Of a stretch of DNA of 48,467 bases, positions 1 to 48,467 are shown one piece after another. Origin of the DNA: an uncultured bacterium. Lineage in GTDB: Bacteria; Actinomycetota; Actinomycetes; S36-B12. Location: NCBI GenBank assembly GCA_903909555.1, contig CAIVWG010000240.1, positions 1 to 48,467 of the forward strand. Direction: 5' to 3'. Positions within the stretch are counted from its first letter, which is position 1; each line of letters opens with the position of its first letter. The notes under the pieces were generated by a model. The model saw only the letters and a list, made by a program, of their open reading frames with translations, did not search any database and was not told the DNA's origin. The position numbers and the translations under genes are program-made.

Positions 1-1
1 G

Positions 2-1402
2 GGCCTCGTCGACCGCGCCTTCATCGAGGAGCGCTGCGAGCCGGCACTGTACGCCGAGTGGGAGGAGTTCATCCGGCTTCCGGAGAACAGCCCCGAGGCC
101 GTCGAGGCGATGTGCGGGGTCCCCGCCGAGCAGATCCGGGGGGCGGCGCGGCTGTACGCCGCAGGACCGAACTCCGGCATCTACTACGGCCTGGGCGTCA
201 CCGAGCACAGCCAGGGATCGACGATGGTCATGGCGATGGCGAACCTCGCCATGGCGACCGGCAACATCGGCCGCGAGGGCGTCGGCGTCAACCCGCTGCG
301 CGGCCAGAACAACGTGCAGGGCTCCTGCGACATGGGCTCCTTCCCGCATGAGTTCTCCGGCTACCGGCACGTGTCGGACACCGTGGTGCGCGAGCAGTTC
401 GAGGCCCTCTGGGGGACCGAGTTGCAGTCCGAGCCCGGCATGCGCATCCCCAATATGTTCGACGCGGCGGTGACCGGCCAGTTCAAGGCTCTGTTCGTCC
501 AGGGTGAGGATGTCGCCCAGTCGGACCCCAACACCCACCACGTGCAGAAGGCCCTGGAGTCGATGGAGTTCGTGATCGTCCAGGACCTCTTCCTCAATGA
601 GACGGCGCGCTACGCCCACGTCTTCCTGCCGGGGACGTCGTTCCTGGAGAAGGACGGCACCTTCACCAATGCCGAGCGCCGGATCAACCGCGTGCGCCCC
701 GTCATGAGGCCGCAGACCGGCAAGCAGGAGTGGCAGGTGACCTGCGAGCTCAGCACCGCGCTGGGCTACCCCATGCACTACGACTCGGCCAGCCAGATCA
801 TGGACGAGATCGCCGCGCTGACGCCGACGTTCGCGGGGGTGTCGTTCGCGCTGCTCGACGAGGTGGGCAGCGTCCAGTGGCCCTGCAACGCCGAGCATCC
901 GCTGGGCACCCCGATCATGCACGTGGGTCGCTTCGTCCGCGGCGACGGCGCCTTCCAGGTCACCCCGTACGTCCCGACCGAGGAGCGCAGCACGCGTCGG
1001 TATCCCCTTCTGCTCACCACCGGTCGGATCCTCAGCCAGTACAACGTCGGCGCCCAGACCCGCCGTACGCCGAACGTCCTCTGGCATGACGAGGACGTGC
1101 TCGACATCCACGAGTCCGATGCCGAGGCGCGCGGCATCACCGACGGGACGTGGGTGACGCTGGCCAGCCGCGTGGGATCGACGATCATGCGGGCGCAGAT
1201 CTCCGACCGCGTGCCGCCCGGCGTCGTGTACACGACGTTCCACTACCCCGGCAGCGGCGCCAATGTCGTCACGACCGAGTACTCCGACTGGGCGACCAAC
1301 TGTCCGGAGTACAAGGTGACCGCGGTCGAGGTCACCCCGAGCCTGCGCGGCCCGGAGCACATGGAGGAGACCGCGGGGGTCGACGCGATGACCGTCGGAT
1401 AA
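2..1402 (+). CDS. fdhF: Molybdopterin formate dehydrogenase alpha subunit (FdsA/FdhF type), 5' end outside window
   Basis: Frame open from position 2. Motifs YGLGVTEHSQG, PLRGQNNVQGSCDMG, EKDGTFTNAERR, LTTGRILSQYNVGAQTRRT and TNCPEYKVTAV. Followed by fdsD. Confidence 0.95.
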   Translation, partial: GLVDRAFIEERCEPALYAEWEEFIRLPENSPEAVEAMCGVPAEQIRGAARLYAAGPNSGIYYGLGVTEHSQGSTMVMAMANLAMATGNIGREGVGVNPLRGQNNVQGSCDMGSFPHEFSGYRHVSDTVVREQFEALWGTELQSEPGMRIPNMFDAAVTGQFKALFVQGEDVAQSDPNTHHVQKALESMEFVIVQDLFLNETARYAHVFLPGTSFLEKDGTFTNAERRINRVRPVMRPQTGKQEWQVTCELSTALGYPMHYDSASQIMDEIAALTPTFAGVSFALLDEVGSVQWPCNAEHPLGTPIMHVGRFVRGDGAFQVTPYVPTEERSTRRYPLLLTTGRILSQYNVGAQTRRTPNVLWHDEDVLDIHESDAEARGITDGTWVTLASRVGSTIMRAQISDRVPPGVVYTTFHYPGSGANVVTTEYSDWATNCPEYKVTAVEVTPSLRGPEHMEETAGVDAMTVG

Positions 1403-1404
1403 CC

Positions 1405-1623
1405 GTGCGCATCGAGACCCTCACCCGCATGGGCCAGCAGATCGCCCGCAACAACCAGGCGCTGCCGCCCGACCAGGCAGCCGCGCGCATCGCCGGTCAC
1501 CTGAGGTCGTTCTGGACCCCCGCGATGATCCGCGAACTCGAGGCCTACGCCGCCTTCAGCCCGGAGACGCTGGATCCCAACCTCCTGGCTGCTCTCGACC
1601 TGCTCGGCGCCGAGGCCCGCTAG
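1405..1623 (+). CDS. fdsD: Formate dehydrogenase delta subunit (FdsD)
   Basis: GTG 2 nt after the fdh stop. 72 aa with LTRMGQQIARN...IAGHLRSFWTPAMIREL, typical of FdsD. Confidence 0.85.
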   Translation: MRIETLTRMGQQIARNNQALPPDQAAARIAGHLRSFWTPAMIRELEAYAAFSPETLDPNLLAALDLLGAEAR

Positions 1624-1742
1624 CACCCCGTGCTGGCACGGTCGTCCGGCTCCTGCTGAGCCATTCCCCTGACAGGGGGTCTCAGTGCCTGTTGGATGGC
1701 GGGAACGGAACGGCAACATTCCATCGACAACGAGGAGCAGCC

Positions 1743-1994
1743 ATGGCAGACGACGACATCGAGGTGGGCGAGTCCATCGAGGTGACCGAGCTCGTGGGCG
1801 ACAACGGCGAGGTCCTCGGGACCGTCGTCGATGACGTGGTCGTGATGACCGGCGCTGACGGCTCCATCGTCGACGAGACCATCGACGTCTTCGACGCCGA
1901 TGGCAACCTCGTCGCCGAGGAGGAGACCGTGGACGTCTACGACGCCGACGGGAACCTCGTCGCGGAGGCCGGGGAGATCATCGTCGAGGGGTAG
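1743..1994 (+). CDS. Small, extremely acidic repeat protein of unknown function
   Basis: GAGGAG RBS before ATG 1743, GC3-rich codons. 83 aa, about 30% D/E, no K/R/H. Confidence 0.8.
   Translation: MADDDIEVGESIEVTELVGDNGEVLGTVVDDVVVMTGADGSIVDETIDVFDADGNLVAEEETVDVYDADGNLVAEAGEIIVEG
1875..1967 (+). repeat. 48-bp imperfect tandem duplication encoding ET[IV]DV[FY]DADGNLVAE twice
   Basis: Copies start at 1875 and 1923. Confidence 0.85.
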
Positions 1995-1998
1995 GCCC

Positions 1999-2352
1999 TC
2001 ACCGGATGGAGACGTAGTACTTCACGATCGTCTCCTCGACGTCCCAGCGTCCGTACCACCCGCGCGGGAAGACCACCGTGCTCCCCTCCGAGATGACGGT
2101 CACCGTGCCGTCCTCGTCGGTGATGCGCGCGCGCCCGGCGAGGATGATCACCGATTCCTCGTCGGGCCGGTCCTCCACCGACCAGCCGCCCGGCGTGCAC
2201 TCCCACAGGCCGGTCTCGACGTTCTGCCACGTCTTGAGCACGCAGCCGCGCGTCATGGGCGTGCCGGAGTCCGCACCGGGCTTGAGCCCCCAGTCCTCCA
2301 AGCCCTCGAAGAGGGACTGCCAGGTGGACGCGACGATCGCGGGGTGGGTCAT
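1999..2352 (-). CDS. Cupin-domain protein (DUF861/EutQ-like)
   Basis: TGLWECTPG, EESVIILAGRARITDEDG, VVFPRGWYGRWDV..KYY; GGAGG RBS. Confidence 0.85.
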   Translation of the reverse strand: MTHPAIVASTWQSLFEGLEDWGLKPGADSGTPMTRGCVLKTWQNVETGLWECTPGGWSVEDRPDEESVIILAGRARITDEDGTVTVISEGSTVVFPRGWYGRWDVEETIVKYYVSIR

Positions 2353-2408
2353 GGGACCTCCAAGAGTGAGTGACTCCGGAGTGTAGAGGCAGGGCTACAG
2401 TCGCGCGC

Positions 2409-3170
2409 ATGAGCATGTTCGATCTCTCCGGCAAGGTCGCCATCGTCACCGGGGGGAGCCGCGGCATAGGGCTGGGCATCGCGCAGGCCCTCTCCGAGGC
2501 GGGCGCGGCGATCGTCGTCGCGGCCACCCACGCCGATCAGTCGGCGGATGCCGTGCAGCGACTCCGGGACGCAGGGGCGACGGCCGCGTCGGTGCCGACG
2601 AATGTCGCTGACCCCGATGCCGCCCTGGCGCTGGTCGACGAGGCGGTGCGCCTCTTCGGTGGCGTCGACATCCTGGTCAACAACGCCGGGATCAACATCC
2701 GCAAGCGACCCGAGGACTACACCGTCGAGGAGTGGCACCAGGTCCTCTCCGTCAATCTCGACGGTCCCTTCTTCTGCAGCAGGGCGGCATACCCGGCCAT
2801 GAAGGCCCGGGGCGGGGGCAAGATCATCAACATCGCCTCCCTCATGTCGATCTTCGCGAATGAGAAGGCCGCGGCCTACGGCGCCGCCAAGGGCGGACTC
2901 GTGCAGTTGACCAAGGCTCTCGCGGTCGCCTGGGCCGCGGACGGCATCCACGCCAACGCCATCCTGCCCGGCTGGATCGACACGGACCTGACCGCAGGCG
3001 CTCGCCAGCAGCTCCCCGGCCTGGACGAGGCGGTCCGGGCGCGCACGCCGGAGGGCCGGTGGGGTACTCCCCAGGACCTCGGCGGCGCCGCGGTGTTCCT
3101 CGCCTCCCCGGCTTCCGACTTCGTCACCGGGACCACCCTCCTCGTGGACGGCGGATTCGCAGCCGACTGA
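2409..3170 (+). CDS. Short-chain dehydrogenase/reductase (KduD/gluconate 5-dehydrogenase-like)
   Basis: TGGSRGIG, NNAG, YGAAK (YxxxK), PGWIDT. ATG 2409 lies 7 nt after a TACAGT -10-like hexamer. Confidence 0.9.
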   Translation: MSMFDLSGKVAIVTGGSRGIGLGIAQALSEAGAAIVVAATHADQSADAVQRLRDAGATAASVPTNVADPDAALALVDEAVRLFGGVDILVNNAGINIRKRPEDYTVEEWHQVLSVNLDGPFFCSRAAYPAMKARGGGKIINIASLMSIFANEKAAAYGAAKGGLVQLTKALAVAWAADGIHANAILPGWIDTDLTAGARQQLPGLDEAVRARTPEGRWGTPQDLGGAAVFLASPASDFVTGTTLLVDGGFAAD

Positions 3171-3200
3171 GCCCCGGCCGCATGGGAGGATAGACCGCCC

Positions 3201-3272
3201 GCCTCCGTAGCTCAGTGGTAGAGCAACCGCCTTGTAAGCGGTAGGTCGTCAGTTCAATCCTGACCGGGGGCT
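3201..3272 (+). tRNA. tRNA-Thr(TGT)
   Basis: Acceptor GCCTCCG/CGGGGGC, D arm GCTCAGTGGTAGAGC, anticodon arm ACCGC-CTTGTAA-GCGGT, T arm GTCAG-TTCAATC-CTGAC. CCA not encoded. Confidence 0.97.
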
Positions 3273-3328
3273 CTCGAACAGCCACGGCCTCGCGGCGTGC
3301 GTCGCATGGCTCACTCCAGGAGGTCAGG

Positions 3329-4255
3329 GTGCCGGTCGTGACGATGGCGGAGCAGGGCCCGATCGGTGCGGGTGCCGCCCGGGCGGTAGCGCTCGGCGGC
3401 GGTGGCGAGTGGTTCGTCGCGTGGATGGCCGGGTACGCGAGTGGGCTCCTCGAGGCGGGTGTCGATCTCGCTCAGGCCGACGTGACCATCGGCACCAGCG
3501 CGGGATCCCTGGTCGGGGCTGCGATCCAGGGCGGACGCCTTGCCCCCTTCACGGACGTCCTTCGGCAACTGGGGGCCAACCCCGCTGCGGCGAACAAGGA
3601 GCTCAACATCAGCGTGGGCGCTCCGTCGCAGGCGCGCGCACGCACGGTCATGGGTCAGACGGATGCCATCACGCCCGCCACCCTCCAGGAGATCGGGCGC
3701 GCGGCGATGGCCGCGCGCAATGCGCCGGACGAGAGCTACGTCGCATCAGTGCAGGGGGTCCTGGGGCTCACCGACTGGCCCGCCGGGCACTACACGACCT
3801 CGACCGACTGCTACACGGGCGAGTCGCTCATCGCCGGCGGCGATTCGGGGGTCACCATCGCTCAGGCGTGCGCGGCCAGCTCGTCCTTGCCGGGTGTCAA
3901 CGGGCCGACCTGGCTCGGCGATCGCCTGTGCATGGACGGCGGGGTGAGCTCGTCGAGCACGCACGCCGACATGCTGGCCGGAGCGACCTTCGTCCTCATC
4001 ATCGCCATGTTCGACTTCAAGGCGAATCCACCGAAGCACGTCAACCCGTCCTTCGGAATCGCCGAAAGGGTCAACCCCGGCACCGCTGAGCGGGAGGCAG
4101 CCGCCCTCCGGGAGCAGGGCAGCAGCGTGCACGTCACCATCGCCAACCCCGATCCGACGACCGACTTCATGGACGCCGCCACCATCGGTCCTGCCATCGC
4201 TGATGGAGTATCGCGTGGCAAGGCAGACGCGGAGGCCATCGCCGCCCTATGGTGA
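3329..4255 (+). CDS. Patatin-like phospholipase
   Basis: Gly-rich LGGGG, GTSAG nucleophile motif, DGG motif; AGGAGG RBS before GTG. Confidence 0.9.
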   Translation: MPVVTMAEQGPIGAGAARAVALGGGGEWFVAWMAGYASGLLEAGVDLAQADVTIGTSAGSLVGAAIQGGRLAPFTDVLRQLGANPAAANKELNISVGAPSQARARTVMGQTDAITPATLQEIGRAAMAARNAPDESYVASVQGVLGLTDWPAGHYTTSTDCYTGESLIAGGDSGVTIAQACAASSSLPGVNGPTWLGDRLCMDGGVSSSSTHADMLAGATFVLIIAMFDFKANPPKHVNPSFGIAERVNPGTAEREAAALREQGSSVHVTIANPDPTTDFMDAATIGPAIADGVSRGKADAEAIAALW

Positions 4256-4261
4256 GGGCCC

Positions 4262-5371
4262 ATGTCGACGACTCCCGCCCCGACTGCCGCCCCGCCCCGT
4301 CAGGCCATGCCGATGAAGAAGCGGCTGATCCTGGCCAGCGTCATCATCGTGCTCACGCTCGTTCCCGCTTTGATCATGGTGGCGGTTGCCTATGTGGCCA
4401 CCGGTCAAGTGCAGGCGGCGGCCACCTGGGCCTCGATTCCTGCCATCGCCGGTATTGCTGCGGCCGCAACAGCCGGTCGCCGGTTCGCGGTCGTCGCGGC
4501 CATCGCCACCGGGATGATCGCCTCTGTGTGCATCGTGGCGGGTGCATCACCGGTCTCCGGCGCGGGCCTCATGGGCATCATGGCGATCGCGGTCGGGCAA
4601 CTGTCGAAGTTCGGCCTGCATAAGTCGGCGCTGCTCTATCCGGTCATGATGTCGTGGGCGGTGATCGACCCGCCGACGTGGGGAGGCCAGTCGACGGTTG
4701 ATCGCTTCGACGAGTCCTACCTGCTGTGGATGTCCGCCATCTTCTTCGTGGGAGCGCTCATCCCCGCACTGGTGCTGCCTTTCCTCATGCGCAAGCGGCC
4801 GCTGCCTCCTCGCAAGGCGTACTCGCGTGACGATGCGCTGCCCTACACGGTCATGATCACCGTGCTGGTCACCCTGTCGACCTTCGTTGTCCTGTCCAAT
4901 CCCAAGTGGTACGGCGGCGCCTTCATCATCGCCGTGATCCTCATCATGGCGCCCATCGGCGATACCCAGACACTCAAGCCGACCATCATGCGCATCCTCG
5001 GGACCGTGGTCGGCTCCCTCCTGCTCGTCGTGCTGCTCTCGCAGGTCGATTCCCTCGCCGTGATCTACCTCGTGGGCCTGATCTTCATCGTCATCGCCCT
5101 CATTGCGCGCTTCGGCGTCCACGTGTGGATCTATTACGTCTTCATGGTGCCGGCAACCGCGGCGCTGAACGCCACGACGTTCTCGCAGGTGGGTCAGCTC
5201 GGCGAGCAGCGCCTCGGTGACAACATCATCGGCGGCATACTGGTGATCATCGCGTCGGCGATCGCGATCGGCTACTCCCACTGGGCGCAGCGCCATGGCC
5301 ACGCCCACGATGATGACCCGGAGGCTCAGCGCGTCCAGGAGGCCACGGACACGGTCGCCACGCCCGCCTAG
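4262..5371 (+). CDS. FUSC-like integral membrane protein
   Basis: About 10 hydrophobic segments; C-terminal RILGTVVG and RLGDNIIG motifs of the FUSC family. Confidence 0.7.
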   Translation: MSTTPAPTAAPPRQAMPMKKRLILASVIIVLTLVPALIMVAVAYVATGQVQAAATWASIPAIAGIAAAATAGRRFAVVAAIATGMIASVCIVAGASPVSGAGLMGIMAIAVGQLSKFGLHKSALLYPVMMSWAVIDPPTWGGQSTVDRFDESYLLWMSAIFFVGALIPALVLPFLMRKRPLPPRKAYSRDDALPYTVMITVLVTLSTFVVLSNPKWYGGAFIIAVILIMAPIGDTQTLKPTIMRILGTVVGSLLLVVLLSQVDSLAVIYLVGLIFIVIALIARFGVHVWIYYVFMVPATAALNATTFSQVGQLGEQRLGDNIIGGILVIIASAIAIGYSHWAQRHGHAHDDDPEAQRVQEATDTVATPA

Positions 5372-5378
5372 GCGGGAC

Positions 5379-5831
5379 TCAGGCGAGCGTGCAGGGCCAG
5401 GTGACCGTCGTGCGCGGCTGGGGCACCTCGGGGCCATCCAGGTAGGTCTCCCAGGGTGCGCCCGTCGGGCGGTGGCCCGATGTGGCGAACCACTGCTCGA
5501 TCGCCTGGTACGCCCCTGCGACATCCGAGTAGGCACCCACATGCGTCGTCACGGCCGCCGTGCCGCCCGGGAGCGTGATGGTGTGCACGTCGCCGTCGAG
5601 GGCAAGGTCGGGCGGGCAGGGGAAGCCTGCCTCGACACGGAATCTTCCCCCGACCATGTCGTAGCGGGCGAAGGGCTTGCCGTCGACGGCGACGGCCTCG
5701 CGTGCCAGCGTGCCGAGGACCTGCTCGAAGGCGCGTCCCAGGAAGGGACCCACTTCCTCCATACCGCAGGTGCCGGAGACGACGGCGGCGTGCTGGGACT
5801 CGATCTCAACAGTGTGGATGTCGTAGGCCAT
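5379..5831 (-). CDS. GyrI-like small-molecule-binding domain protein
   Basis: PFARY, LPGGTAAVTTHVGAYSDVAGAY, PWETYLDGP. ATG 5831 is 1 nt after the fhs stop. Confidence 0.85.
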   Translation of the reverse strand: MAYDIHTVEIESQHAAVVSGTCGMEEVGPFLGRAFEQVLGTLAREAVAVDGKPFARYDMVGGRFRVEAGFPCPPDLALDGDVHTITLPGGTAAVTTHVGAYSDVAGAYQAIEQWFATSGHRPTGAPWETYLDGPEVPQPRTTVTWPCTLA

Positions 5832-5832
5832 C

Positions 5833-7500
5833 TCAGAAGAGTCCCACAACCGCACCGTCGACGAGGTCGATCCGCTCGGAGGCGGGTGCCTTGGGGAGGC
5901 CCGGCATCGTCATGATGTCCCCGCACACCATGACCACGAACTCCGCGCCGGCGGAGAGCCGGACTTCGCGGATGTCGAGGACGTGCCCGGTCGGCGCCGC
6001 GCGCAGGGCGGCATCGGTGGAGAAGGAGTACTGCGTCTTCGCCACGCAGACCGGCAGGTGGCCGTAGCCCATGGCCTCGAGGTCCCGGATCTGCTGGCGG
6101 ACCTTGGAGCTGGCCGTCACCTCGGCGGCGCGGTAGACGCGGGTGGCGATGGCCGTCACCTTCTCCCACAGCGAGGCGTCGTCGGGGTAGACGAAGGTCA
6201 GCTCGCGGGGCGTCTCACAGAGTTCGACCACCTTGCGCGCGAGCTCCTCGGTCCCGGCTCCTCCATCGGCCCAGTGCGTGGCGAGCACGACGTCGGCCCC
6301 GGCGTCGCCGACGAGTCGTCGGAGCAGGTCGATCTCCGCATCGGTGTCGGAGGTAAAGCGGTTGATCGACACGACAGGCTTGATGCCGTACACGTCGCGG
6401 ACGTTTTCGATGTGGCGTCGGAGATTGACGATCCCCTTCTCGAGGGCCTCGAGATCCTCTTCGGTGATGGTCTTGAGATCAGCGCCGCCGTGGTACTTCA
6501 GGGCGCGGATCGTGGCCACGATGACGGCGACCGACGGCCGCAGGCCTGACTTCCGGCACTTGATGTCGACGAACTTCTCCGCGCCCAGGTCTGCCCCGAA
6601 GCCAGCCTCGGTCACGACGTAGTCGGCGAGCTTGAGCGCTCCACGAGTCGCCACGACGGTGTTGCAGCCGTGGGCGATGTTGGCGAAGGGCCCACCGTGC
6701 ACGAAGGCGGGCGTGTGCTCGAGGGTCTGGACGAGATTGGGATTGAAGGCGTCCTTGAGGAGTACTGTCATCGCGCCGTCGGCATCGAGATCGCGAGCCC
6801 GGATGGGCTCCTTGGCGGTGTTGTAGGCGACGATGATGTTGCCCAGTCGCTCCTTGAGGTCGTCCAGCGACGTGGCGAGGCAGAAGATCGCCATGATCTC
6901 CGAGGCCACCACGATGTCGAACCCGTCCTCGCGGGGGTAGCCGTTGCCTGGGCCGCCGAGGCCGACGACGATGTCGCGCAGGGCACGGTCATTCATGTCG
7001 AGCACGCGCTTCCAGGCGATGCGGCGTACGTCGATCCCGAGGCGGTTGCCGTGGTGGACGTGGTTGTCGATCAGGGCGGCGAGCAGGTTGTTGGCCAGGC
7101 CGATGGCGCTGAAGTCGCCGGTGAAGTGCAGGTTGATGTCCTCCATGGGGACCACCTGGGCGTAGCCGCCTCCCGCGGCGCCGCCCTTCATCCCGAACAC
7201 CGGCCCGAGGGACGGCTCCCGCAGGCAGATCATCGCGTTCTTCCCGATGCGGCGCAGCCCGTCGCCGAGGCCGACCGTGGTCGTGGTCTTGCCTTCGCCG
7301 GCGGGGGTCGGGGAGATGGCCGTGACGAGGATGAGCTTGGCGTCGGGCCGCTCGGGCAGCGAGTCGAGGTAGGCGTTGGAGACCTTGGCCTTGTAGTGGC
7401 CGTAGGGCTCCAGGGCCTCCTCCGGGATGCCGAGCGATGCGGCGACGGATGAGATGCGATCCATCTGCGTCGCCTGCGCGATCTCGATGTCAGTGGGCAT
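5833..7500 (-). CDS. fhs: Formate--tetrahydrofolate ligase
   Basis: [72 protein letters not shown]. Confidence 0.98.
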
Positions 7501-7508
7501 GGTCTTCC

Positions 7509-8468
7509 TCAGGACTTGGCGGCGCGGACGGCGTCGACGAGGGCGGGCATCACCGTGGCGGCGTCGCCGATGACGGCGTAGTCGGCGAAGGACATGATGG
7601 TGGCGTCAGGATCGGTGTTGATGGCGATCATCGTCTTGGCGTTCTTGCACCCGGCGATGTGCTGGGTCGCCCCGCTGATCCCGACGGCGATGTAGAGGTC
7701 GGGCGCGACCTTGGTGCCCGTCTGGCCGACCTGCTCCGCGTGCGGTCGCCAGCCGGCGGAGGTGACCACCCGGGAGCAGCCGACCGCTCCGCCGAGCAGG
7801 GCCGCGAGTTCCTCGAGGGGGCCGAAGCCGCCCTCGCCCACTCCACGGCCGCCGGACACGACGACCTTGGCCTCGGCGAGGCTCACGCCGCCTCCTCCGC
7901 CGCCCACCCGGTCCACGATGCGCACGGCGAGGTCCGCGTCGGCGAGCTCGGGGGCGAACTCCACGACCGCGGCGGGTCCCGAGCCCGTGACGGGATCGAC
8001 GGCGAAGGCATGCAGGGCGGTCGACGCGATGAGCATGGGTGCGTGCACGCGAGCGTCTTCCAGGACGTTGCCGGCCCAGCGATTGCGCGTCACGTGCGAG
8101 ACCCCGTCGCCGAGCGTGATCGCCGTGCAGTCGGCGGCGAAGGGCTCGTCGACGATCGCGGACGCGTGCGCCAGGACCTCGTTGCCACGCGGGGAGCCCA
8201 CGGCGAGGACCGCTGCGGGTGACATCTGGCGTGCCATCTGGGCCACCGCGCGCCCGGTCGCCATGGGGGCGTAGTCGGTGATGCGCGGATCGACGGCGAC
8301 GTGAGTGGTGGTGACCCCGAACTCTCCCAGGCGAGCGGCTGCGGTGACCGCGTCAGCTCCCACCATGACGGCCTGCACGTCGGTGTCGAGGCCACGTGCG
8401 GCCGCGACGGCCTGCAGGGACAGTTCGTCCAGGACTCCGCGATCGTGATCGACGTAGACGAGGATCAT
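7509..8468 (-). CDS. etfA: Electron transfer flavoprotein alpha subunit
   Basis: [45 protein letters not shown]. Confidence 0.95.
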
Positions 8469-9226
8469 GCGAGCACTCCGATCTCCTTGAGGACCGCCAC
8501 GACCTGAGGCGCCGCATCGGCGCCGGTGCCGAGAACCTGGGCGCTGCTCGTCTCCTGCGGGGGCAGGGCGAGCTTGACCTTCTCCACCCGGGCGGGACGC
8601 GCCTCGGGGGTCACCGTGTCGAGCGGCTTCTTGCGCGCCTTGATGCGTCCGGGCACCGAGGGGTAGCGGGGGATGTTCACGCCATCCTTCACCGCGATGA
8701 CCGCCGGGAGCGACACCTCGTAGACCTCGCGCTCGGACCCGACGACACGCTCGCAGCGGGCGACACCGCCCTCGACGCTGAGCCCCTTGACGTTCGTCAC
8801 GATGGGCCAGCCGAGGGCATGGGCAATGCGCACGCCGACCTGGTAGCCGGAGGCGTCGGCCGACTCCGTGCCGACGATGACGGCGTCGAAGTCCGTGTCA
8901 TCAGCGGTGATCGCCGAGGCGAGAGCCGCCGCGGTGGCCTGGCCGTCCCAGTCCGATCCATCGGTCTCGAGCAGGACGCCACGATCGACTCCCACCGCCA
9001 TGACCTCGCGGATCTGCTCCGCCGACTCGGGCGTGCCGAGGGAGAAGGCCGTGACCGAGCCGCCGCCCTCGGCGAGCTGCACGGCCGCCTCGACGGCGCA
9101 CTCCTCGTGCGGGCTCAGGGTCCAGCCCATGGCGCTGCCGCTGGTGTCGATCGCGGTCTCATCGGCCGTGAGCGTCCACCTCCCGGGAGAGAGCGGGATG
9201 CGCTTGATGCAGACGGCGACGTTCAC
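8465..9226 (-). CDS. etfB: Electron transfer flavoprotein beta subunit
   Basis: VAVCIKRIP, AVEAAVQLAE, GTESADASGYQVG, NIPRYPS. GTG 9226 overlaps the upstream TGA (GTGA). Confidence 0.93.
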   Translation of the reverse strand: MNVAVCIKRIPLSPGRWTLTADETAIDTSGSAMGWTLSPHEECAVEAAVQLAEGGGSVTAFSLGTPESAEQIREVMAVGVDRGVLLETDGSDWDGQATAAALASAITADDTDFDAVIVGTESADASGYQVGVRIAHALGWPIVTNVKGLSVEGGVARCERVVGSEREVYEVSLPAVIAVKDGVNIPRYPSVPGRIKARKKPLDTVTPEARPARVEKVKLALPPQETSSAQVLGTGADAAPQVVAVLKEIGVLA

Positions 9227-11730
9227 GACAGGATCCGATCGTTGGCCGGGTCGAAGAGCGCACCCGAGCCGGCGACGGTGACGGGGTACTGCTCGCCGAG
9301 GTACTCCACGACCAGGTGGGTGCCGGGAGCGGAGTACTCCGGGGGCAGGTACGTCATGAGGATGTGCTTGCCCACGGACGGGCCCGATCCCGCGGACGTG
9401 ACGTAGGAGCGCCGGCCGTGCGCGTCGGTGATGGGCTGGCCGTCCTTGGTGAGAATCGGCTCGCCCCCCATCATGTAGCGCTTCTCGCCTGTTGACGACG
9501 TGTGGTCGTCGACGGTGAGCAGGCACATCGTGGCAGCGGGCGGCTCCTCGCGGTGGCGCAGGTGCGCCTCCTTGCCGACGAACTCCGCATCCTTGATCTT
9601 CTTCGGGCTCATGCCGGCCTCGACGACCGTGAAGTCGCCCTCGAGCTCGGGGCCGTACGCGCGGTAGCCCTTCTCGAGGCGGCCGGTGGTGCCGTAGACG
9701 CCGATACCGACGGGGATGAGACCGTGAGCCTGGCCCGCCGCCCAGATGGCATCCCACACCGCCAGAGCGTCGGCCATCGGGACGTAGAGCTCCCAGCCGA
9801 GGTCGCCGACGTACGAGATGCGCGAGGCCAGCACCGTCTTGCCCGCGATGGTGATCTCGCGGCAGGTGCCGAAGCCGAAGCCGTCATGGCTCACGTCCGC
9901 GTCGGTGACGGCGGAGAGGATCGCGCGGGCGTTCGGGCCCCACAGGCCGATGGTGGAGATCGCGTCGGTGAGGTTGGTGAAGGTCGCGCCCTCGGCGGCG
10001 TGGTCCTGGAACCACTTGAGGTCGCTCATGCCGTGGGCGCCGCCGGTGACCACGCGGAAGTGCTCGTCACCGAGGCGCATCACCGTGAGGTCGGAGCGGA
10101 ATCCGCCGTTGGGTGCCAGCACGGGGGTGTAGACGACCTTGCCGACCGCGACGTCCATCTGGCGCATGCAGACGCGCTGCACGGTGGCGAGGGCACCCGG
10201 ACCGGTGATGTCGAAGAGGGCGAAGGCGGTGAGGTCGACCAGCCCGGCCGTCTCGCGCATCTGCAGGTGCTCGGCGTTGATGATCGGCGACCACCAGCGC
10301 GACTCCCACTCAGCGGTGCGCGGCATCACGGCATCGCCGTACTTCTCGACGAGCCCGGCGTTGGACTCGTACCAGAAGGGCCGCTCCCACAGCACCGTCT
10401 CGTAGAACACGGCGCCGAGCTCTGCCTCGCGGTCGTAGTAGGGCGACTTGCGCACGCCACGGTTGGACGACCACTGCTCCGCCGGGTGGACGATGCCGTA
10501 GGTCTTGTTGAAGCCCTCCGAGGCGCGGTCCCTGATGTGCTTGGTGGTGGTCTGCTCCGGGTAGAAGCGCGCGATGTCGGAGGCGTGGAGGTCGATCTCG
10601 GGCTGGCCGAGGACCATCCACTCGGCCATGGCGCGTCCCACGCCCGGGCCTTCCTTGACCCAGACGGCGGCGGCGGACCACAGGCCCTTGACCTCCGGCG
10701 TCTCGCCCAGGATCGGCATGCCGTCGGGAGTGAGGGAGAGCAGGCCGTTGATGGCGTACTTCTCCTGCGCGCCCTCGTCGCCGACGATCTCGGGCATGAG
10801 CTCCAGCGCGTGCTCGTCCTGGTCGGCGAAGTCGTCGGGGGTGAAGGGGAACTCCGTGGGGGAGAGCGCGGCCTCGGCGTTCGAGGGGATCTCCTCGGCG
10901 TCGTAGAGGATCGGCCGGTGGGCGTAGGAGCCGATCTCCAGGCCCGTCCCGTGCTGGCGCTCGTACATGTTGGTGTCCATGTCGCGGACGATGGGGTACT
11001 CCAGGTCGCCCTTGGCGTCGGCGAACCGCGCGACGGGGCCGATGTCCTTCATCTGGTGCACGGCCGGAGTCAGCGGGATCTGGGCACCGGCCATGGCGGC
11101 GAGCTGACGGCTCCAGCACCCGGTGGCGATGACGACGTAGTCGGCGTCGATCGTGCCCTGGTCGGTGACGACGGCCTTGATGTGCCCGTCCTCGACGGTG
11201 AGGTCCTTGACCTCGACATTGGCGAAGGACTGCAGGGCGCCCATCTCGATGGCCTTCTCGCGCATGAGCGTGCCGGCGCGCAGGGAGTCGCAGACACCGA
11301 CGCCCTTGGTGTAGAAGCCGCCGAGGATGACGGTCTCGTCGATGAAGGGCACCATCTCCTTCACCTCATCGGGGGTGAGCAGGCTCATGTCCTCGATGCC
11401 CCAGGACTTGCCCGAGGTGATGCGGCGGGTGAGTTCCTGCATGCGCTCCGGGGTACGGGCGACCTCGATGCCACCGGACTCGAAGAAGGTGTCGAGTTCC
11501 TTGTACTGGCGGAGGCTGTCGAGCGTGAGCTGGGCCATCTCCTTGTTGTGGTCGACGAGGAAGATGAAGTTGGACGCGTGCCCGGTCGAGCCGCCGGGGT
11601 TGGGCAGCGGGCCCTTGTCGATCTGGACGATGTCGCGCCAGCCCAGGCGGGCCAGGTGGTAGGCCACGGAGTTGCCCACGATGCCCGCGCCGATGACGAC
11701 GCACGTGGCCTTGCTCGGCAGATTGCTCAT
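9223..11730 (-). CDS. Dimethylglycine/sarcosine dehydrogenase family FAD oxidoreductase with GcvT-like folate-binding domain
   Basis: GAGIVG FAD motif, GGSTGHA (covalent-FAD His position), TPDGMPILG, RSDLTV, ISYVGDLGWELY, RLEKGYRAYG; 835 aa. Confidence 0.9.
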   Translation of the reverse strand: MSNLPSKATCVVIGAGIVGNSVAYHLARLGWRDIVQIDKGPLPNPGGSTGHASNFIFLVDHNKEMAQLTLDSLRQYKELDTFFESGGIEVARTPERMQELTRRITSGKSWGIEDMSLLTPDEVKEMVPFIDETVILGGFYTKGVGVCDSLRAGTLMREKAIEMGALQSFANVEVKDLTVEDGHIKAVVTDQGTIDADYVVIATGCWSRQLAAMAGAQIPLTPAVHQMKDIGPVARFADAKGDLEYPIVRDMDTNMYERQHGTGLEIGSYAHRPILYDAEEIPSNAEAALSPTEFPFTPDDFADQDEHALELMPEIVGDEGAQEKYAINGLLSLTPDGMPILGETPEVKGLWSAAAVWVKEGPGVGRAMAEWMVLGQPEIDLHASDIARFYPEQTTTKHIRDRASEGFNKTYGIVHPAEQWSSNRGVRKSPYYDREAELGAVFYETVLWERPFWYESNAGLVEKYGDAVMPRTAEWESRWWSPIINAEHLQMRETAGLVDLTAFALFDITGPGALATVQRVCMRQMDVAVGKVVYTPVLAPNGGFRSDLTVMRLGDEHFRVVTGGAHGMSDLKWFQDHAAEGATFTNLTDAISTIGLWGPNARAILSAVTDADVSHDGFGFGTCREITIAGKTVLASRISYVGDLGWELYVPMADALAVWDAIWAAGQAHGLIPVGIGVYGTTGRLEKGYRAYGPELEGDFTVVEAGMSPKKIKDAEFVGKEAHLRHREEPPAATMCLLTVDDHTSSTGEKRYMMGGEPILTKDGQPITDAHGRRSYVTSAGSGPSVGKHILMTYLPPEYSAPGTHLVVEYLGEQYPVTVAGSGALFDPANDRILS

Positions 11731-11759
11731 TGCTTCCCTCTCAGCGGTGGTGATGCGCC

Positions 11760-12431
11760 CTACAGGGCCCGGCGTACCTCGGCCTCGAAGCCGCGGACGT
11801 GGATGGACATGACATCGGCCGCGCGATCGGGGTCGCCGTCGCGGATGGCCAGGAGGAGATCTCGGTGCTCGGTCACGGCGTCCTCGAGGTGGGTGACCCG
11901 GTCGAGGGCGAGGAACCAGATGCGCAGGGCGTGCATGTAGTGCTCATCGCACGCCGACTGCAGGAAGTCATTGTGTGCTGACTTGTAGACCTGGTAGTGG
12001 ATGCGCTGGTCGAGCTCGATGAGGCGGTGCATGTCGGGGTCGGCGGCCGTTTCGTCGATCGCGGCGAGCAGTTCGTCGATGCTGGCGATGTCGTCTTCGG
12101 TACGCCGCTCCGCGGCGAGGCGCGCCGCGAAGGGCTCGAGCTGTTCGCGCACCTCCGATAGGGCGGTGAGATCGCGCGGATCGAGGGCGGCGACGAACAT
12201 CCCTCGCCGGGGGTACACCTCGACGAGGCGCTCCTGCGCGAGCGTGCGCAGGGCCTCGCGGATCGGCGTACGGCCCAGGCCGAGGCGCTCCTGAAGCTCG
12301 GGCTCGCTCAGCACCGCGCCCGGCGGCAGTTCCAGGGTGACGATGAGGGCGCGGAGCTCGCGGTAGGCGCGGTCGGCCTGGGACTCCCCGCCGGTGAGAT
12401 CCGGTTGGACGAGGAGGGCGGCCACGGACAT
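11760..12431 (-). CDS. GntR family (FCD) transcriptional regulator
   Basis: LPPGAVLSE..LGLGRTPIREAL..PRRG HTH and FCD-type C-terminus (D..IH, EH..L..AIRDGD). Confidence 0.93.
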   Translation of the reverse strand: MSVAALLVQPDLTGGESQADRAYRELRALIVTLELPPGAVLSEPELQERLGLGRTPIREALRTLAQERLVEVYPRRGMFVAALDPRDLTALSEVREQLEPFAARLAAERRTEDDIASIDELLAAIDETAADPDMHRLIELDQRIHYQVYKSAHNDFLQSACDEHYMHALRIWFLALDRVTHLEDAVTEHRDLLLAIRDGDPDRAADVMSIHVRGFEAEVRRAL

Positions 12432-12437
12432 GCTAGA

Positions 12438-12470
12438 GATATATCAGTTCCGTGATGAGTTGTACATCAG
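12438..12470. promoter_or_regulatory. Candidate GntR operator sites
   Basis: AT-rich patch with related copies GATATATCAG (12438-12447, palindromic core GATATATC) and TGTACATCAG (12461-12470) just upstream of gntR. Confidence 0.5.
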
Positions 12471-12542
12471 ACGCCGGATGGCGTGACGGGTGGGACTGCT
12501 GTGAACCGGCCGGGGGACGCCCCGCGGAGGGTTCCCCGCGGC

Positions 12543-14165
12543 CTAGGAAGCGTCCGGGTCGGCGCTGCACATGGGCTGGAGCGACCCGCCCATGGCCCCC
12601 CGGACGAAGTCGTCCACGGGCGAGCCCGAGTACCTCCTCGTGATGGGGGTCCTCGCGGCGTGGTTCGGCACATTGAGGTGGGTGGCCCCGGGGAAGTAGT
12701 CGACCTCGAGGTATCCCGTGCCGTCGCAGTAGGCGCCCTCAAGGGAGTGGAAGAGCTGGTCGGTGAGGCAGTCGGTCCCCTGGACCTTGCCCTGGTTGTC
12801 CACGCACCAGATGATCTTGTCGTTGCGTCCCTGCGCGAGGTAGATGGGGACCTTCGCACCGTCATTGTCGCGCGGGAGCTTCGAATAGGAGTTCACGCCA
12901 TTGGGCCCGGGCATGTTGAACTGCAGCCAGGCGCACCAGTCTCGGACCGACTGGGCGTAGCCGCTGGGGTTGTCGCAGGTGGCGTCGAAGGCGCCCTGCC
13001 ACGTGCCGTCGACCTTCGATCCGGCGAAGGGGGCCGCGAAGAACCGTGAGTAGTCGGGGAAGAGGTAGGGGAACGCCGTCGTGTACATCGCCGTGAGGTC
13101 TGACTTGTTGAGGCACAGCTGGTTGATCTTGGGAGCCGTCTTCTGACCCTGGGTGCTGAGGACATCCGTGTAGTCGACGCTCGCGGTGGGCCCGAAGGGG
13201 AAGGCCCCGGAGGTCGCGTTCTCGACCTGGCTCCACGACATGGTGGCGAAGCTGAAGAAGGCCACGGCGATGGGGAAGGGGAGGCCGAGTCCCGGCTTGA
13301 AGTTGTAGATGTCGCGGTCGCCGAGGTGCTTGCCCAGGTAGGCCTGAGGCTGGCCGGGCGACGTGGTGAACTGGCTCGCGGGGGCCTCGGCGGCGACGCC
13401 GGCGAGGTCAAGGCTCTTGTCGCCTTCGTGGGTGAAGTACTGCGAGGCGAGCTGCCCGGCCCACAGGGCGGCGAGGCCGCCCTGAGAGTGACCCCAGGTG
13501 ACGAGGGGAAGAGCCGCGTCGCTCCTGATCGCTGCGAGGCCGAAGGACTCGGCATTGCGGGTGAGCGTGCGCGCGGAGTCGAGCACGGCGAGCCCCTGCG
13601 CCACGCCGAGGACGTAGCGCTGGAGGTCGTTGCTGCCGACGCCGGCGGACGGGTAGTCGGTCGCGACGACGGCATACCCGTCCTTGAGCATGTTGACGAG
13701 CGCGCCGTTGGACTGCGGGCCCTTCTTGGTCACGCTGCCGATGCCGGAGGGCATGGGCCCGACGAACGTGGTCGGGTTCATGCTGGGCTGGCACTGCTCG
13801 GCGACGCCGAGGGTGCCGTGAGCCCAGGCCACAACGCCCTTGACCGCGCCCCCCGGGAGGTCGCCGGCGTCGGGCACGGCGACGAGGCCGCAGGAGGCGA
13901 CCACCGAGTCGGCCGAGCCCGTGGTGGCGTAGGCGACGCGGTAGAGCCGGCCCGTGGCGAGCTGGGACTCCGCGGTCACGTCCTGGGGCGGGGCCAGCAG
14001 GTCACCCGGCTGCGCCCCGGCAAGGGCCTGAGAGATTCCGGCGCCCGTGCAGACGTTGTCGGAGGGGGAGTCGGCTGCGCTCTGGGAGGGCAGTGGCGCT
14101 GCTTGCGCGCTCGCAGCGGTGGCTGCGCCAAGGGCGACGGCGGCGACGATGGCCAGGATCTTCAC
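12543..14165 (-). CDS. Secreted lipase (LIP-type alpha/beta hydrolase)
   Basis: Signal peptide ending ASAQA, VAWAHGT, VATDY, WGHSQGG. GTG 14165 has a GGGAGG RBS; alternative ATG at 14186. Confidence 0.85.
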   Translation of the reverse strand: MKILAIVAAVALGAATAASAQAAPLPSQSAADSPSDNVCTGAGISQALAGAQPGDLLAPPQDVTAESQLATGRLYRVAYATTGSADSVVASCGLVAVPDAGDLPGGAVKGVVAWAHGTLGVAEQCQPSMNPTTFVGPMPSGIGSVTKKGPQSNGALVNMLKDGYAVVATDYPSAGVGSNDLQRYVLGVAQGLAVLDSARTLTRNAESFGLAAIRSDAALPLVTWGHSQGGLAALWAGQLASQYFTHEGDKSLDLAGVAAEAPASQFTTSPGQPQAYLGKHLGDRDIYNFKPGLGLPFPIAVAFFSFATMSWSQVENATSGAFPFGPTASVDYTDVLSTQGQKTAPKINQLCLNKSDLTAMYTTAFPYLFPDYSRFFAAPFAGSKVDGTWQGAFDATCDNPSGYAQSVRDWCAWLQFNMPGPNGVNSYSKLPRDNDGAKVPIYLAQGRNDKIIWCVDNQGKVQGTDCLTDQLFHSLEGAYCDGTGYLEVDYFPGATHLNVPNHAARTPITRRYSGSPVDDFVRGAMGGSLQPMCSADPDAS

Positions 14166-14389
14166 GTGGGCCTCCCGAGCGGACATGGCGGACGGCTTCC
14201 CAGACTAGGCAGCGATGCCACGGGGATGCGCGCTCGTGGCCGGTTTCCCTCCCCGTCAGCCTGGTCCCGCACGTGACCCACCCCTTCCCACCACGATCGC
14301 CAAAGGTCGTCCGCGCAGGTGGGCGACGCCTACGCCGACATCGTGGTCACGTCGGTCTCGGGCAACTACTCCGGCAGGTAGCCGCGCCG

Positions 14390-14992
14390 TCAGGGGACGA
14401 CGGCGCGGAGGGCCGGGCCGAGGCGGCCGGGGGCATCGACGATCTCCAGGGGCAGGCCGAGGCGCTCGGCGGCCCGCTGCGCCGCGCGCTCCAGGTCGGG
14501 GGTGCGTCGGCCTGCGAGCCAGACCACGCGCGAGTAGTGGCGAAAGTAGTCGTCGCGCAGTTCGGGGTGGCGGTCCAGCCCGAGCTCGCGCCAGACGACT
14601 CGGTCGAAGGACAGCACGAGGAAGTCGGTGAGGACGTAGGTGCCCGGCTCCGCCTCCCAGATCGCGGCCATCTGCTGCTCTCCGGCGTAGATGTCGTAGC
14701 AGTGCTGTCCGACGAGCCGGCGCAGCCCGTGTCGCTGGCAGACCTCGTCGAGAGCTCCGTGGGTGCCGCAGTCGGCGTAGCCGATGGCGATGTCGTCGTA
14801 GCGCTCGCGCAACTCGAGCACGAGTCGCTCGACCTCGGGAGCGATGCGCTCGGGCCGGTTGTGCAGCAGCGGCGGCAGCGGATGGATGTCGACGTCGCGA
14901 CCGGACTCCTCGATCCACGCGGTGGCATCGGCGCTCAGCGCGCCGCAGAGGATGAGGGCGGTGCGTGGCTTACCGGGGGAACGCGAGCTCAT
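14390..14992 (-). CDS. DUF1638 domain protein
   Basis: ILCGAL, LPPLLHNRPERI, GYADCGT, HCYDIY, GTYVLTDFL, LGLDRHPELRDDYF. Overlaps the upstream activator gene. Confidence 0.85.
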   Translation of the reverse strand: MSSRSPGKPRTALILCGALSADATAWIEESGRDVDIHPLPPLLHNRPERIAPEVERLVLELRERYDDIAIGYADCGTHGALDEVCQRHGLRRLVGQHCYDIYAGEQQMAAIWEAEPGTYVLTDFLVLSFDRVVWRELGLDRHPELRDDYFRHYSRVVWLAGRRTPDLERAAQRAAERLGLPLEIVDAPGRLGPALRAVVP

Positions 14993-16826
14993 CGACGAAC
15001 CGATCGTTGAAGTCCGTGCGGTCGGAGAGCTCGACATAGTGGATCTCGTCGAGCAGGGCCCGCGCGCCGTGGCGCTCGGAGTCCGACAGCAGGGCCATCT
15101 TCGCGCCCTCGCCGGCGACGTTCCCCGCACTCACGATGCGCACGACCGGGATACTCGGCACGAGGCCGATGCCGACGGCGCTCTTGGCCGACAGGTAGGT
15201 GCCGAACGACCCGGCGAGGAGGACCTGCTGGATCTCGGACTCCTCGGCGCCGAACTCCTCGAGCAGGAGCTTCCAGCCGGTCGAGATGGCGGCCTTCGCG
15301 AACTGCAGCTCGCGCACGTCGCGCTGGCTCAGGTAGATGTCCTCGCCGTTGCCGGACTCCGCGGCGGTGGCGAGGACGAACAGGCGCTCGCCATCCCGCT
15401 CGACGAAGCGTCCTGCGATGTCGGGTCGATTCGCGGCGATGGCCTCCTGGGGCACGAATCGTCCGGAGTCGTCCATGAGTCCCGCCCGATGGAGCTCGGC
15501 GATGGCGTCCACGAGACCGGACCCGCACAGACCGATCGGCGCCACATCGTCGATGACCTGCAGGGCGATGCCGTCCTCGCCGATGGTGACGACCTCGATG
15601 GCGCCGGGGGCCGCCCGCATCCCGCAGCGGATCGAGGCCGCCTCGAAGGCCGGCCCCGCGGGTGCCGCCGTGGCCATGAGTCGCTCCCCGTTGCCGAGCA
15701 CGATCTCGCAGTTGGTGCCGATATCGATGAAGAGCCGCAGTCGCTTGTCCCGGTCCATGCCCGCGGCCAGCACCCCGGCGATGATGTCGCCGCCGACGTA
15801 GGCCCCGAGGTGGGGGAAGACCATCGCGCGGGCCCGCGGGTGCACGTGCACTCCGAGGTCCATGGCGAGCAGGCCCTCGTAGGACTCGGTGGCGAGGATG
15901 AACGGCGCGACGCCGAGCGGCTCGGGATCGATGCCGAGGGCGAGCTGCGCCATCGTCGCGTTGCCCGCCAGTGCCACCTCGTAGACCTGGTCGGGGGAGA
16001 CGCCCGCCTGCGTGCAGACTTCCTGGGCCAGCTCGTCGAGGGTGCCGTGCGCGAATGCGCGCAGCTTGTCGAGGGCCTCGGGATCGAGCATCGTGGCGCT
16101 GATGCGGCTGATGACGTCGGCGCCGAACGGCTGCTGCTGGTTGAGCATCGACGCTACGGCGATGGGCGCGCCGGTGGTGAGGTCCATGAGCGTGCCCACG
16201 GCCGTGGTCGTGCCCAGATCGAAGGCGATGCCGTACGACGAGCCCGTGGTGTCCCCGGGCTCGAGGGCGATGAGGTCGGTGCCCACGACGACCGCGGTGA
16301 CGGTCCACTTCGCGGCGCGCAGCGTCGTGCCGAGGGACCGCAGCAGGCCCGGATCGATGGTGAGTTCGAGGTCATCGAGGGCGTCGCGCACACGCTGCAC
16401 GTCGGTGCGCTGGTCGGCGAGGGTCGGCTCCTCGAGTTCGATGAGGCGCTTTTGGACGGCGGGACGGAGGATCACCTGCCGTCCGACGCCCACGGTTGCG
16501 GCCTTGGGGCGCGTGGTGAGCTCGGGGACGTCGACGGTGAGGTTCGCGACGGCGTTCGCCATGCACGCCAGGCGCCAGCCGTCGGCGAGCTGGTCGGGGG
16601 TGAATGCGCGCTCGTCGAGTCGGCTCACCGGGACTGAACCGTCGGCAATGCGGACCCTGCACTTCTTGCACGTGCCGTGGCCGCCGCAGGTGGAGTCCAC
16701 CGCAACGCCGTTCCAGAGGGCGGCGTCGAACACCGAGACCCCACTCGGCACCCGAACGGACTTGCCGGCGGGGACGAAGTCGAGGGTGACCCGGGCGGGC
16801 CCCTCGGCGGTCGCGCCGTCGCTCAT
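14970..16826 (-). CDS. Corrinoid reductive activator (RamA/RACo-like, ASKHA ATPase with N-terminal 2Fe-2S domain, DUF4445)
   Basis: CGGHGTCKKC...RLAC ferredoxin motif; DLGTTT, DIGTNCE, AGPAFE, CGSGL, LAGSFG. ATGA overlap at start. Confidence 0.92.
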   Translation of the reverse strand: MSDGATAEGPARVTLDFVPAGKSVRVPSGVSVFDAALWNGVAVDSTCGGHGTCKKCRVRIADGSVPVSRLDERAFTPDQLADGWRLACMANAVANLTVDVPELTTRPKAATVGVGRQVILRPAVQKRLIELEEPTLADQRTDVQRVRDALDDLELTIDPGLLRSLGTTLRAAKWTVTAVVVGTDLIALEPGDTTGSSYGIAFDLGTTTAVGTLMDLTTGAPIAVASMLNQQQPFGADVISRISATMLDPEALDKLRAFAHGTLDELAQEVCTQAGVSPDQVYEVALAGNATMAQLALGIDPEPLGVAPFILATESYEGLLAMDLGVHVHPRARAMVFPHLGAYVGGDIIAGVLAAGMDRDKRLRLFIDIGTNCEIVLGNGERLMATAAPAGPAFEAASIRCGMRAAPGAIEVVTIGEDGIALQVIDDVAPIGLCGSGLVDAIAELHRAGLMDDSGRFVPQEAIAANRPDIAGRFVERDGERLFVLATAAESGNGEDIYLSQRDVRELQFAKAAISTGWKLLLEEFGAEESEIQQVLLAGSFGTYLSAKSAVGIGLVPSIPVVRIVSAGNVAGEGAKMALLSDSERHGARALLDEIHYVELSDRTDFNDRFVDELAFPR

Positions 16827-17710
16827 CCGCCAGCCGCGTCCTGGGCGGCGGCCTTGGCGGCGGCCTCCTTGGCACGGTGCGCCGCGATCCAGTTCGCGCC
16901 CCACTCGTCATTGCCCCGCATGAGGTCGGCACCCTTCACCGCCGTGACGATCTGCGGGGTGCGGGAGTCCATGATCGCGCTGGTGAGTCCGGCCTGGATC
17001 GCCATGGGGAGGAAGACCGCGTTGAGCGTGTGGCGGTCGGGCATGCCGAAGGACACGTTGGACGCCCCGAGCGTGGTGTTGACGCCGATCTCGCTCGAGA
17101 TCAGGTGAATGGCCTCCATCGTCTTGTAGGCCAGGGTGTGATCGGCGCCCACCGGCATGGCGAGGGGGTCGACCACGATGTCCTCGATGGGGATGCCGAA
17201 CTCCTCGGTGGCGATGCCGATGAGCTGCTTGGCCAGTTCGAGCCGCCGGTGGGGGTCCTCGGGGATGGCCTCCTCGTCGTTGGGCAGCGCGATGACGGCG
17301 GCGCCGTAGCGCTTGACCAGCGGGAGGATCTGGTCGATGCGCTCGCGCTCCATCGTCACGGAGTTCACCAGGGCCTTGCCCTGGTACGCCGCGAGGCCAG
17401 CCTCGAGGGCCTCGACGACCGAGGAGTCGATGCACAGCGGCACGTCGGTGAGCGACTGCACGAGCGTCACCGCCTCGCCCAGCAGCTTCGCCTCGTCGAC
17501 CAGCGGCGCGCCCATGTTGACGTCGAGCATCATGGCGCCGCCGGCGATCTGCGCGTGGACGTCTACCTCGACGGCCGACAGGTCGTTCTCGCGCAGCTGC
17601 TCCTGGAACTTCTTGCGCCCCGTGGGATTGATGCGCTCGCCGATGATGCAGAACGGCTGATCCGGCCCGATGGTGACCGAGGCGCCGGCCGAGCTGAGGA
17701 CGGTGTGCAT
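16823..17710 (-). CDS. Methylcorrinoid:tetrahydrofolate methyltransferase (pterin-binding, AcsE/MtgA/MetH-Fol-like)
   Basis: IIGERINPTGRK, LDVNMG, LCIDSS, LVNSV, VVDPL, LGASNVSFGMP; GGAG RBS. Confidence 0.92.
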   Translation of the reverse strand: MHTVLSSAGASVTIGPDQPFCIIGERINPTGRKKFQEQLRENDLSAVEVDVHAQIAGGAMMLDVNMGAPLVDEAKLLGEAVTLVQSLTDVPLCIDSSVVEALEAGLAAYQGKALVNSVTMERERIDQILPLVKRYGAAVIALPNDEEAIPEDPHRRLELAKQLIGIATEEFGIPIEDIVVDPLAMPVGADHTLAYKTMEAIHLISSEIGVNTTLGASNVSFGMPDRHTLNAVFLPMAIQAGLTSAIMDSRTPQIVTAVKGADLMRGNDEWGANWIAAHRAKEAAAKAAAQDAAGG

Positions 17711-17717
17711 GGGACTC

Positions 17718-18665
17718 CTATCCCGCGGTGGTGCCGGCGGCGGTCGCCACCGGGTCGAAGGCAGGCCCGATTCCCAGGTCGCGGACCAGCCGCTCGAGGG
17801 AGCCGTCATGCCGGAAGTCGGTGAGGTGGATGCCGGAGACGCCCGGCAGGGACAGGGCGTGCCGCGAGAGCTCGAGCGTGAGCTGGTACGACGCCTCCGC
17901 GATGGCCTCCTTGTCCCCGGCATCGGCGACGCGGCGGATCGTGTCGGCGGGGATGGAGATGCCCGGCACGGACTCGTCCATGAAGGACAGCGCCCGGGCG
18001 GTCTTGGTGAGCACGACCGTGGGGAGCAGGGCGGTCGTGTCCGTGACCCCGGTCTCCACGCAGCCGCGGACGAAGTGCTCGAGGCGATCGGGGTAGTAGC
18101 CGATCTGCAGCTGCAGGAAGCGCGCCCCGGCCTCGGCCTTCTTCCTGGCCCGCAGGACGCGGTAGTCGAGGGGGGGAGCGAAGGGATTCTCGACGGCGCC
18201 GACGAAGAGGGCGGGGGGCTCCTTGATGGCGCGGCCGGAGAGGTAGTGGCCCTCCGCCAGGCCGCTGGCGACCTTGATGAGCTGCGTGCTGTCGAGGTCG
18301 AAGACGCGCCGCGCCTCTGGCTCGTCGCCTGCGGTGACATCGTCCCCGGTGAGGCAGGCGACGTTCTCGACGCCGAAGAGCGAGGCGCCCATGATGTCGG
18401 CCTGCATGGCGATGCGGTTCTTGTCGCGACAGACGACCTGCATGATCGGCTCGAGCCCGAACTGCATCATCGCGATCGCGATCGAGGTATTGGATGCGTG
18501 CGCGTGCGCCGCGGGATTGTCAGTGGCGTTCACGGCGTCGACGTAGGGACGCATCTCGTCGGCCGCCTTCTCGACCGCGGCGAGCCCCCCGCCGTCGATG
18601 CTGGGGAACTCCGCGGTCACGACGGGACGCGTCCGCGCGGCGAGGAGGTCGGACAGCCGGCTCAC
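17718..18665 (-). CDS. metF: Methylenetetrahydrofolate reductase
   Basis: VVTAEF, VNATDNP, EPIMQVVCRDKNRIAMQ, CLTGD, VFDLDS, KKAEAGARFLQLQ. GTGA overlap with the metV-like stop. Confidence 0.9.
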   Translation of the reverse strand: MSRLSDLLAARTRPVVTAEFPSIDGGGLAAVEKAADEMRPYVDAVNATDNPAAHAHASNTSIAIAMMQFGLEPIMQVVCRDKNRIAMQADIMGASLFGVENVACLTGDDVTAGDEPEARRVFDLDSTQLIKVASGLAEGHYLSGRAIKEPPALFVGAVENPFAPPLDYRVLRARKKAEAGARFLQLQIGYYPDRLEHFVRGCVETGVTDTTALLPTVVLTKTARALSFMDESVPGISIPADTIRRVADAGDKEAIAEASYQLTLELSRHALSLPGVSGIHLTDFRHDGSLERLVRDLGIGPAFDPVATAAGTTAG

Positions 18666-19111
18666 GCGTGGAACCCCGCGGGGAGCGTCGTGGGCTCGTC
18701 GACCTCGACCATGCTCGCGCCGGGGACGGCGGAGAAGCGCTCGTGCGACTCCCCGGCCCACCCGGCCGGCGTGCGGCGATCACGCTTCGTCACGAGGTTG
18801 ACCCACGACGAGGTGCCCTGGAGGCGGTTGTCGACAGGCGGGCGAAGGTCGTGGAACTCCTCCTCCCAGTGATGAGGATTCACGGGCGAGTGCGAGCGCT
18901 CCTCGGCCTTGACCCACACGCAGCGCATCTCCGGCTTGACCTCGCAGTGCCCGTCCTCGCGCACGCCTCCGCACGGGCCATTGCGCAGGGTCTTGGGGCA
19001 GGTCATCGGGCAGGTCATGCCGGTGGAGTGCAGGACGCACTGGCCGCACATGCGGCAGTCCCACACCGGCTTCTTCACGGCGTGCTCGAGGAGGGGAAGC
19101 AGCTTGGGCAT
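18662..19111 (-). CDS. metV: MetV-like Cys-rich partner of MTHFR (MTHFR_C domain)
   Basis: CRMCGQC...CPMTCPKTLRNGPCGG...CEV...CVW; translationally coupled to metF. Confidence 0.85.
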   Translation of the reverse strand: MPKLLPLLEHAVKKPVWDCRMCGQCVLHSTGMTCPMTCPKTLRNGPCGGVREDGHCEVKPEMRCVWVKAEERSHSPVNPHHWEEEFHDLRPPVDNRLQGTSSWVNLVTKRDRRTPAGWAGESHERFSAVPGASMVEVDEPTTLPAGFHA

Positions 19112-19120
19112 GGGGCCGCG

Positions 19121-19777
19121 CTATCCGGCGCGCTTCGCGGCGACGAACTCCTTGGCCTTGCGCACGGCCGTGGCGGCATCGGCGGCGTACCCGTCGGCCC
19201 CGCAGACATCGGCGTACTCCTGCGTCACCGGCGCCCCGCCCACCATGACGACCACCCTGTCCCGCAGCCCGGCCTTCTCGATGGCATTGATGTTGGCCTT
19301 GAACATCGGCATCGTCGTGGTGAGGAAGGCAGACATGCCCACGATGTCCGGCTGGTGCTCCTCGATGGCGGCGACGAACTTCTCCGGCGGCACCTGCACG
19401 CCCAGATCGATCACGGTGAAGCCGGCGCCCTCGAGCATGATGTTGACGAGGTTCTTGCCGATGTCGTGGACATCGCCCTTGACCGTGCCCATGAGGAACG
19501 TGCCCACGCTCTCGACACCGGTCTGCGCGAGGAGGGGTCGAAGGAGGTCGAGCGCTGCAGCCATCGCCTTGCCGGCGATGAGCATCTCGGGCACGAACCA
19601 GTCGCCACGCTCGAAACGCGCGCCCACCTCCTCCAGCGAGGGAATGAGGGCCTCGAACAGCATGGTCTCGGGGGGCATGCCCGAGTCGATGCCCGCTTGG
19701 GTGAGCTCGATGACGGCGGGCTTGTTGCCGATCATGGTCTCGTCGTAGAGGCCCTTGAGGATCTCGTCGGGGGTCAT
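19121..19777 (-). CDS. Corrinoid (B12-binding) protein, MttC/MtgC type
   Basis: Cap domain (FVPEMLIAGKAM), DxHxxG motif in GDVHDIGKNLV, SAFLTTT, VGGAPV. ATGA overlap with iclR. Confidence 0.95.
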   Translation of the reverse strand: MTPDEILKGLYDETMIGNKPAVIELTQAGIDSGMPPETMLFEALIPSLEEVGARFERGDWFVPEMLIAGKAMAAALDLLRPLLAQTGVESVGTFLMGTVKGDVHDIGKNLVNIMLEGAGFTVIDLGVQVPPEKFVAAIEEHQPDIVGMSAFLTTTMPMFKANINAIEKAGLRDRVVVMVGGAPVTQEYADVCGADGYAADAATAVRKAKEFVAAKRAG

Positions 19778-20601
19778 GCTGCTCCCTTGCGTGAGGTGCC
19801 GGCTCGGTCGTGGCGGGGTTGCGGGCGGAGGGCCAGGCTGATGGCGTCGGCCGCCTCGACCACATGCGCGGCGACCTGGGGGATCGCCTCGGGGGTGAGG
19901 CGCACGGAGGGTCCGGAGACCGACACGGCCGCGGTCACCGACCCGTCCGCTGAGCGGATGGGCGCGGCCACGGCGACGAGGCCCGGCTCGAGCTCGGAGT
20001 CCACGACCGCGAAGCCCTGGCGGGCGACCCGGTCGAGCTCGCGCTGCAACTGGGAGCGCGAGGTGAGCGTGTGCTCGGTGAGGCGGGGCAGTCGGCCGGC
20101 CGGCAGGGGGTAGCCGTGGGCGAGGAAGACGCGTCCGAGCGCGCTGCAGTGGAAGGGGACCGGCTGGTCGAGCCAGTTGACGGCGCCGAGGAGGTACGTC
20201 GAGTCGACCTGGGCGATCTGGCGAACTTCGCCGCCGAGCGGGATCGCGAGGTTGACGGTCTCGCGGGTGAGCGCCCCGAGCTGATCGAGAGATGGCTGCG
20301 CCATCCGGATGAGGGTGTCCTCCGGGCGCACCGACAGGGCGTAGTCGGCGATCACGGGGCCCGGCACCATCGCGCCGTCGTCCGTGCGCTGGACGAGGCC
20401 GCTGCGCTCCAGGCTCGACAGCAGGCGGGAGACCGTGCTCTTGGGCAGGCCACTCGCGGCGACGAGGTCGGCCGAGGCCACCGGCTCGGGGGAGTCCAGG
20501 ACGGCGACGAGAAGCAGGGCCGCCCGATCGACGGCCTGGGTGCCCACCGGGCCCGCGGGGGCGGCCAAGCCGCCCCGGTCGGACTGCGCCGCGGGTGCCA
20601 T
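19774..20601 (-). CDS. IclR family transcriptional regulator
   Basis: QAVDRAALLL, GLPKSTVSRLL HTH, RETVNL, HCSALGRVFLA, VAAPI, VSVSGP; AAGGA RBS. Confidence 0.93.
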   Translation of the reverse strand: MAPAAQSDRGGLAAPAGPVGTQAVDRAALLLVAVLDSPEPVASADLVAASGLPKSTVSRLLSSLERSGLVQRTDDGAMVPGPVIADYALSVRPEDTLIRMAQPSLDQLGALTRETVNLAIPLGGEVRQIAQVDSTYLLGAVNWLDQPVPFHCSALGRVFLAHGYPLPAGRLPRLTEHTLTSRSQLQRELDRVARQGFAVVDSELEPGLVAVAAPIRSADGSVTAAVSVSGPSVRLTPEAIPQVAAHVVEAADAISLALRPQPRHDRAGTSRKGAA

Positions 20602-20619
20602 GGTCCTTCCCTTCGCGAG

Positions 20620-20636
20620 GTTCCACCATATGGAAC
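20620..20636. promoter_or_regulatory. Palindromic candidate IclR operator GTTCCA-N5-TGGAAC
   Basis: Perfect 6-bp inverted arms in the divergent iclR/mttB intergenic region. Confidence 0.65.
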
Positions 20637-20653
20637 ACGTGTGCCAAAAAGCG

Positions 20654-20663
20654 AGTGTAGGAT
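20654..20663. promoter_or_regulatory. Overlapping divergent -10 elements: TACACT on - (20654-20659) and TAGGAT on + (20658-20663)
   Basis: Both match the actinobacterial TANNNT consensus and point toward the two divergent operons. Confidence 0.45.
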
Positions 20664-20716
20664 CCCCTCCCAGGTCGGTCAAGGCGGACGGTCCGGTCAC
20701 GACGGAGGGAAACCCC

Positions 20717-22156
20717 ATGTTCGTCAACAATCTCCCGCGCTACGACATCCTGTCCGAGGACTCGATGGCGGTCCTCGACCGCGGCTGGCGGCGGATCGTC
20801 TCGGAACTCGGCGTGGAGTTCATGAAGCCCGAGGCCGTCGAGCTGTTCAAGGCCGCCGGGATGCGCACCGAGGGCGACAAGGTCTTCTTCGACCCCGACT
20901 TCGTGCTCGAGCAGGTGGCCAAGGCGCCGCGCGAGTTCGACATCCAGGCGCGCAACCCGGACAACACCGTGCACATCGGCGGCAACCACATGGTCTTCTC
21001 CAGCGTGTACGGGCCTCCCTTCGTGCGCCAGGGCGACGTACGTCGTGATGCCACGATGGAGGACTACCGCAACTTCGCGAAGCTCGCCCAGTCCTTCAGT
21101 GCCATCGACAGCGTGGGCGGCGTCGTCTGCGAGCCCAGCGATGCGCCGCTCGACTCGCGCCACCTCGACATGCTCTACGCCGCGATGACGCTGACCGACA
21201 AGTTCTACATGGGCAATGTCGTGAGCGGCACGCGTGCCCTCGACACCATCCGGATGAGCGAGATCCTCTTCGGCAGCCGCGAGGCGATCGAGGAGACACC
21301 CGTGTGCATCTCCCTCATCAACTGCAACTCGCCGCTGCGCTGGGATGACCGGATGCTCGAGGCGCAGTTCGAGTACGCCCACGCCATGCAGCCGGTGGTG
21401 CTGACGCCCTTCCTCCTCATGGGCGCCATGTCCCCGGTGTCGATCCCCTCGACGCTGGCGCAGCAGATGGCCGAGACGCTCACGGGGATCGCGCTCACCC
21501 AGCTCATCCGGCCGGGGGCGCCCGTGGTCTTCGGATCGTTCCTCTCCAACATCGACATGCAGTCCGGCTCCCCGCAGTTCGGCACCCCGGAGTCGGCGAT
21601 CGGGCTGCTGTGCACCGGGCAGATCGCCCGCCACATCGGGCTCCCCTTCCGCACCGGCGGCGGGCTCAACTCGTCCCAGACGCCGGATGCGCAAGCGGCG
21701 TTCGAGTCCCTCATGACGATGCTGCCGACGTTCCTGGCCGGCACGAACTTCGTCATGCACACCGCGGGCTGGCTCGAGGGCGGCCTCGTCGCGGGCTACG
21801 AGAAGTACGTGCTCGACGTCCAGGCCCTGGAGTCACTCGAGAGGGAGTTCACCCCCGTGGACTTCACCGACGAGACGCTGGCCTTCGGAGCTCATGAGGA
21901 GGTGGGTGCGGGCGGGCACTTCCTGGGAGCCGAGCACACCATGGAGCGCTTCCGCACCTGCTTCTACCGGCCCTTCCTGTGGAACTCCGACAACTTCGAG
22001 CGCTGGACCCGCCTGGGCGCCCGCGACGCCGTCGAGCGGGCCCGCGAGGTGTACGAGAAGAAGCTCGAGGAGTACGAGCCCCCGCCGCTGGACGAGGCGA
22101 TCCGCGAGGAGCTCGAGGAGTACGTCGTCCGGCGCAGGGCCGAACTCGGGGACTAG
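20717..22156 (+). CDS. MttB-superfamily methyltransferase, non-pyrrolysine (probable glycine betaine:corrinoid methyltransferase, MtgB-like)
   Basis: INCNSPLRWD, GAMSPVS, GTPE, PDAQAAFE, HTAGWLEGGL, GGHFLGAEHT. No in-frame TAG. Substrate inferred from betAB/ABC context. Confidence 0.9.
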   Translation: MFVNNLPRYDILSEDSMAVLDRGWRRIVSELGVEFMKPEAVELFKAAGMRTEGDKVFFDPDFVLEQVAKAPREFDIQARNPDNTVHIGGNHMVFSSVYGPPFVRQGDVRRDATMEDYRNFAKLAQSFSAIDSVGGVVCEPSDAPLDSRHLDMLYAAMTLTDKFYMGNVVSGTRALDTIRMSEILFGSREAIEETPVCISLINCNSPLRWDDRMLEAQFEYAHAMQPVVLTPFLLMGAMSPVSIPSTLAQQMAETLTGIALTQLIRPGAPVVFGSFLSNIDMQSGSPQFGTPESAIGLLCTGQIARHIGLPFRTGGGLNSSQTPDAQAAFESLMTMLPTFLAGTNFVMHTAGWLEGGLVAGYEKYVLDVQALESLEREFTPVDFTDETLAFGAHEEVGAGGHFLGAEHTMERFRTCFYRPFLWNSDNFERWTRLGARDAVERAREVYEKKLEEYEPPPLDEAIREELEEYVVRRRAELGD

Positions 22157-22184
22157 GCTGCGGCCCTTCGGAAGGAGGCCCCTC

Positions 22185-22730
22185 ATGATCCCTCGAGTGC
22201 GTCCCGCCCTCACTGTCCTGGCCGCCGCCGGGCTGCTGCTCGCCGTTCCTGCGCCTGGCCAGGCGGACGAGCGAGCCCCGCGCACCAAGACCCTCGTCTT
22301 CGAGATCAGCCTGACCCCGGTGTCCCAGGACTCGCATTCGCTGCCTGGCGGCGTGATCTACGGCCAGGGCACCCTCGAGGGCACCACCTCATGGGGCCGC
22401 CGCGCGGCCACGGTGGAGTGGCAGTGCAGCCGTGCACTCGTCGACGGCGCCGGGCCCGCGAACGACCTCGTGACGATCCGCCGCTCCTCCGACGGTGCCG
22501 TTCTCGCGCTCGCGGTCACCGGCTGGATCACCCCCCGCGACGGCGCGCCGTACCGCCTGGACGGGAGCGTCGAGGTCCTCGGCGGCAAGGGGCGCTACCG
22601 GGGCGCCACGGGCAACGGCACGGTGACGGGCCTCCCCGGTCGCGCCACCCTCACCGTCACCGTCGTGCAGCCGCACGCCGCTCCCCGCGATGCGGCCGCT
22701 CCGCGCGCCTGGGGGGACGTGGGCTGCTGA
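22185..22730 (+). CDS. Secreted protein with dirigent/allene-oxide-cyclase-like beta-barrel motif
   Basis: AAGGAGG RBS, N-terminal signal peptide, VLGGKGRYRGATGNG motif. Confidence 0.6.
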   Translation: MIPRVRPALTVLAAAGLLLAVPAPGQADERAPRTKTLVFEISLTPVSQDSHSLPGGVIYGQGTLEGTTSWGRRAATVEWQCSRALVDGAGPANDLVTIRRSSDGAVLALAVTGWITPRDGAPYRLDGSVEVLGGKGRYRGATGNGTVTGLPGRATLTVTVVQPHAAPRDAAAPRAWGDVGC

Positions 22731-22770
22731 GCCGGCCCGGGGCGGCCACGACGGGTCGTAGAGTGTGCGC

Positions 22771-24450
22771 ATGCCGAGGGGTTACGACTACATCATCGTG
22801 GGCGGCGGATCCGCCGGATGCGCCCTCGCGGCCCGGCTGACCGAGGACCCGTCCACCCAGGTCCTGCTCCTCGAGGCGGGACGTCCCGACTACGCCTTCG
22901 ACGTCTACGTCCACATGCCTGCCGCGCTCACCTTCCCCATCGGCAACCCCCTCTACGACTGGATGTACGCGTCGCAGCCGGAGCCGCACATGAACGGCCG
23001 GCGCATCAATCACGGCCGCGGCAAGATCCTCGGGGGCTCGAGTTCCATCAACGGGATGATCTTCCAGCGCGGCAACCCGATGGACTACGAGCGCTGGGCC
23101 GCGGATCCCGGGATGGAGTCCTGGGATTACGCCCACTGCCTGCCCTACTTCAAGAAGATGGAGGACTGCCGCGCCGGCGCCGACGAGTGGCGGGGCAAGG
23201 ACGGCCCGCTCATCCTCGAGCGGGGCGAGGTGCGCAATCCGCTGTTCTCGGCGTTCTTCGCGGCGGTCCAGGAGGCCGGGCACGAGATCACCTCCGACGT
23301 CAACGGCTACAAGCAGGAAGGCTTCGCGGCGTTCGACCGCAACGTCCACCACGGGCGCCGCTACTCGGCCACCAAGGCCTATCTCCGCGACGCCCTCGCA
23401 CGGCCCAACCTCACCCTCAAGACGCGGGCGCATGTCACCCGGATCACCGTCGATACCTCCTCAGACACCCCTCGGGCGACCGGCGTCGAGGTGTCGCTCG
23501 CCGGGAAGCGCCCCGTCAGCGTGCGCGGGTCCGAGGTGATCCTCTGCGGAGGGGCGTTCAACTCCCCGCAGCTGCTGCAACTGTCCGGCATCGGCAACGC
23601 CGATGACCTTCGCTCCGTGGGCGTCGACCCCGTCCATCACCTTCCCGGGGTCGGCGAGAACCTCCAGGACCACCTCGAGGTGTACGTCCAGCACGCGTGC
23701 ACGCAGCCGGTGTCGCTCAACCCGAACCTCCAACTGTGGCGCCGTCCTGTCATCGGCGCGCAGTGGCTGTTCCTCCGGTCAGGGCCCGGAGCGTCAAACC
23801 ACTTCGAGGCAGGTGGCTTCATTCGCAGCAACGACGAGGTCGACTACCCCAACCTCATGTACCACTTCCTGCCGATCGCCGTGCGGTACGACGGCACCGC
23901 GCCAGCGGGCGGCCATGGCTACCAGGTGCACATCGGGCCCATGTACTCCGACGCGCGCGGGAGCGTGTGGATCACCGGCCCGGACCCCTACGCCCCGCCG
24001 GCCTTCCGCTTCAACTACCTGTCGACCGAGCAGGACCGCCGCGAGTGGGTGGAGGCGATCGCCAAGACCCGCGAGATCCTCGCGCAGGCGGCCTTCGCTC
24101 CCTACAGCGGCGGAGAGATCTCACCGGGGCCCGACGTGCAGTCCGACGAGGCCATCCTCGACTGGGTGCGCCGCGACGGGGAGACGGCGTACCACCCCTC
24201 CTGCACCTGCCGGATGGGCGTCGACGACATGTCCGTCGTCGACCCGCTCACCATGCGCGTGCACGGGACGCAGGGCCTGCGTGTCGTGGACGCGTCGGTC
24301 ATGCCCTACATCACCAACGCCAACCTCTACGCCCCCACCATGATGATCGCCGAGAAGGCCGCCGACCTCATCGCCGGCAACACCCCGCTGGCGCCGGAGC
24401 ACGCCCCCTTCTACCGCCATCGCAAGGAGGCCGCGGCCGCCCATGGCTGA
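22771..24450 (+). CDS. betA: Choline dehydrogenase
   Basis: [64 protein letters not shown] 22771 lies 6 nt after TAGAGT. Confidence 0.95.
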
Positions 24451-25942
24451 CCTCTTCATCGGCGGCCACTGGGTCGCTGCCGCCGACGGGGGAACCCGTG
24501 AGATCCGCTGCCCCGCGGATGGCCAGCCGGTGCGTCGCGTCGACGAGGCGACGTCGGCGGACACCGTGCGCGCTGTCGAGGCGGCGCGGGAGTCCTTCGA
24601 TGACGGCCGCTGGCGCTCCGTGCCCTTCACCGAGCGCGCCCAGTTCCTCGAGCGCGTCGCCGACCTTCTCGAGCGCGACGTCGATGCCATCGCGCGCGCC
24701 GAGTCCCTCGATACGGGCAAGCGCCTGGTGGAGGCGGAGTACGACGTGGCCGACGTGGTGCGGTCATTCCGCTACTTCGCGGGCCTCGCCGGCGGCGATG
24801 CCGTGGGCGGCCGAGTGGTGGATGCCGGCAATCCTCAGGTGCGCTCGCGCATCGACTACGAGCCGGTCGGCGTGTGCGGGCTGATCACGCCCTGGAACTA
24901 CCCGCTCCTCCAGGCGTCGTGGAAGGTCGCCCCCGCGCTCGCGGCGGGCAACTCCTTCGTCCTCAAGCCCAGCGAACTCACCCCGAGCACGACCATCCAC
25001 CTGGTGCGGCTGCTCGAGGAAGCCGGGCTCCCTCCCGGCGTCGCCAACCTCGTGCTCGGCGCCGGTGCGGTCGCGGGAGCCCCGTTGGCGACCCACCCGG
25101 GAGTCGACATGGTGTCCTTCACCGGCGGCCTGGCGACCGGTCGCCGGATCATGGCCGATGCCGCGGGCACGGTGAAGAAGATCGCCCTCGAGCTCGGCGG
25201 CAAGAATCCCAACATCGTGTTCGCGGACGCGGACCTCGACGCCGCCATCGACAACGCGGTCACCGCGGTGTTCCTGCATTCCGGGCAGGTGTGCTCGGCA
25301 GGAGCGCGGCTCCTCGTGGAGGAGTCCGTCCACGACCGCGTGGTCGATGGCATCGTCGCCAAGGCCGAGCGGATCAGGCTGGGAGGCCCCTTCGACCCCC
25401 GCGCCGAGACGGGCCCCCTGATCTCCGCGGGGCACCGGGAGAAGGTGGAGGCCTACGTCGCCGCCGCCCTGGCCGAGGGCGCGGTCCTGCGATGCGGCGG
25501 ATCGGCCCCCGATCCGGCCGAACACCCCTCGCTCGCGGCGGGCTTTTACTACCGTCCCACTGTGCTCGACCGCTGCCGCACGTCCATGTCCTGCGTCCAG
25601 GACGAGTCCTTCGGCCCCGTGCTCACCGTGGAGACGTTCGCGACGGAGGACGAGGCCGTGCGCCTGGGCAATGACACGACCTACGGCCTCGCGGGAGCGG
25701 TGTGGACCTCGGACGCCGGGCGCGGGGAGCGCGTGGCGGCAGCGCTCCGCCACGGCACGATCTGGATCAACGACTACCACCCCTACCTTCCGCAGGCGGA
25801 GTGGGGAGGATTCAAGCAGTCGGGCGTCGGACGGGAATTGGGCCCGACGGGCCTCCACGAGTACCTCGAGGCCAAGCACGTGTACCGCAACCTGGCGCCC
25901 GCGCCCAGCGGGTGGTTCGACGGGGAGGGGGCCGGTTCATGA
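24443..25942 (+). CDS. betB: Betaine aldehyde dehydrogenase
   Basis: [46 protein letters not shown]. Overlaps the betA stop. Confidence 0.88.
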
Positions 25943-27027
25943 GTGCCGTCGACGCCGTGAGCACCTCGCCGGCGATCTCGGTGCGCGGGCTGTGGAAGGT
26001 CTTCGGGCCCAAGGCGGACCAGGTGGTCGGGACGCCCTACGCCAACCTCAGCCGCGACGACCTGCTCAAGGAGACCGGCTGCACCGCCGCCGTGCGCGAC
26101 GTGACGTTCGACGTCGCCGAGGGCGAAGTCTTCGTCGTCATGGGGCTGTCCGGTTCGGGGAAGTCCACCCTCGTGCGGTGCCTCACACGGCTCATCGACT
26201 CGACGGCCGGCGAGGTGCTCATCGAGGGGGAGGACATCCTCAAGGCGTCGCCGTCCCAGCTCCGCCACCTGCGGCGGACCGAGTTCTCCATGGTGTTCCA
26301 GCACTTCGGCTTGCTTCCGCACCGCAAGGTGATCGACAACATCGCCTACCCCCTCGAGATCCAGGGGGTGAAGAAGGACGTGCGCTACGCCCGCGCCGAG
26401 GAAGTGATCCAACTGGTCGGGCTGCAGGGCTACGGCAACGCCTACCCGGAGCAACTCTCGGGCGGCATGCAGCAGCGCGTGGGCCTGGCGAGGGCCCTCA
26501 CCGTCAACCCCGAGGTCATGTTCCTCGACGAGCCGTTCAGTGCACTCGACCCGCTGATCCGCCGCGACATGCAGGCCGAGGTGATGCGCCTGCACCGCGA
26601 GCTCGGCAAGACCATGGTGTTCATCACCCATGACCTCGCCGAGGCCATGAAGCTGGGCGACCGCATCGCGATCATGCGCGACGGCGCCATCGTGCAGATG
26701 GGCACCGCGAAGGATCTCGTGATGAATCCGGCGGACGGCTACGTCGAGAACTTCCTACGGGACATCCCCAAGAGCCATGTCCTCACCCTCGACGTGGTCG
26801 CTCGGCCGCTGCGCAGCGATGAGACCGCGAGCAGCGTGACCCTGCCCGGTTCGACGATCATCCGCGACGCCACCGGCGCGATCATCAGCGCTCACGGCCC
26901 CGTCCGCGTCATCGAGGGCGGCCGGGAGATCGGCGTCGTGAGCAGCGAGGACGTGCTCGCCCTCATCGCGGGCGACCACGCCCCGGACGGGGTGGCGGAG
27001 CCGCAGCCGTCGGGCCGGGGCGACTAG
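25939..27027 (+). CDS. Glycine betaine/choline ABC transporter ATP-binding subunit (ProV/OpuAA-like)
   Basis: [52 protein letters not shown] overlap. Confidence 0.93.
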
Positions 27028-27030
27028 GCC

Positions 27031-28986
27031 GTGGACGTGCGAGCCGCCCTGCGACTGCGCTGGGTGCAGGCGCTCATCGTGCTCGTCACGTGGATCGTGC
27101 TGGCCACGCTCCTCAAGGGAGTGCAGACCCAGGAGCTGTCCACCGCGACGGACTCGCCCTTCACCGCGATGATGCGCGATATCGCGGCGTCGATCCGGGG
27201 CAACAGGACGGAGAGCTTCCTCTTCGTCTACGTGTTCAACCCCATCAGGACCTTCATCGCCGGCTTCATCGAGTTCATCATGGGCGTGATCTCAGTCCCT
27301 GCCGAGGGCAACCTGATCCCGCTGCTGGGGTGGTTCGGCACGTGGGTGCTCATCGGCTTCATCGTCTATGCGACGTCGAACCTGCGCACCGCGGTCTTCA
27401 GCATGTTCATGCTCCTGCTCTGCGGGATGCTCGGCATGTGGCTCATCACCATGGACACCCTCGCCATGACGATCGGGGCCGTGGTTCTCTCGCTCATCGT
27501 GGCCCTGCCCCTGGGCGTCTGGGCGGGGCTCAGCGACCGGGTGATGTCCGTGCTCCGGCCCTGGCTCGACCTCGCGCAGGTGCTGCCCACGCTGGTCTAC
27601 CTCGCCCCGCTCGCCCTGGTCTTCCTCATCGGGATCGCCTCGGCGACCATCGCCACGATGATCTACTCGATCCCCATCTGCATCCGCATCACCGCCCACG
27701 CGATCAAGTCGCTCAAGCAGGGCCCGATCGAGGCCGCCGTGTCCAGCGGATCCACCCGGTGGCAGGTGCTCACCAAGGTGCAGTTGCCCATGGCCAAGCG
27801 CACCATCATCCTCGCCGTGAACCAGACCACCCTGGCCGCGCTGTCCTTCGTGGTCATCGCCGCCCTCATCGGCGCGCCCGGGCTGGGGAAGCCGGTGGTC
27901 GAGGCGCTCACGATCCGCAATGTGGGCGATGGTGTGGTCGCGGGGCTGGCGGTGGTGTTCCTCGCCATCATGCTCGACCGCTCGACGACCGCGGCGGTCA
28001 TGCGCGAGGAGCAGGGGTTCGCGGCCTCGGATGAGCAGAAGGCCCGCCGCCGGATCGGCCTGGCGATCGGGGCCGTCATCACGGTGGTGGCCATCTACCT
28101 ATCGCGGTACGTCCTGTGGTTCGCGGTGTTCCCCGAGCAGCTGAACTTCGGCGAGCAGGTCGGTGCGGTCGCCGACGCGATCGAGGAGTGGATCACCAGC
28201 AACCTGGACTTCCTCACCGTCGGCATCTCCCAGTGGCTCACCGTGTGGGGCCTGAACCCGCTCGAGGGAGTCCTCGCGAACTCGCCCTGGTGGCTCACGC
28301 TCATCGCCATCACCCTGCTCGCCTTCATCCTCGCCGGTCGCACGGTGGGCATCCTGGTGTTCTTCCTGCTGGCGCTGGTCATGGCGACGGGCCTGTGGTA
28401 CGACACCATGGTCACCCTCGCGATGACGCTGATCGCGACGGCGTTCGTCGTGCTCCTCGGCATCATCCTCGGCGTCTGGGCCGGGCGCAGCGAGCGCGTC
28501 GAGCGCGTCTTCAAGCCGTTCCTCGACGCCGGACAGACCATGCCGGCGTTCGTCTATCTGGTGCCCGTGCTCGCGCTCTTTGGGCCGACGCGCTTCGCCG
28601 CCATCGTGCTGGGCGTCGTCTACGCGGCTCCGGTCGTGATCCGCATCGTCGCCGACGGAGTGCGCGGCGTGCCCAAGGAGTCCGTGGAAGCCGCCATCTC
28701 CACGGGGTCCACGACCATGCAGGTCATCACCAAGGTCCAGTTGCCCGCGTCGCGACGCTCGATCCTGCTCGGCGCCAACCAGGGGCTCATCTTCGTCCTC
28801 GCCGTCGTGGTCATCGGGGGGTTCGTCGGCGCGGGCGGCCTGGGATACCTCGTCATCGTGGGGCAGTCCAAGCCCGAGCTCGCCGGCAAGGGCCTCGCCG
28901 CGGGCATCGCCATCGTGCTCCTGGGGATCATCCTCGACCGAATTGCCCAAGGCAGGCCCCAGAAGCAGGCCTCGATCGGCCACTAG
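27031..28986 (+). CDS. Glycine betaine/choline ABC permease with two fused ProW-like domains
   Basis: Two EAA loops (IEAAVSSGSTRWQVLTKVQLP and VEAAISTGSTTMQVITKVQLP); 651 aa, hydrophobic. Confidence 0.92.
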   Translation: MDVRAALRLRWVQALIVLVTWIVLATLLKGVQTQELSTATDSPFTAMMRDIAASIRGNRTESFLFVYVFNPIRTFIAGFIEFIMGVISVPAEGNLIPLLGWFGTWVLIGFIVYATSNLRTAVFSMFMLLLCGMLGMWLITMDTLAMTIGAVVLSLIVALPLGVWAGLSDRVMSVLRPWLDLAQVLPTLVYLAPLALVFLIGIASATIATMIYSIPICIRITAHAIKSLKQGPIEAAVSSGSTRWQVLTKVQLPMAKRTIILAVNQTTLAALSFVVIAALIGAPGLGKPVVEALTIRNVGDGVVAGLAVVFLAIMLDRSTTAAVMREEQGFAASDEQKARRRIGLAIGAVITVVAIYLSRYVLWFAVFPEQLNFGEQVGAVADAIEEWITSNLDFLTVGISQWLTVWGLNPLEGVLANSPWWLTLIAITLLAFILAGRTVGILVFFLLALVMATGLWYDTMVTLAMTLIATAFVVLLGIILGVWAGRSERVERVFKPFLDAGQTMPAFVYLVPVLALFGPTRFAAIVLGVVYAAPVVIRIVADGVRGVPKESVEAAISTGSTTMQVITKVQLPASRRSILLGANQGLIFVLAVVVIGGFVGAGGLGYLVIVGQSKPELAGKGLAAGIAIVLLGIILDRIAQGRPQKQASIGH

Positions 28987-29083
28987 GAGGGCCCCCGAGA
29001 CCGATCCGTTACCCGCATCTGCCCCGATCGGTCGCTGGCCCGACCTACGATGGCGACGACATCAGACCCTTCCGGGAGGAAGA

Positions 29084-30124
29084 ATGAAGCGAGTAGGTAC
29101 GGGCGCGACACTCACGATCGCGCTGGCCACTGTCGGCCTGGCCCTGGCGGCCTGCGGCGGCGGCGTCAACGAGGCGAGCTCATCCTCGGCGGCACCAGCG
29201 CCCGCGGAGTCCAGCGCGGCGCCCGCGGAGTCCAGTGCTCCGGCGGAAACGTCGGCGGCGCCCGCACCGGCGGACTGCGGTGACTGGGGGATCGCCATGC
29301 ACGCGTGGGTGGGCTACACCGCCTCCGCGCAGGTCCTCACCAACGTGGCCGAGGACGCACTCGGCTGCAAGATCACCCAGACCCAGCTCGACGAGGCCGG
29401 CGTCACCTACGACGCCATGGAGGCCGGCTCGGTCGACGTCATCATCGAGGACTGGGGTGGCGGCCGCTGGCAGGAGTGGGTTGACCGCGGCGCCATCGAG
29501 GAGGTCGGCTACAACGGCAACATCGGCCTCATCGGCATGTTCGTCCCGCAGTGGGTCTGCGACGAGAATCCGGAGATCACCGACGGGACCAAGCTCAACG
29601 ACTACGTCGACCTGTTCAAGACGCCGGAGTCGGGCGACAAGGGTGCCTGGCTCGAGGGCCCGCCCGGGTACACCACGATCGGCGAGAAGATCATCGAGGC
29701 GTACGACCTCAACTACAAGATCATCAACACCGGTTCCGAGCCGGCTCTCATCGAGGCCTTCACCAAGGGCAGCGAGGAGAAGGTCCCGGTGCTCGGTTAC
29801 TTCTACGAGCCGCAGAACTTCCTCGCGAAGGTCCCGCTGTGCCGGATCAACTTCCCGGCCAACGACTGGACCGATGCCGCGAAGGCCAGCGGTCTCACCG
29901 ACTACCCGGAGACGCCGCTCGTGAAGCTGGCCAGCGTCAAGCTCATGGACTCGGGCAGCCCGTTCGCGACGCTGCTCACCAACTTCGAGTGGACCAACGA
30001 GGACCAGAACCAGGTCGCGCTCGATATCGAGAACGGCATGGATCCGCGTGAGGCCGCCCAGAAGTGGATCGACGCCCATCCGGACGTCGTCGCCGCGTGG
30101 CTCGAGGGCACCGGCGTCTCCTGA
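29084..30124 (+). CDS. Glycine betaine/choline ABC substrate-binding lipoprotein (ProX/OpuAC-like)
   Basis: GGGAGG RBS, lipobox LAAC, Ala/Pro/Ser linker, WVGY..SA, IIEDW, YFYEPQ, AAQKWIDAHPD. Confidence 0.9.
   Translation: MKRVGTGATLTIALATVGLALAACGGGVNEASSSSAAPAPAESSAAPAESSAPAETSAAPAPADCGDWGIAMHAWVGYTASAQVLTNVAEDALGCKITQTQLDEAGVTYDAMEAGSVDVIIEDWGGGRWQEWVDRGAIEEVGYNGNIGLIGMFVPQWVCDENPEITDGTKLNDYVDLFKTPESGDKGAWLEGPPGYTTIGEKIIEAYDLNYKIINTGSEPALIEAFTKGSEEKVPVLGYFYEPQNFLAKVPLCRINFPANDWTDAAKASGLTDYPETPLVKLASVKLMDSGSPFATLLTNFEWTNEDQNQVALDIENGMDPREAAQKWIDAHPDVVAAWLEGTGVS
29198..29235 (+). repeat. 21-bp-period direct repeat encoding the APAESSA linker
   Basis: GCGCCCGCGGAGTCCAG at 29198 and 29219. 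Confidence 0.8.
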
Positions 30125-30138
30125 TCGACCCGCATCGA

Positions 30139-30173
30139 CAGAGGGGCCCGGGCGAGTCGCCCGGGCCCCTCTG
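30139..30173. terminator. Long GC-rich hairpin, probable bidirectional terminator
   Basis: Perfect 17-bp inverted repeat CAGAGGGGCCCGGGCGA-G-TCGCCCGGGCCCCTCTG between convergent genes. Confidence 0.8.
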
Positions 30174-30176
30174 CCG

Positions 30177-31631
30177 TCAGGCGTCGGCGCAGCGCAGGTC
30201 GGGCGCGCGCAGCCGGCACACGGCGAACTCGTCGCCTGACACCGAGCGGATGGAGAAGCGCCAGGCGCCGTTGCCCCGTCCGGGCGTGGCGATCGCGTAC
30301 CCGAACTGTGCCCGCACCCACAGCCGGGAGGCCGTGGGGTACGGCGTGAGATCGGGGTCCACCGGCTGGCCGGAGGCGTTCGCGAGCTGCCCGTGGGGCG
30401 GGATGGCGTAGCCCGAGCTCGCATCCAGGAGGGTCCCGCCGTTCCCCACGATGAGCTGCCCGGGCAGTCCGGGAACCTGCACCGACTCCACCACGTGCAC
30501 GTGGCTGCCGATGACGACGCCGAAGTCGTCGAGGAGCCCGTACGACGCCGCGGCCTGGTCCATCGACGTCCAAGGCGTCCATTCCGTCGGCGGCGGGGGT
30601 GAGTATTGCGTGGTGACGAGGCCGATGATCGGCCGGTGTGTCAGCAGCCATGACTCGCCGGCATCCGCGGCGAGCGCCGCGCCGGCCTCGTAGGCGGCCC
30701 GCTGCTCAGGCTGGAGCGACGGCGTGATCGAGGTGTCGGATCCGTTCGAGGAGTCGACGACGACGAGCCGCAGGGAGCGGTCCTCGCGGACCGGGAGGTC
30801 GACGGCGTACGTGTCGGTGAGGACCGTCGGGGCCACGCCGCCCTGGGGGGCGCATCGATCGGCGGTCTGCCAGGACGGGTCGAAGAAGAGGAACCACCCG
30901 TTGCCGCCGCGGAAGCACTCCTCGTGGTTGCCCCGCAGCGCGAGGATGGGCGCGGCGGGGAACATCGGCGCCATGGGCACGATCGCATCCGCGAGCCAGC
31001 TGTAGTCGGTGTCGGTGAACGGAAGGCCGGGGATCGGGCCCGGGCTGTTCGCGCAGAGATCGGACTGGGCCGGGGGGCAGGCCTCCTCCCGGTAGAAGAA
31101 GTCGCCCATGTGCACGATGAGGTCAGGATCGTCCTGCGCGATGCGCTGGGCGATGCGGGCGTAGGGCCAGTCCTGCGCGGAGGTGCAGTCCTGGATCCAG
31201 GACTCCCAGATCCGGCAGCCGGAGTCCCCCACGATCGCCATCCGGTCGATGCGGGCCGGCATCGCGGCCGGGATGCCGATCCCTCCCATGGTCACGGCCG
31301 TCGCATCGCGGGGGATCTTCGCCTCGCAGGTGCGCAGCGCGTTGAAGGCGGGGCTCGTGGAGCCGGGGGTGTCGCGCACGCGCGAGGATCGGGTGACCTT
31401 CCGCCCGTCGGAGATCTCGGCCACGAGGGGCGGGCAGGCCACGCCGCGCGGCAGGATCGCGCGCGCGAGGAGCCCCGAGGGGGCCACCGACGAGGGGACG
31501 ACGAGGGAGAAGGCGACGAGGGGTCGCGGGGCCAGGGCGGGAGACGCGGGGACCGGCGCGGCGCTCGCCGCGAGGGGGGTTGCCAGGGACAGCGCGAGCA
31601 GCGCCATGACAGGGCCGATTCGGGGCAGCAT
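30177..31631 (-). CDS. Secreted calcineurin-like metallophosphoesterase
   Basis: Signal peptide; GDSGC, HMGDFFYRE, RGNHE, LLTHRP, GSHVH motifs. ATG 31631 lies 6 nt after TAGGGT. Confidence 0.85.
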   Translation of the reverse strand: MLPRIGPVMALLALSLATPLAASAAPVPASPALAPRPLVAFSLVVPSSVAPSGLLARAILPRGVACPPLVAEISDGRKVTRSSRVRDTPGSTSPAFNALRTCEAKIPRDATAVTMGGIGIPAAMPARIDRMAIVGDSGCRIWESWIQDCTSAQDWPYARIAQRIAQDDPDLIVHMGDFFYREEACPPAQSDLCANSPGPIPGLPFTDTDYSWLADAIVPMAPMFPAAPILALRGNHEECFRGGNGWFLFFDPSWQTADRCAPQGGVAPTVLTDTYAVDLPVREDRSLRLVVVDSSNGSDTSITPSLQPEQRAAYEAGAALAADAGESWLLTHRPIIGLVTTQYSPPPPTEWTPWTSMDQAAASYGLLDDFGVVIGSHVHVVESVQVPGLPGQLIVGNGGTLLDASSGYAIPPHGQLANASGQPVDPDLTPYPTASRLWVRAQFGYAIATPGRGNGAWRFSIRSVSGDEFAVCRLRAPDLRCADA

Positions 31632-31678
31632 CCTCACACCCTAGGTTCCCCCCGCGGGCGCTGTGGTGGGATGACGAC

Positions 31679-32746
31679 ATGAGCGAGGCGATCCTGCTCG
31701 TCGGCGGGCGGGGCACCAGGCTGCGGCCGCTCACGCTGACGACGCCCAAGCCGCTGCTCCCGGTCGCCGGGGTGCCGGTGACCGTGCACCAGATCGAGCG
31801 CGCGCGGGATGCCGGGGTCACGCGCGTCGTCCTGGGAACGTCGTACCGGGCCGAGGTCTTCGCCGAGCGCCTCGGGGACGGCCGCGACCTCGGGGTGGAG
31901 ATCGCCTATGCCGTGGAGGACGAGCCGCTCGGCACCGGCGGTGCCATCCGCAACGCTGCCGAACTGCTCACGTGCGCGCCGGGGGACCCGGTGATGGTGC
32001 TCAACGGCGACGTGCTCAGCGGCGTCGACTACGCCGCACTCGTGGAGGGTCACGTGTCCTCGGGTGCGGCCCTCACGCTGCACCTCACCCGGGTCGCCGA
32101 CCCGACGGCGTACGGGCTCGTGCCCACCGACGGCGACGGGCGGGTGCTGGCCTTCCGGGAGAAGCCGCAGACGCCGGAGGAGATCGTCACCGATCAGATC
32201 AATGCCGGCTGCTACGTCTTCACCCGCGCGGTGATCGGCGAGATCCCCGCGGGTCGCCCCGTCTCGGTGGAGCGCGAGACCTTCCCCGACCTCCTCGCGC
32301 GGGGGCGCGTCGTGCGCGGCGTGGTTGATGACGCCTACTGGCTCGACCTCGGCACACCGTGGGACTTCGTGCGCGGGTCGTGCGACCTCGTGCTCGGTGT
32401 CGCCCCCTGGCGGGGGCACGAGCCCGCGGATTCGCTCGTGCAGACCGGGGCGCAGGTGGATGACGCGGCGGTCATCGGCGGCGGGACTACCGTCGGGCAC
32501 GACGCCCGGATCCTCGGCGACGCCGTCGTGGAGGGATCGGTGCTCCTCGACGGTTGCGTGGTGGAGGCGGGTGCCCGCGTCATGGGGTCGGTCATCGGCG
32601 CGGGGGCGCGGGTGCGCGGGGGAGCCACGGTCGTCGATTCCGTGGTCGGCGACGGGGCGGTCGTGGAGGCGGGCAACGAACTGCGCCACGGTGCGCGACT
32701 GTGGCCGGGCGTGGTGCTACCCCCGACCTCCGTCCGCTTTTCCTGA
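31679..32746 (+). CDS. Mannose-1-phosphate guanylyltransferase (NDP-sugar synthase)
   Basis: [53 protein letters not shown]-terminal hexapeptide repeats. Confidence 0.9.
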
Positions 32747-34114
32747 TCCGCCTTGCGTGGAGGGGCGGCGGACGAACTCCGCGGGATCGCGCGGCGGGCG
32801 CGGGGCGGGCTCCTCGGCGGGGTGCCCGACCGCGATCGCCCCGAGCGGAAGCCAGCCCTCGGGCAGGTCGAGGACCTTGCGCACCACGTCGGCGCAGAAC
32901 ATCGTCGAGGAGATCCAGGCGCCGCCCAGGCCGTGCGCGGCGAGCGAGACGAGGAAGTTCTCGACGGCAGCGCCGCCCGCGACCAGGAACATGTCGCGCT
33001 CCGCTGACGAGCGCGCCGGGTCCGGGTAGGAGTGGGCCCCTCCGGACAGGTCGACGAACGGCAGCACGAGCGCCGGGCATCGTCGCAGGATGTCCCCGCG
33101 CGCCGTGCGCCGGGCGACGGCGTCGTCGTCGCGGCCATCGATCGAGCGCAGGTCATGGCGCCAGCGCTCGAGCATCGCGTCGAGGAGCGCCGTGCGCAGG
33201 GCCGGGTCGTCGATGATCGCGAAGCGCCACGGCGTCGAGTGGTGCGGCGCAGGCGCGGTCACGGCGTCGGCCACCGCGATGTCGAGGAGGCCGGGGTCGA
33301 CCGGCCGGTCGGCGAACGCGCGCACGGTACGCCGCTGCCGCACGGCGTCACGGCGTCCCTCGGCGCGTGCCTCCGCGGTGCCCAGCCCGAAGAGATCCTC
33401 GCCCGGCGGGCGGACCATGGCGCGGGCGCCGGGACCGTCCTCCGCCGAGACCCAGCGCGCCAGGCCGCGCACGACCGCCACCGGCAGTCCGCGCGCCTTG
33501 CCCTTGACGAGGTCGGTGGCGGCCGCGGCCTCGTCGGCGATCGCGACGACGGTGGCCTCCATGGGACGGCCGACCGCGTCGGCGGTGCCGCGCAGGTCGT
33601 CGAGGACGACGAGCCCCGCTACGCCGATCGCGCAGTCGGTGAGCCCCTCCCGCCAGGGCCGACCGAGCGTGTCGGTGATGACCACGGCGAGCTCGCAGCC
33701 CAGGGCTTCGCCCAGTCGCCGGCGCAGCGTTCGCGCGGACGCGTCGGGATCGACGGGCAGGAGCAGGACCGTGCCGGCAGCGGCGTTGCTGGCATCGATG
33801 CCCGCGGCCGCCAGGACGATGCCGTGGTGCGTCCTCACGATGCGGGTCTCCCCGCGCGGGGTCGACTTCGTCGCGATGACGGCGGCAGTCTCGGCCTCCA
33901 GCGCCGCGTCCCGCGCGGCCAGCGGCACGGTGCGACCCTCCGCCTTGCTCACGACCTTGCTCGTGACGACGACGACGTCGCCGTCGCGCAGGCCGAGGGT
34001 GCCGTCGGGCCAGGACACCCGGCGCAGCAGCGGCGAGAGGAGGACGGCCAGGTCCTCGCCCGCCGCGACCTCCGGGATCCCGGGGACGACGGCGATCTGC
34101 AGCGCGGGGTCCAT
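32717..34114 (-). CDS. fbiB: Coenzyme F420-0:L-glutamate ligase (CofE plus nitroreductase domain)
   Basis: [52 protein letters not shown]. Confidence 0.95.
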
Positions 34115-34118
34115 CGAC

Positions 34119-35111
34119 TCAGGACCGCAGGCGCGCGGCGAGGTCGAGCGCGGCAGCGGCGATCGCGCGCGTGTCGTCCGGGGTCGACATCAGCAGCGGG
34201 CGGGCCTCGCAGGCGATTCCGAGCCGTGCCACAGTGTCGACGTCCCCCGCGTCCGCATCGTCGACGAGCCATCCGTCGAGGACGCCGCCCGCGTCGCGCG
34301 CCCCGTAGTGGGCCGCGACGGCCGCGGCCGACGTCTCCACGCCGAGCGCGGTCAGGCAGGCGTCGGCCATGCCCCGCACGGGGCGACCGCCGATGATCGG
34401 GGAGACGCCGACGACCGGTGCCGGCGTACGGCCCAGCGCCTCGCGGATCCCGGGGACCTGCAGGATCGTCCCGATCGACACCACCGGGTTCGACGGCGGC
34501 AGCACGACGGCGTCCGCGCCCTCGATGGCCTCGATGACCCCGGGTGCGGGCTTGGCATCGTCCACGCCGACGAGCACGAACGCGCGCGCGGGGATGCGTG
34601 CCTGATGGCGCACCCACCACTCCTGGAAGTGGATGGCGCGCTGAGTGCCCCCCTCCTCGTCCACGACGACGTGGGTCTCCGCCCGTTCGTCGCTCATGGG
34701 GAGCAGGCGTACGCCGGGCGCCCACCGCAGGCACAGCGCCTCGGTGACGGCGGAGAGCGGATAGCCGGCGGCGAGCAACTGGGTCCGCACGAGGTGCGTA
34801 GCGATATCGCGATCGCCGAGGCCGAACCACGAGGGCTCCATGCCGTAGGCGGCGAGCTCATCCTTGACCGTGAAGGTCTCGTCCTGACGGCCCCAGCCCC
34901 GCTCCTCGGAGATGCCGCCGCCGAGGGTGTACATGACGGTGTCGAGGTCGGGGCAGACGCGCAGCCCGTGGATCCAGATGTCGTCGCCGGTGTTGCCGAT
35001 GACGGTGATCTCGGCGTCGGGCGCGGCCGCGATGAGGCCGCGCAGGAACCGTGCGCCGCCGATCCCGCCGGCGAGCGCGGTGATGCGGGCGGGCGAGCCG
35101 GATTGCCGCAT
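34119..35111 (-). CDS. cofD: 2-phospho-L-lactate/phosphoenolpyruvate transferase (CofD/FbiA)
   Basis: [53 protein letters not shown]. Start ATG 35111 or 35117. Confidence 0.95.
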
Positions 35112-35116
35112 GCGCA

Positions 35117-35123
35117 TAGAGTG
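35117..35123. promoter_or_regulatory. Overlapping -10 elements of a compact bidirectional, apparently leaderless cofD/fbiC promoter
   Basis: TAGAGT (+, 35117-35122) is 6 nt before fbiC GTG 35129; CACTCT (-, 35118-35123) is 6 nt before cofD ATG 35111. Confidence 0.55.
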
Positions 35124-35128
35124 GCACG

Positions 35129-37723
35129 GTGACATCCGGGCCCCGCGCGGGAGAGGTCTCCCGCGCCCTCGCGCGCGCCCGTCGAGGGGCGTCTCTCACG
35201 CCCGACGAGGCCGCGGCGCTCATGGCCGCACGGGGGGACGCTCTCCACGAGCTCCTGGGGATCGCCGGCGCGCTGCGCGACCGCGGCCTGGCGGAGGCCG
35301 GCCGCCCGGGCGTGGTGACGTACTCGCCCAAGGTCTTCATCCCGCTCACGCGCCTGTGCCGGGACCGCTGCCACTACTGCACGTTCGCCACGGTCCCGCA
35401 TCGCGTCCCCGCGCCCTACCTGTCCCCGGACGAGGTCGTGGCGATCGCGCGCGCGGGGGCGGAGGCCGGATGCGCCGAGGCGCTGTTCACCCTGGGTGAC
35501 CGACCTGAGGATCGCTGGCCGGCGGCACGGGCGTGGCTGGACGAAGCCGGCTACGACGACACGCTGGCGTACGTGCGGGCGATGTCCGTGCGCGTCCTGG
35601 AGGAGACCGGGCTGCTGCCCCATCTCAATCCCGGGGTCATGACCTGGGAGGAGATGCGCCGGCTGCGACCGGTCGCCCCGAGCATGGGCATGATGCTCGA
35701 GACGACCGCGGAGCGCCTGTGGTCGGAGCCGGGCGGTCCGCACTTCGGCAGCCCGGACAAGGAGCCGCGCGTGCGGCTTCGCGTCATCGAGGACGCCGGC
35801 CGCCTGTCGATCCCCTTCACGACCGGCATCCTCGTGGGGATCGGCGAGACGCCCGAGGAGCGCGCGGAGGCGCTGTTCGCGATCCGCTCGGCGCACCGCC
35901 GGCACCGGCACGTGCAGGAGGTCATCGTCCAGAACTTCCGCGCGAAGGACGACACGGCCATGCGCGGCACGGCCGACCTGGGACGCGAGGACTACCTTGC
36001 GACGCTCGCGACCGCACGCGTCATCCTCGGCCCCGGCATGCGCCTGCAGGCGCCGCCCAACCTCACCGATGCCGACGACCTCGCCGACCTGCTCGCGGCA
36101 GGGGTCGACGACTGGGGAGGTGTGAGCCCCCTCACGCCCGACCATGTCAATCCCGAGCGTCCGTGGCCCCACCTGGACGACCTGCGCGCCCGCACGCGTG
36201 CAGCGGGCTTCGACCTGAGGGCGCGCCTCACCGCGCATTCGTCCTACGTGCGCGCGGAGACCTGGATCGATCCGCGACTGTCCGCGCACGTCGCCGCCCT
36301 CGCCGGCCCCGACGGCCTGCTCGCTCCCGGCCGGAAGGCCCGCGGCCTGCCCTGGCAGGAGCCCGACGACGGGCAGGACGCCTACGCGGCCTTCGCGCGG
36401 CGGCAGGCCGGCGGGCGGGTCGACCTGCACGTCGCCATCGACGCGGAGGGACGTCGTTCGGATCGGCGCGAGGACTTCGAGGAGGTGTACGGCGACTGGG
36501 CCGAGGTACGCGAGCGGGTCGGCTCCTCGACGCCGGCCCGAGCGACCCTCCCCGCCGACGTGCGGGCCGCGCTCGACCTCGCGCACGCCGACCCTGCCGC
36601 GCTCGCCCGGCCCGAGCACCACGAGGCCGCGGTCGCGCTCATGAGCGCGGAGGGCCCCGCGCTCGAGGAGGTCGTGGCCCTCGCCGACGCGCTGCGCCGG
36701 GAGACGGTGGGCGACGAGGTCACGTACGTCGTCAACCGCAACATCAACTTCACCAACGTCTGCTACACCGGATGCCGCTTCTGTGCGTTCGCCCAGCGGG
36801 CCATGGACGTCGACGCGTACACGCTGTCCCTGGAAGAGGTATCCGCGCGGGTCCGCGACGCCGCGGCGGAAGGCGCCACCGAGATCTGCATGCAGGGCGG
36901 CATCCACCCCGATCTCCCGGGGACGGCGTACTTCGACCTCGCGCGCGCGGTGAAGTCCGCGGCCCCCGGGATCCACCTGCACGCCTTCAGTCCCATGGAG
37001 GTCGCCAACGGCGCCGCGCGCACAGGGCTCTCGCCGCGTGAGTGGCTCATCGCTGCGCGCGAGGCGGGCGTGGACTCGATCCCCGGCACCGCGGCCGAGA
37101 TCCTCGACGACGACGTGCGCTGGATCCTCACGAAGGGCAAGCTGCCGGCGAGCGCGTGGATCGACATCGTGACGACCGCGCACGAAGTGGGCCTTCGCTC
37201 CAGCGCGACGATGATGTACGGGCATGTCGATCACCCGGGCCACTGGGTGGCGCACCTGAGCGTCCTGCGCGGCATCCAGGAGCGCACCGGCGGATTCACC
37301 GAGTTCGTCGGGCTGCCGTTCGTGCACCACAATGCGCCGCTGTACCTCGCGGGCGCTGCCCGACCCGGGCCCACGCCGCGGGACAACAGGGCCGTGCACG
37401 CGCTGGCGCGGATCATGCTGCACGGCGCGGTCGATCACGTGCAGTGCTCGTGGGTGAAGCTCGGCGACGAGGGCTGCCGCGCCATGCTGGCCGCGGGAGC
37501 CGACGACCTCGGGGGCACCCTCATGGAGGAGACCATCAGCCGGATGGCGGGCTCGGAGCACGGCTCCGCCAAGTCCGAGGAGGGCCTGCGCGACCTCATT
37601 CGCTCCGCCGGCCGCGTCCCCCGCCAGCGCACCACGCTCTACGGCCGGGTCCCCCAGGAGGCCGCCGACCGCACCCCGGGCTTGACGCCCGGCTCCCCGC
37701 CCTATGTAATAACACCGTTGTGA
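35129..37723 (+). CDS. fbiC: Bifunctional FO synthase CofG/CofH
   Basis: Two radical-SAM motifs (CRDRCHYC and CYTGCRFC), [39 protein letters not shown]. Confidence 0.96.
37682..37710 (+). promoter_or_regulatory. Candidate whiB promoter TTGACG-N17-TGTAAT inside the fbiC 3' end
   Basis: Near-consensus -35, 17-bp spacer, AT-rich patch in GC-rich DNA. Confidence 0.45.
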
Positions 37724-37841
37724 TTCGGGGATCCGGGTCGCCGTCCGCCCCTGCGGTGCGGCCACCCCGAGCCCGAGGGGGTACCCGCCGGCCGTGGCCG
37801 CGGGAAGCGCGGTCGCAGGCCGCGAGGGAGGAGTGACCGCC

Positions 37842-38099
37842 GTGGGCGAACCCGTGCTGGTGCCGGTGACCACCGGGGAGGGCCTCGAGTGGCAGGAGCG
37901 TGCCCTATGCGCCCAGACCGATCCCGAGGCGTTCTTCCCCGAGAAGGGGGGCAGCACCCGCGAGGCCAAGCGCGTGTGCCTGTCCTGCGAGGTGCGCGGC
38001 GACTGCCTGGAGTACGCACTCGAACATGACGAGCGATTCGGCATCTGGGGCGGGCTGTCCGAGCGCGAACGCCGCCGGTTGAAGAAGCAGGCGGTCTGA
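37842..38099 (+). CDS. whiB: WhiB family regulator (WhiB/WhiB2 orthologue)
   Basis: WQERALCAQTDPEAFFPEKGGSTREAKRVCLSCEVRGDCLEYAL..GIWGGLSERERRRL; GGAGGA RBS. Confidence 0.95.
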   Translation: MGEPVLVPVTTGEGLEWQERALCAQTDPEAFFPEKGGSTREAKRVCLSCEVRGDCLEYALEHDERFGIWGGLSERERRRLKKQAV

Positions 38100-41000
38100 G
38101 CGCGCACCACCGCGTCACCGCTGTCGTAGTTGCCCGGGACGGCGCGGTCTGGCTGCCCCACGTGCTCACGATGCTCGGGGGTCAGACCCGACACCCCGAT
38201 TCCGTCGTCGGCGTCGATGCCGGCTCCGACGATGTCAGCCGCGACATCCTCGTCGAGTCCCTCGGTGCCGATCGCGTCGTGGACCTCGATCCCGACATGC
38301 CCGCCTCCTTCGGCGCGGCAGTGAACGCCGGGCTCGCGTCCGGCGTCCTGCGCAGCGACGCCGACGAGGCCTTCGATGTCGATGCCACCGAGTGGATCTG
38401 GCTCCTCCACGATGACGCGGCACCCGCCCCCGACGCCCTCGCGGCACTGCTCCGGAGCGCGGACGAGCACCCGCGGGCGGTCGTCCTCGGCCCGAAGGCC
38501 CGCGGGTGGCACGACCGGCGGCTCCTCCTCGAGGTGGGGTTCACCATCACCGGATCGGGGCGCCGCTACACCGGCCTGGAACGCCGCGAGCACGACCAGG
38601 GACAGCACGACCAGCGCAGCGAGGTCCACGCGGTGGGCACCGCGGGGATGCTGGTCCGTCGCGATGCCTGGGACGACCTGGGGGGCTTCGACCCGGCCCT
38701 GCCCCTCTACCGCGACGACCTGGACCTGTGCTGGCGCGCCTGGCGCGCGGGGCACGAGGTCCGGGTGGTTCCCGACGCGGTGGTCAACCACCGGGAGGCG
38801 TCGTACCACGGCCGGCGCGAGGGCTCGACGTCCCCGGCCCTCGGCTACCGCCTCGATCGCCGGTCGGGGATGCACGTGCTCCTCACCCACACGCCGACGT
38901 GGCGGCTCCCCTTCACGTACCTTCGACTGTCCCTCGACGCGCTCGTGCGCTCGCTCATCTTCGCCCTGGGCAAGGACGTCCGCCACGCGCGCGACGAGCT
39001 GTTCGCCCTCGGCGCGACCCTCGCGCACCCGGGTCGACTCCTCGCCTCGCGGCGATCCGCGCGCAGCACGTCGGTGCAGTCGTCCCGGGCGGCCGTGGGG
39101 GAGTTCCGTCCGCGGCTGCGCGCGCAGGCCCGCACCGCGCTCGAGGGAGTGGGCGGCATCATCACCTCGGGGCGGTCCGCGGACTCCGGAGCGGCCGGCG
39201 CCCTGGAGTCGGGACCGGTGTCGGACGACGTCGACTTCTTCGAGGATCCCGCCGGAGGATGGCTTCGCCGTACTCTCGCGCGTCCTGCCGTTTCCCTCAC
39301 CCTCGCCCTCCTCGTGCTCGCGCTGGTGGCCGGGCGCACCCTGTGGTGGGGCGAGGGCGTCCTCTTCGGCGGCGCCCTGCTGCCCTCCCCCGAGGGTGCC
39401 GCCGACCTGTGGGCGACGTACACCAACGGATGGCACGACGTGGGCCCGGGCTCCACGACGCCGACCCCCCCGGCGTTCGCCCTGCTCGCCATCGTCGCGA
39501 CCCTGCTGCTGGGCAAGGCACCCCTCGCCGTGGGCGCGCTCCTGCTCCTCGCCGTGCCCGCCGCGGCTCTCTCGGCGTGGTGGAGCCTGCGCGGCGTCGT
39601 CGTCCACGCCCTGCCGCGCGCGTGGGCCGCGGTGACCTGGGCCCTCCTCCCCGCCGTGACCGGCGGCCTCGCCGGCGGCCTGCTGGGGACCCTGGGGGCG
39701 GCGATCCTCCTGCCGCCCACCGTGCGTGCCGTCGTGCGCGTCCTCGGCTACGGCAGCCCGCCGCTGCGGCCCTGGTCGGGGCGCACCGTGTGGTGGGCGG
39801 CCCTGCTCGTGGCCGCGTCCGCCGCCTGCGTTCCGCTCATCTGGGTCTTCGTCGTGATCGCCGTCATCGCCGCGATCGTCGCCGCTGTCGTCATGGATCG
39901 CGATGCCGCACGCCGGGACGACGTGGCACCCGCCGGCTCTCCGCGTCCGCTCGGTTCACTGGCGCTGCGAGGCGCCGGGCTCGCGCTCGTGCCGCTGGTG
40001 CTCCTCCTGCCCTGGTCCCTGCACGTGCTGGCCCAGCCGGCCCTGCTGCTCTCCCAGCCGGGGCTCATCGACGGCCGACTCGCGGTGCCCGCGGCCAGCG
40101 TCCTCGACCTGCTCCTGCTGCAGCCCGGGGGCCCGGCGGCCATGCCGGCGTGGATCGGTGCGGCTCTCGTCATCGCCGCGCTGCTCGGACTGCTGAGGCC
40201 CGACCGGCGAGCGGCCGCCCTCGTCGCCTGGGGGGTCGGCGGTCTCGCGCTTCTCGTGGGCATCCTCATGCTGGTCGTGCGCGTGGAGGTGCCGGGCATC
40301 GCGGAGCCGCAGCCGCTCTGGCCCGGGGTGCCCACACTCATCCTCGGCGGCGCGCTCATCACCGCGGCGGTGCTCGCCGCCGACGGGCTCCGGGACGTCC
40401 TCCAGTCGTCGAGCTTCGACTTCGTGCGCACGCCGATCGCGTACGTCGTCCCCTGGATCGCGATCCTCGCCCCGCTGCTGTGGGCGGTGTGGTGGGTGGT
40501 CCCGGGAGCCGCCGATCCCGTGCGGAGGGGGCAGCCCGACGTGCTCCCCCCGTTCGTGGCGGCGGAGGCCGTGGGCCCGCAGGCCCCGCGCACCCTGCTG
40601 CTGCGCGTCGATCCGACGGGCGGCACGTCGTACACCCTGGTCAACGGCGCCGGGCTCCGCCTCGGCGACGCCGACACCGCGCCGCCCACCTCCGTCTGGG
40701 ATCCGGTCGACGACCTCGTCTCCGGACTCGTCTCCGGCCGCGGCGGAGCCGAGGTCGCCGGCCTCGCGCGCTACGCCGTGCGCTACGTCGTGCTCGACAG
40801 CGCGGACACCTCGGCGGCGCTCGTGCGCACGCTCGACGCCGTGCCCGGACTCCGGCGCCTCGCGGGCCAGGGCAACGAGGTCCTGTGGAAGGTCGAGGAG
40901 CCGACCGCCCGGGTGCTGCAGGCGGATGCGGAGGATCCTCCCGCGCTCACCGCGATCCCGGTCGAGGACCTCGCCTCGGCGGATCCGCTCGTGAGCGCGA

Positions 41001-41359
41001 CACTGCCGGAGGGAGGGCCGAGCCGGATCCTGCTGTCGCAGACGGCGGACGGGCCGTGGTTCGCGACGGTCGGCAACCAGGCCCTCTCCGCGCAGGTCGT
41101 CGACGGGCTGCAGGAGTTCGAGGTGCCCGCGGGCATCGAGGCGGGCAGCGCGATCACCCTCGGCGTCGACGACTCCGCACGCGGTCGTTGGCTCATCGCC
41201 CAGCTCGTGGCCGTGCTCGTCGTCATCGTGCTCGCGCTTCCCGCGCGACGCCGTATCACCGACGACGACGTGGCGGACATCGACCCGGACGAGGACGACA
41301 TCGACGCGCTGGCCGCTGACGGGATCCTGGCGACGGACGAGGCGGAGGTGACGCGGTGA
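38096..41359 (+). CDS. Family 2 glycosyltransferase with large membrane domain
   Basis: WIWLLHDD, GPK, GMLVRR, DDLDLCWR, many TM helices. The N-terminal strand HRVTAVVVARDGAVWLP lies upstream of the first canonical start (GTG 38162), so the start is placed tentatively at CTG 38096. Confidence 0.85.
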   Translation: MSAHHRVTAVVVARDGAVWLPHVLTMLGGQTRHPDSVVGVDAGSDDVSRDILVESLGADRVVDLDPDMPASFGAAVNAGLASGVLRSDADEAFDVDATEWIWLLHDDAAPAPDALAALLRSADEHPRAVVLGPKARGWHDRRLLLEVGFTITGSGRRYTGLERREHDQGQHDQRSEVHAVGTAGMLVRRDAWDDLGGFDPALPLYRDDLDLCWRAWRAGHEVRVVPDAVVNHREASYHGRREGSTSPALGYRLDRRSGMHVLLTHTPTWRLPFTYLRLSLDALVRSLIFALGKDVRHARDELFALGATLAHPGRLLASRRSARSTSVQSSRAAVGEFRPRLRAQARTALEGVGGIITSGRSADSGAAGALESGPVSDDVDFFEDPAGGWLRRTLARPAVSLTLALLVLALVAGRTLWWGEGVLFGGALLPSPEGAADLWATYTNGWHDVGPGSTTPTPPAFALLAIVATLLLGKAPLAVGALLLLAVPAAALSAWWSLRGVVVHALPRAWAAVTWALLPAVTGGLAGGLLGTLGAAILLPPTVRAVVRVLGYGSPPLRPWSGRTVWWAALLVAASAACVPLIWVFVVIAVIAAIVAAVVMDRDAARRDDVAPAGSPRPLGSLALRGAGLALVPLVLLLPWSLHVLAQPALLLSQPGLIDGRLAVPAASVLDLLLLQPGGPAAMPAWIGAALVIAALLGLLRPDRRAAALVAWGVGGLALLVGILMLVVRVEVPGIAEPQPLWPGVPTLILGGALITAAVLAADGLRDVLQSSSFDFVRTPIAYVVPWIAILAPLLWAVWWVVPGAADPVRRGQPDVLPPFVAAEAVGPQAPRTLLLRVDPTGGTSYTLVNGAGLRLGDADTAPPTSVWDPVDDLVSGLVSGRGGAEVAGLARYAVRYVVLDSADTSAALVRTLDAVPGLRRLAGQGNEVLWKVEEPTARVLQADAEDPPALTAIPVEDLASADPLVSATLPEGGPSRILLSQTADGPWFATVGNQALSAQVVDGLQEFEVPAGIEAGSAITLGVDDSARGRWLIAQLVAVLVVIVLALPARRRITDDDVADIDPDEDDIDALAADGILATDEAEVTR

Positions 41360-43197
41360 GCGACGACCCCACGGGCGAGCCCGCCGAGGACGCAGCCGTG
41401 ACCCCCGAGGATGCCTCCCTCGCGGATGCCGCTCCGTCGGCGACCGATCGGGTGCGCGGCCGCCGCGATCGAGAGCGTCGCCGTCGCGAGCGACCGCGCC
41501 GCGCGCGTTCGGAGGAGGCCGCGCCTGCGGACGGGCGCGGGCCGCTGAGCATCGTCATCGTCACGGCCGTGGGCATCGCGCTGGTCGCGCTGGGCAGCCT
41601 CCTGCCGCGAGGCGCCGCGGTCGAGCCTGCCGCGGCCGTCCAGCAGCCCGTCGACTCCTCCACCACGGTGTGCCCGGAGCCGGGGGCGGTCGATGGGGCG
41701 GTGACCACGTCGACGGTGACGGTCATTCCCGGGCTGGAGGGCCAGGACCGGGAGGGCGCGGCCGAGGTGACCTACCTCCGGGGGCCCGATGAGACCGAAC
41801 GCAGCGAGCCCGAGATCGTCATCGAGGCGCCGGGGGACAGCGGCCAAGTGGTCGCCGACGCCCGGCGGCTGCCCCCGCTGACCGCGCGGACGGTGGGATC
41901 CCTCGCCCCGGGCCTGGTGTCGACGGAGTCGACCCTGGACACGTCCGATAGCGGACGCGGGCTGTCGAGCACCGCGTGCCTGGGTCCGGACACCTCCTGG
42001 TGGTTCGTCGGCAGCGGCTCGACGGCGGGGCGGGAGTCCAACCTCGTCCTCGTCAACCCCGAGTCCACGCCGGCGGAACTCGACGTCACCATCGCGGGCC
42101 CCGAGGGGCTGCTGGTCACCCCGGCGCTGCGCGGGCTGGTGCTGGAGGCGAACGCGCGCACCGTCGTGCGGCTCACCCGCGAGGCGCCGCGTCTCCCCGC
42201 TGCCGTGTGGCATGTCTCGGTGCGATCCGGGCGCGTCGTCGCCGCGGTGCAGGACACCGAGATCGAGGGATACGTCCCGCGCGGCGACGACTGGATCCCG
42301 CCGGCGGCCGATCCGTCGACGCGGGTGCTCGTCCCGGGCATCATCCCCGGACGCAGTGATCGGCAGCTGATCCTGCACGCTCCCGGCGAAGTGGACGCCA
42401 CGGTGCGCGTGCGCCTGGTCACCGAGGGCGGGTCCTACGTCCCGACGGCCCTGTCGCAGATCGACGTTCCGGCCGGCACCGTCGTGACGGCGTCCCTCAC
42501 GGAGGCGCTCGACGGACAGGCCGCCACCTTGGACCTGTCCTCCGACGTCCCCATCGTCGCGGGAGTGCGGCAGCGGCATTCGGGGGTGGGCGCCACGGAC
42601 TTCGCCCTCAACGAGGTGTCCTTCGCCGCCGGTGCGGTCCCGGTGGGGACCGTGGCGGGCGTCACCGGGCTTCCCACCGCCGCCGGGACCAGCGTCACGC
42701 TGTGGATCACCGCCCCCGGGGAGCCGCTCACCGCACCGGGAACGGCCCCACCCATGCCCGTGGGCATGGACGACACCGGGGGAGCGCCGGCGTCATCGAC
42801 TCCGCTGGGGCCCGATGACACGATGGCCGGGTCCTCCGACGACACGATGGGCGGGTCCGCCGACGACACCCCCGCTGCGTCGGGATCCCGCACGCCGGTG
42901 CGCGTGACGGTGCAGGTCCTCCCCGCTGGCGCCGCGGCCCTCGAGCCGATCACCGTGGAGGTGCTGCCCGGGCGCGTCGTCGAAGTGCGCATCCCGCGCC
43001 CCCGGGGGGCCGATTGGTTCACCGCGGTCGTGCGTCCTGAGGGGGGCGAGGTCCTCATCGCCCATCGCGTTGCGGTGCGGGATCCCTCCGGATCCCTCAT
43101 CACCGGCTTCCCCTGGCGCCCCCTGCGCACGACCGTCGGGGTCCTCCCCGCAGTAGAGGACATCGGCATCGCCGTGCCGCCGCCGGCCAACCCCTGA
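41356..43197 (+). CDS. DUF5719-like membrane-anchored secreted protein
   Basis: GTGA coupling, one TM helix, VCP, GLSSTAC, WWFVG, LVLVNP; usual position after the GT2 gene in actinobacteria. Confidence 0.75.
   Translation: MSDDPTGEPAEDAAVTPEDASLADAAPSATDRVRGRRDRERRRRERPRRARSEEAAPADGRGPLSIVIVTAVGIALVALGSLLPRGAAVEPAAAVQQPVDSSTTVCPEPGAVDGAVTTSTVTVIPGLEGQDREGAAEVTYLRGPDETERSEPEIVIEAPGDSGQVVADARRLPPLTARTVGSLAPGLVSTESTLDTSDSGRGLSSTACLGPDTSWWFVGSGSTAGRESNLVLVNPESTPAELDVTIAGPEGLLVTPALRGLVLEANARTVVRLTREAPRLPAAVWHVSVRSGRVVAAVQDTEIEGYVPRGDDWIPPAADPSTRVLVPGIIPGRSDRQLILHAPGEVDATVRVRLVTEGGSYVPTALSQIDVPAGTVVTASLTEALDGQAATLDLSSDVPIVAGVRQRHSGVGATDFALNEVSFAAGAVPVGTVAGVTGLPTAAGTSVTLWITAPGEPLTAPGTAPPMPVGMDDTGGAPASSTPLGPDDTMAGSSDDTMGGSADDTPAASGSRTPVRVTVQVLPAGAAALEPITVEVLPGRVVEVRIPRPRGADWFTAVVRPEGGEVLIAHRVAVRDPSGSLITGFPWRPLRTTVGVLPAVEDIGIAVPPPANP
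42812..42870 (+). repeat. 24-bp tandem repeat (about 2.5 copies) encoding DDTMAGSS/DDTMGGSA/DDT
   Basis: CCGA[TC]GACAC starts at 42812, 42836 and 42860. Confidence 0.8.
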
Positions 43198-43251
43198 CGG
43201 GTTCGGCGCGCCTCATACGGCGCTGACATCCGGCCCGGTACCGTCGCCGTC

Positions 43252-43731
43252 GTGGGAGACGGCCATCACGCATCGCCGTCGGGTCGGCCGAGCCGTCCCG
43301 CGTCTCGGAGGTGCTCGCGCCCCTCGTGCGATCGCCCGTCGATGTCGACCCTCACCTACGTCTACGCGGACTCCGTGGCGGTCCTCGGCCCGCTGGCGAC
43401 GACCCCGGAGCCGCACAGCTACGACCTGTGCGAGCTGCATGCGCAGCGCCTCACCGCTCCGCGCGGCTGGGAGCTGGTCCGGCTGGAGCTCGGTCCCGGC
43501 GACCTGGGTCCCAGCAATGACGACCTCGAGGCCCTCGCCAACGCGGTGCGGGAAGTCGGGCGTGGCTCCCGAGACCGGAGCGAGGCTGACGTCGCGGGGA
43601 CACTCTTCGACGACGAGGACGATCGCCTGCCCGGTGCCGTGGGAGCGGAGGGACTGCGCCGGCACCTGTGGGCGCTGCCGTCCGCGTCCGGTGATGCCGC
43701 CCGGCGGACCGGCGCCCCGCCCGAGGCGTGA
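43252..43731 (+). CDS. DUF3499 domain protein
   Basis: RRCSRPSC..TLTYVYADSVAVLGPLA..EPHSYDLC..HA..LTAPRGW, DDLEALANAVRE. GTG lies 7 nt after TACCGT. Confidence 0.88.
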   Translation: MGDGHHASPSGRPSRPASRRCSRPSCDRPSMSTLTYVYADSVAVLGPLATTPEPHSYDLCELHAQRLTAPRGWELVRLELGPGDLGPSNDDLEALANAVREVGRGSRDRSEADVAGTLFDDEDDRLPGAVGAEGLRRHLWALPSASGDAARRTGAPPEA

Positions 43732-45185
43732 CCTTGCCCGACGACGGTCCGGGCTCTCCCGGCCGGCCTGCGAGCGCGTGGACCCTGGCCCGGCTCGCCC
43801 CGGTCATCAAGGCCTACGACGTGCGCGGCGTGGTGCCCGACCAGTGGGATGCCTCGCTCGCCCGTGAGATCGGTGCCGCTGCCGTCGAGGTTCTCGGGGT
43901 GCGCGCAGAGGATGGCGGACCGGGCGCGATCGTGATCGGGCAGGACATGCGTCCCAGCGGCGAGGAACTCGTGGAGGCGTTCGCGGACGGGGTCACGTCA
44001 CGGGGCTGCGACGTGATCCGGATCGGACTGTCGAGCACCGACGGCCTCTACTTCGCCTCCGGGGCGCTCGGCCTTCCCGGCGCGATGTTCACGGCGAGCC
44101 ACAACCCGGCGCGCTACAACGGCATCAAGCTCTGCCGGGCGAATGCCGCCCCGGTCGGGGAGGAGACCGGGCTGCGCGACATCCGCGATCTCGTCGCGTC
44201 CGGCCTCACGCCGCCCCGGTCAGGCCGGGGAACGGTGAGCGAGCGCGACATGCTGGGCCCGTATGCGGAGTACCTCCGCGGTCTCGTCGACCTGCGGGGT
44301 GGCCGCCCCCTGCGCGTCGTGGTCGATGCCGGGAATGGCATGGCGGGCCTCACCGTCCCCGCCGTACTCGGGCGCGCGGCGGGGCTGGAGTCGCTGCCCC
44401 TGGACGTCCTCCCGATGTACTTCGAGCTCGACGGCACGTTCCCCCACCACGAGGCAAACCCGATCGAGCCCGAGAACCTCCGCGACCTGCAGGAGGCCGT
44501 GGTGCGCACGGGGGCGGACCTCGGACTCGCCTTCGACGGAGACGCCGATCGATGCTTCGTCGTCGACGAGCAGGGGCGTGCCGTCACGCCGTCCGCCATC
44601 ACGGCCCTCATCGCCGCGCGCGAGCTCGCCCGCGAGCCGGGGGCGACGATCATCCACAACTGCATCACCTCGCGCGCCGTCCCGGAGGTGATCGCGGAGA
44701 GCGGGGGCGTCGCCGTGCGCACCCGCGTCGGGCATTCCTTCATCAAGGCGCGCATGGCCGAGACCGGCGCGGTGTTCGGGGGCGAGCACTCGGGCCACTT
44801 CTACTTCGCGGACTTCTGGCGCGCGGACTCGGGGATGCTCGCGGCCCTCCACGTGCTCGCCGCACTCGGCGAGTCCCCCGCGGGTACCTCACTGTCCCAC
44901 CTGCTCGCCCCCTACGACCGCTACGTGGCGAGCGGGGAGATCAACTCCGAGGTGGCCGACGTCGCCGCTGCGGCCGCCGACGTCCGGGGCGCCTTCGCCG
45001 GTCGGGATGGCGTCGAGCTCGACGATCTCGACGGGCTCACGGTGAGCGCTCCCTCGTGGTGGTTCAACCTGAGGCCCAGCAATACCGAACCCCTGCTCCG
45101 GCTCAATGTCGAGGCAGTGGATGCTGGCACCATGGAGGCCGTGCGCGACGAGGTGCTGGCCCTGGTGAGAGGGGGATCGCGATGA
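43728..45185 (+). CDS. Phosphomannomutase/phosphoglucomutase
   Basis: KAYDVRG, FTASHNP, FDGDADRCF, GGEHSGHFYF, RPSNTEPLLRLNVE. Confidence 0.95.
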   Translation: MTLPDDGPGSPGRPASAWTLARLAPVIKAYDVRGVVPDQWDASLAREIGAAAVEVLGVRAEDGGPGAIVIGQDMRPSGEELVEAFADGVTSRGCDVIRIGLSSTDGLYFASGALGLPGAMFTASHNPARYNGIKLCRANAAPVGEETGLRDIRDLVASGLTPPRSGRGTVSERDMLGPYAEYLRGLVDLRGGRPLRVVVDAGNGMAGLTVPAVLGRAAGLESLPLDVLPMYFELDGTFPHHEANPIEPENLRDLQEAVVRTGADLGLAFDGDADRCFVVDEQGRAVTPSAITALIAARELAREPGATIIHNCITSRAVPEVIAESGGVAVRTRVGHSFIKARMAETGAVFGGEHSGHFYFADFWRADSGMLAALHVLAALGESPAGTSLSHLLAPYDRYVASGEINSEVADVAAAAADVRGAFAGRDGVELDDLDGLTVSAPSWWFNLRPSNTEPLLRLNVEAVDAGTMEAVRDEVLALVRGGSR

Positions 45186-45370
45186 GCGGCGCGCTGGGAC
45201 TCGACCCGGTCCTGCTGGAGGTCCTCGCCTGCCCGTGCGAGGAGCATGCGCCCGTGCGCCCCGACGTCGAGCGCGGGCTCCTCGTGTGCACCGCGTGCGG
45301 CCGGGGCTTCCCCGTCCGCGACGGCATCCCCGTGATGCTGCTCGACGAGGCGATCCCGCCGCAGGGCTGA
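45182..45370 (+). CDS. Trm112-like small protein
   Basis: LLEVLACP..LVCTAC..FPVRDGIPVMLLDEA; ATGA overlap. Confidence 0.88.
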   Translation: MSGALGLDPVLLEVLACPCEEHAPVRPDVERGLLVCTACGRGFPVRDGIPVMLLDEAIPPQG

Positions 45371-45371
45371 C

Positions 45372-46460
45372 GTGCACGTCGTCGAAGGCGCGCTCAAGGA
45401 GTACGACTGGGGGGTCGTCGACGGCCTCGCCCGATGGCACGGGCGCGCGACGGGGCGGCCGCAGGCGGAACTCTGGTTCGGATCCCACCCGGCGGGACCG
45501 GCGGTCGTGGTCGAGGGGGAGGATCGCGGAAGGTCGCTCGCCGATCTTTCGGCCTACGCCGGCATGCCGATGGTCAAGCTTCTCGCCGCCTCGACACCGC
45601 TGTCCCTGCAGGTGCATCCGGATCGCGCACGCGCGGAGGCCGGGTGGCGCGTCCAGCAGGGCGCACCGTCGGCGGAGTGGCTCTACTCCGACGCTGCGGA
45701 GAAGTCCGAGATGCTGTGCGCGATCGCGTCCTTCGACGCACACGCCGGCTGGCGCGACCCCGCGGCCGCGGCCGACGTCCTGGCCCGCGCGGGCGCGCCG
45801 TTGGCGATCACCGCGGCCGTCTCCGCCGGGGACCACCCCGCAGCGGTACGGATGCTGCTCTCCCTCGAGCCGTCGGTGAGCGCACCCATCGCCCGGCGAC
45901 TGGTCGCCTCGGCGACGGCGGCAGGCTGGCCGGCCGATGCGGTGTCGGCCCTGGCCCGGGTGGCCGCGACCCATCCCGACGATCCCGGTGTCCTCGTCAC
46001 GGTCCTGCTCGACCACGTGCTGCTCGCCCCCGGACAGGCGCTCACGGTCCCGGCCGGAGTAGTCCACTCCTACGTGTACGGGCTCGGGGTCGAGGTCATG
46101 ACCTCGTCGGACAACGTGCTCAGGCTCGGTCTCACGTCCAAGCCGGTCGCCCCCGACGAGGCGCTCGCGGCCGTGCGCGAAGACCGTCGCCCCGCGGTGG
46201 TCGAGGCCTTCACCGGCGACGTCCTCGGGTCGCCCGATCTGCCCTTCGCGCTCACGTTCGCCGATCGCCCGCTGGCACAGGCACCCGGCGCGTACCGGAT
46301 CGTCCTCGCCCTCGCCGGGGAGGTGGACGCGACCTGCGACTCGACGGCCGCGGTGCTGCCCGAAGGCCGCGCCCTCGTGCTCCTGCCCGACGACGGCGAG
46401 GTCCGCGTCGAGCCTTCGGGCACGGCCATCGTCGTGCGGGGCTCTCAGCCGCCCGGGTAG
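45372..46460 (+). CDS. manA: Mannose-6-phosphate isomerase class I
   Basis: YDWG, AELWFGSHP, KLLAA..PLSLQVHP, HSY..G.GVEVM.SSDNVLRLGLT. Confidence 0.9.
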   Translation: MHVVEGALKEYDWGVVDGLARWHGRATGRPQAELWFGSHPAGPAVVVEGEDRGRSLADLSAYAGMPMVKLLAASTPLSLQVHPDRARAEAGWRVQQGAPSAEWLYSDAAEKSEMLCAIASFDAHAGWRDPAAAADVLARAGAPLAITAAVSAGDHPAAVRMLLSLEPSVSAPIARRLVASATAAGWPADAVSALARVAATHPDDPGVLVTVLLDHVLLAPGQALTVPAGVVHSYVYGLGVEVMTSSDNVLRLGLTSKPVAPDEALAAVREDRRPAVVEAFTGDVLGSPDLPFALTFADRPLAQAPGAYRIVLALAGEVDATCDSTAAVLPEGRALVLLPDDGEVRVEPSGTAIVVRGSQPPG

Positions 46461-48151
46461 GCGGGACTGGAGCCGCGATACGCGGGGCGCCAGCCGGTGC
46501 CGGCGTTGTCATAGAGGGTGCCGTCGGTTCCCTGCACCAACGTGGGATATCCCGGTGCGGCGGCCACGCGCTCGGCCAGCTGGGGGCCGCCGAGCGGCTC
46601 CAGGGTGGCGCGGGTGAGGTTGATCTCGTACACCTGGATCTCCTCGGCGCCGTTCGACGCGAGCATCACCAGCCGGTCCGAGCCTGCCCAGGCGACGTCG
46701 ACGACGCTGGCCAGGCGGTTCTCCACGCGCACGGGGGACTGGAGCTGAGCCGAACCCTCGCGCAGTACGACGACGGCCAGCATGACGAAGGTGCGCGGAC
46801 CGCGTCGCACGATGAGCGCAGCGCGGGTTCCGTCGCGGCTGATCGAGATGGATTCGACCGTCGCGCGCCGGGAGAGTCCGTCGATGGGAACCTCGACGAT
46901 GGCGCCGTCGTCGCGGACTTCGCGGACGATCCCGTCGGCCCCCACCACCCAGGCGCTCGTCCCGCCGCCGAATGAGGGCCGGGACTGGCCGGCCTCGGGG
47001 ATGACCTCGTTCAGTTGCTGACCGGCGGCGAGAGGCCCGACCCAGAGGGCACCCGCCGTGTCGAGTCCGGCGATGCGCGCGCCGTCGAGGGAGATGGCGA
47101 TCCCATCGAGCGGAGGCAGGGCCAGCCCCGCGGCCCCGGGCACGGCGCGAGGCGTCTGCTCGTCCAGGATGACCGCGCGACCGGCGACGACGGCGTACGG
47201 CGCGGTGTTGGCGGGCATCTGGTTGGGGTCGAACGTCGGCCAGGCATCCATGGGCTGGGGGTTGCCCACGCCGGGGACCGGGAACACCTGCCCGCCGGCG
47301 TTGAGGTCCACCGACCGGACGCCGGGCACCTGGCGCAGGGTCCAGACCACCTGCGCCGACAGGGCTCGCCGCGTCGCGCCGTCGGTGATGAGGGCGGAGG
47401 CATCGAGGTCGACGCGGGCCACCCCCTCGACGACCGGCACGGCGTCGACGGCGAGCTCGGTCCCGTCGGGGAGCGCGGTGCGCACGCCGGGGGCCAGCCA
47501 CTGCGAGGGGCCCGCGGTGAGCGCGCGCATGAGCGAGGTGGACAGCCCGGGCCCGTCCACGGGGATGAGGCGGGGGTCGGGCACCAGCGTGGTGAACGTG
47601 GGATCGAGGAAGTACACGGGATAGGAGCGGAAGGCCCGCTCCACATCGGACCGCGAGAGCAGCAGGCCCGTGGGCGGGTCGGCGATGCGCCACTGGCCGT
47701 CGATGAGGTCGAGGACGAACGCGTCGGTGATGACGCGGCCCGGCGGGGACACCTCGTAGCGGCCCTCGCTCGTGATGGCGCCCACCTGCGTCGCGGTCAT
47801 GTCGACCGCGGAGGGGCCGTTGGCGGCCAGCGTCGGGACGCCGTCGTACACGATGGTGCCCGTCGACGGATCCCATGACCCTGCCGCGAGGGGGGAGAGG
47901 TACTCGCGCGCGACGGCATGGTCATCCTCGAACGACGCCGAGGCCTGGATGAAGCCCGACACGATCTCCACGGGCGTCATGCCGGATTCCGGAGGCCGGG
48001 CGATGGCGCGCACCACGGAGTCCGGCTGCGCGACGTCGACCTGCTCGCCCTGGACGATCGGCCCGCTCGTGGGCATCGAAGCGCAGGCGGCGAGGAGCGC
48101 GGCGATGAGCGGACCGGCGACGATGCGGGCGGCGAGGCCGGGCGAGATCAC
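46445..48151 (-). CDS. lpqB: Lipoprotein LpqB (GerMN and beta-propeller)
   Basis: Lipobox [33 protein letters not shown]-terminal PAYPG; directly downstream of mtrB. Confidence 0.9.
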
Positions 48152-48465
48152 CGTGCTTCTCCCGCGGGGGATGCCCCGGACGCGGCCGAGGCCAGCGCCG
48201 CGTCGTCGGAGACGGGATCGTCGGGGGAGGCCTCGTCCCCGGGAATGGCGTCGGGCAGGGCCAGCGGGGAGTGGGCGACGTTGACGTCCGCGCGCCGGGG
48301 GAGGGTGAGGAGGAAGGCGGCTCCGTCGCCGGGGTGCCCCCAGGCCTCGAGGCGCCCCGCGTGGAGGCGGGTGTCCTCGAGGGCGATCGACAGGCCCAAG
48401 CCGGTCCCGCCCGTCTGGCGGGCGCGGGCGGGATCGGCGCGCCAGAAGCGGTCGAAGACGTGCTC
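48148..48465 (-). CDS. mtrB: Sensor histidine kinase MtrB, C-terminal part (5' end outside window)
   Basis: [47 protein letters not shown]; GTGA-coupled to lpqB. Confidence 0.9.
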
Positions 48466-48467
48466 GA

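Follow-up and report, generated by a model that had tools for sequence, protein, structure and literature searches.

A candidate cobalamin-dependent route for aerobic choline and glycine betaine catabolism in a freshwater actinobacterium

A ~30 kb neighbourhood in a freshwater actinobacterial genome probably encodes an aerobic, cobalamin-dependent pathway that breaks down choline and glycine betaine, with tetrahydrofolate (THF)-linked C1 oxidation, a reading from homology and synteny to which we assign a probability of about 0.7. The neighbourhood lies in a window (the whole stretch analysed) of 48,467 nucleotides from a metagenome-assembled genome (MAG) of 88.6% completeness. An earlier note on this DNA regarded the route as only proposed for marine alphaproteobacteria, which is out of date given its demonstration in aerobic Ruegeria pomeroyi in 2025 (PMC12478193). 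The route has thus been shown in marine Proteobacteria, and the actinobacterial case is uncharacterised in the literature found: as the note had supposed, our searches returned no characterised actinobacterial example.

Genes were assigned by Pfam and NCBIfam profile searches of the window proteins, with refined starts. Every gene listed earlier, from the importer through FdsA/FdsD, was recovered close to where it had been placed. The description "all in one region" survives as a ~30 kb neighbourhood, but with eight unrelated genes and a tRNA interspersed. The features are as follows.

2..1402, + strand: FdsA, C-terminal 466 aa of a molybdopterin formate dehydrogenase alpha subunit, truncated by the contig end (Pfam Molybdopterin, Molydop_binding)
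1405..1623, + strand: FdsD, delta subunit typical of NAD-dependent Fds formate dehydrogenase (PF11390, E 2.5e-15)
5833..7500, - strand: Fhs, formate--tetrahydrofolate ligase (Pfam FTHFS, 880.6 bits)
7509..8468, - strand: EtfA, electron-transfer flavoprotein alpha (Pfam ETF_alpha, ETF)
8465..9226, - strand: EtfB, electron-transfer flavoprotein beta (Pfam ETF)
9223..11730, - strand: dimethylglycine dehydrogenase/oxidase-type enzyme (DMGDH; Pfam DAO, FAO_M, GCV_T, GCV_T_C)
11760..12431, - strand: GntR/FCD-family regulator (Pfam GntR, FCD)
12543..14186: LIP-like gene
14390..14992, - strand: DUF1638 protein (PF07796)
14970..16826, - strand: RACo-type activase with N-terminal 2Fe-2S domain (Pfam Fer2, RACo_linker, Raco_middle, RACo_C_ter)
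16823..17710, - strand: MtgA/MtgD-type methylcorrinoid:tetrahydrofolate methyltransferase (Pfam Pterin_bind)
17718..18665, - strand: MetF, methylene-THF reductase (MTHFR) catalytic subunit (Pfam MTHFR, 75.4 bits)
18662..19111, - strand: MetV, small Cys-rich subunit of MetVF-type MTHFR (PF12225, E 4.2e-25)
19121..19735, - strand: corrinoid protein, MtgC-like (Pfam B12-binding_2 cap and B12-binding)
19774..20601, - strand: IclR-family regulator (Pfam HTH_IclR, IclR_C)
20620..20636, strandless: palindrome GTTCCA-N5-TGGAAC, candidate IclR operator, in the 115-nt IclR-MttB intergenic region
20717..22156, + strand: non-pyrrolysine MttB-superfamily methyltransferase, MtgB-like (Pfam MTTB, 634.6 bits)
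about 22186..22740: small secreted-looking ORF
22765..24450, + strand: BetA, choline dehydrogenase, GMC family (NCBIfam NF002550, TIGR01810)
24443..25942, + strand: BetB-like betaine-aldehyde dehydrogenase (Pfam Aldedh)
25939..27027, + strand: ProV-type ABC ATPase of a betaine/proline/choline importer (NCBIfam TIGR01186)
27031..28986, + strand: fused double permease with two ProW/ChoW-like halves (Pfam BPD_transp_1, two stretches)
29084..30124, + strand: OpuAC-type substrate-binding protein (Pfam OpuAC, E 5.4e-30)

In the proposed pathway, choline or betaine would enter through the ProU/OpuA-type ABC system, and choline would be converted to glycine betaine by BetA and BetB. The MttB-family enzyme would transfer one betaine methyl group to the Co(I) corrinoid protein, leaving dimethylglycine, and the pterin-binding MtgA would pass the methyl group from the corrinoid to THF, with oxidised corrinoid re-reduced by the RACo-type activase and DUF1638. 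MetVF would then oxidise methyl-THF to methylene-THF. Dimethylglycine would be demethylated onto THF by the DMGDH-type enzyme, its electrons probably going to the co-translated EtfBA, and sarcosine is probably handled by one of four DMGDH-family paralogues encoded elsewhere in the MAG. Housekeeping FolD would make formyl-THF, the in-operon Fhs would release formate (with ATP formed if the reaction is reversed), and NAD-dependent FdsABGD would oxidise formate to CO2.

At the substrate end, BetA exceeds the cut-offs of two NCBIfam models (NF002550, 865.2 bits against 605; TIGR01810, 832.8 against 732.1), as does the ProV-type ATPase that of TIGR01186 (346.3 against 326.6). BetB matches betaine-aldehyde dehydrogenase TIGR01804 best, at 582.8 bits and below the cut-off of 668.6, and the fused permease is below cut-off for both the choline permease (334.1 bits) and ProW (304.8 bits) models. 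BetB overlaps BetA by 8 nt, the ATPase gene in turn overlaps the end of BetB by 4 nt, and the ATG of the OpuAC binding protein is preceded by a GGGAGGAAGA ribosome-binding site.

Linkage of these genes recurs in relatives, and it is more than chance. A tblastn search (E <= 1e-10, query coverage >50%) returned 80 related loci, 46 of which have full ±10 kb flanks around the MttB homologue. Near MttB in these 46 are IclR and the corrinoid protein (46 each), MtgA and RACo (45 each), DUF1638 (40), BetA (33), the ABC ATPase (30), BetB (29), DMGDH (12), EtfB (10), MetF (8), MetV and EtfA (7 each), Fhs (3) and Fds (0; the flanks are too short to reach it). The synteny check proposed in the earlier note thus finds the core (IclR, MttB, corrinoid protein, MtgA, RACo and DUF1638) linked in 40 to 46 of these 46 loci. 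Cultured actinobacteria also carry the core module, for example strains of Nocardioides and Phycicoccus. We extended the flanks of five relatives (G001-G005), and three (G002, G003 and G004) have the window's order all the way from Fhs to the transporter, the binding protein being undetected in G002. G001 keeps this order minus Fhs, and G005 has Fhs on another contig.

But is glycine betaine the substrate of the MttB-family enzyme? The mttB reading frame is of the non-pyrrolysine type and lacks an in-frame stop, and the protein matches the pyrrolysine-type structure 7xcl (E 2.2e-37) far more weakly than it does MtgB-type structures. The best PDB match is 4yyc (E 3e-135), followed by 2qne (1.1e-117) and 9yce (3.5e-117), the last titled 'Glycine betaine methyltransferase'. 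The protein groups with glycine-betaine enzymes and is presumed to be a glycine betaine:corrinoid methyltransferase. It resembles Desulfitobacterium hafniense MtgB (2qne, 9yce) as a non-pyrrolysine TIM barrel over nearly its full length, and both systems pair the enzyme with its own corrinoid protein and with an MtgA that forms methyl-THF. They differ in that the host here is aerobic and methyl-THF is presumably oxidised rather than used for anaerobic respiration or acetogenesis.

The earlier MtgB-type assignment holds for three of the four glycine-betaine contact residues described in the D. hafniense active site (Picking et al. 2026, PMC13080624): the equivalents of Y97, R312 and H348 are invariant in 79/79 actinobacterial sequences, while that of F356 is Gly in all 79. 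In D. hafniense, F356L is reported to raise the Km from 0.88 to 734 mM (PMC13080624). An invariant Trp four residues upstream in the actinobacterial proteins may stand in for F356. The closest structure, 4yyc, has the same Gly and Trp in the alignment, within a shared GWLEGG stretch; it is a putative trimethylamine methyltransferase, deposited without an assigned function and from a different phylum (probably Sinorhizobium meliloti). The Gly could instead signal another quaternary amine (proline betaine, carnitine, gamma-butyrobetaine or some other carboxylated betaine, for example), with betAB proximity only loosely related. Consistent with this, the protein has zero NCBIfam equivalog matches above cut-off, and superfamily members with other substrates are described as keeping R312 and partly H348 without the aromatic pair (PMC13080624). 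We regard a different substrate as improbable, given that Y97, R312 and H348 are all retained and that 9yce is among the best named solved relatives. Gene order points the same way: mttB lies between betaine-producing betAB and the dimethylglycine-consuming DMGDH in the window, and is directly upstream of betAB in 33/46 loci and near a dimethylglycine-type dehydrogenase in 12/46, which fits betaine in and dimethylglycine out.

Downstream of the presumed betaine demethylation, the corrinoid operon is compact, with junctions from IclR through DUF1638 of +38, +9, -4, +7, -4 and -23 nt, and MetV and MetF are embedded within it (+9, -4, +7). MtgA exceeds its NCBIfam cut-off (NF005719, 311.6 bits against 259). 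Below theirs are the corrinoid protein, which matches glycine betaine-specific MtgC best (NF047996, 199 bits against 370), RACo (AcsV-like, 432.6 bits against 800) and MetF, whose similarity to solved MetF structures is also weak (E 4e-6). MetV has eight Cys, including a CxxCxxC motif, and no solved relative was found for it. At 149 aa and 88.8 bits it is a short form; in most Actinomycetota the protein has about 220 aa and scores 105-139 bits. Adjacent MetV (PF12225, Cys-rich) and MetF (PF02219) are as described for acetogen MTHFRs, e.g. in Acetobacterium woodii; here, in contrast, the host is aerobic, the direction presumably oxidative, MetV short, and no RnfC2 or Hdr partner genes were found in the window. 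An aerobic precedent for the general scheme is the chloromethane (cmu) pathway of Methylobacterium (CmuAB, MetF2, FolD, PurU), in which a corrinoid methyltransferase yields methyl-THF and a dedicated MetF and THF route leads to formate, as proposed here. That pathway is proteobacterial, has another substrate and another first methyltransferase family, and uses PurU instead of Fhs.

One of the closest parallels is R. pomeroyi, where mutants established MtgC and MtgD, and proteomics implicated MtgB, RamA, DUF1638, MetF2 and THF-linked C1 oxidation, the set being required for or induced in growth on betaine (Mausz et al. 2025, PMC12478193). The two systems share a pfam06253 methyltransferase, a separate corrinoid protein, a pterin-binding methyltransferase, a RamA/RACo-like activase, DUF1638, a dedicated MTHFR, dimethylglycine demethylation, THF-linked C1 oxidation to formate and CO2, an aerobic host and the frequent absence of MetH, and co-located operons of these genes are reported in other marine bacteria as well (PMC12478193). 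DUF1638 would be a partner of RamA-like corrinoid reactivation, by analogy with the roles described by Price et al. (2018) and Mausz et al. (2025). The differences are that the present system belongs to the Actinomycetota, a phylum accounting for 5% of mtgC reads in that report (PMC12478193), that its MTHFR is a two-subunit MetVF with a Cys-rich MetV, and that betAB, the ABC importer, DMGDH-EtfBA, Fhs and (in relatives) fdsGBAD share one neighbourhood. In this MAG, moreover, the homocysteine module lies apart from the cluster.

The wider genome fits an aerobic, oxidative use of the methyl branch. Haem-copper oxidases (three COX1 matches) mark the host as aerobic and acetyl-CoA synthase was not found in the 88.6% complete MAG, so the branch cannot serve acetogenesis. 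The claim that no Rieske GbcAB oxygenase takes part holds for the one Rieske oxygenase examined, beside a DMGDH paralogue on contig C193, which is not a GbcA orthologue by profile score (143.9 bits, cut-off 670). None of 31 related genomes yielded CbiB (cobinamide-phosphate synthase), so that the cobalamin for the pathway would have to be imported. RNA evidence adds next to nothing.

An anabolic direction, not considered in the earlier note, also has to be weighed. The in-cluster MetF is the sole PF02219 match and only detected MTHFR in the MAG, where MetH, including its activation domain, was not found, so the module is probably also anabolic. The corrinoid protein and pterin methyltransferase are single-copy, and a standalone 297-aa ORF is the one homocysteine module found. 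This ORF is near the MetH homocysteine domain (1q7m, 2.4e-54) and far from true BHMT (1.5e-15), and it shares 63% identity with a copy that neighbours the G004 Fds operon. In genus g1, MetH occurs in 1/18 genomes, as a 72-aa fragment only (11/12 in the order's other families), and canonical high-scoring MetF in 0/18; no canonical MetE was found in the 31 genomes. There is precedent in roseobacters: the three-part methionine synthase of Phaeobacter inhibens, backed by mutant fitness, likewise has separate B12-, pterin- and homocysteine-binding proteins without the PF02965 reactivation domain, alongside RamA-like and DUF1638 proteins (Price et al. 2018, PMC5764234). Unlike in P. inhibens, the methionine role here is read only from which genes are present and which are missing. 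In g1, the corrinoid, pterin and MetVF core may, and probably does, also supply methyl groups for methionine synthesis.

Taken further, the core would be mainly a split cobalamin-dependent methionine synthase plus the cell's MTHFR, with betaine an extra methyl donor and energy use secondary. We consider this unlikely, and a sole methionine role has low probability. It would leave the linkage to catabolic betAB, the importer, DMGDH-Etf, Fhs and Fds unexplained. Across the phylum there is no association (MetH in 27/52 MttB-positive versus 110/248 MttB-negative genomes), and the g1 pattern represents one or two evolutionary events, not many. Some genomes have short MetE-like ORFs (up to 67 bits), and methionine auxotrophy is possible. 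A methionine role is in any case compatible with a catabolic one.

In the DMGDH-Etf-Fhs string, the junctions from GntR through the GyrI-like gene after Fhs are +29, -4, -4, +8 and +1 nt: EtfB overlaps DMGDH and EtfA overlaps EtfB by 4 nt each, and Fhs starts 8 nt past EtfA, so that DMGDH, EtfB, EtfA and Fhs are translationally coupled. The earlier label of dimethylglycine dehydrogenase fits the etfBA coupling, but the best solved relative is the Arthrobacter globiformis N,N-dimethylglycine oxidase 1pj5 (E 3.1e-148; mammalian DMGDH about 1e-94), with the same four-domain layout including a THF-binding GCV_T. That enzyme uses O2, so ETF coupling is suggested solely by the gene overlap. A second EtfAB pair on contig C212 is 37% identical to the in-cluster pair, and a canonical ETF:quinone oxidoreductase was not found in the 88.6% complete MAG. 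Fhs is single-copy in the MAG and exceeds its cut-off (NF010030, 896.9 bits against 652).

At the formate end, partial FdsA scores 561.8 bits with NCBIfam Fdh-alpha TIGR01591, and the GTG start of FdsD lies 3 nt past the FdsA stop. FdsB, FdsG and the N-terminal part of FdsA were not found in the 88.6% complete MAG. Fds and Fhs are on opposite strands in the window, 4 kb apart, with cupin, SDR, tRNA-Thr, patatin-like, FUSC-like and GyrI-like genes between them (five protein genes and the tRNA). This layout could mean that the adjacency is unrelated to methyl oxidation (e.g. formate assimilation or detoxification), with betaine C1 units mostly assimilated via serine, glycine and purines or leaving as formate. 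FolD is likewise unlinked (one MAG copy, contig C51, housekeeping context), PurU is present elsewhere in the MAG, and the low counts of Fhs and Fds near MttB and the separate G005 contig agree. We find this highly improbable. Fhs is 13 kb away in the window, beyond ±10 kb flanks, and with extended flanks it directly follows EtfA in G002, G003 and G004. Fds also lies next to the module in three cases, each time at another junction: in the window 4 kb past Fhs, in G001 24 nt past the betaine transporter binding-protein gene (fdsGBAD), and in G004 directly after Fhs, where GntR-DMGDH-EtfBA-Fhs-FdhD-FdsGBA forms a single co-directional string.

The earlier oxidative reading of the branch is thus partly supported, through gene context, by MetVF in the corrinoid operon, DMGDH-Etf-Fhs coupling and Fds adjacency in G001 and G004, with an anabolic role likely too. 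ATP gain at Fhs, part of the same reading, is an inference: PurU would release formate without ATP, so its presence means that energy conservation at Fhs is not forced.

Two regulators may control the module. The IclR gene heads the minus-strand corrinoid operon, divergent from mttB, and adjoins MttB in 78/80 loci; its product may act on both operons through the candidate palindromic operator. The palindrome occurs once in the window and within 260 nt upstream of MttB in 38/79 loci, and of the 45 instances of a relaxed form in 1.66 Mb of loci, 39 lie at the MttB-upstream position. The GntR gene, 29 nt upstream of DMGDH and first in its string, keeps this place in G001-G004 and would regulate the DMGDH-Etf-Fhs operon. 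A promoter-like site lies on the minus strand at 20682-20654, just upstream of the palindrome.

The genome that holds the window is a 2.79 Mb assembly in 277 contigs (88.6% complete, 2.4% contamination, 70.4% GC), and the window is the whole of its contig C240 (48,467 bases). Genes were chosen by third-position GC and then scanned with Pfam and NCBIfam profiles. All of the genes that the earlier note had listed for a choline and betaine methyl-oxidation region (importer, betA, betB, corrinoid module, MetV-MetF, DMGDH-EtfBA, Fhs, FdsA/FdsD) were recovered, in the following layout.

Left end of window: C-terminal 466 residues of FdsA, then FdsD
3201-3273, plus strand: tRNA-Thr(TGT), between an SDR gene and a patatin-like/FUSC-like/GyrI-like block (3329-5831)
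Farther along the minus strand: GntR, DMGDH-type enzyme, EtfB, EtfA, Fhs
12543-14186, minus strand: LIP-like gene of 547 aa with a weak secretory-lipase (LIP) domain, in the slot between DUF1638 and GntR
Minus strand, divergent from MttB: IclR, corrinoid protein, MetV, MetF, pterin-binding MtgA, RACo-type activase, DUF1638
20717-22156, plus strand: non-pyrrolysine MttB-family methyltransferase, then BetA, BetB and a ProV / fused-ProW / OpuAC importer ending at 30124
About 22186-22740, plus strand: small ORF of ~185 aa in the 608-nt MttB-BetA spacer, without Pfam match, its N-terminus resembling a signal peptide

Successive junctions measure +38, +9, -4, +7, -4 and -23 nt from IclR to DUF1638, and +29, -4, -4 and +8 nt from GntR to Fhs. 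Genes outside the pathway (cupin, SDR, tRNA-Thr(TGT), patatin-like, FUSC-like and GyrI-like) lie between Fds and Fhs. The MttB-BetA spacer has 67% DNA identity in one related locus (L004) and measures 5-83 nt, or 1.2 kb, in other relatives.

The MttB protein matches PF06253 at 634.6 bits (profile positions 20-500) with no internal stop or in-frame amber codon, and scores 277.1 bits against the Pyl-MttB equivalog, under its cut-off of 525. These features place it, by sequence, in the non-pyrrolysine branch of the MttB superfamily. Solved non-Pyl members are matched far better than the pyrrolysine enzyme, as the structures compared here illustrate.

PDB 4yyc: putative trimethylamine methyltransferase, E 3e-135, the closest solved structure
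PDB 2qne: D. hafniense protein, E 1.1e-117
PDB 9yce: 'Glycine betaine methyltransferase', E 3.5e-117
PDB 7xcl: Pyl-type trimethylamine methyltransferase, E 2.2e-37

A recent study of D. hafniense MtgB names four residues that contact betaine: Y97, R312, H348 and F356 (Picking et al. 2026, PMC13080624). We mapped these through the 2qne alignment, in which the chain index is the native number plus 16, an offset that reproduces all four residues. The equivalents of the first three are Tyr, Arg and His in 79 of 79 sequences (the window and 78 related loci; of the 80, one was left out because its translated match contained a stop, and another did not pass the length or strand filter). The position of F356, the second aromatic cation-pi residue, is Gly in all 79, a departure from the D. 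hafniense pattern. A Trp four residues upstream is equally invariant, and the resulting stretch, GWLEGG, also occurs in 4yyc. Judged from this alignment, the Gly and upstream Trp are a clade-wide variant of the predicted MtgB betaine pocket. Because one defining residue (F356) is missing, we file the protein as MtgB-like rather than as a strict MtgB orthologue. We infer mainly from gene context that its substrate is glycine betaine, since its gene sits between betAB and the gene of a dimethylglycine enzyme.

The partners expected of such a methyltransferase are encoded nearby. The corrinoid protein has B12 cap and B12-binding domains (Pfam), and its best NCBIfam match is MtgC, below the cut-off. 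MtgA carries a Pterin_bind domain (Pfam) and matches NF005719 at 311.6 bits (cut-off 259), and Pfam also identifies RACo domains with Fer2, as well as DUF1638. With corrinoid protein, pterin methyltransferase and activase all represented, the module has the predicted make-up of a three-component corrinoid methyltransferase system (MtgBCA/MtgBCD). In the MAG, corrinoid protein, MtgA, RACo and MttB are each encoded once.

Upstream of demethylation, BetA exceeds both NCBIfam choline dehydrogenase cut-offs, and the best NCBIfam match of BetB is betaine-aldehyde dehydrogenase, under the cut-off. Downstream, the DMGDH-type enzyme combines an FAD domain with a THF-binding part (GCV_T), and the C1 unit that it releases is therefore expected to be methylene-THF rather than free formaldehyde. 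Among solved proteins it is closest to the dimethylglycine oxidase of Arthrobacter (3.1e-148), with mammalian DMGDH farther away (~1e-94); the use of ETF is suggested by the coupling to etfB and etfA through 4-nt overlaps. Contigs C11, C93, C147 and C193 (L096-L099) encode four further full-length paralogues, 27-32% identical, which could handle sarcosine. On C147 the copy lies beside an Oxidored_FMN flavoprotein; on C11 an amino-acid permease and a choline-kinase-like gene are close by, and on C193 a Rieske oxygenase alpha subunit, not orthologous to GbcA. The presence of these DMGDH/sarcosine-dehydrogenase-type paralogues suggests a wider methylated-amine repertoire.

For the methyl groups bound to THF, the cluster encodes a putative MetVF-type methylene-THF reductase: adjacent PF12225 and PF02219 genes overlap by 4 nt, and MetV has eight Cys including a CxxCxxC motif. 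MetV itself is a poor marker of the module, as PF12225 occurs in 100 of the 301 Actinomycetota genomes sampled and in only 22 of 52 MttB-positive ones (E <= 1e-10). Actinobacterial MetV falls into a common size class of ~220 aa (105-139 bits) and a short form, mostly open frames of ~144-180 aa (85-94 bits); in three sampled genomes (G080, G178, G271), as in the window, a short-form gene is found 2-5 kb or less from MttB. The earlier note had proposed a methyl branch of MetF, FolD, Fhs and formate dehydrogenase. Fhs and part of Fds are indeed in the window, but the single FolD gene is elsewhere, on C51, where its neighbors are purN-like, malate dehydrogenase and isocitrate dehydrogenase genes. 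PurU is encoded on C223 (306.5 bits, cut-off 285.95), and the genome thus appears to hold a THF-linked C1 oxidation set of FolD, Fhs and/or PurU, and formate dehydrogenase. Of Fds, the window has the FdsA C-terminal part and FdsD; FdsB (Nuo51-like) and FdsG (2Fe-2S thioredoxin-like) were not found in the MAG, which is 88.6% complete, and the full FdsABG set is present in two relatives (G004, G001).

In which direction does this branch run? The MAG has three haem-copper oxidase matches and PurU, acetyl-CoA synthase was not found in it, and GbcA is missing among the proteins examined, so oxidation is the most sensible reading of the gene content. The proposal of a route that dispenses with the GbcAB Rieske oxygenase agrees with what we see: the window has no GbcA equivalog, and there is no GbcA orthologue among the MAG proteins examined, the one Rieske oxygenase considered, on C193, scoring 143.9 bits against the GbcA cut-off of 670 over the part of the ORF analyzed. 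No canonical ETF:quinone oxidoreductase was found in the MAG.

The arrangement extends well beyond this contig. A scan of one genome per species returned at least 419 loci that encode relatives of the MttB protein, and the best 80 all carry Actinomycetota labels, a few generic or odd ones aside. Among the taxa represented are Ca. Nanopelagicales, Nocardioides, Phycicoccus, Streptosporangiaceae, Acidimicrobiales and Geodermatophilaceae. Cultured strains that carry the core module together with betAB are Nocardioides sp. B-3, N. panacisoli JCM 16953, N. iriomotensis NBRC 105384 and Phycicoccus sonneratiae. Window proteins were searched against these loci (tblastn, E <= 1e-10, query coverage above one half) and counted in the 46 with full 10-kb flanks. 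IclR and the corrinoid protein occur near MttB in all 46, MtgA and RACo in 45 each and DUF1638 in 40; BetA follows with 33, the ABC ATPase with 30 and BetB with 29. Counts are smaller for DMGDH (12), EtfB (10), MetF (8), MetV and EtfA (7 each) and Fhs (3), and zero for cupin, patatin, FUSC, GyrI, LIP and Fds, the last of which 10-kb flanks are too short to reach.

Because such flanks cannot span to Fhs and Fds, we examined 40-kb regions surrounding the gene in five closer relatives, whose MttB is 77-82% identical. Three of these (G002, G003, G004) keep the window's gene order from Fhs through the transporter genes, with the SBP not detected in G002. A fourth (G001) has the same order minus Fhs, and in the fifth (G005) Fhs is on a separate contig. 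G004 has GntR-DMGDH-EtfB-EtfA-Fhs-FdhD-FdsG-FdsB-FdsA as a single string in one direction, after which comes a homocysteine S-methyltransferase gene (L084, 749-1941, minus strand; an overlapping frame matches a small ORF to PF13769, 'Virulence factor'). In G001, an fdsG-fdsB-fdsA-fdsD series begins 24 nt past the OpuAC gene. Fds thus adjoins the module at three different junctions in three genomes, for which chance is no easy explanation. Had the genes proved unlinked in relatives, the earlier proposal would have been undermined; the synteny comparison finds them linked.

Some of the genes in the window are probably later arrivals. The patatin-like, FUSC-like and GyrI-like genes (3329-5831) have a counterpart in none of the 80 related loci, and Fhs runs directly into the Fds operon in G004, so the block beside tRNA-Thr looks like an insertion that split Fds from Fhs. 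The LIP-like gene is absent from all 80 loci, and the GntR-DUF1638 slot is occupied by other genes in G001 and G002. We considered whether the LIP-like and patatin-like proteins might be choline-releasing lipases of the pathway and rejected this: LIP, patatin, FUSC, GyrI and cupin lack counterparts in the 80 loci, none was detected in the five extended relatives, and the sole extended Fhs-Fds junction (G004) contains only FdhD-FdsG-FdsB. Given these absences, we treat all five as insertions. The lower GC of the first 30 kb relative to 30-48 kb might likewise mark the cluster as a genomic island, an idea that we also rejected, as the cluster parts (0.674-0.706) are ordinary for a genome with mean GC of 0.704 and a 5th-95th percentile range of 0.678-0.731 in 5-kb windows. 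It is the right flank (30177-48467, GC 0.741) that is unusual. This flank carries core actinobacterial genes: a metallophosphoesterase, a sugar-nucleotide transferase, an FbiB-like ligase/nitroreductase fusion, CofD and fused FbiC (F420 genes), WhiB, a large glycosyltransferase, DUF5719, DUF3499, phosphomannomutase, mannose-6-phosphate isomerase and LpqB.

So, does the cluster serve betaine oxidation alone? The in-cluster MetF is the only PF02219 match in the MAG, and the MetH reactivation domain (PF02965) has no match in this 88.6% complete genome. For homocysteine binding the MAG has just one module, a standalone ORF of 297 aa on C159. Against PDB it matches the MetH homocysteine domain at 2.4e-54 and true BHMT at 1.5e-15, its top NCBIfam hit, PRK07534, stays under the cut-off (286.9 against 338 bits), and it is 63% identical to the copy adjoining Fds in G004. 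A standalone MetH-type homocysteine protein with separate B12 and pterin proteins is the composition of an MtgC/MtgD/MtgE-type split synthase, which the genome may encode.

The same pattern recurs across the genus. Among 18 other species, MttB is present in 17 (the exception is 68% complete) and standalone homocysteine modules in all 18, and the single MetH match is a 72-aa contig-edge fragment containing TGA. In 14 of the 18 there is just one MTHFR match, weak like that of the cluster, one more has two extra 20-bit fragments, and three have a second MTHFR copy at 152-188 bits. The weak-type MetF is on the MttB contig, a few kb apart, in 14 of the 17 genomes that have both. In other families of the order (12 genomes, nine families), MetH of 1164-1215 aa occurs in 11, canonical MetF (262-334 bits) in all 12 and MttB in two. 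The MAGs compared are incomplete and, because the genomes are kin, the genus pattern represents one or two evolutionary events. Canonical MetE was not seen in 31 genomes, in which PF01717 matches reach at most 67 bits and short MetE-like ORFs are possible. CbiB (PF03186) was found in none of the 31 genomes of the order, ten of them 98-100% complete, and most nevertheless carry MetH or the corrinoid module. Cobalamin is thus probably imported, and the whole order looks dependent on an external supply.

A bolder reading, to which we give roughly one chance in three, is that this freshwater, apparently B12-auxotrophic genus lost canonical MetH and MetF, and that the betaine cluster serves as its sole methionine-synthase core and MTHFR, running in both directions. 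The shared machinery would be the corrinoid protein, the pterin methyltransferase, RACo/DUF1638 and the short Fe-S MetVF, together with the standalone homocysteine module. In the oxidative direction, betaine methyl groups would end as CO2 and MetVF would pass its electrons to ETF or another high-potential acceptor; in the reductive direction, C1 units would be directed to methionine. If true, both the energy gain from betaine and the supply of methionine and SAM would hang on imported cobalamin. The genus gene pattern mirrors the split methionine synthase of roseobacters (Price 2018; Mausz 2025, PMC12478193). No anti-correlation of MttB and MetH was found phylum-wide: in a 300-genome sample, MetH occurs in 27 of 52 MttB-positive and 110 of 248 MttB-negative genomes (one of the 110, G287, is flagged unpublished). 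MttB matches above 500 bits were obtained in 36 genomes, 27 with MetH.

Corrinoid-dependent betaine demethylation has an anaerobic precedent in the characterized MtgABC system of D. hafniense. For aerobes, a 2025 study demonstrated such a system genetically in Ruegeria pomeroyi and reports that other marine bacteria keep genes for methyl transfer, reactivation, C1 oxidation and the later demethylations together (PMC12478193). Peatland Actinobacteriota MAGs are reported to express non-Pyl and Pyl mttB homologues (PMC10805028). Our literature search found no actinobacterial description of such a system, in line with the earlier note, which knew of no characterized case in the phylum; its view that the wiring was proposed for Alphaproteobacteria has been overtaken by the Ruegeria work. 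The kind of system is already known, and the predicted actinobacterial version is a further member. It differs in using a short MetVF-type reductase and in packing the whole route, as far as Fhs and Fds, into one neighborhood, and the cluster of this genus may substitute for MetH and MetF.

If confirmed, the findings would extend cobalamin-dependent aerobic betaine demethylation beyond marine Proteobacteria to Actinomycetota, and would provide marker genes for the process outside the ocean. Given that CbiB was not found in the 31 related genomes, choline and betaine turnover in inland waters would be tied to vitamin B12 supply. The compact operon and the DMGDH-Etf-Fhs-Fds string of relatives offer a clean system for questions of ATP conservation at Fhs and of the MetVF electron acceptor in an aerobe.

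Regulation may be shared by the divergent genes. The 115-nt IclR-MttB intergenic region contains a perfect palindrome, GTTCCA-N5-TGGAAC (20620-20636), with a sigma-70-like site on the minus strand just upstream. Of 79 loci, 38 have the strict motif in the 260 nt preceding MttB, and 39 of the 45 occurrences of a relaxed form in 1.66 Mb of loci fall there too. We propose that the palindrome is the IclR operator. An Rfam scan at the gathering threshold found no cobalamin, SAM, glycine or THF riboswitch in the window, the sole match being a tRNA, and with 2 sites against 3.4 expected, a terminator scan was uninformative on operon ends. One metatranscriptome (X19) contains 6% of sampled words and yields a few short contigs on 5301-25300 with 0-1 differing letters, as follows; such libraries can contain DNA, the contigs give neither a level nor a single transcript, and a further run (X20) is only guessed to be RNA.

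17250-17395: MtgA
17707-17960: MetF 3' end, 4 nt into MtgA
19667-19817: junction of corrinoid protein and IclR genes

An MttB-family gene is present in 53 of 301 sampled Actinomycetota genomes (37 of 204 genera). Parts or all of the stretch were detected in 20 runs from 12 studies, labelled as freshwater, aquatic, groundwater, pond, freshwater sediment or fish gut metagenomes. Eighteen DNA runs contain 79-87% of sampled words of the 7.8-kb core, and the best-matching run may be the source sample. Two runs aligned to the window as long pieces with few differences and unchanged gene order. The LIP-like slot varies in two DNA runs, with several small indels at 12471-12645 and a 155-nt segment replaced at 14253-14409.

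Follow-up and report, generated by a model that had tools for sequence, protein, structure and literature searches.

The window, a stretch of 48,467 nucleotides from an uncultured actinobacterium, carries between positions 14390 and 22156 an mttB-family methyltransferase gene (MT1; 20717-22156, plus strand) divergent from an operon (20601-14390, minus strand) that reads iclR, corrinoid protein, metV, metF, MT2, RACo and DUF1638. All eight genes lie where a sequence-only reading of this DNA had placed them, each with Pfam matches above the family cut-off, and the span and the divergent arrangement it gave are exact. Its description of the operon as tightly coupled is borne out by overlapping starts and stops (ATGA, GTGA).

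Genes of the divergon and its surroundings

The MT1 is a non-pyrrolysine MttB-family protein of 479 amino acids (PF06253, MTTB, 634.6 bits), predicted to be a glycine betaine (GB):corrinoid methyltransferase. Its start is ATG 20717, preceded by GGAGGG; GTG 20384, the start of the longest ORF, is unlikely since it overlaps iclR. The first gene of the operon encodes an IclR-family regulator of 275 amino acids (19774-20601, minus strand; IclR_C 116.6 bits, HTH_IclR 45.3 bits), whose ATG at 20601 is preceded by GAAGGGAAGGA. The 115-bp intergenic region between iclR and mttB contains a 17-bp palindrome, GTTCCACCATATGGAAC (20620-20636), with a promoter-like site on the minus strand just upstream of it (20682-20654; 1 found against 0.3 expected). 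Of 80 regions (the window and 79 loci; L006 was left out, its upstream DNA being too short), 43 have the pattern GTTCC-N5-9-GGAAC no more than 160 bp upstream of mttB, and the palindrome of the window, GTTCCA-N5-TGGAAC, is a candidate operator through which the IclR regulator may control both divergent promoters.

The start of the MtgC-like corrinoid protein (CoP; 218 amino acids, 19121-19777, minus strand) overlaps the iclR stop (ATGA). This protein has B12-binding (104.8 bits) and B12-binding_2 (55.5 bits) domains, carries the DxHxxG B12-binding motif as DVHDIG, and matches the PDB entries 1y80 (196 bits) and MttC 7xcn (138 bits); its best NCBIfam model is the 'glycine betaine-specific corrinoid protein MtgC' (NF047996), at 198 bits against a cut-off of 370. 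It is followed by MetV (149 amino acids, 18662-19111, minus strand; PF12225, DUF5981/MetV, 87.7 bits), the cysteine-rich small subunit of a MetVF-type methylene-tetrahydrofolate (THF) reductase, and by MetF (315 amino acids, 17718-18665, minus strand; PF02219, MTHFR, 75.4 bits), the start of which overlaps the metV stop (GTGA) and which is predicted to run in the direction of methyl-THF oxidation. The MtgD-like MT2 (295 amino acids, 16823-17710, minus strand; Pterin_bind 102.9 bits) is a methyl-THF:corrinoid methyltransferase of the MeTr/MetH-folate-domain type, scoring 311 bits with NCBIfam PRK07535 (cut-off 259), 148 bits with MeTr 1f6y and 90-126 bits with MetH folate domains in the PDB. 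The RACo-type reductive activator of corrinoid proteins (618 amino acids, 14970-16826, minus strand), whose start overlaps the MT2 stop (ATGA), consists of an N-terminal [2Fe-2S] ferredoxin domain, a linker, a middle domain and an ASKHA ATPase domain (Fer2, RACo_linker, Raco_middle and RACo_C_ter, all above cut-off), and scores 432.6 bits with the AcsV model (cut-off 800). The last gene of the operon, overlapping the RACo stop, encodes a DUF1638 protein of 200 amino acids (14390-14992, alternative start 15037, minus strand; PF07796, 82.2 bits), a partner of the RamA-like activase.

On the downstream side of mttB lie betA, a choline dehydrogenase gene (561 amino acids, 22765-24450, plus strand; TIGR01810 832.8 bits, cut-off 732.1; PRK02106 865.2 bits, cut-off 605), a betB-like betaine-aldehyde dehydrogenase gene (499 amino acids, 24443-25942, plus strand; Aldedh 548.8 bits; best NCBIfam model TIGR01804 BADH, 582.8 bits, cut-off 668.6) and an OpuA-type ABC transporter (25939-30124, plus strand). 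The transporter comprises an ATPase (25939-27027; ABC_tran), a fused permease (27031-28986; BPD_transp_1 in two stretches) and an OpuAC substrate-binding protein (29084-30124; OpuAC 104.4 bits), which matches the choline-binding model TIGR03414 weakly (48.5 bits). On the upstream side are a dimethylglycine (DMG)/sarcosine dehydrogenase-like flavoprotein gene (835 amino acids, 9223-11730, minus strand) with the architecture DAO-FAO_M-GCV_T-GCV_T_C (GCV_T 238 bits, DAO 169 bits) and zero NCBIfam models at cut-off, the electron-transfer flavoprotein genes etfB (about 8465-9250) and etfA (7509-8468) for this dehydrogenase (7509-9250, minus strand; ETF alpha/beta matches all below the NCBIfam cut-off), and a formate-THF ligase gene as C1-unit exit (555 amino acids, 5833-7500, minus strand; FTHFS 880 bits; PRK13505 896.9 bits, cut-off 652). 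A GntR/FCD regulator (11760-12431, minus strand; GntR 64.2 bits, FCD 97.9 bits) separates the DMG dehydrogenase block from the operon. In the NCBIfam comparison, every score with the BADH, MtgC, AcsV and PRK07534 models is below the curated cut-off.

All 57 related actinobacterial loci that have at least 8 kb of upstream flank, chosen via MttB and including those of cultured Nocardioides and Phycicoccus, show the core arrangement. Among these, iclR adjoins mttB in all 57, CoP and RACo are each present in 57, MT2 in 56, DUF1638 in 53, metF in 11 and metV in 10. BetA is found in 39 and BetB in 34, betA lying within 10 kb of mttB in the 39 and 5-113 nt after it in 12; the DMG dehydrogenase-like gene is near mttB in 13 and the GntR/FCD regulator holds the same place in 9.

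Active-site residues and relationships of MttB

In the HMMER alignment to Methanosarcina barkeri MttB (7xcl), Leu317 faces the pyrrolysine, printed as X. Its codon is CTC (21665-21667, within GGGLNSSQTPDAQAAFE), and the frame is open across the whole match, with zero internal stops and no in-frame TAG in mttB, so that the leucine which the sequence-only reading had assigned to this position by eye is confirmed. The PDB matches of the protein are 4yyc (454 bits), Desulfitobacterium hafniense MtgB 9yce (395 bits) and M. barkeri MttB 7xcl (132 bits).

Likeness to D. hafniense MtgB, suggested earlier, stands in part. According to PMC13080624, GB is bound in that enzyme by Y97, R312, H348 and F356. 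Three of these four are kept here as Y98, R312 and H348 (HMMER alignment to 9yce), and all of the 121 close homologs (121 of 121) share them. Phe356 is not conserved; its position is occupied by Gly356, with a Trp at 352, and in the same source (Table 1) the F356L substitution raises the Km of MtgB from 0.88 to 734 mM. Trp352 probably stands in for Phe356, an idea whose only basis is that the two are mutually exclusive in an alignment; an aromatic residue at position 98 occurs in only 9 of 37 Trp352-type representatives. R312 and H348 are also kept in MtcB, MtpB, MthB and MtyB (PMC13080624), and therefore do not discriminate between substrates. In the MttB phylogeny the protein falls into a different major clade from D. 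hafniense MtgB, and it is only 38-39% identical to the representative of the cluster of that enzyme; by these sequence comparisons it is no ortholog of Desulfitobacterium MtgB.

Probable betaine catabolism and its alternatives

A non-pyrrolysine MttB-family MT1 together with a corrinoid protein, a methyl-THF MT2 and a RACo-type activase is predicted to demethylate a quaternary amine, a reading well supported by domain content, the nearest solved structures and the conserved context. The sequence-only reading had gone this far, and its term 'stand-alone' says too little about the surroundings: the module lies within a choline/GB/DMG catabolic island, and CoP and MT2 are probably shared with methionine synthesis. 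In this aerobic actinobacterium the module probably represents the cobalamin-dependent first step of GB catabolism, set in a choline-to-glycine island, the complete B12-dependent gene set most likely taking the first methyl group off choline-derived GB. Choline or GB would enter through the OpuA-type transporter, and choline would be converted to GB by BetA and BetB. MttB may bind the GB carboxylate by Arg312 and His348 and the quaternary nitrogen by Tyr98 and probably Trp352, transferring one methyl group to the Co(I) corrinoid protein to yield methyl-Co(III) and dimethylglycine. MT2 would pass the methyl group to THF, MetVF would oxidise methyl-THF to methylene-THF and formate-THF ligase would close the C1 branch, while the DMG dehydrogenase-like enzyme with EtfAB would remove the next methyl group or groups. 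Co(I) oxidised to inactive Co(II), presumably often in an aerobe, would be re-reduced by the RACo-type activase, through its [2Fe-2S] and ATPase domains, and DUF1638.

Each step yields a product on which a neighbouring gene product would act, and this context counts for GB as substrate. Substrate specificity in the MttB family cannot be told from sequence alone, and another quaternary or tertiary amine (proline betaine, carnitine, gamma-butyrobetaine, choline itself or another betaine) might be used in place of GB. The superfamily is large (8478 clusters at 50% identity, E<=0.001), its characterised members vary in substrate, and the absence of Phe356, the separate clade and the undiscriminating R312/H348 pair agree with such a reading. 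It is nevertheless unlikely, as BetA and BetB next door make GB, the DMG dehydrogenase-like enzyme would use the demethylation product, the linkage to betA and betB is conserved, and carnitine or proline betaine genes are absent from the window. Both aromatic positions are also filled if Trp352 is counted, a combination found in only a minority of the Trp352-type representatives.

The methionine link bears on a second alternative. MetH (PF02965) was not found in the genome, which is 88.6% complete, so its absence may be an assembly gap of this MAG; the only Pterin_bind matches are two DHPS-like genes and MT2, and one stand-alone PF02574 protein of 297 amino acids, an MtgE-like homocysteine methyltransferase, scores 287 bits with PRK07534, its best model though below cut-off, against 81 bits with mmuM. 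By counts cross-tabulated by hand, PF02965 is missing in 18 of 40 MTTB-positive class genomes and in 39 of 361 MTTB-negative ones; an MtgE-like ortholog is present in 17 of the 18, and 25 of 27 carriers of the MtgE-like protein are MTTB-positive. Three loci (two of Phycicoccus, one of Nostocoides) have the MtgE-like gene in the 10 kb flanking the operon. It is thus slightly favoured that the same CoP and MT2, run in reverse with the MtgE-like homocysteine methyltransferase (contig C159), also form a three-part methionine synthase like that of Ruegeria and Phaeobacter. Against such dual use, two MetE-like fragments or genes (C144, C234) could provide B12-free methionine synthesis, and MetH is kept in 22 of the 40 MTTB-positive genomes; 14 of the 18 MetH-less carriers come from one family, which leaves few independent events behind the association.

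That the operon amounts in essence to a split methionine synthase plus the system that reactivates it, with MttB a minor or unrelated neighbour, is quite improbable. The missing MetH and the MtgE-like gene agree with it, as do a genome (G300) with an MtgE-like gene and no MTTB, and Phaeobacter inhibens, which needs the same parts for methionine synthesis (PMC5764234). The regulatory region and conserved palindrome common to mttB and the operon, the catabolic character of the whole island and the adjacency of mttB in all 57 loci, though these were chosen via MttB, speak against it, and the carriers that retain MetH indicate that the module is dispensable for methionine there. A recent horizontal acquisition or mis-binned contig, uninformative on the physiology of the lineage, is very improbable. 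MTTB is patchy in the class (20 of 175 genera), and in the same family MTTB and the MtgE-like gene are both absent from the five other genomes sampled, all of which have MetH. The contig nevertheless harbours core genes of actinobacteria (F420 synthesis, DUF3499, LpqB), its GC content is 0.711 against 0.704 +/- 0.014 for the bin, among 176 contigs its tetranucleotide distance ranks at the 1.7th percentile, the island GC of 0.69-0.70 is near the genome mean, and a transferred system would still be functional. GB demethylation remains the preferred reading. A point against it is that a genome check for B12 synthesis found no corrin pathway (only two TP_methylase genes, no CobS, no CobD/CbiB, at 88.6% completeness), so that the system would depend on imported cobalamin.

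Comparison with known systems

What is new is the host, the system itself being already known. The sequence-only reading had called it notable in this lineage, which is overstated: MTTB occurs in 40 of 401 sampled class genomes, at least 418 species-level genome records encode a relative (the 80 retained share 72-94% identity and come from Actinomycetota, cultured aerobes included), and the same kind of system was published in 2025 for aerobic marine bacteria, its published hosts being aerobic Proteobacteria (PMC12478193; PMC5764234). Ruegeria pomeroyi DSS-3 (MtgBCD(E), RamA, DUF1638, MetF2) and P. inhibens (three-part methionine synthase), likened here by part list, share the PF06253 MT1, separate B12-binding protein, Pterin_bind MT2, ferredoxin-fused RamA/RACo-like activase and DUF1638, a metF paralog next to MT2, a homocysteine-binding protein encoded on its own at another place in the genome, close GB-catabolic genes, an aerobic host and no MetH found. 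When mtgC or mtgD is knocked out, R. pomeroyi no longer grows on GB and becomes a methionine auxotroph, and N-osmolytes induce MtgB paralogs, RamA, DUF1638 and MetF2 (PMC12478193); P. inhibens RamA-like and DUF1638 mutants are methionine auxotrophs, and DUF1638 co-occurs with the RamA-like protein (PMC5764234). Unlike these systems, the present one has a two-subunit MetVF reductase, its parts other than MtgE lie in one divergon under an IclR regulator rather than scattered as in R. pomeroyi, and its host belongs to the Actinomycetota, which appear in the 2025 paper only as 5% of mtgC reads.

With the GB:THF methyl transfer system MtgB/MtgC/MtgA of D. hafniense (2qne, 9yce) it shares a non-pyrrolysine TIM-barrel MT1 with Leu at the pyrrolysine position, the Tyr, Arg and His equivalents, a cognate corrinoid protein and RamA-type activation. 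It differs in Gly356, Trp352 and clade, and its MT2 is Pterin_bind/MeTr-like, with no D. hafniense MtgA structure among its PDB matches (E<=1e-10); D. hafniense, a strict anaerobe, draws on the methyl groups to conserve energy. The nearest solved structure, 4yyc (residues 6-477), presumably from Sinorhizobium meliloti, is titled 'putative trimethylamine methyltransferase', a title that names no function, and shares Y/R/L/H/W/G at 98/312/317/348/352/356 in the printed alignment. Methanosarcina MttB/MttC/RamA, which carries out trimethylamine:CoM methyl transfer, has in common the superfamily, the three-component logic and ATP-dependent reductive activation, but there pyrrolysine stands in the position of the Leu, the acceptor is coenzyme M instead of THF, and RamA is unlike the RACo-type activase here with its N-terminal [2Fe-2S] domain. 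That activase is collinear over its full length with Carboxydothermus hydrogenoformans RACo (3zyy, 4c1n; 341 bits to 3zyy, residues 16-614) and has all four Pfam domains; the partner of the latter is the CoFeSP of the acetyl-CoA pathway, whereas a small MtgC-like corrinoid protein takes that role here, with the DUF1638 partner gene following.

Gene content of the corrinoid module and the surrounding island

The window derives from a metagenome-assembled genome (MAG) of 2.79 Mb in 277 contigs (completeness 88.6%, contamination 2.4%). Its high G+C content (~70%) leaves numerous spurious ORFs open, and genes were therefore chosen by third-position G+C, these choices being checked with Pfam and NCBIfam. 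The eight genes named in the sequence-only reading are all real and lie at the positions it gave, and its functional reading, a complete corrinoid methyltransferase system with a non-pyrrolysine MttB, was right in kind. The MT1 gene mttB (20717-22156, + strand; 479 aa) starts at an ATG at 20717 behind GGAGGG. The operon on the opposite strand begins with iclR (20601-19774), followed by the genes for the corrinoid protein (19777-19121), metV (19111-18662), metF (18665-17718), MT2 (17710-16823) and RACo (16826-14970), and ends with the DUF1638 gene (14992-14390). Three of its junctions have ATGA or GTGA stop/start overlaps, and the gene for the activase, a ferredoxin-fused, RamA-like DUF4445/RACo protein, adjoins the DUF1638 gene in overlapping reading frames, its stop being overlapped by DUF1638. 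Terminator and promoter scans of the window were near chance level and served as a weak pointer only.

The corrinoid protein has cap and Rossmann domains with the B12-binding motif DVHDIG (DxHxxG); its best NCBIfam model is the glycine betaine-specific corrinoid protein MtgC, at a score under the cut-off, and its nearest structures are 1y80 and MttC. MT2 is a Pterin_bind protein scoring 311 bits against the methyl-THF:corrinoid/iron-sulfur protein methyltransferase model (cut-off 259), with MeTr 1f6y and the MetH folate domains as nearest structures, which places it with the MtgD/MeTr type and not with the MtgA type of Desulfitobacterium hafniense. Residues 16-614 of the activase align collinearly with RACo of Carboxydothermus hydrogenoformans (3zyy, 341 bits). 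The match takes in the N-terminal [2Fe-2S] domain, with its Cys pattern CGGHGTCKKC...C, and the protein has the full order of [2Fe-2S], linker, middle and ASKHA ATPase domains. MetF (PF02219) and the Cys-rich MetV (PF12225), whose genes overlap at stop and start, make up a predicted reductase pair of the MetVF type.

The module lies within genes of choline and dimethylglycine metabolism. mttB is followed downstream by betA, which passes the thresholds of both TIGR01810 and PRK02106, then by a betB-like gene for an aldehyde dehydrogenase (best model BADH, under the cut-off) and an OpuA-type ABC transporter; upstream of the operon, a GntR regulator is accompanied by a flavoprotein with the domains DAO-FAO_M-GCV_T, of the kind of dimethylglycine/sarcosine dehydrogenases, by both ETF genes (etfB, etfA) and by formate-THF ligase. 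The gap of ~600 nt between mttB and betA is occupied by an ORF for a small secreted protein (22185-22730, + strand; 181 aa). Its N-terminus resembles a signal peptide (MIPRVRPALTVLAAAGLLLAVPAPGQA...), it matches no Pfam family, and it is recognisable in only one of the related loci (L004, 67% nucleotide identity). A secretory-lipase gene of the LIP family (12543-14186, - strand; 47 bits) stands between the GntR regulator and DUF1638; it has no counterpart in any of the best 80 of at least 418 related loci (tblastn) which suggests an insertion specific to this lineage. At about 3245-4255 lies a gene for a patatin-like phospholipase, and it is pure speculation that either enzyme might release choline-containing head groups. 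Near position 30124 the G+C content steps up: it is ~0.69 in the stretch 1-30 kb, which holds the catabolic island, and 0.74 at 30-48 kb, where F420 synthesis, a glycosyltransferase, DUF3499 and LpqB are encoded, around a genome mean of 0.704. Tetranucleotide usage of the whole contig is typical for the bin, and composition gave no signal of horizontal transfer.

A scan of species-representative genomes gave at least 600 matched stretches, at least 418 of them encoding a relative, of which the best 80 (72-94% identity) were kept. Apart from a few MAGs whose titles are generic or evidently wrong, all 80 are labelled Actinomycetota. Among them are cultured strains of Nocardioides (sp. B-3, panacisoli, iriomotensis, islandensis and others) and of Phycicoccus (avicenniae, sonneratiae), in which the pathway is consequently testable. 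Window proteins were compared by tblastn (E<=1e-10, alignment over no less than 50% of the query) with those 57 loci whose sequence extends 8 kb or more upstream of mttB; as the loci were chosen via MttB, adjacency to MttB is no independent result. IclR, the corrinoid protein and RACo were matched in all 57, MT2 in 56 and DUF1638 in 53, followed by BetA (39/57), BetB (34/57), dimethylglycine dehydrogenase (13/57), MetF (11/57) and MetV (10/57). Placement of MetVF within the operon is a trait of the window's nearer relatives. In 12 of the related loci betA comes 5-113 nt after mttB. The palindrome GTTCCA-N5-TGGAAC (20620-20636 in the window), the likely IclR operator, was present no more than 160 bp upstream of mttB in 43 of 80 regions (the window and 79 loci).

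Together the neighbouring genes convert choline to glycine betaine, use up dimethylglycine and provide an outlet for C1 units bound to folate, leaving the step from glycine betaine to dimethylglycine as the only one missing, which is what an MtgB-type system does. Glycine betaine is accordingly the most likely substrate of MttB, an assignment made with good confidence on the basis of conserved context rather than of orthology to MtgB.

The MT1 enzyme and its branch of the MttB superfamily

The mttB product matches PF06253 over its full length (634.6 bits, cut-off 25; profile positions 20-500 of 500), as expected of a member of PF06253/COG5598. HMMER aligns Leu317 (codon CTC, 21665-21667) with the pyrrolysine of Methanosarcina barkeri MttB (7xcl), in exact agreement with the residue picked out by eye from the sequence, and the reading frame is open, with no in-frame amber codon or other stop. 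By sequence, the enzyme is a member of the non-pyrrolysine branch of the superfamily, and the name "trimethylamine methyltransferase", under which these genes are annotated, is a misnomer. The nearest solved structure is 4yyc (454 bits), followed by D. hafniense MtgB (9yce/2qne, 395 bits) and M. barkeri MttB (132 bits), and the only NCBIfam subfamily model matched was TIGR02369 (276 bits, cut-off 525).

D. hafniense MtgB (Ticak-type) is the founding non-pyrrolysine member of the family, and its glycine betaine-binding residues Y97, R312, H348 and F356 were set by mutagenesis and a ligand-bound structure (PMC13080624). Aligned to 9yce, the window's enzyme keeps the carboxylate-binding pair (R312, H348) and only part of the aromatic pair Tyr97/Phe356: Y98 is present, position 356 is Gly and a Trp lies at 352. 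All five residues (Y98, R312, H348, W352, G356) are invariant in 121/121 close homologs, from a search whose best 120 relatives are all but one 76-93% identical, and 4yyc has the same residues at these positions.

An exhaustive search for MttB returned 8478 representative clusters at E<=0.001 (1474 at E<=1e-30). Of the 150 best representatives, 51 fragments or sequences of odd length were dropped, and among the 99 full-length ones (440-570 aa) an aromatic residue is found at 352 only in 37 (33 Trp; position 356 being Gly in 30), at 356 only in 41, at neither position in 21 and at both in none. This pattern suggests, from alignment, that the cation-pi residue may have shifted by four positions; it follows two clades and is thus not independent covariation. 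The mutually exclusive aromatic residue is a simple marker, open to testing, by which two large branches of the superfamily can be told apart.

The phylogeny proposed in the sequence-only reading, with MtgB, MtpB, MtcB and MtyB as references, was realised in part, as a tree of 100 sequences (FastTree, LG+gamma, midpoint root) anchored on D. hafniense MtgB only, through the cluster representative P0144 (677 bits to 9yce). With this single anchor, the tree addresses only whether the window's enzyme shares a clade with D. hafniense MtgB. It does not: it falls in a clade of 47 leaves (support 1.0) that holds every sequence with an aromatic residue at 352 and leaves out P0144. The window's enzyme therefore belongs to a branch that is sister to that of D. 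hafniense MtgB.

Cobalamin supply and methionine synthesis

B12 synthesis or uptake had been singled out for checking in the sequence-only reading. Corrin synthesis was not found in the source genome (two TP_methylase genes, no CobS and no CobD/CbiB at 88.6% completeness), and a PduO-type adenosyltransferase is present. The window has no cobalamin riboswitch, Rfam at gathering scores detecting only one tRNA (3201-3272). The sole cobalamin riboswitch found in the genome lies on contig C92 (5722-5836, + strand; 37.8 bits), preceding genes for an SCO2321-family membrane protein (L084:5852-7030; 149.5 bits, under the cut-off) and an SCO2322-family protein (L084:7038-7349), neither with a Pfam domain; both are candidate components of B12 uptake or handling. 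These findings point to an organism that scavenges B12.

Neither the MetH activation domain PF02965 nor any MetH-like Pterin_bind or B12-binding gene was found in this 88.6% complete genome: the three Pterin_bind genes are MT2 and two DHPS-like genes, and B12-binding domains are confined to the corrinoid protein and mutase-like genes. The Pterin_bind gene on contig C69 was considered as a second MT2 and rejected, being DHPS-like (TIGR01496, 118.5 bits) and beside a RibD_C gene. Two short MetE-like genes or fragments of the "core methionine synthase" type (C144:2-622 and C234:3-1964) lie at contig ends, with PRK04326 scores of 124 and 81 bits, both under the cut-off. The only stand-alone PF02574 protein (297 aa, contig C159, 234 bits) has as its best model PRK07534 (287 bits, below the cut-off of 338; mmuM 81 bits), a family renamed MtgE by Mausz et al. 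(PMC12478193). The genome thus combines, at its 88.6% completeness, a stand-alone MtgE-like subunit with the absence of a classical MetH, as in Ruegeria and Phaeobacter.

Of 401 genomes sampled evenly from the class, the source genome among them, PF02965 is absent from 57, namely from 18/40 genomes with MTTB and 39/361 without it, as tabulated by hand and including nine genomes flagged as unpublished in the PF02965 tally. MtgE-like orthologs (E<=1e-60) were detected in 27 sampled genomes at 55-66% identity, with open frames of 296-511 aa that in most cases measure ~300 aa; 25 of the 27 genomes carry MTTB, and 17 of the 18 MTTB carriers without MetH are among them. The other five sampled genomes of the window's family have MetH and neither MTTB nor an MtgE-like gene; similarly, in genus g12 the single MTTB-positive genome lacks MetH and two MTTB-negative genomes have it. 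Orthologs at 57% identity are physically linked to the operon in a Nostocoides and two Phycicoccus loci (L022:3973-4839, L027:2878-3765 and L028:2811-3671), within a 10-kb upstream flank that also holds MT2, RACo and DUF1638, a linkage absent from the window's own genome.

On balance the module is more likely than not to double as a split methionine synthase. Against this, MetH is retained in 22 MTTB carriers, 14 of the 18 carriers without it come from one family, gaps in MAGs can mimic its absence, and the source genome has the two MetE-like genes or fragments as well. A more tentative proposal, somewhat short of even in probability, joins two claims: the glycine betaine island would have come to double as the sole cobalamin-dependent methionine synthase in several Actinomycetota lineages, this one among them, and Trp352 would stand in for Phe356 in an "aerobic-type" MT1 clade. 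Under this joint proposal MetH would have been lost, and the stand-alone MtgE-like subunit would use the island's corrinoid protein and MT2. If true, osmolyte catabolism, methionine supply and vitamin scavenging would all rest on one small corrinoid protein, kept working in air by RACo and DUF1638 in a host unable to make B12.

Host range and relation to known systems

MTTB (E<=1e-50) was found in 40/401 sampled genomes and 20/175 genera of the class, a tally that takes in one genome flagged as unpublished (G023), and in none of the five other sampled genomes of the window's family, so that its distribution is patchy and not rare. Many MTTB-positive genomes of family f45 (for example G233, G181, G118 and G201) have two or three paralogs, the second group scoring about 500-530 bits, which suggests further substrates in those lineages.

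In the available text of published work, the system in Actinomycetota appears only as metagenomic mentions, and no dedicated study was found: a peatland study reports mtxB expression by Actinobacteriota (PMC10805028), and Actinomycetota appear in the relevant parts of Mausz et al. only as 5% of mtgC reads (PMC12478193). Cobalamin-dependent demethylation of glycine betaine, published for marine Proteobacteria in 2025, would also be present in Actinomycetota of many habitats, with the MT1 in roughly a tenth of the genomes sampled from the class, and choline and betaine turnover in these bacteria would be tied to external vitamin B12 and probably also to methionine synthesis. The result refines annotation and broadens the known host range.

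Phaeobacter inhibens has a three-part methionine synthase that needs ferredoxin-DUF4445 (RamA-like) and DUF1638 proteins (Price et al., PMC5764234). In aerobic Ruegeria pomeroyi, MtgC and MtgD are needed for both glycine betaine catabolism and methionine synthesis, N-osmolytes induce MtgB paralogs, RamA, DUF1638 and MetF2, and MetH is described as absent from most MtgBCD genomes (Mausz et al. 2025, PMC12478193). At the domain level, the window's system shares with the Ruegeria/Phaeobacter system a separate PF06253 MT1, a DxHxxG B12-binding protein, a Pterin_bind MT2, a ferredoxin-fused RamA-like activase and a DUF1638 protein. Its MT1 has the Y/R/H residues of D. hafniense MtgB, but differs from it in Phe356 and in major clade. 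The window thus encodes a system of the aerobic MtgBCD(E)/RamA/DUF1638 kind in a new host, with no new mechanism, and its version is distinguished by its presence in Actinomycetota and by its layout as a compact divergon with MetVF, probably under IclR control.
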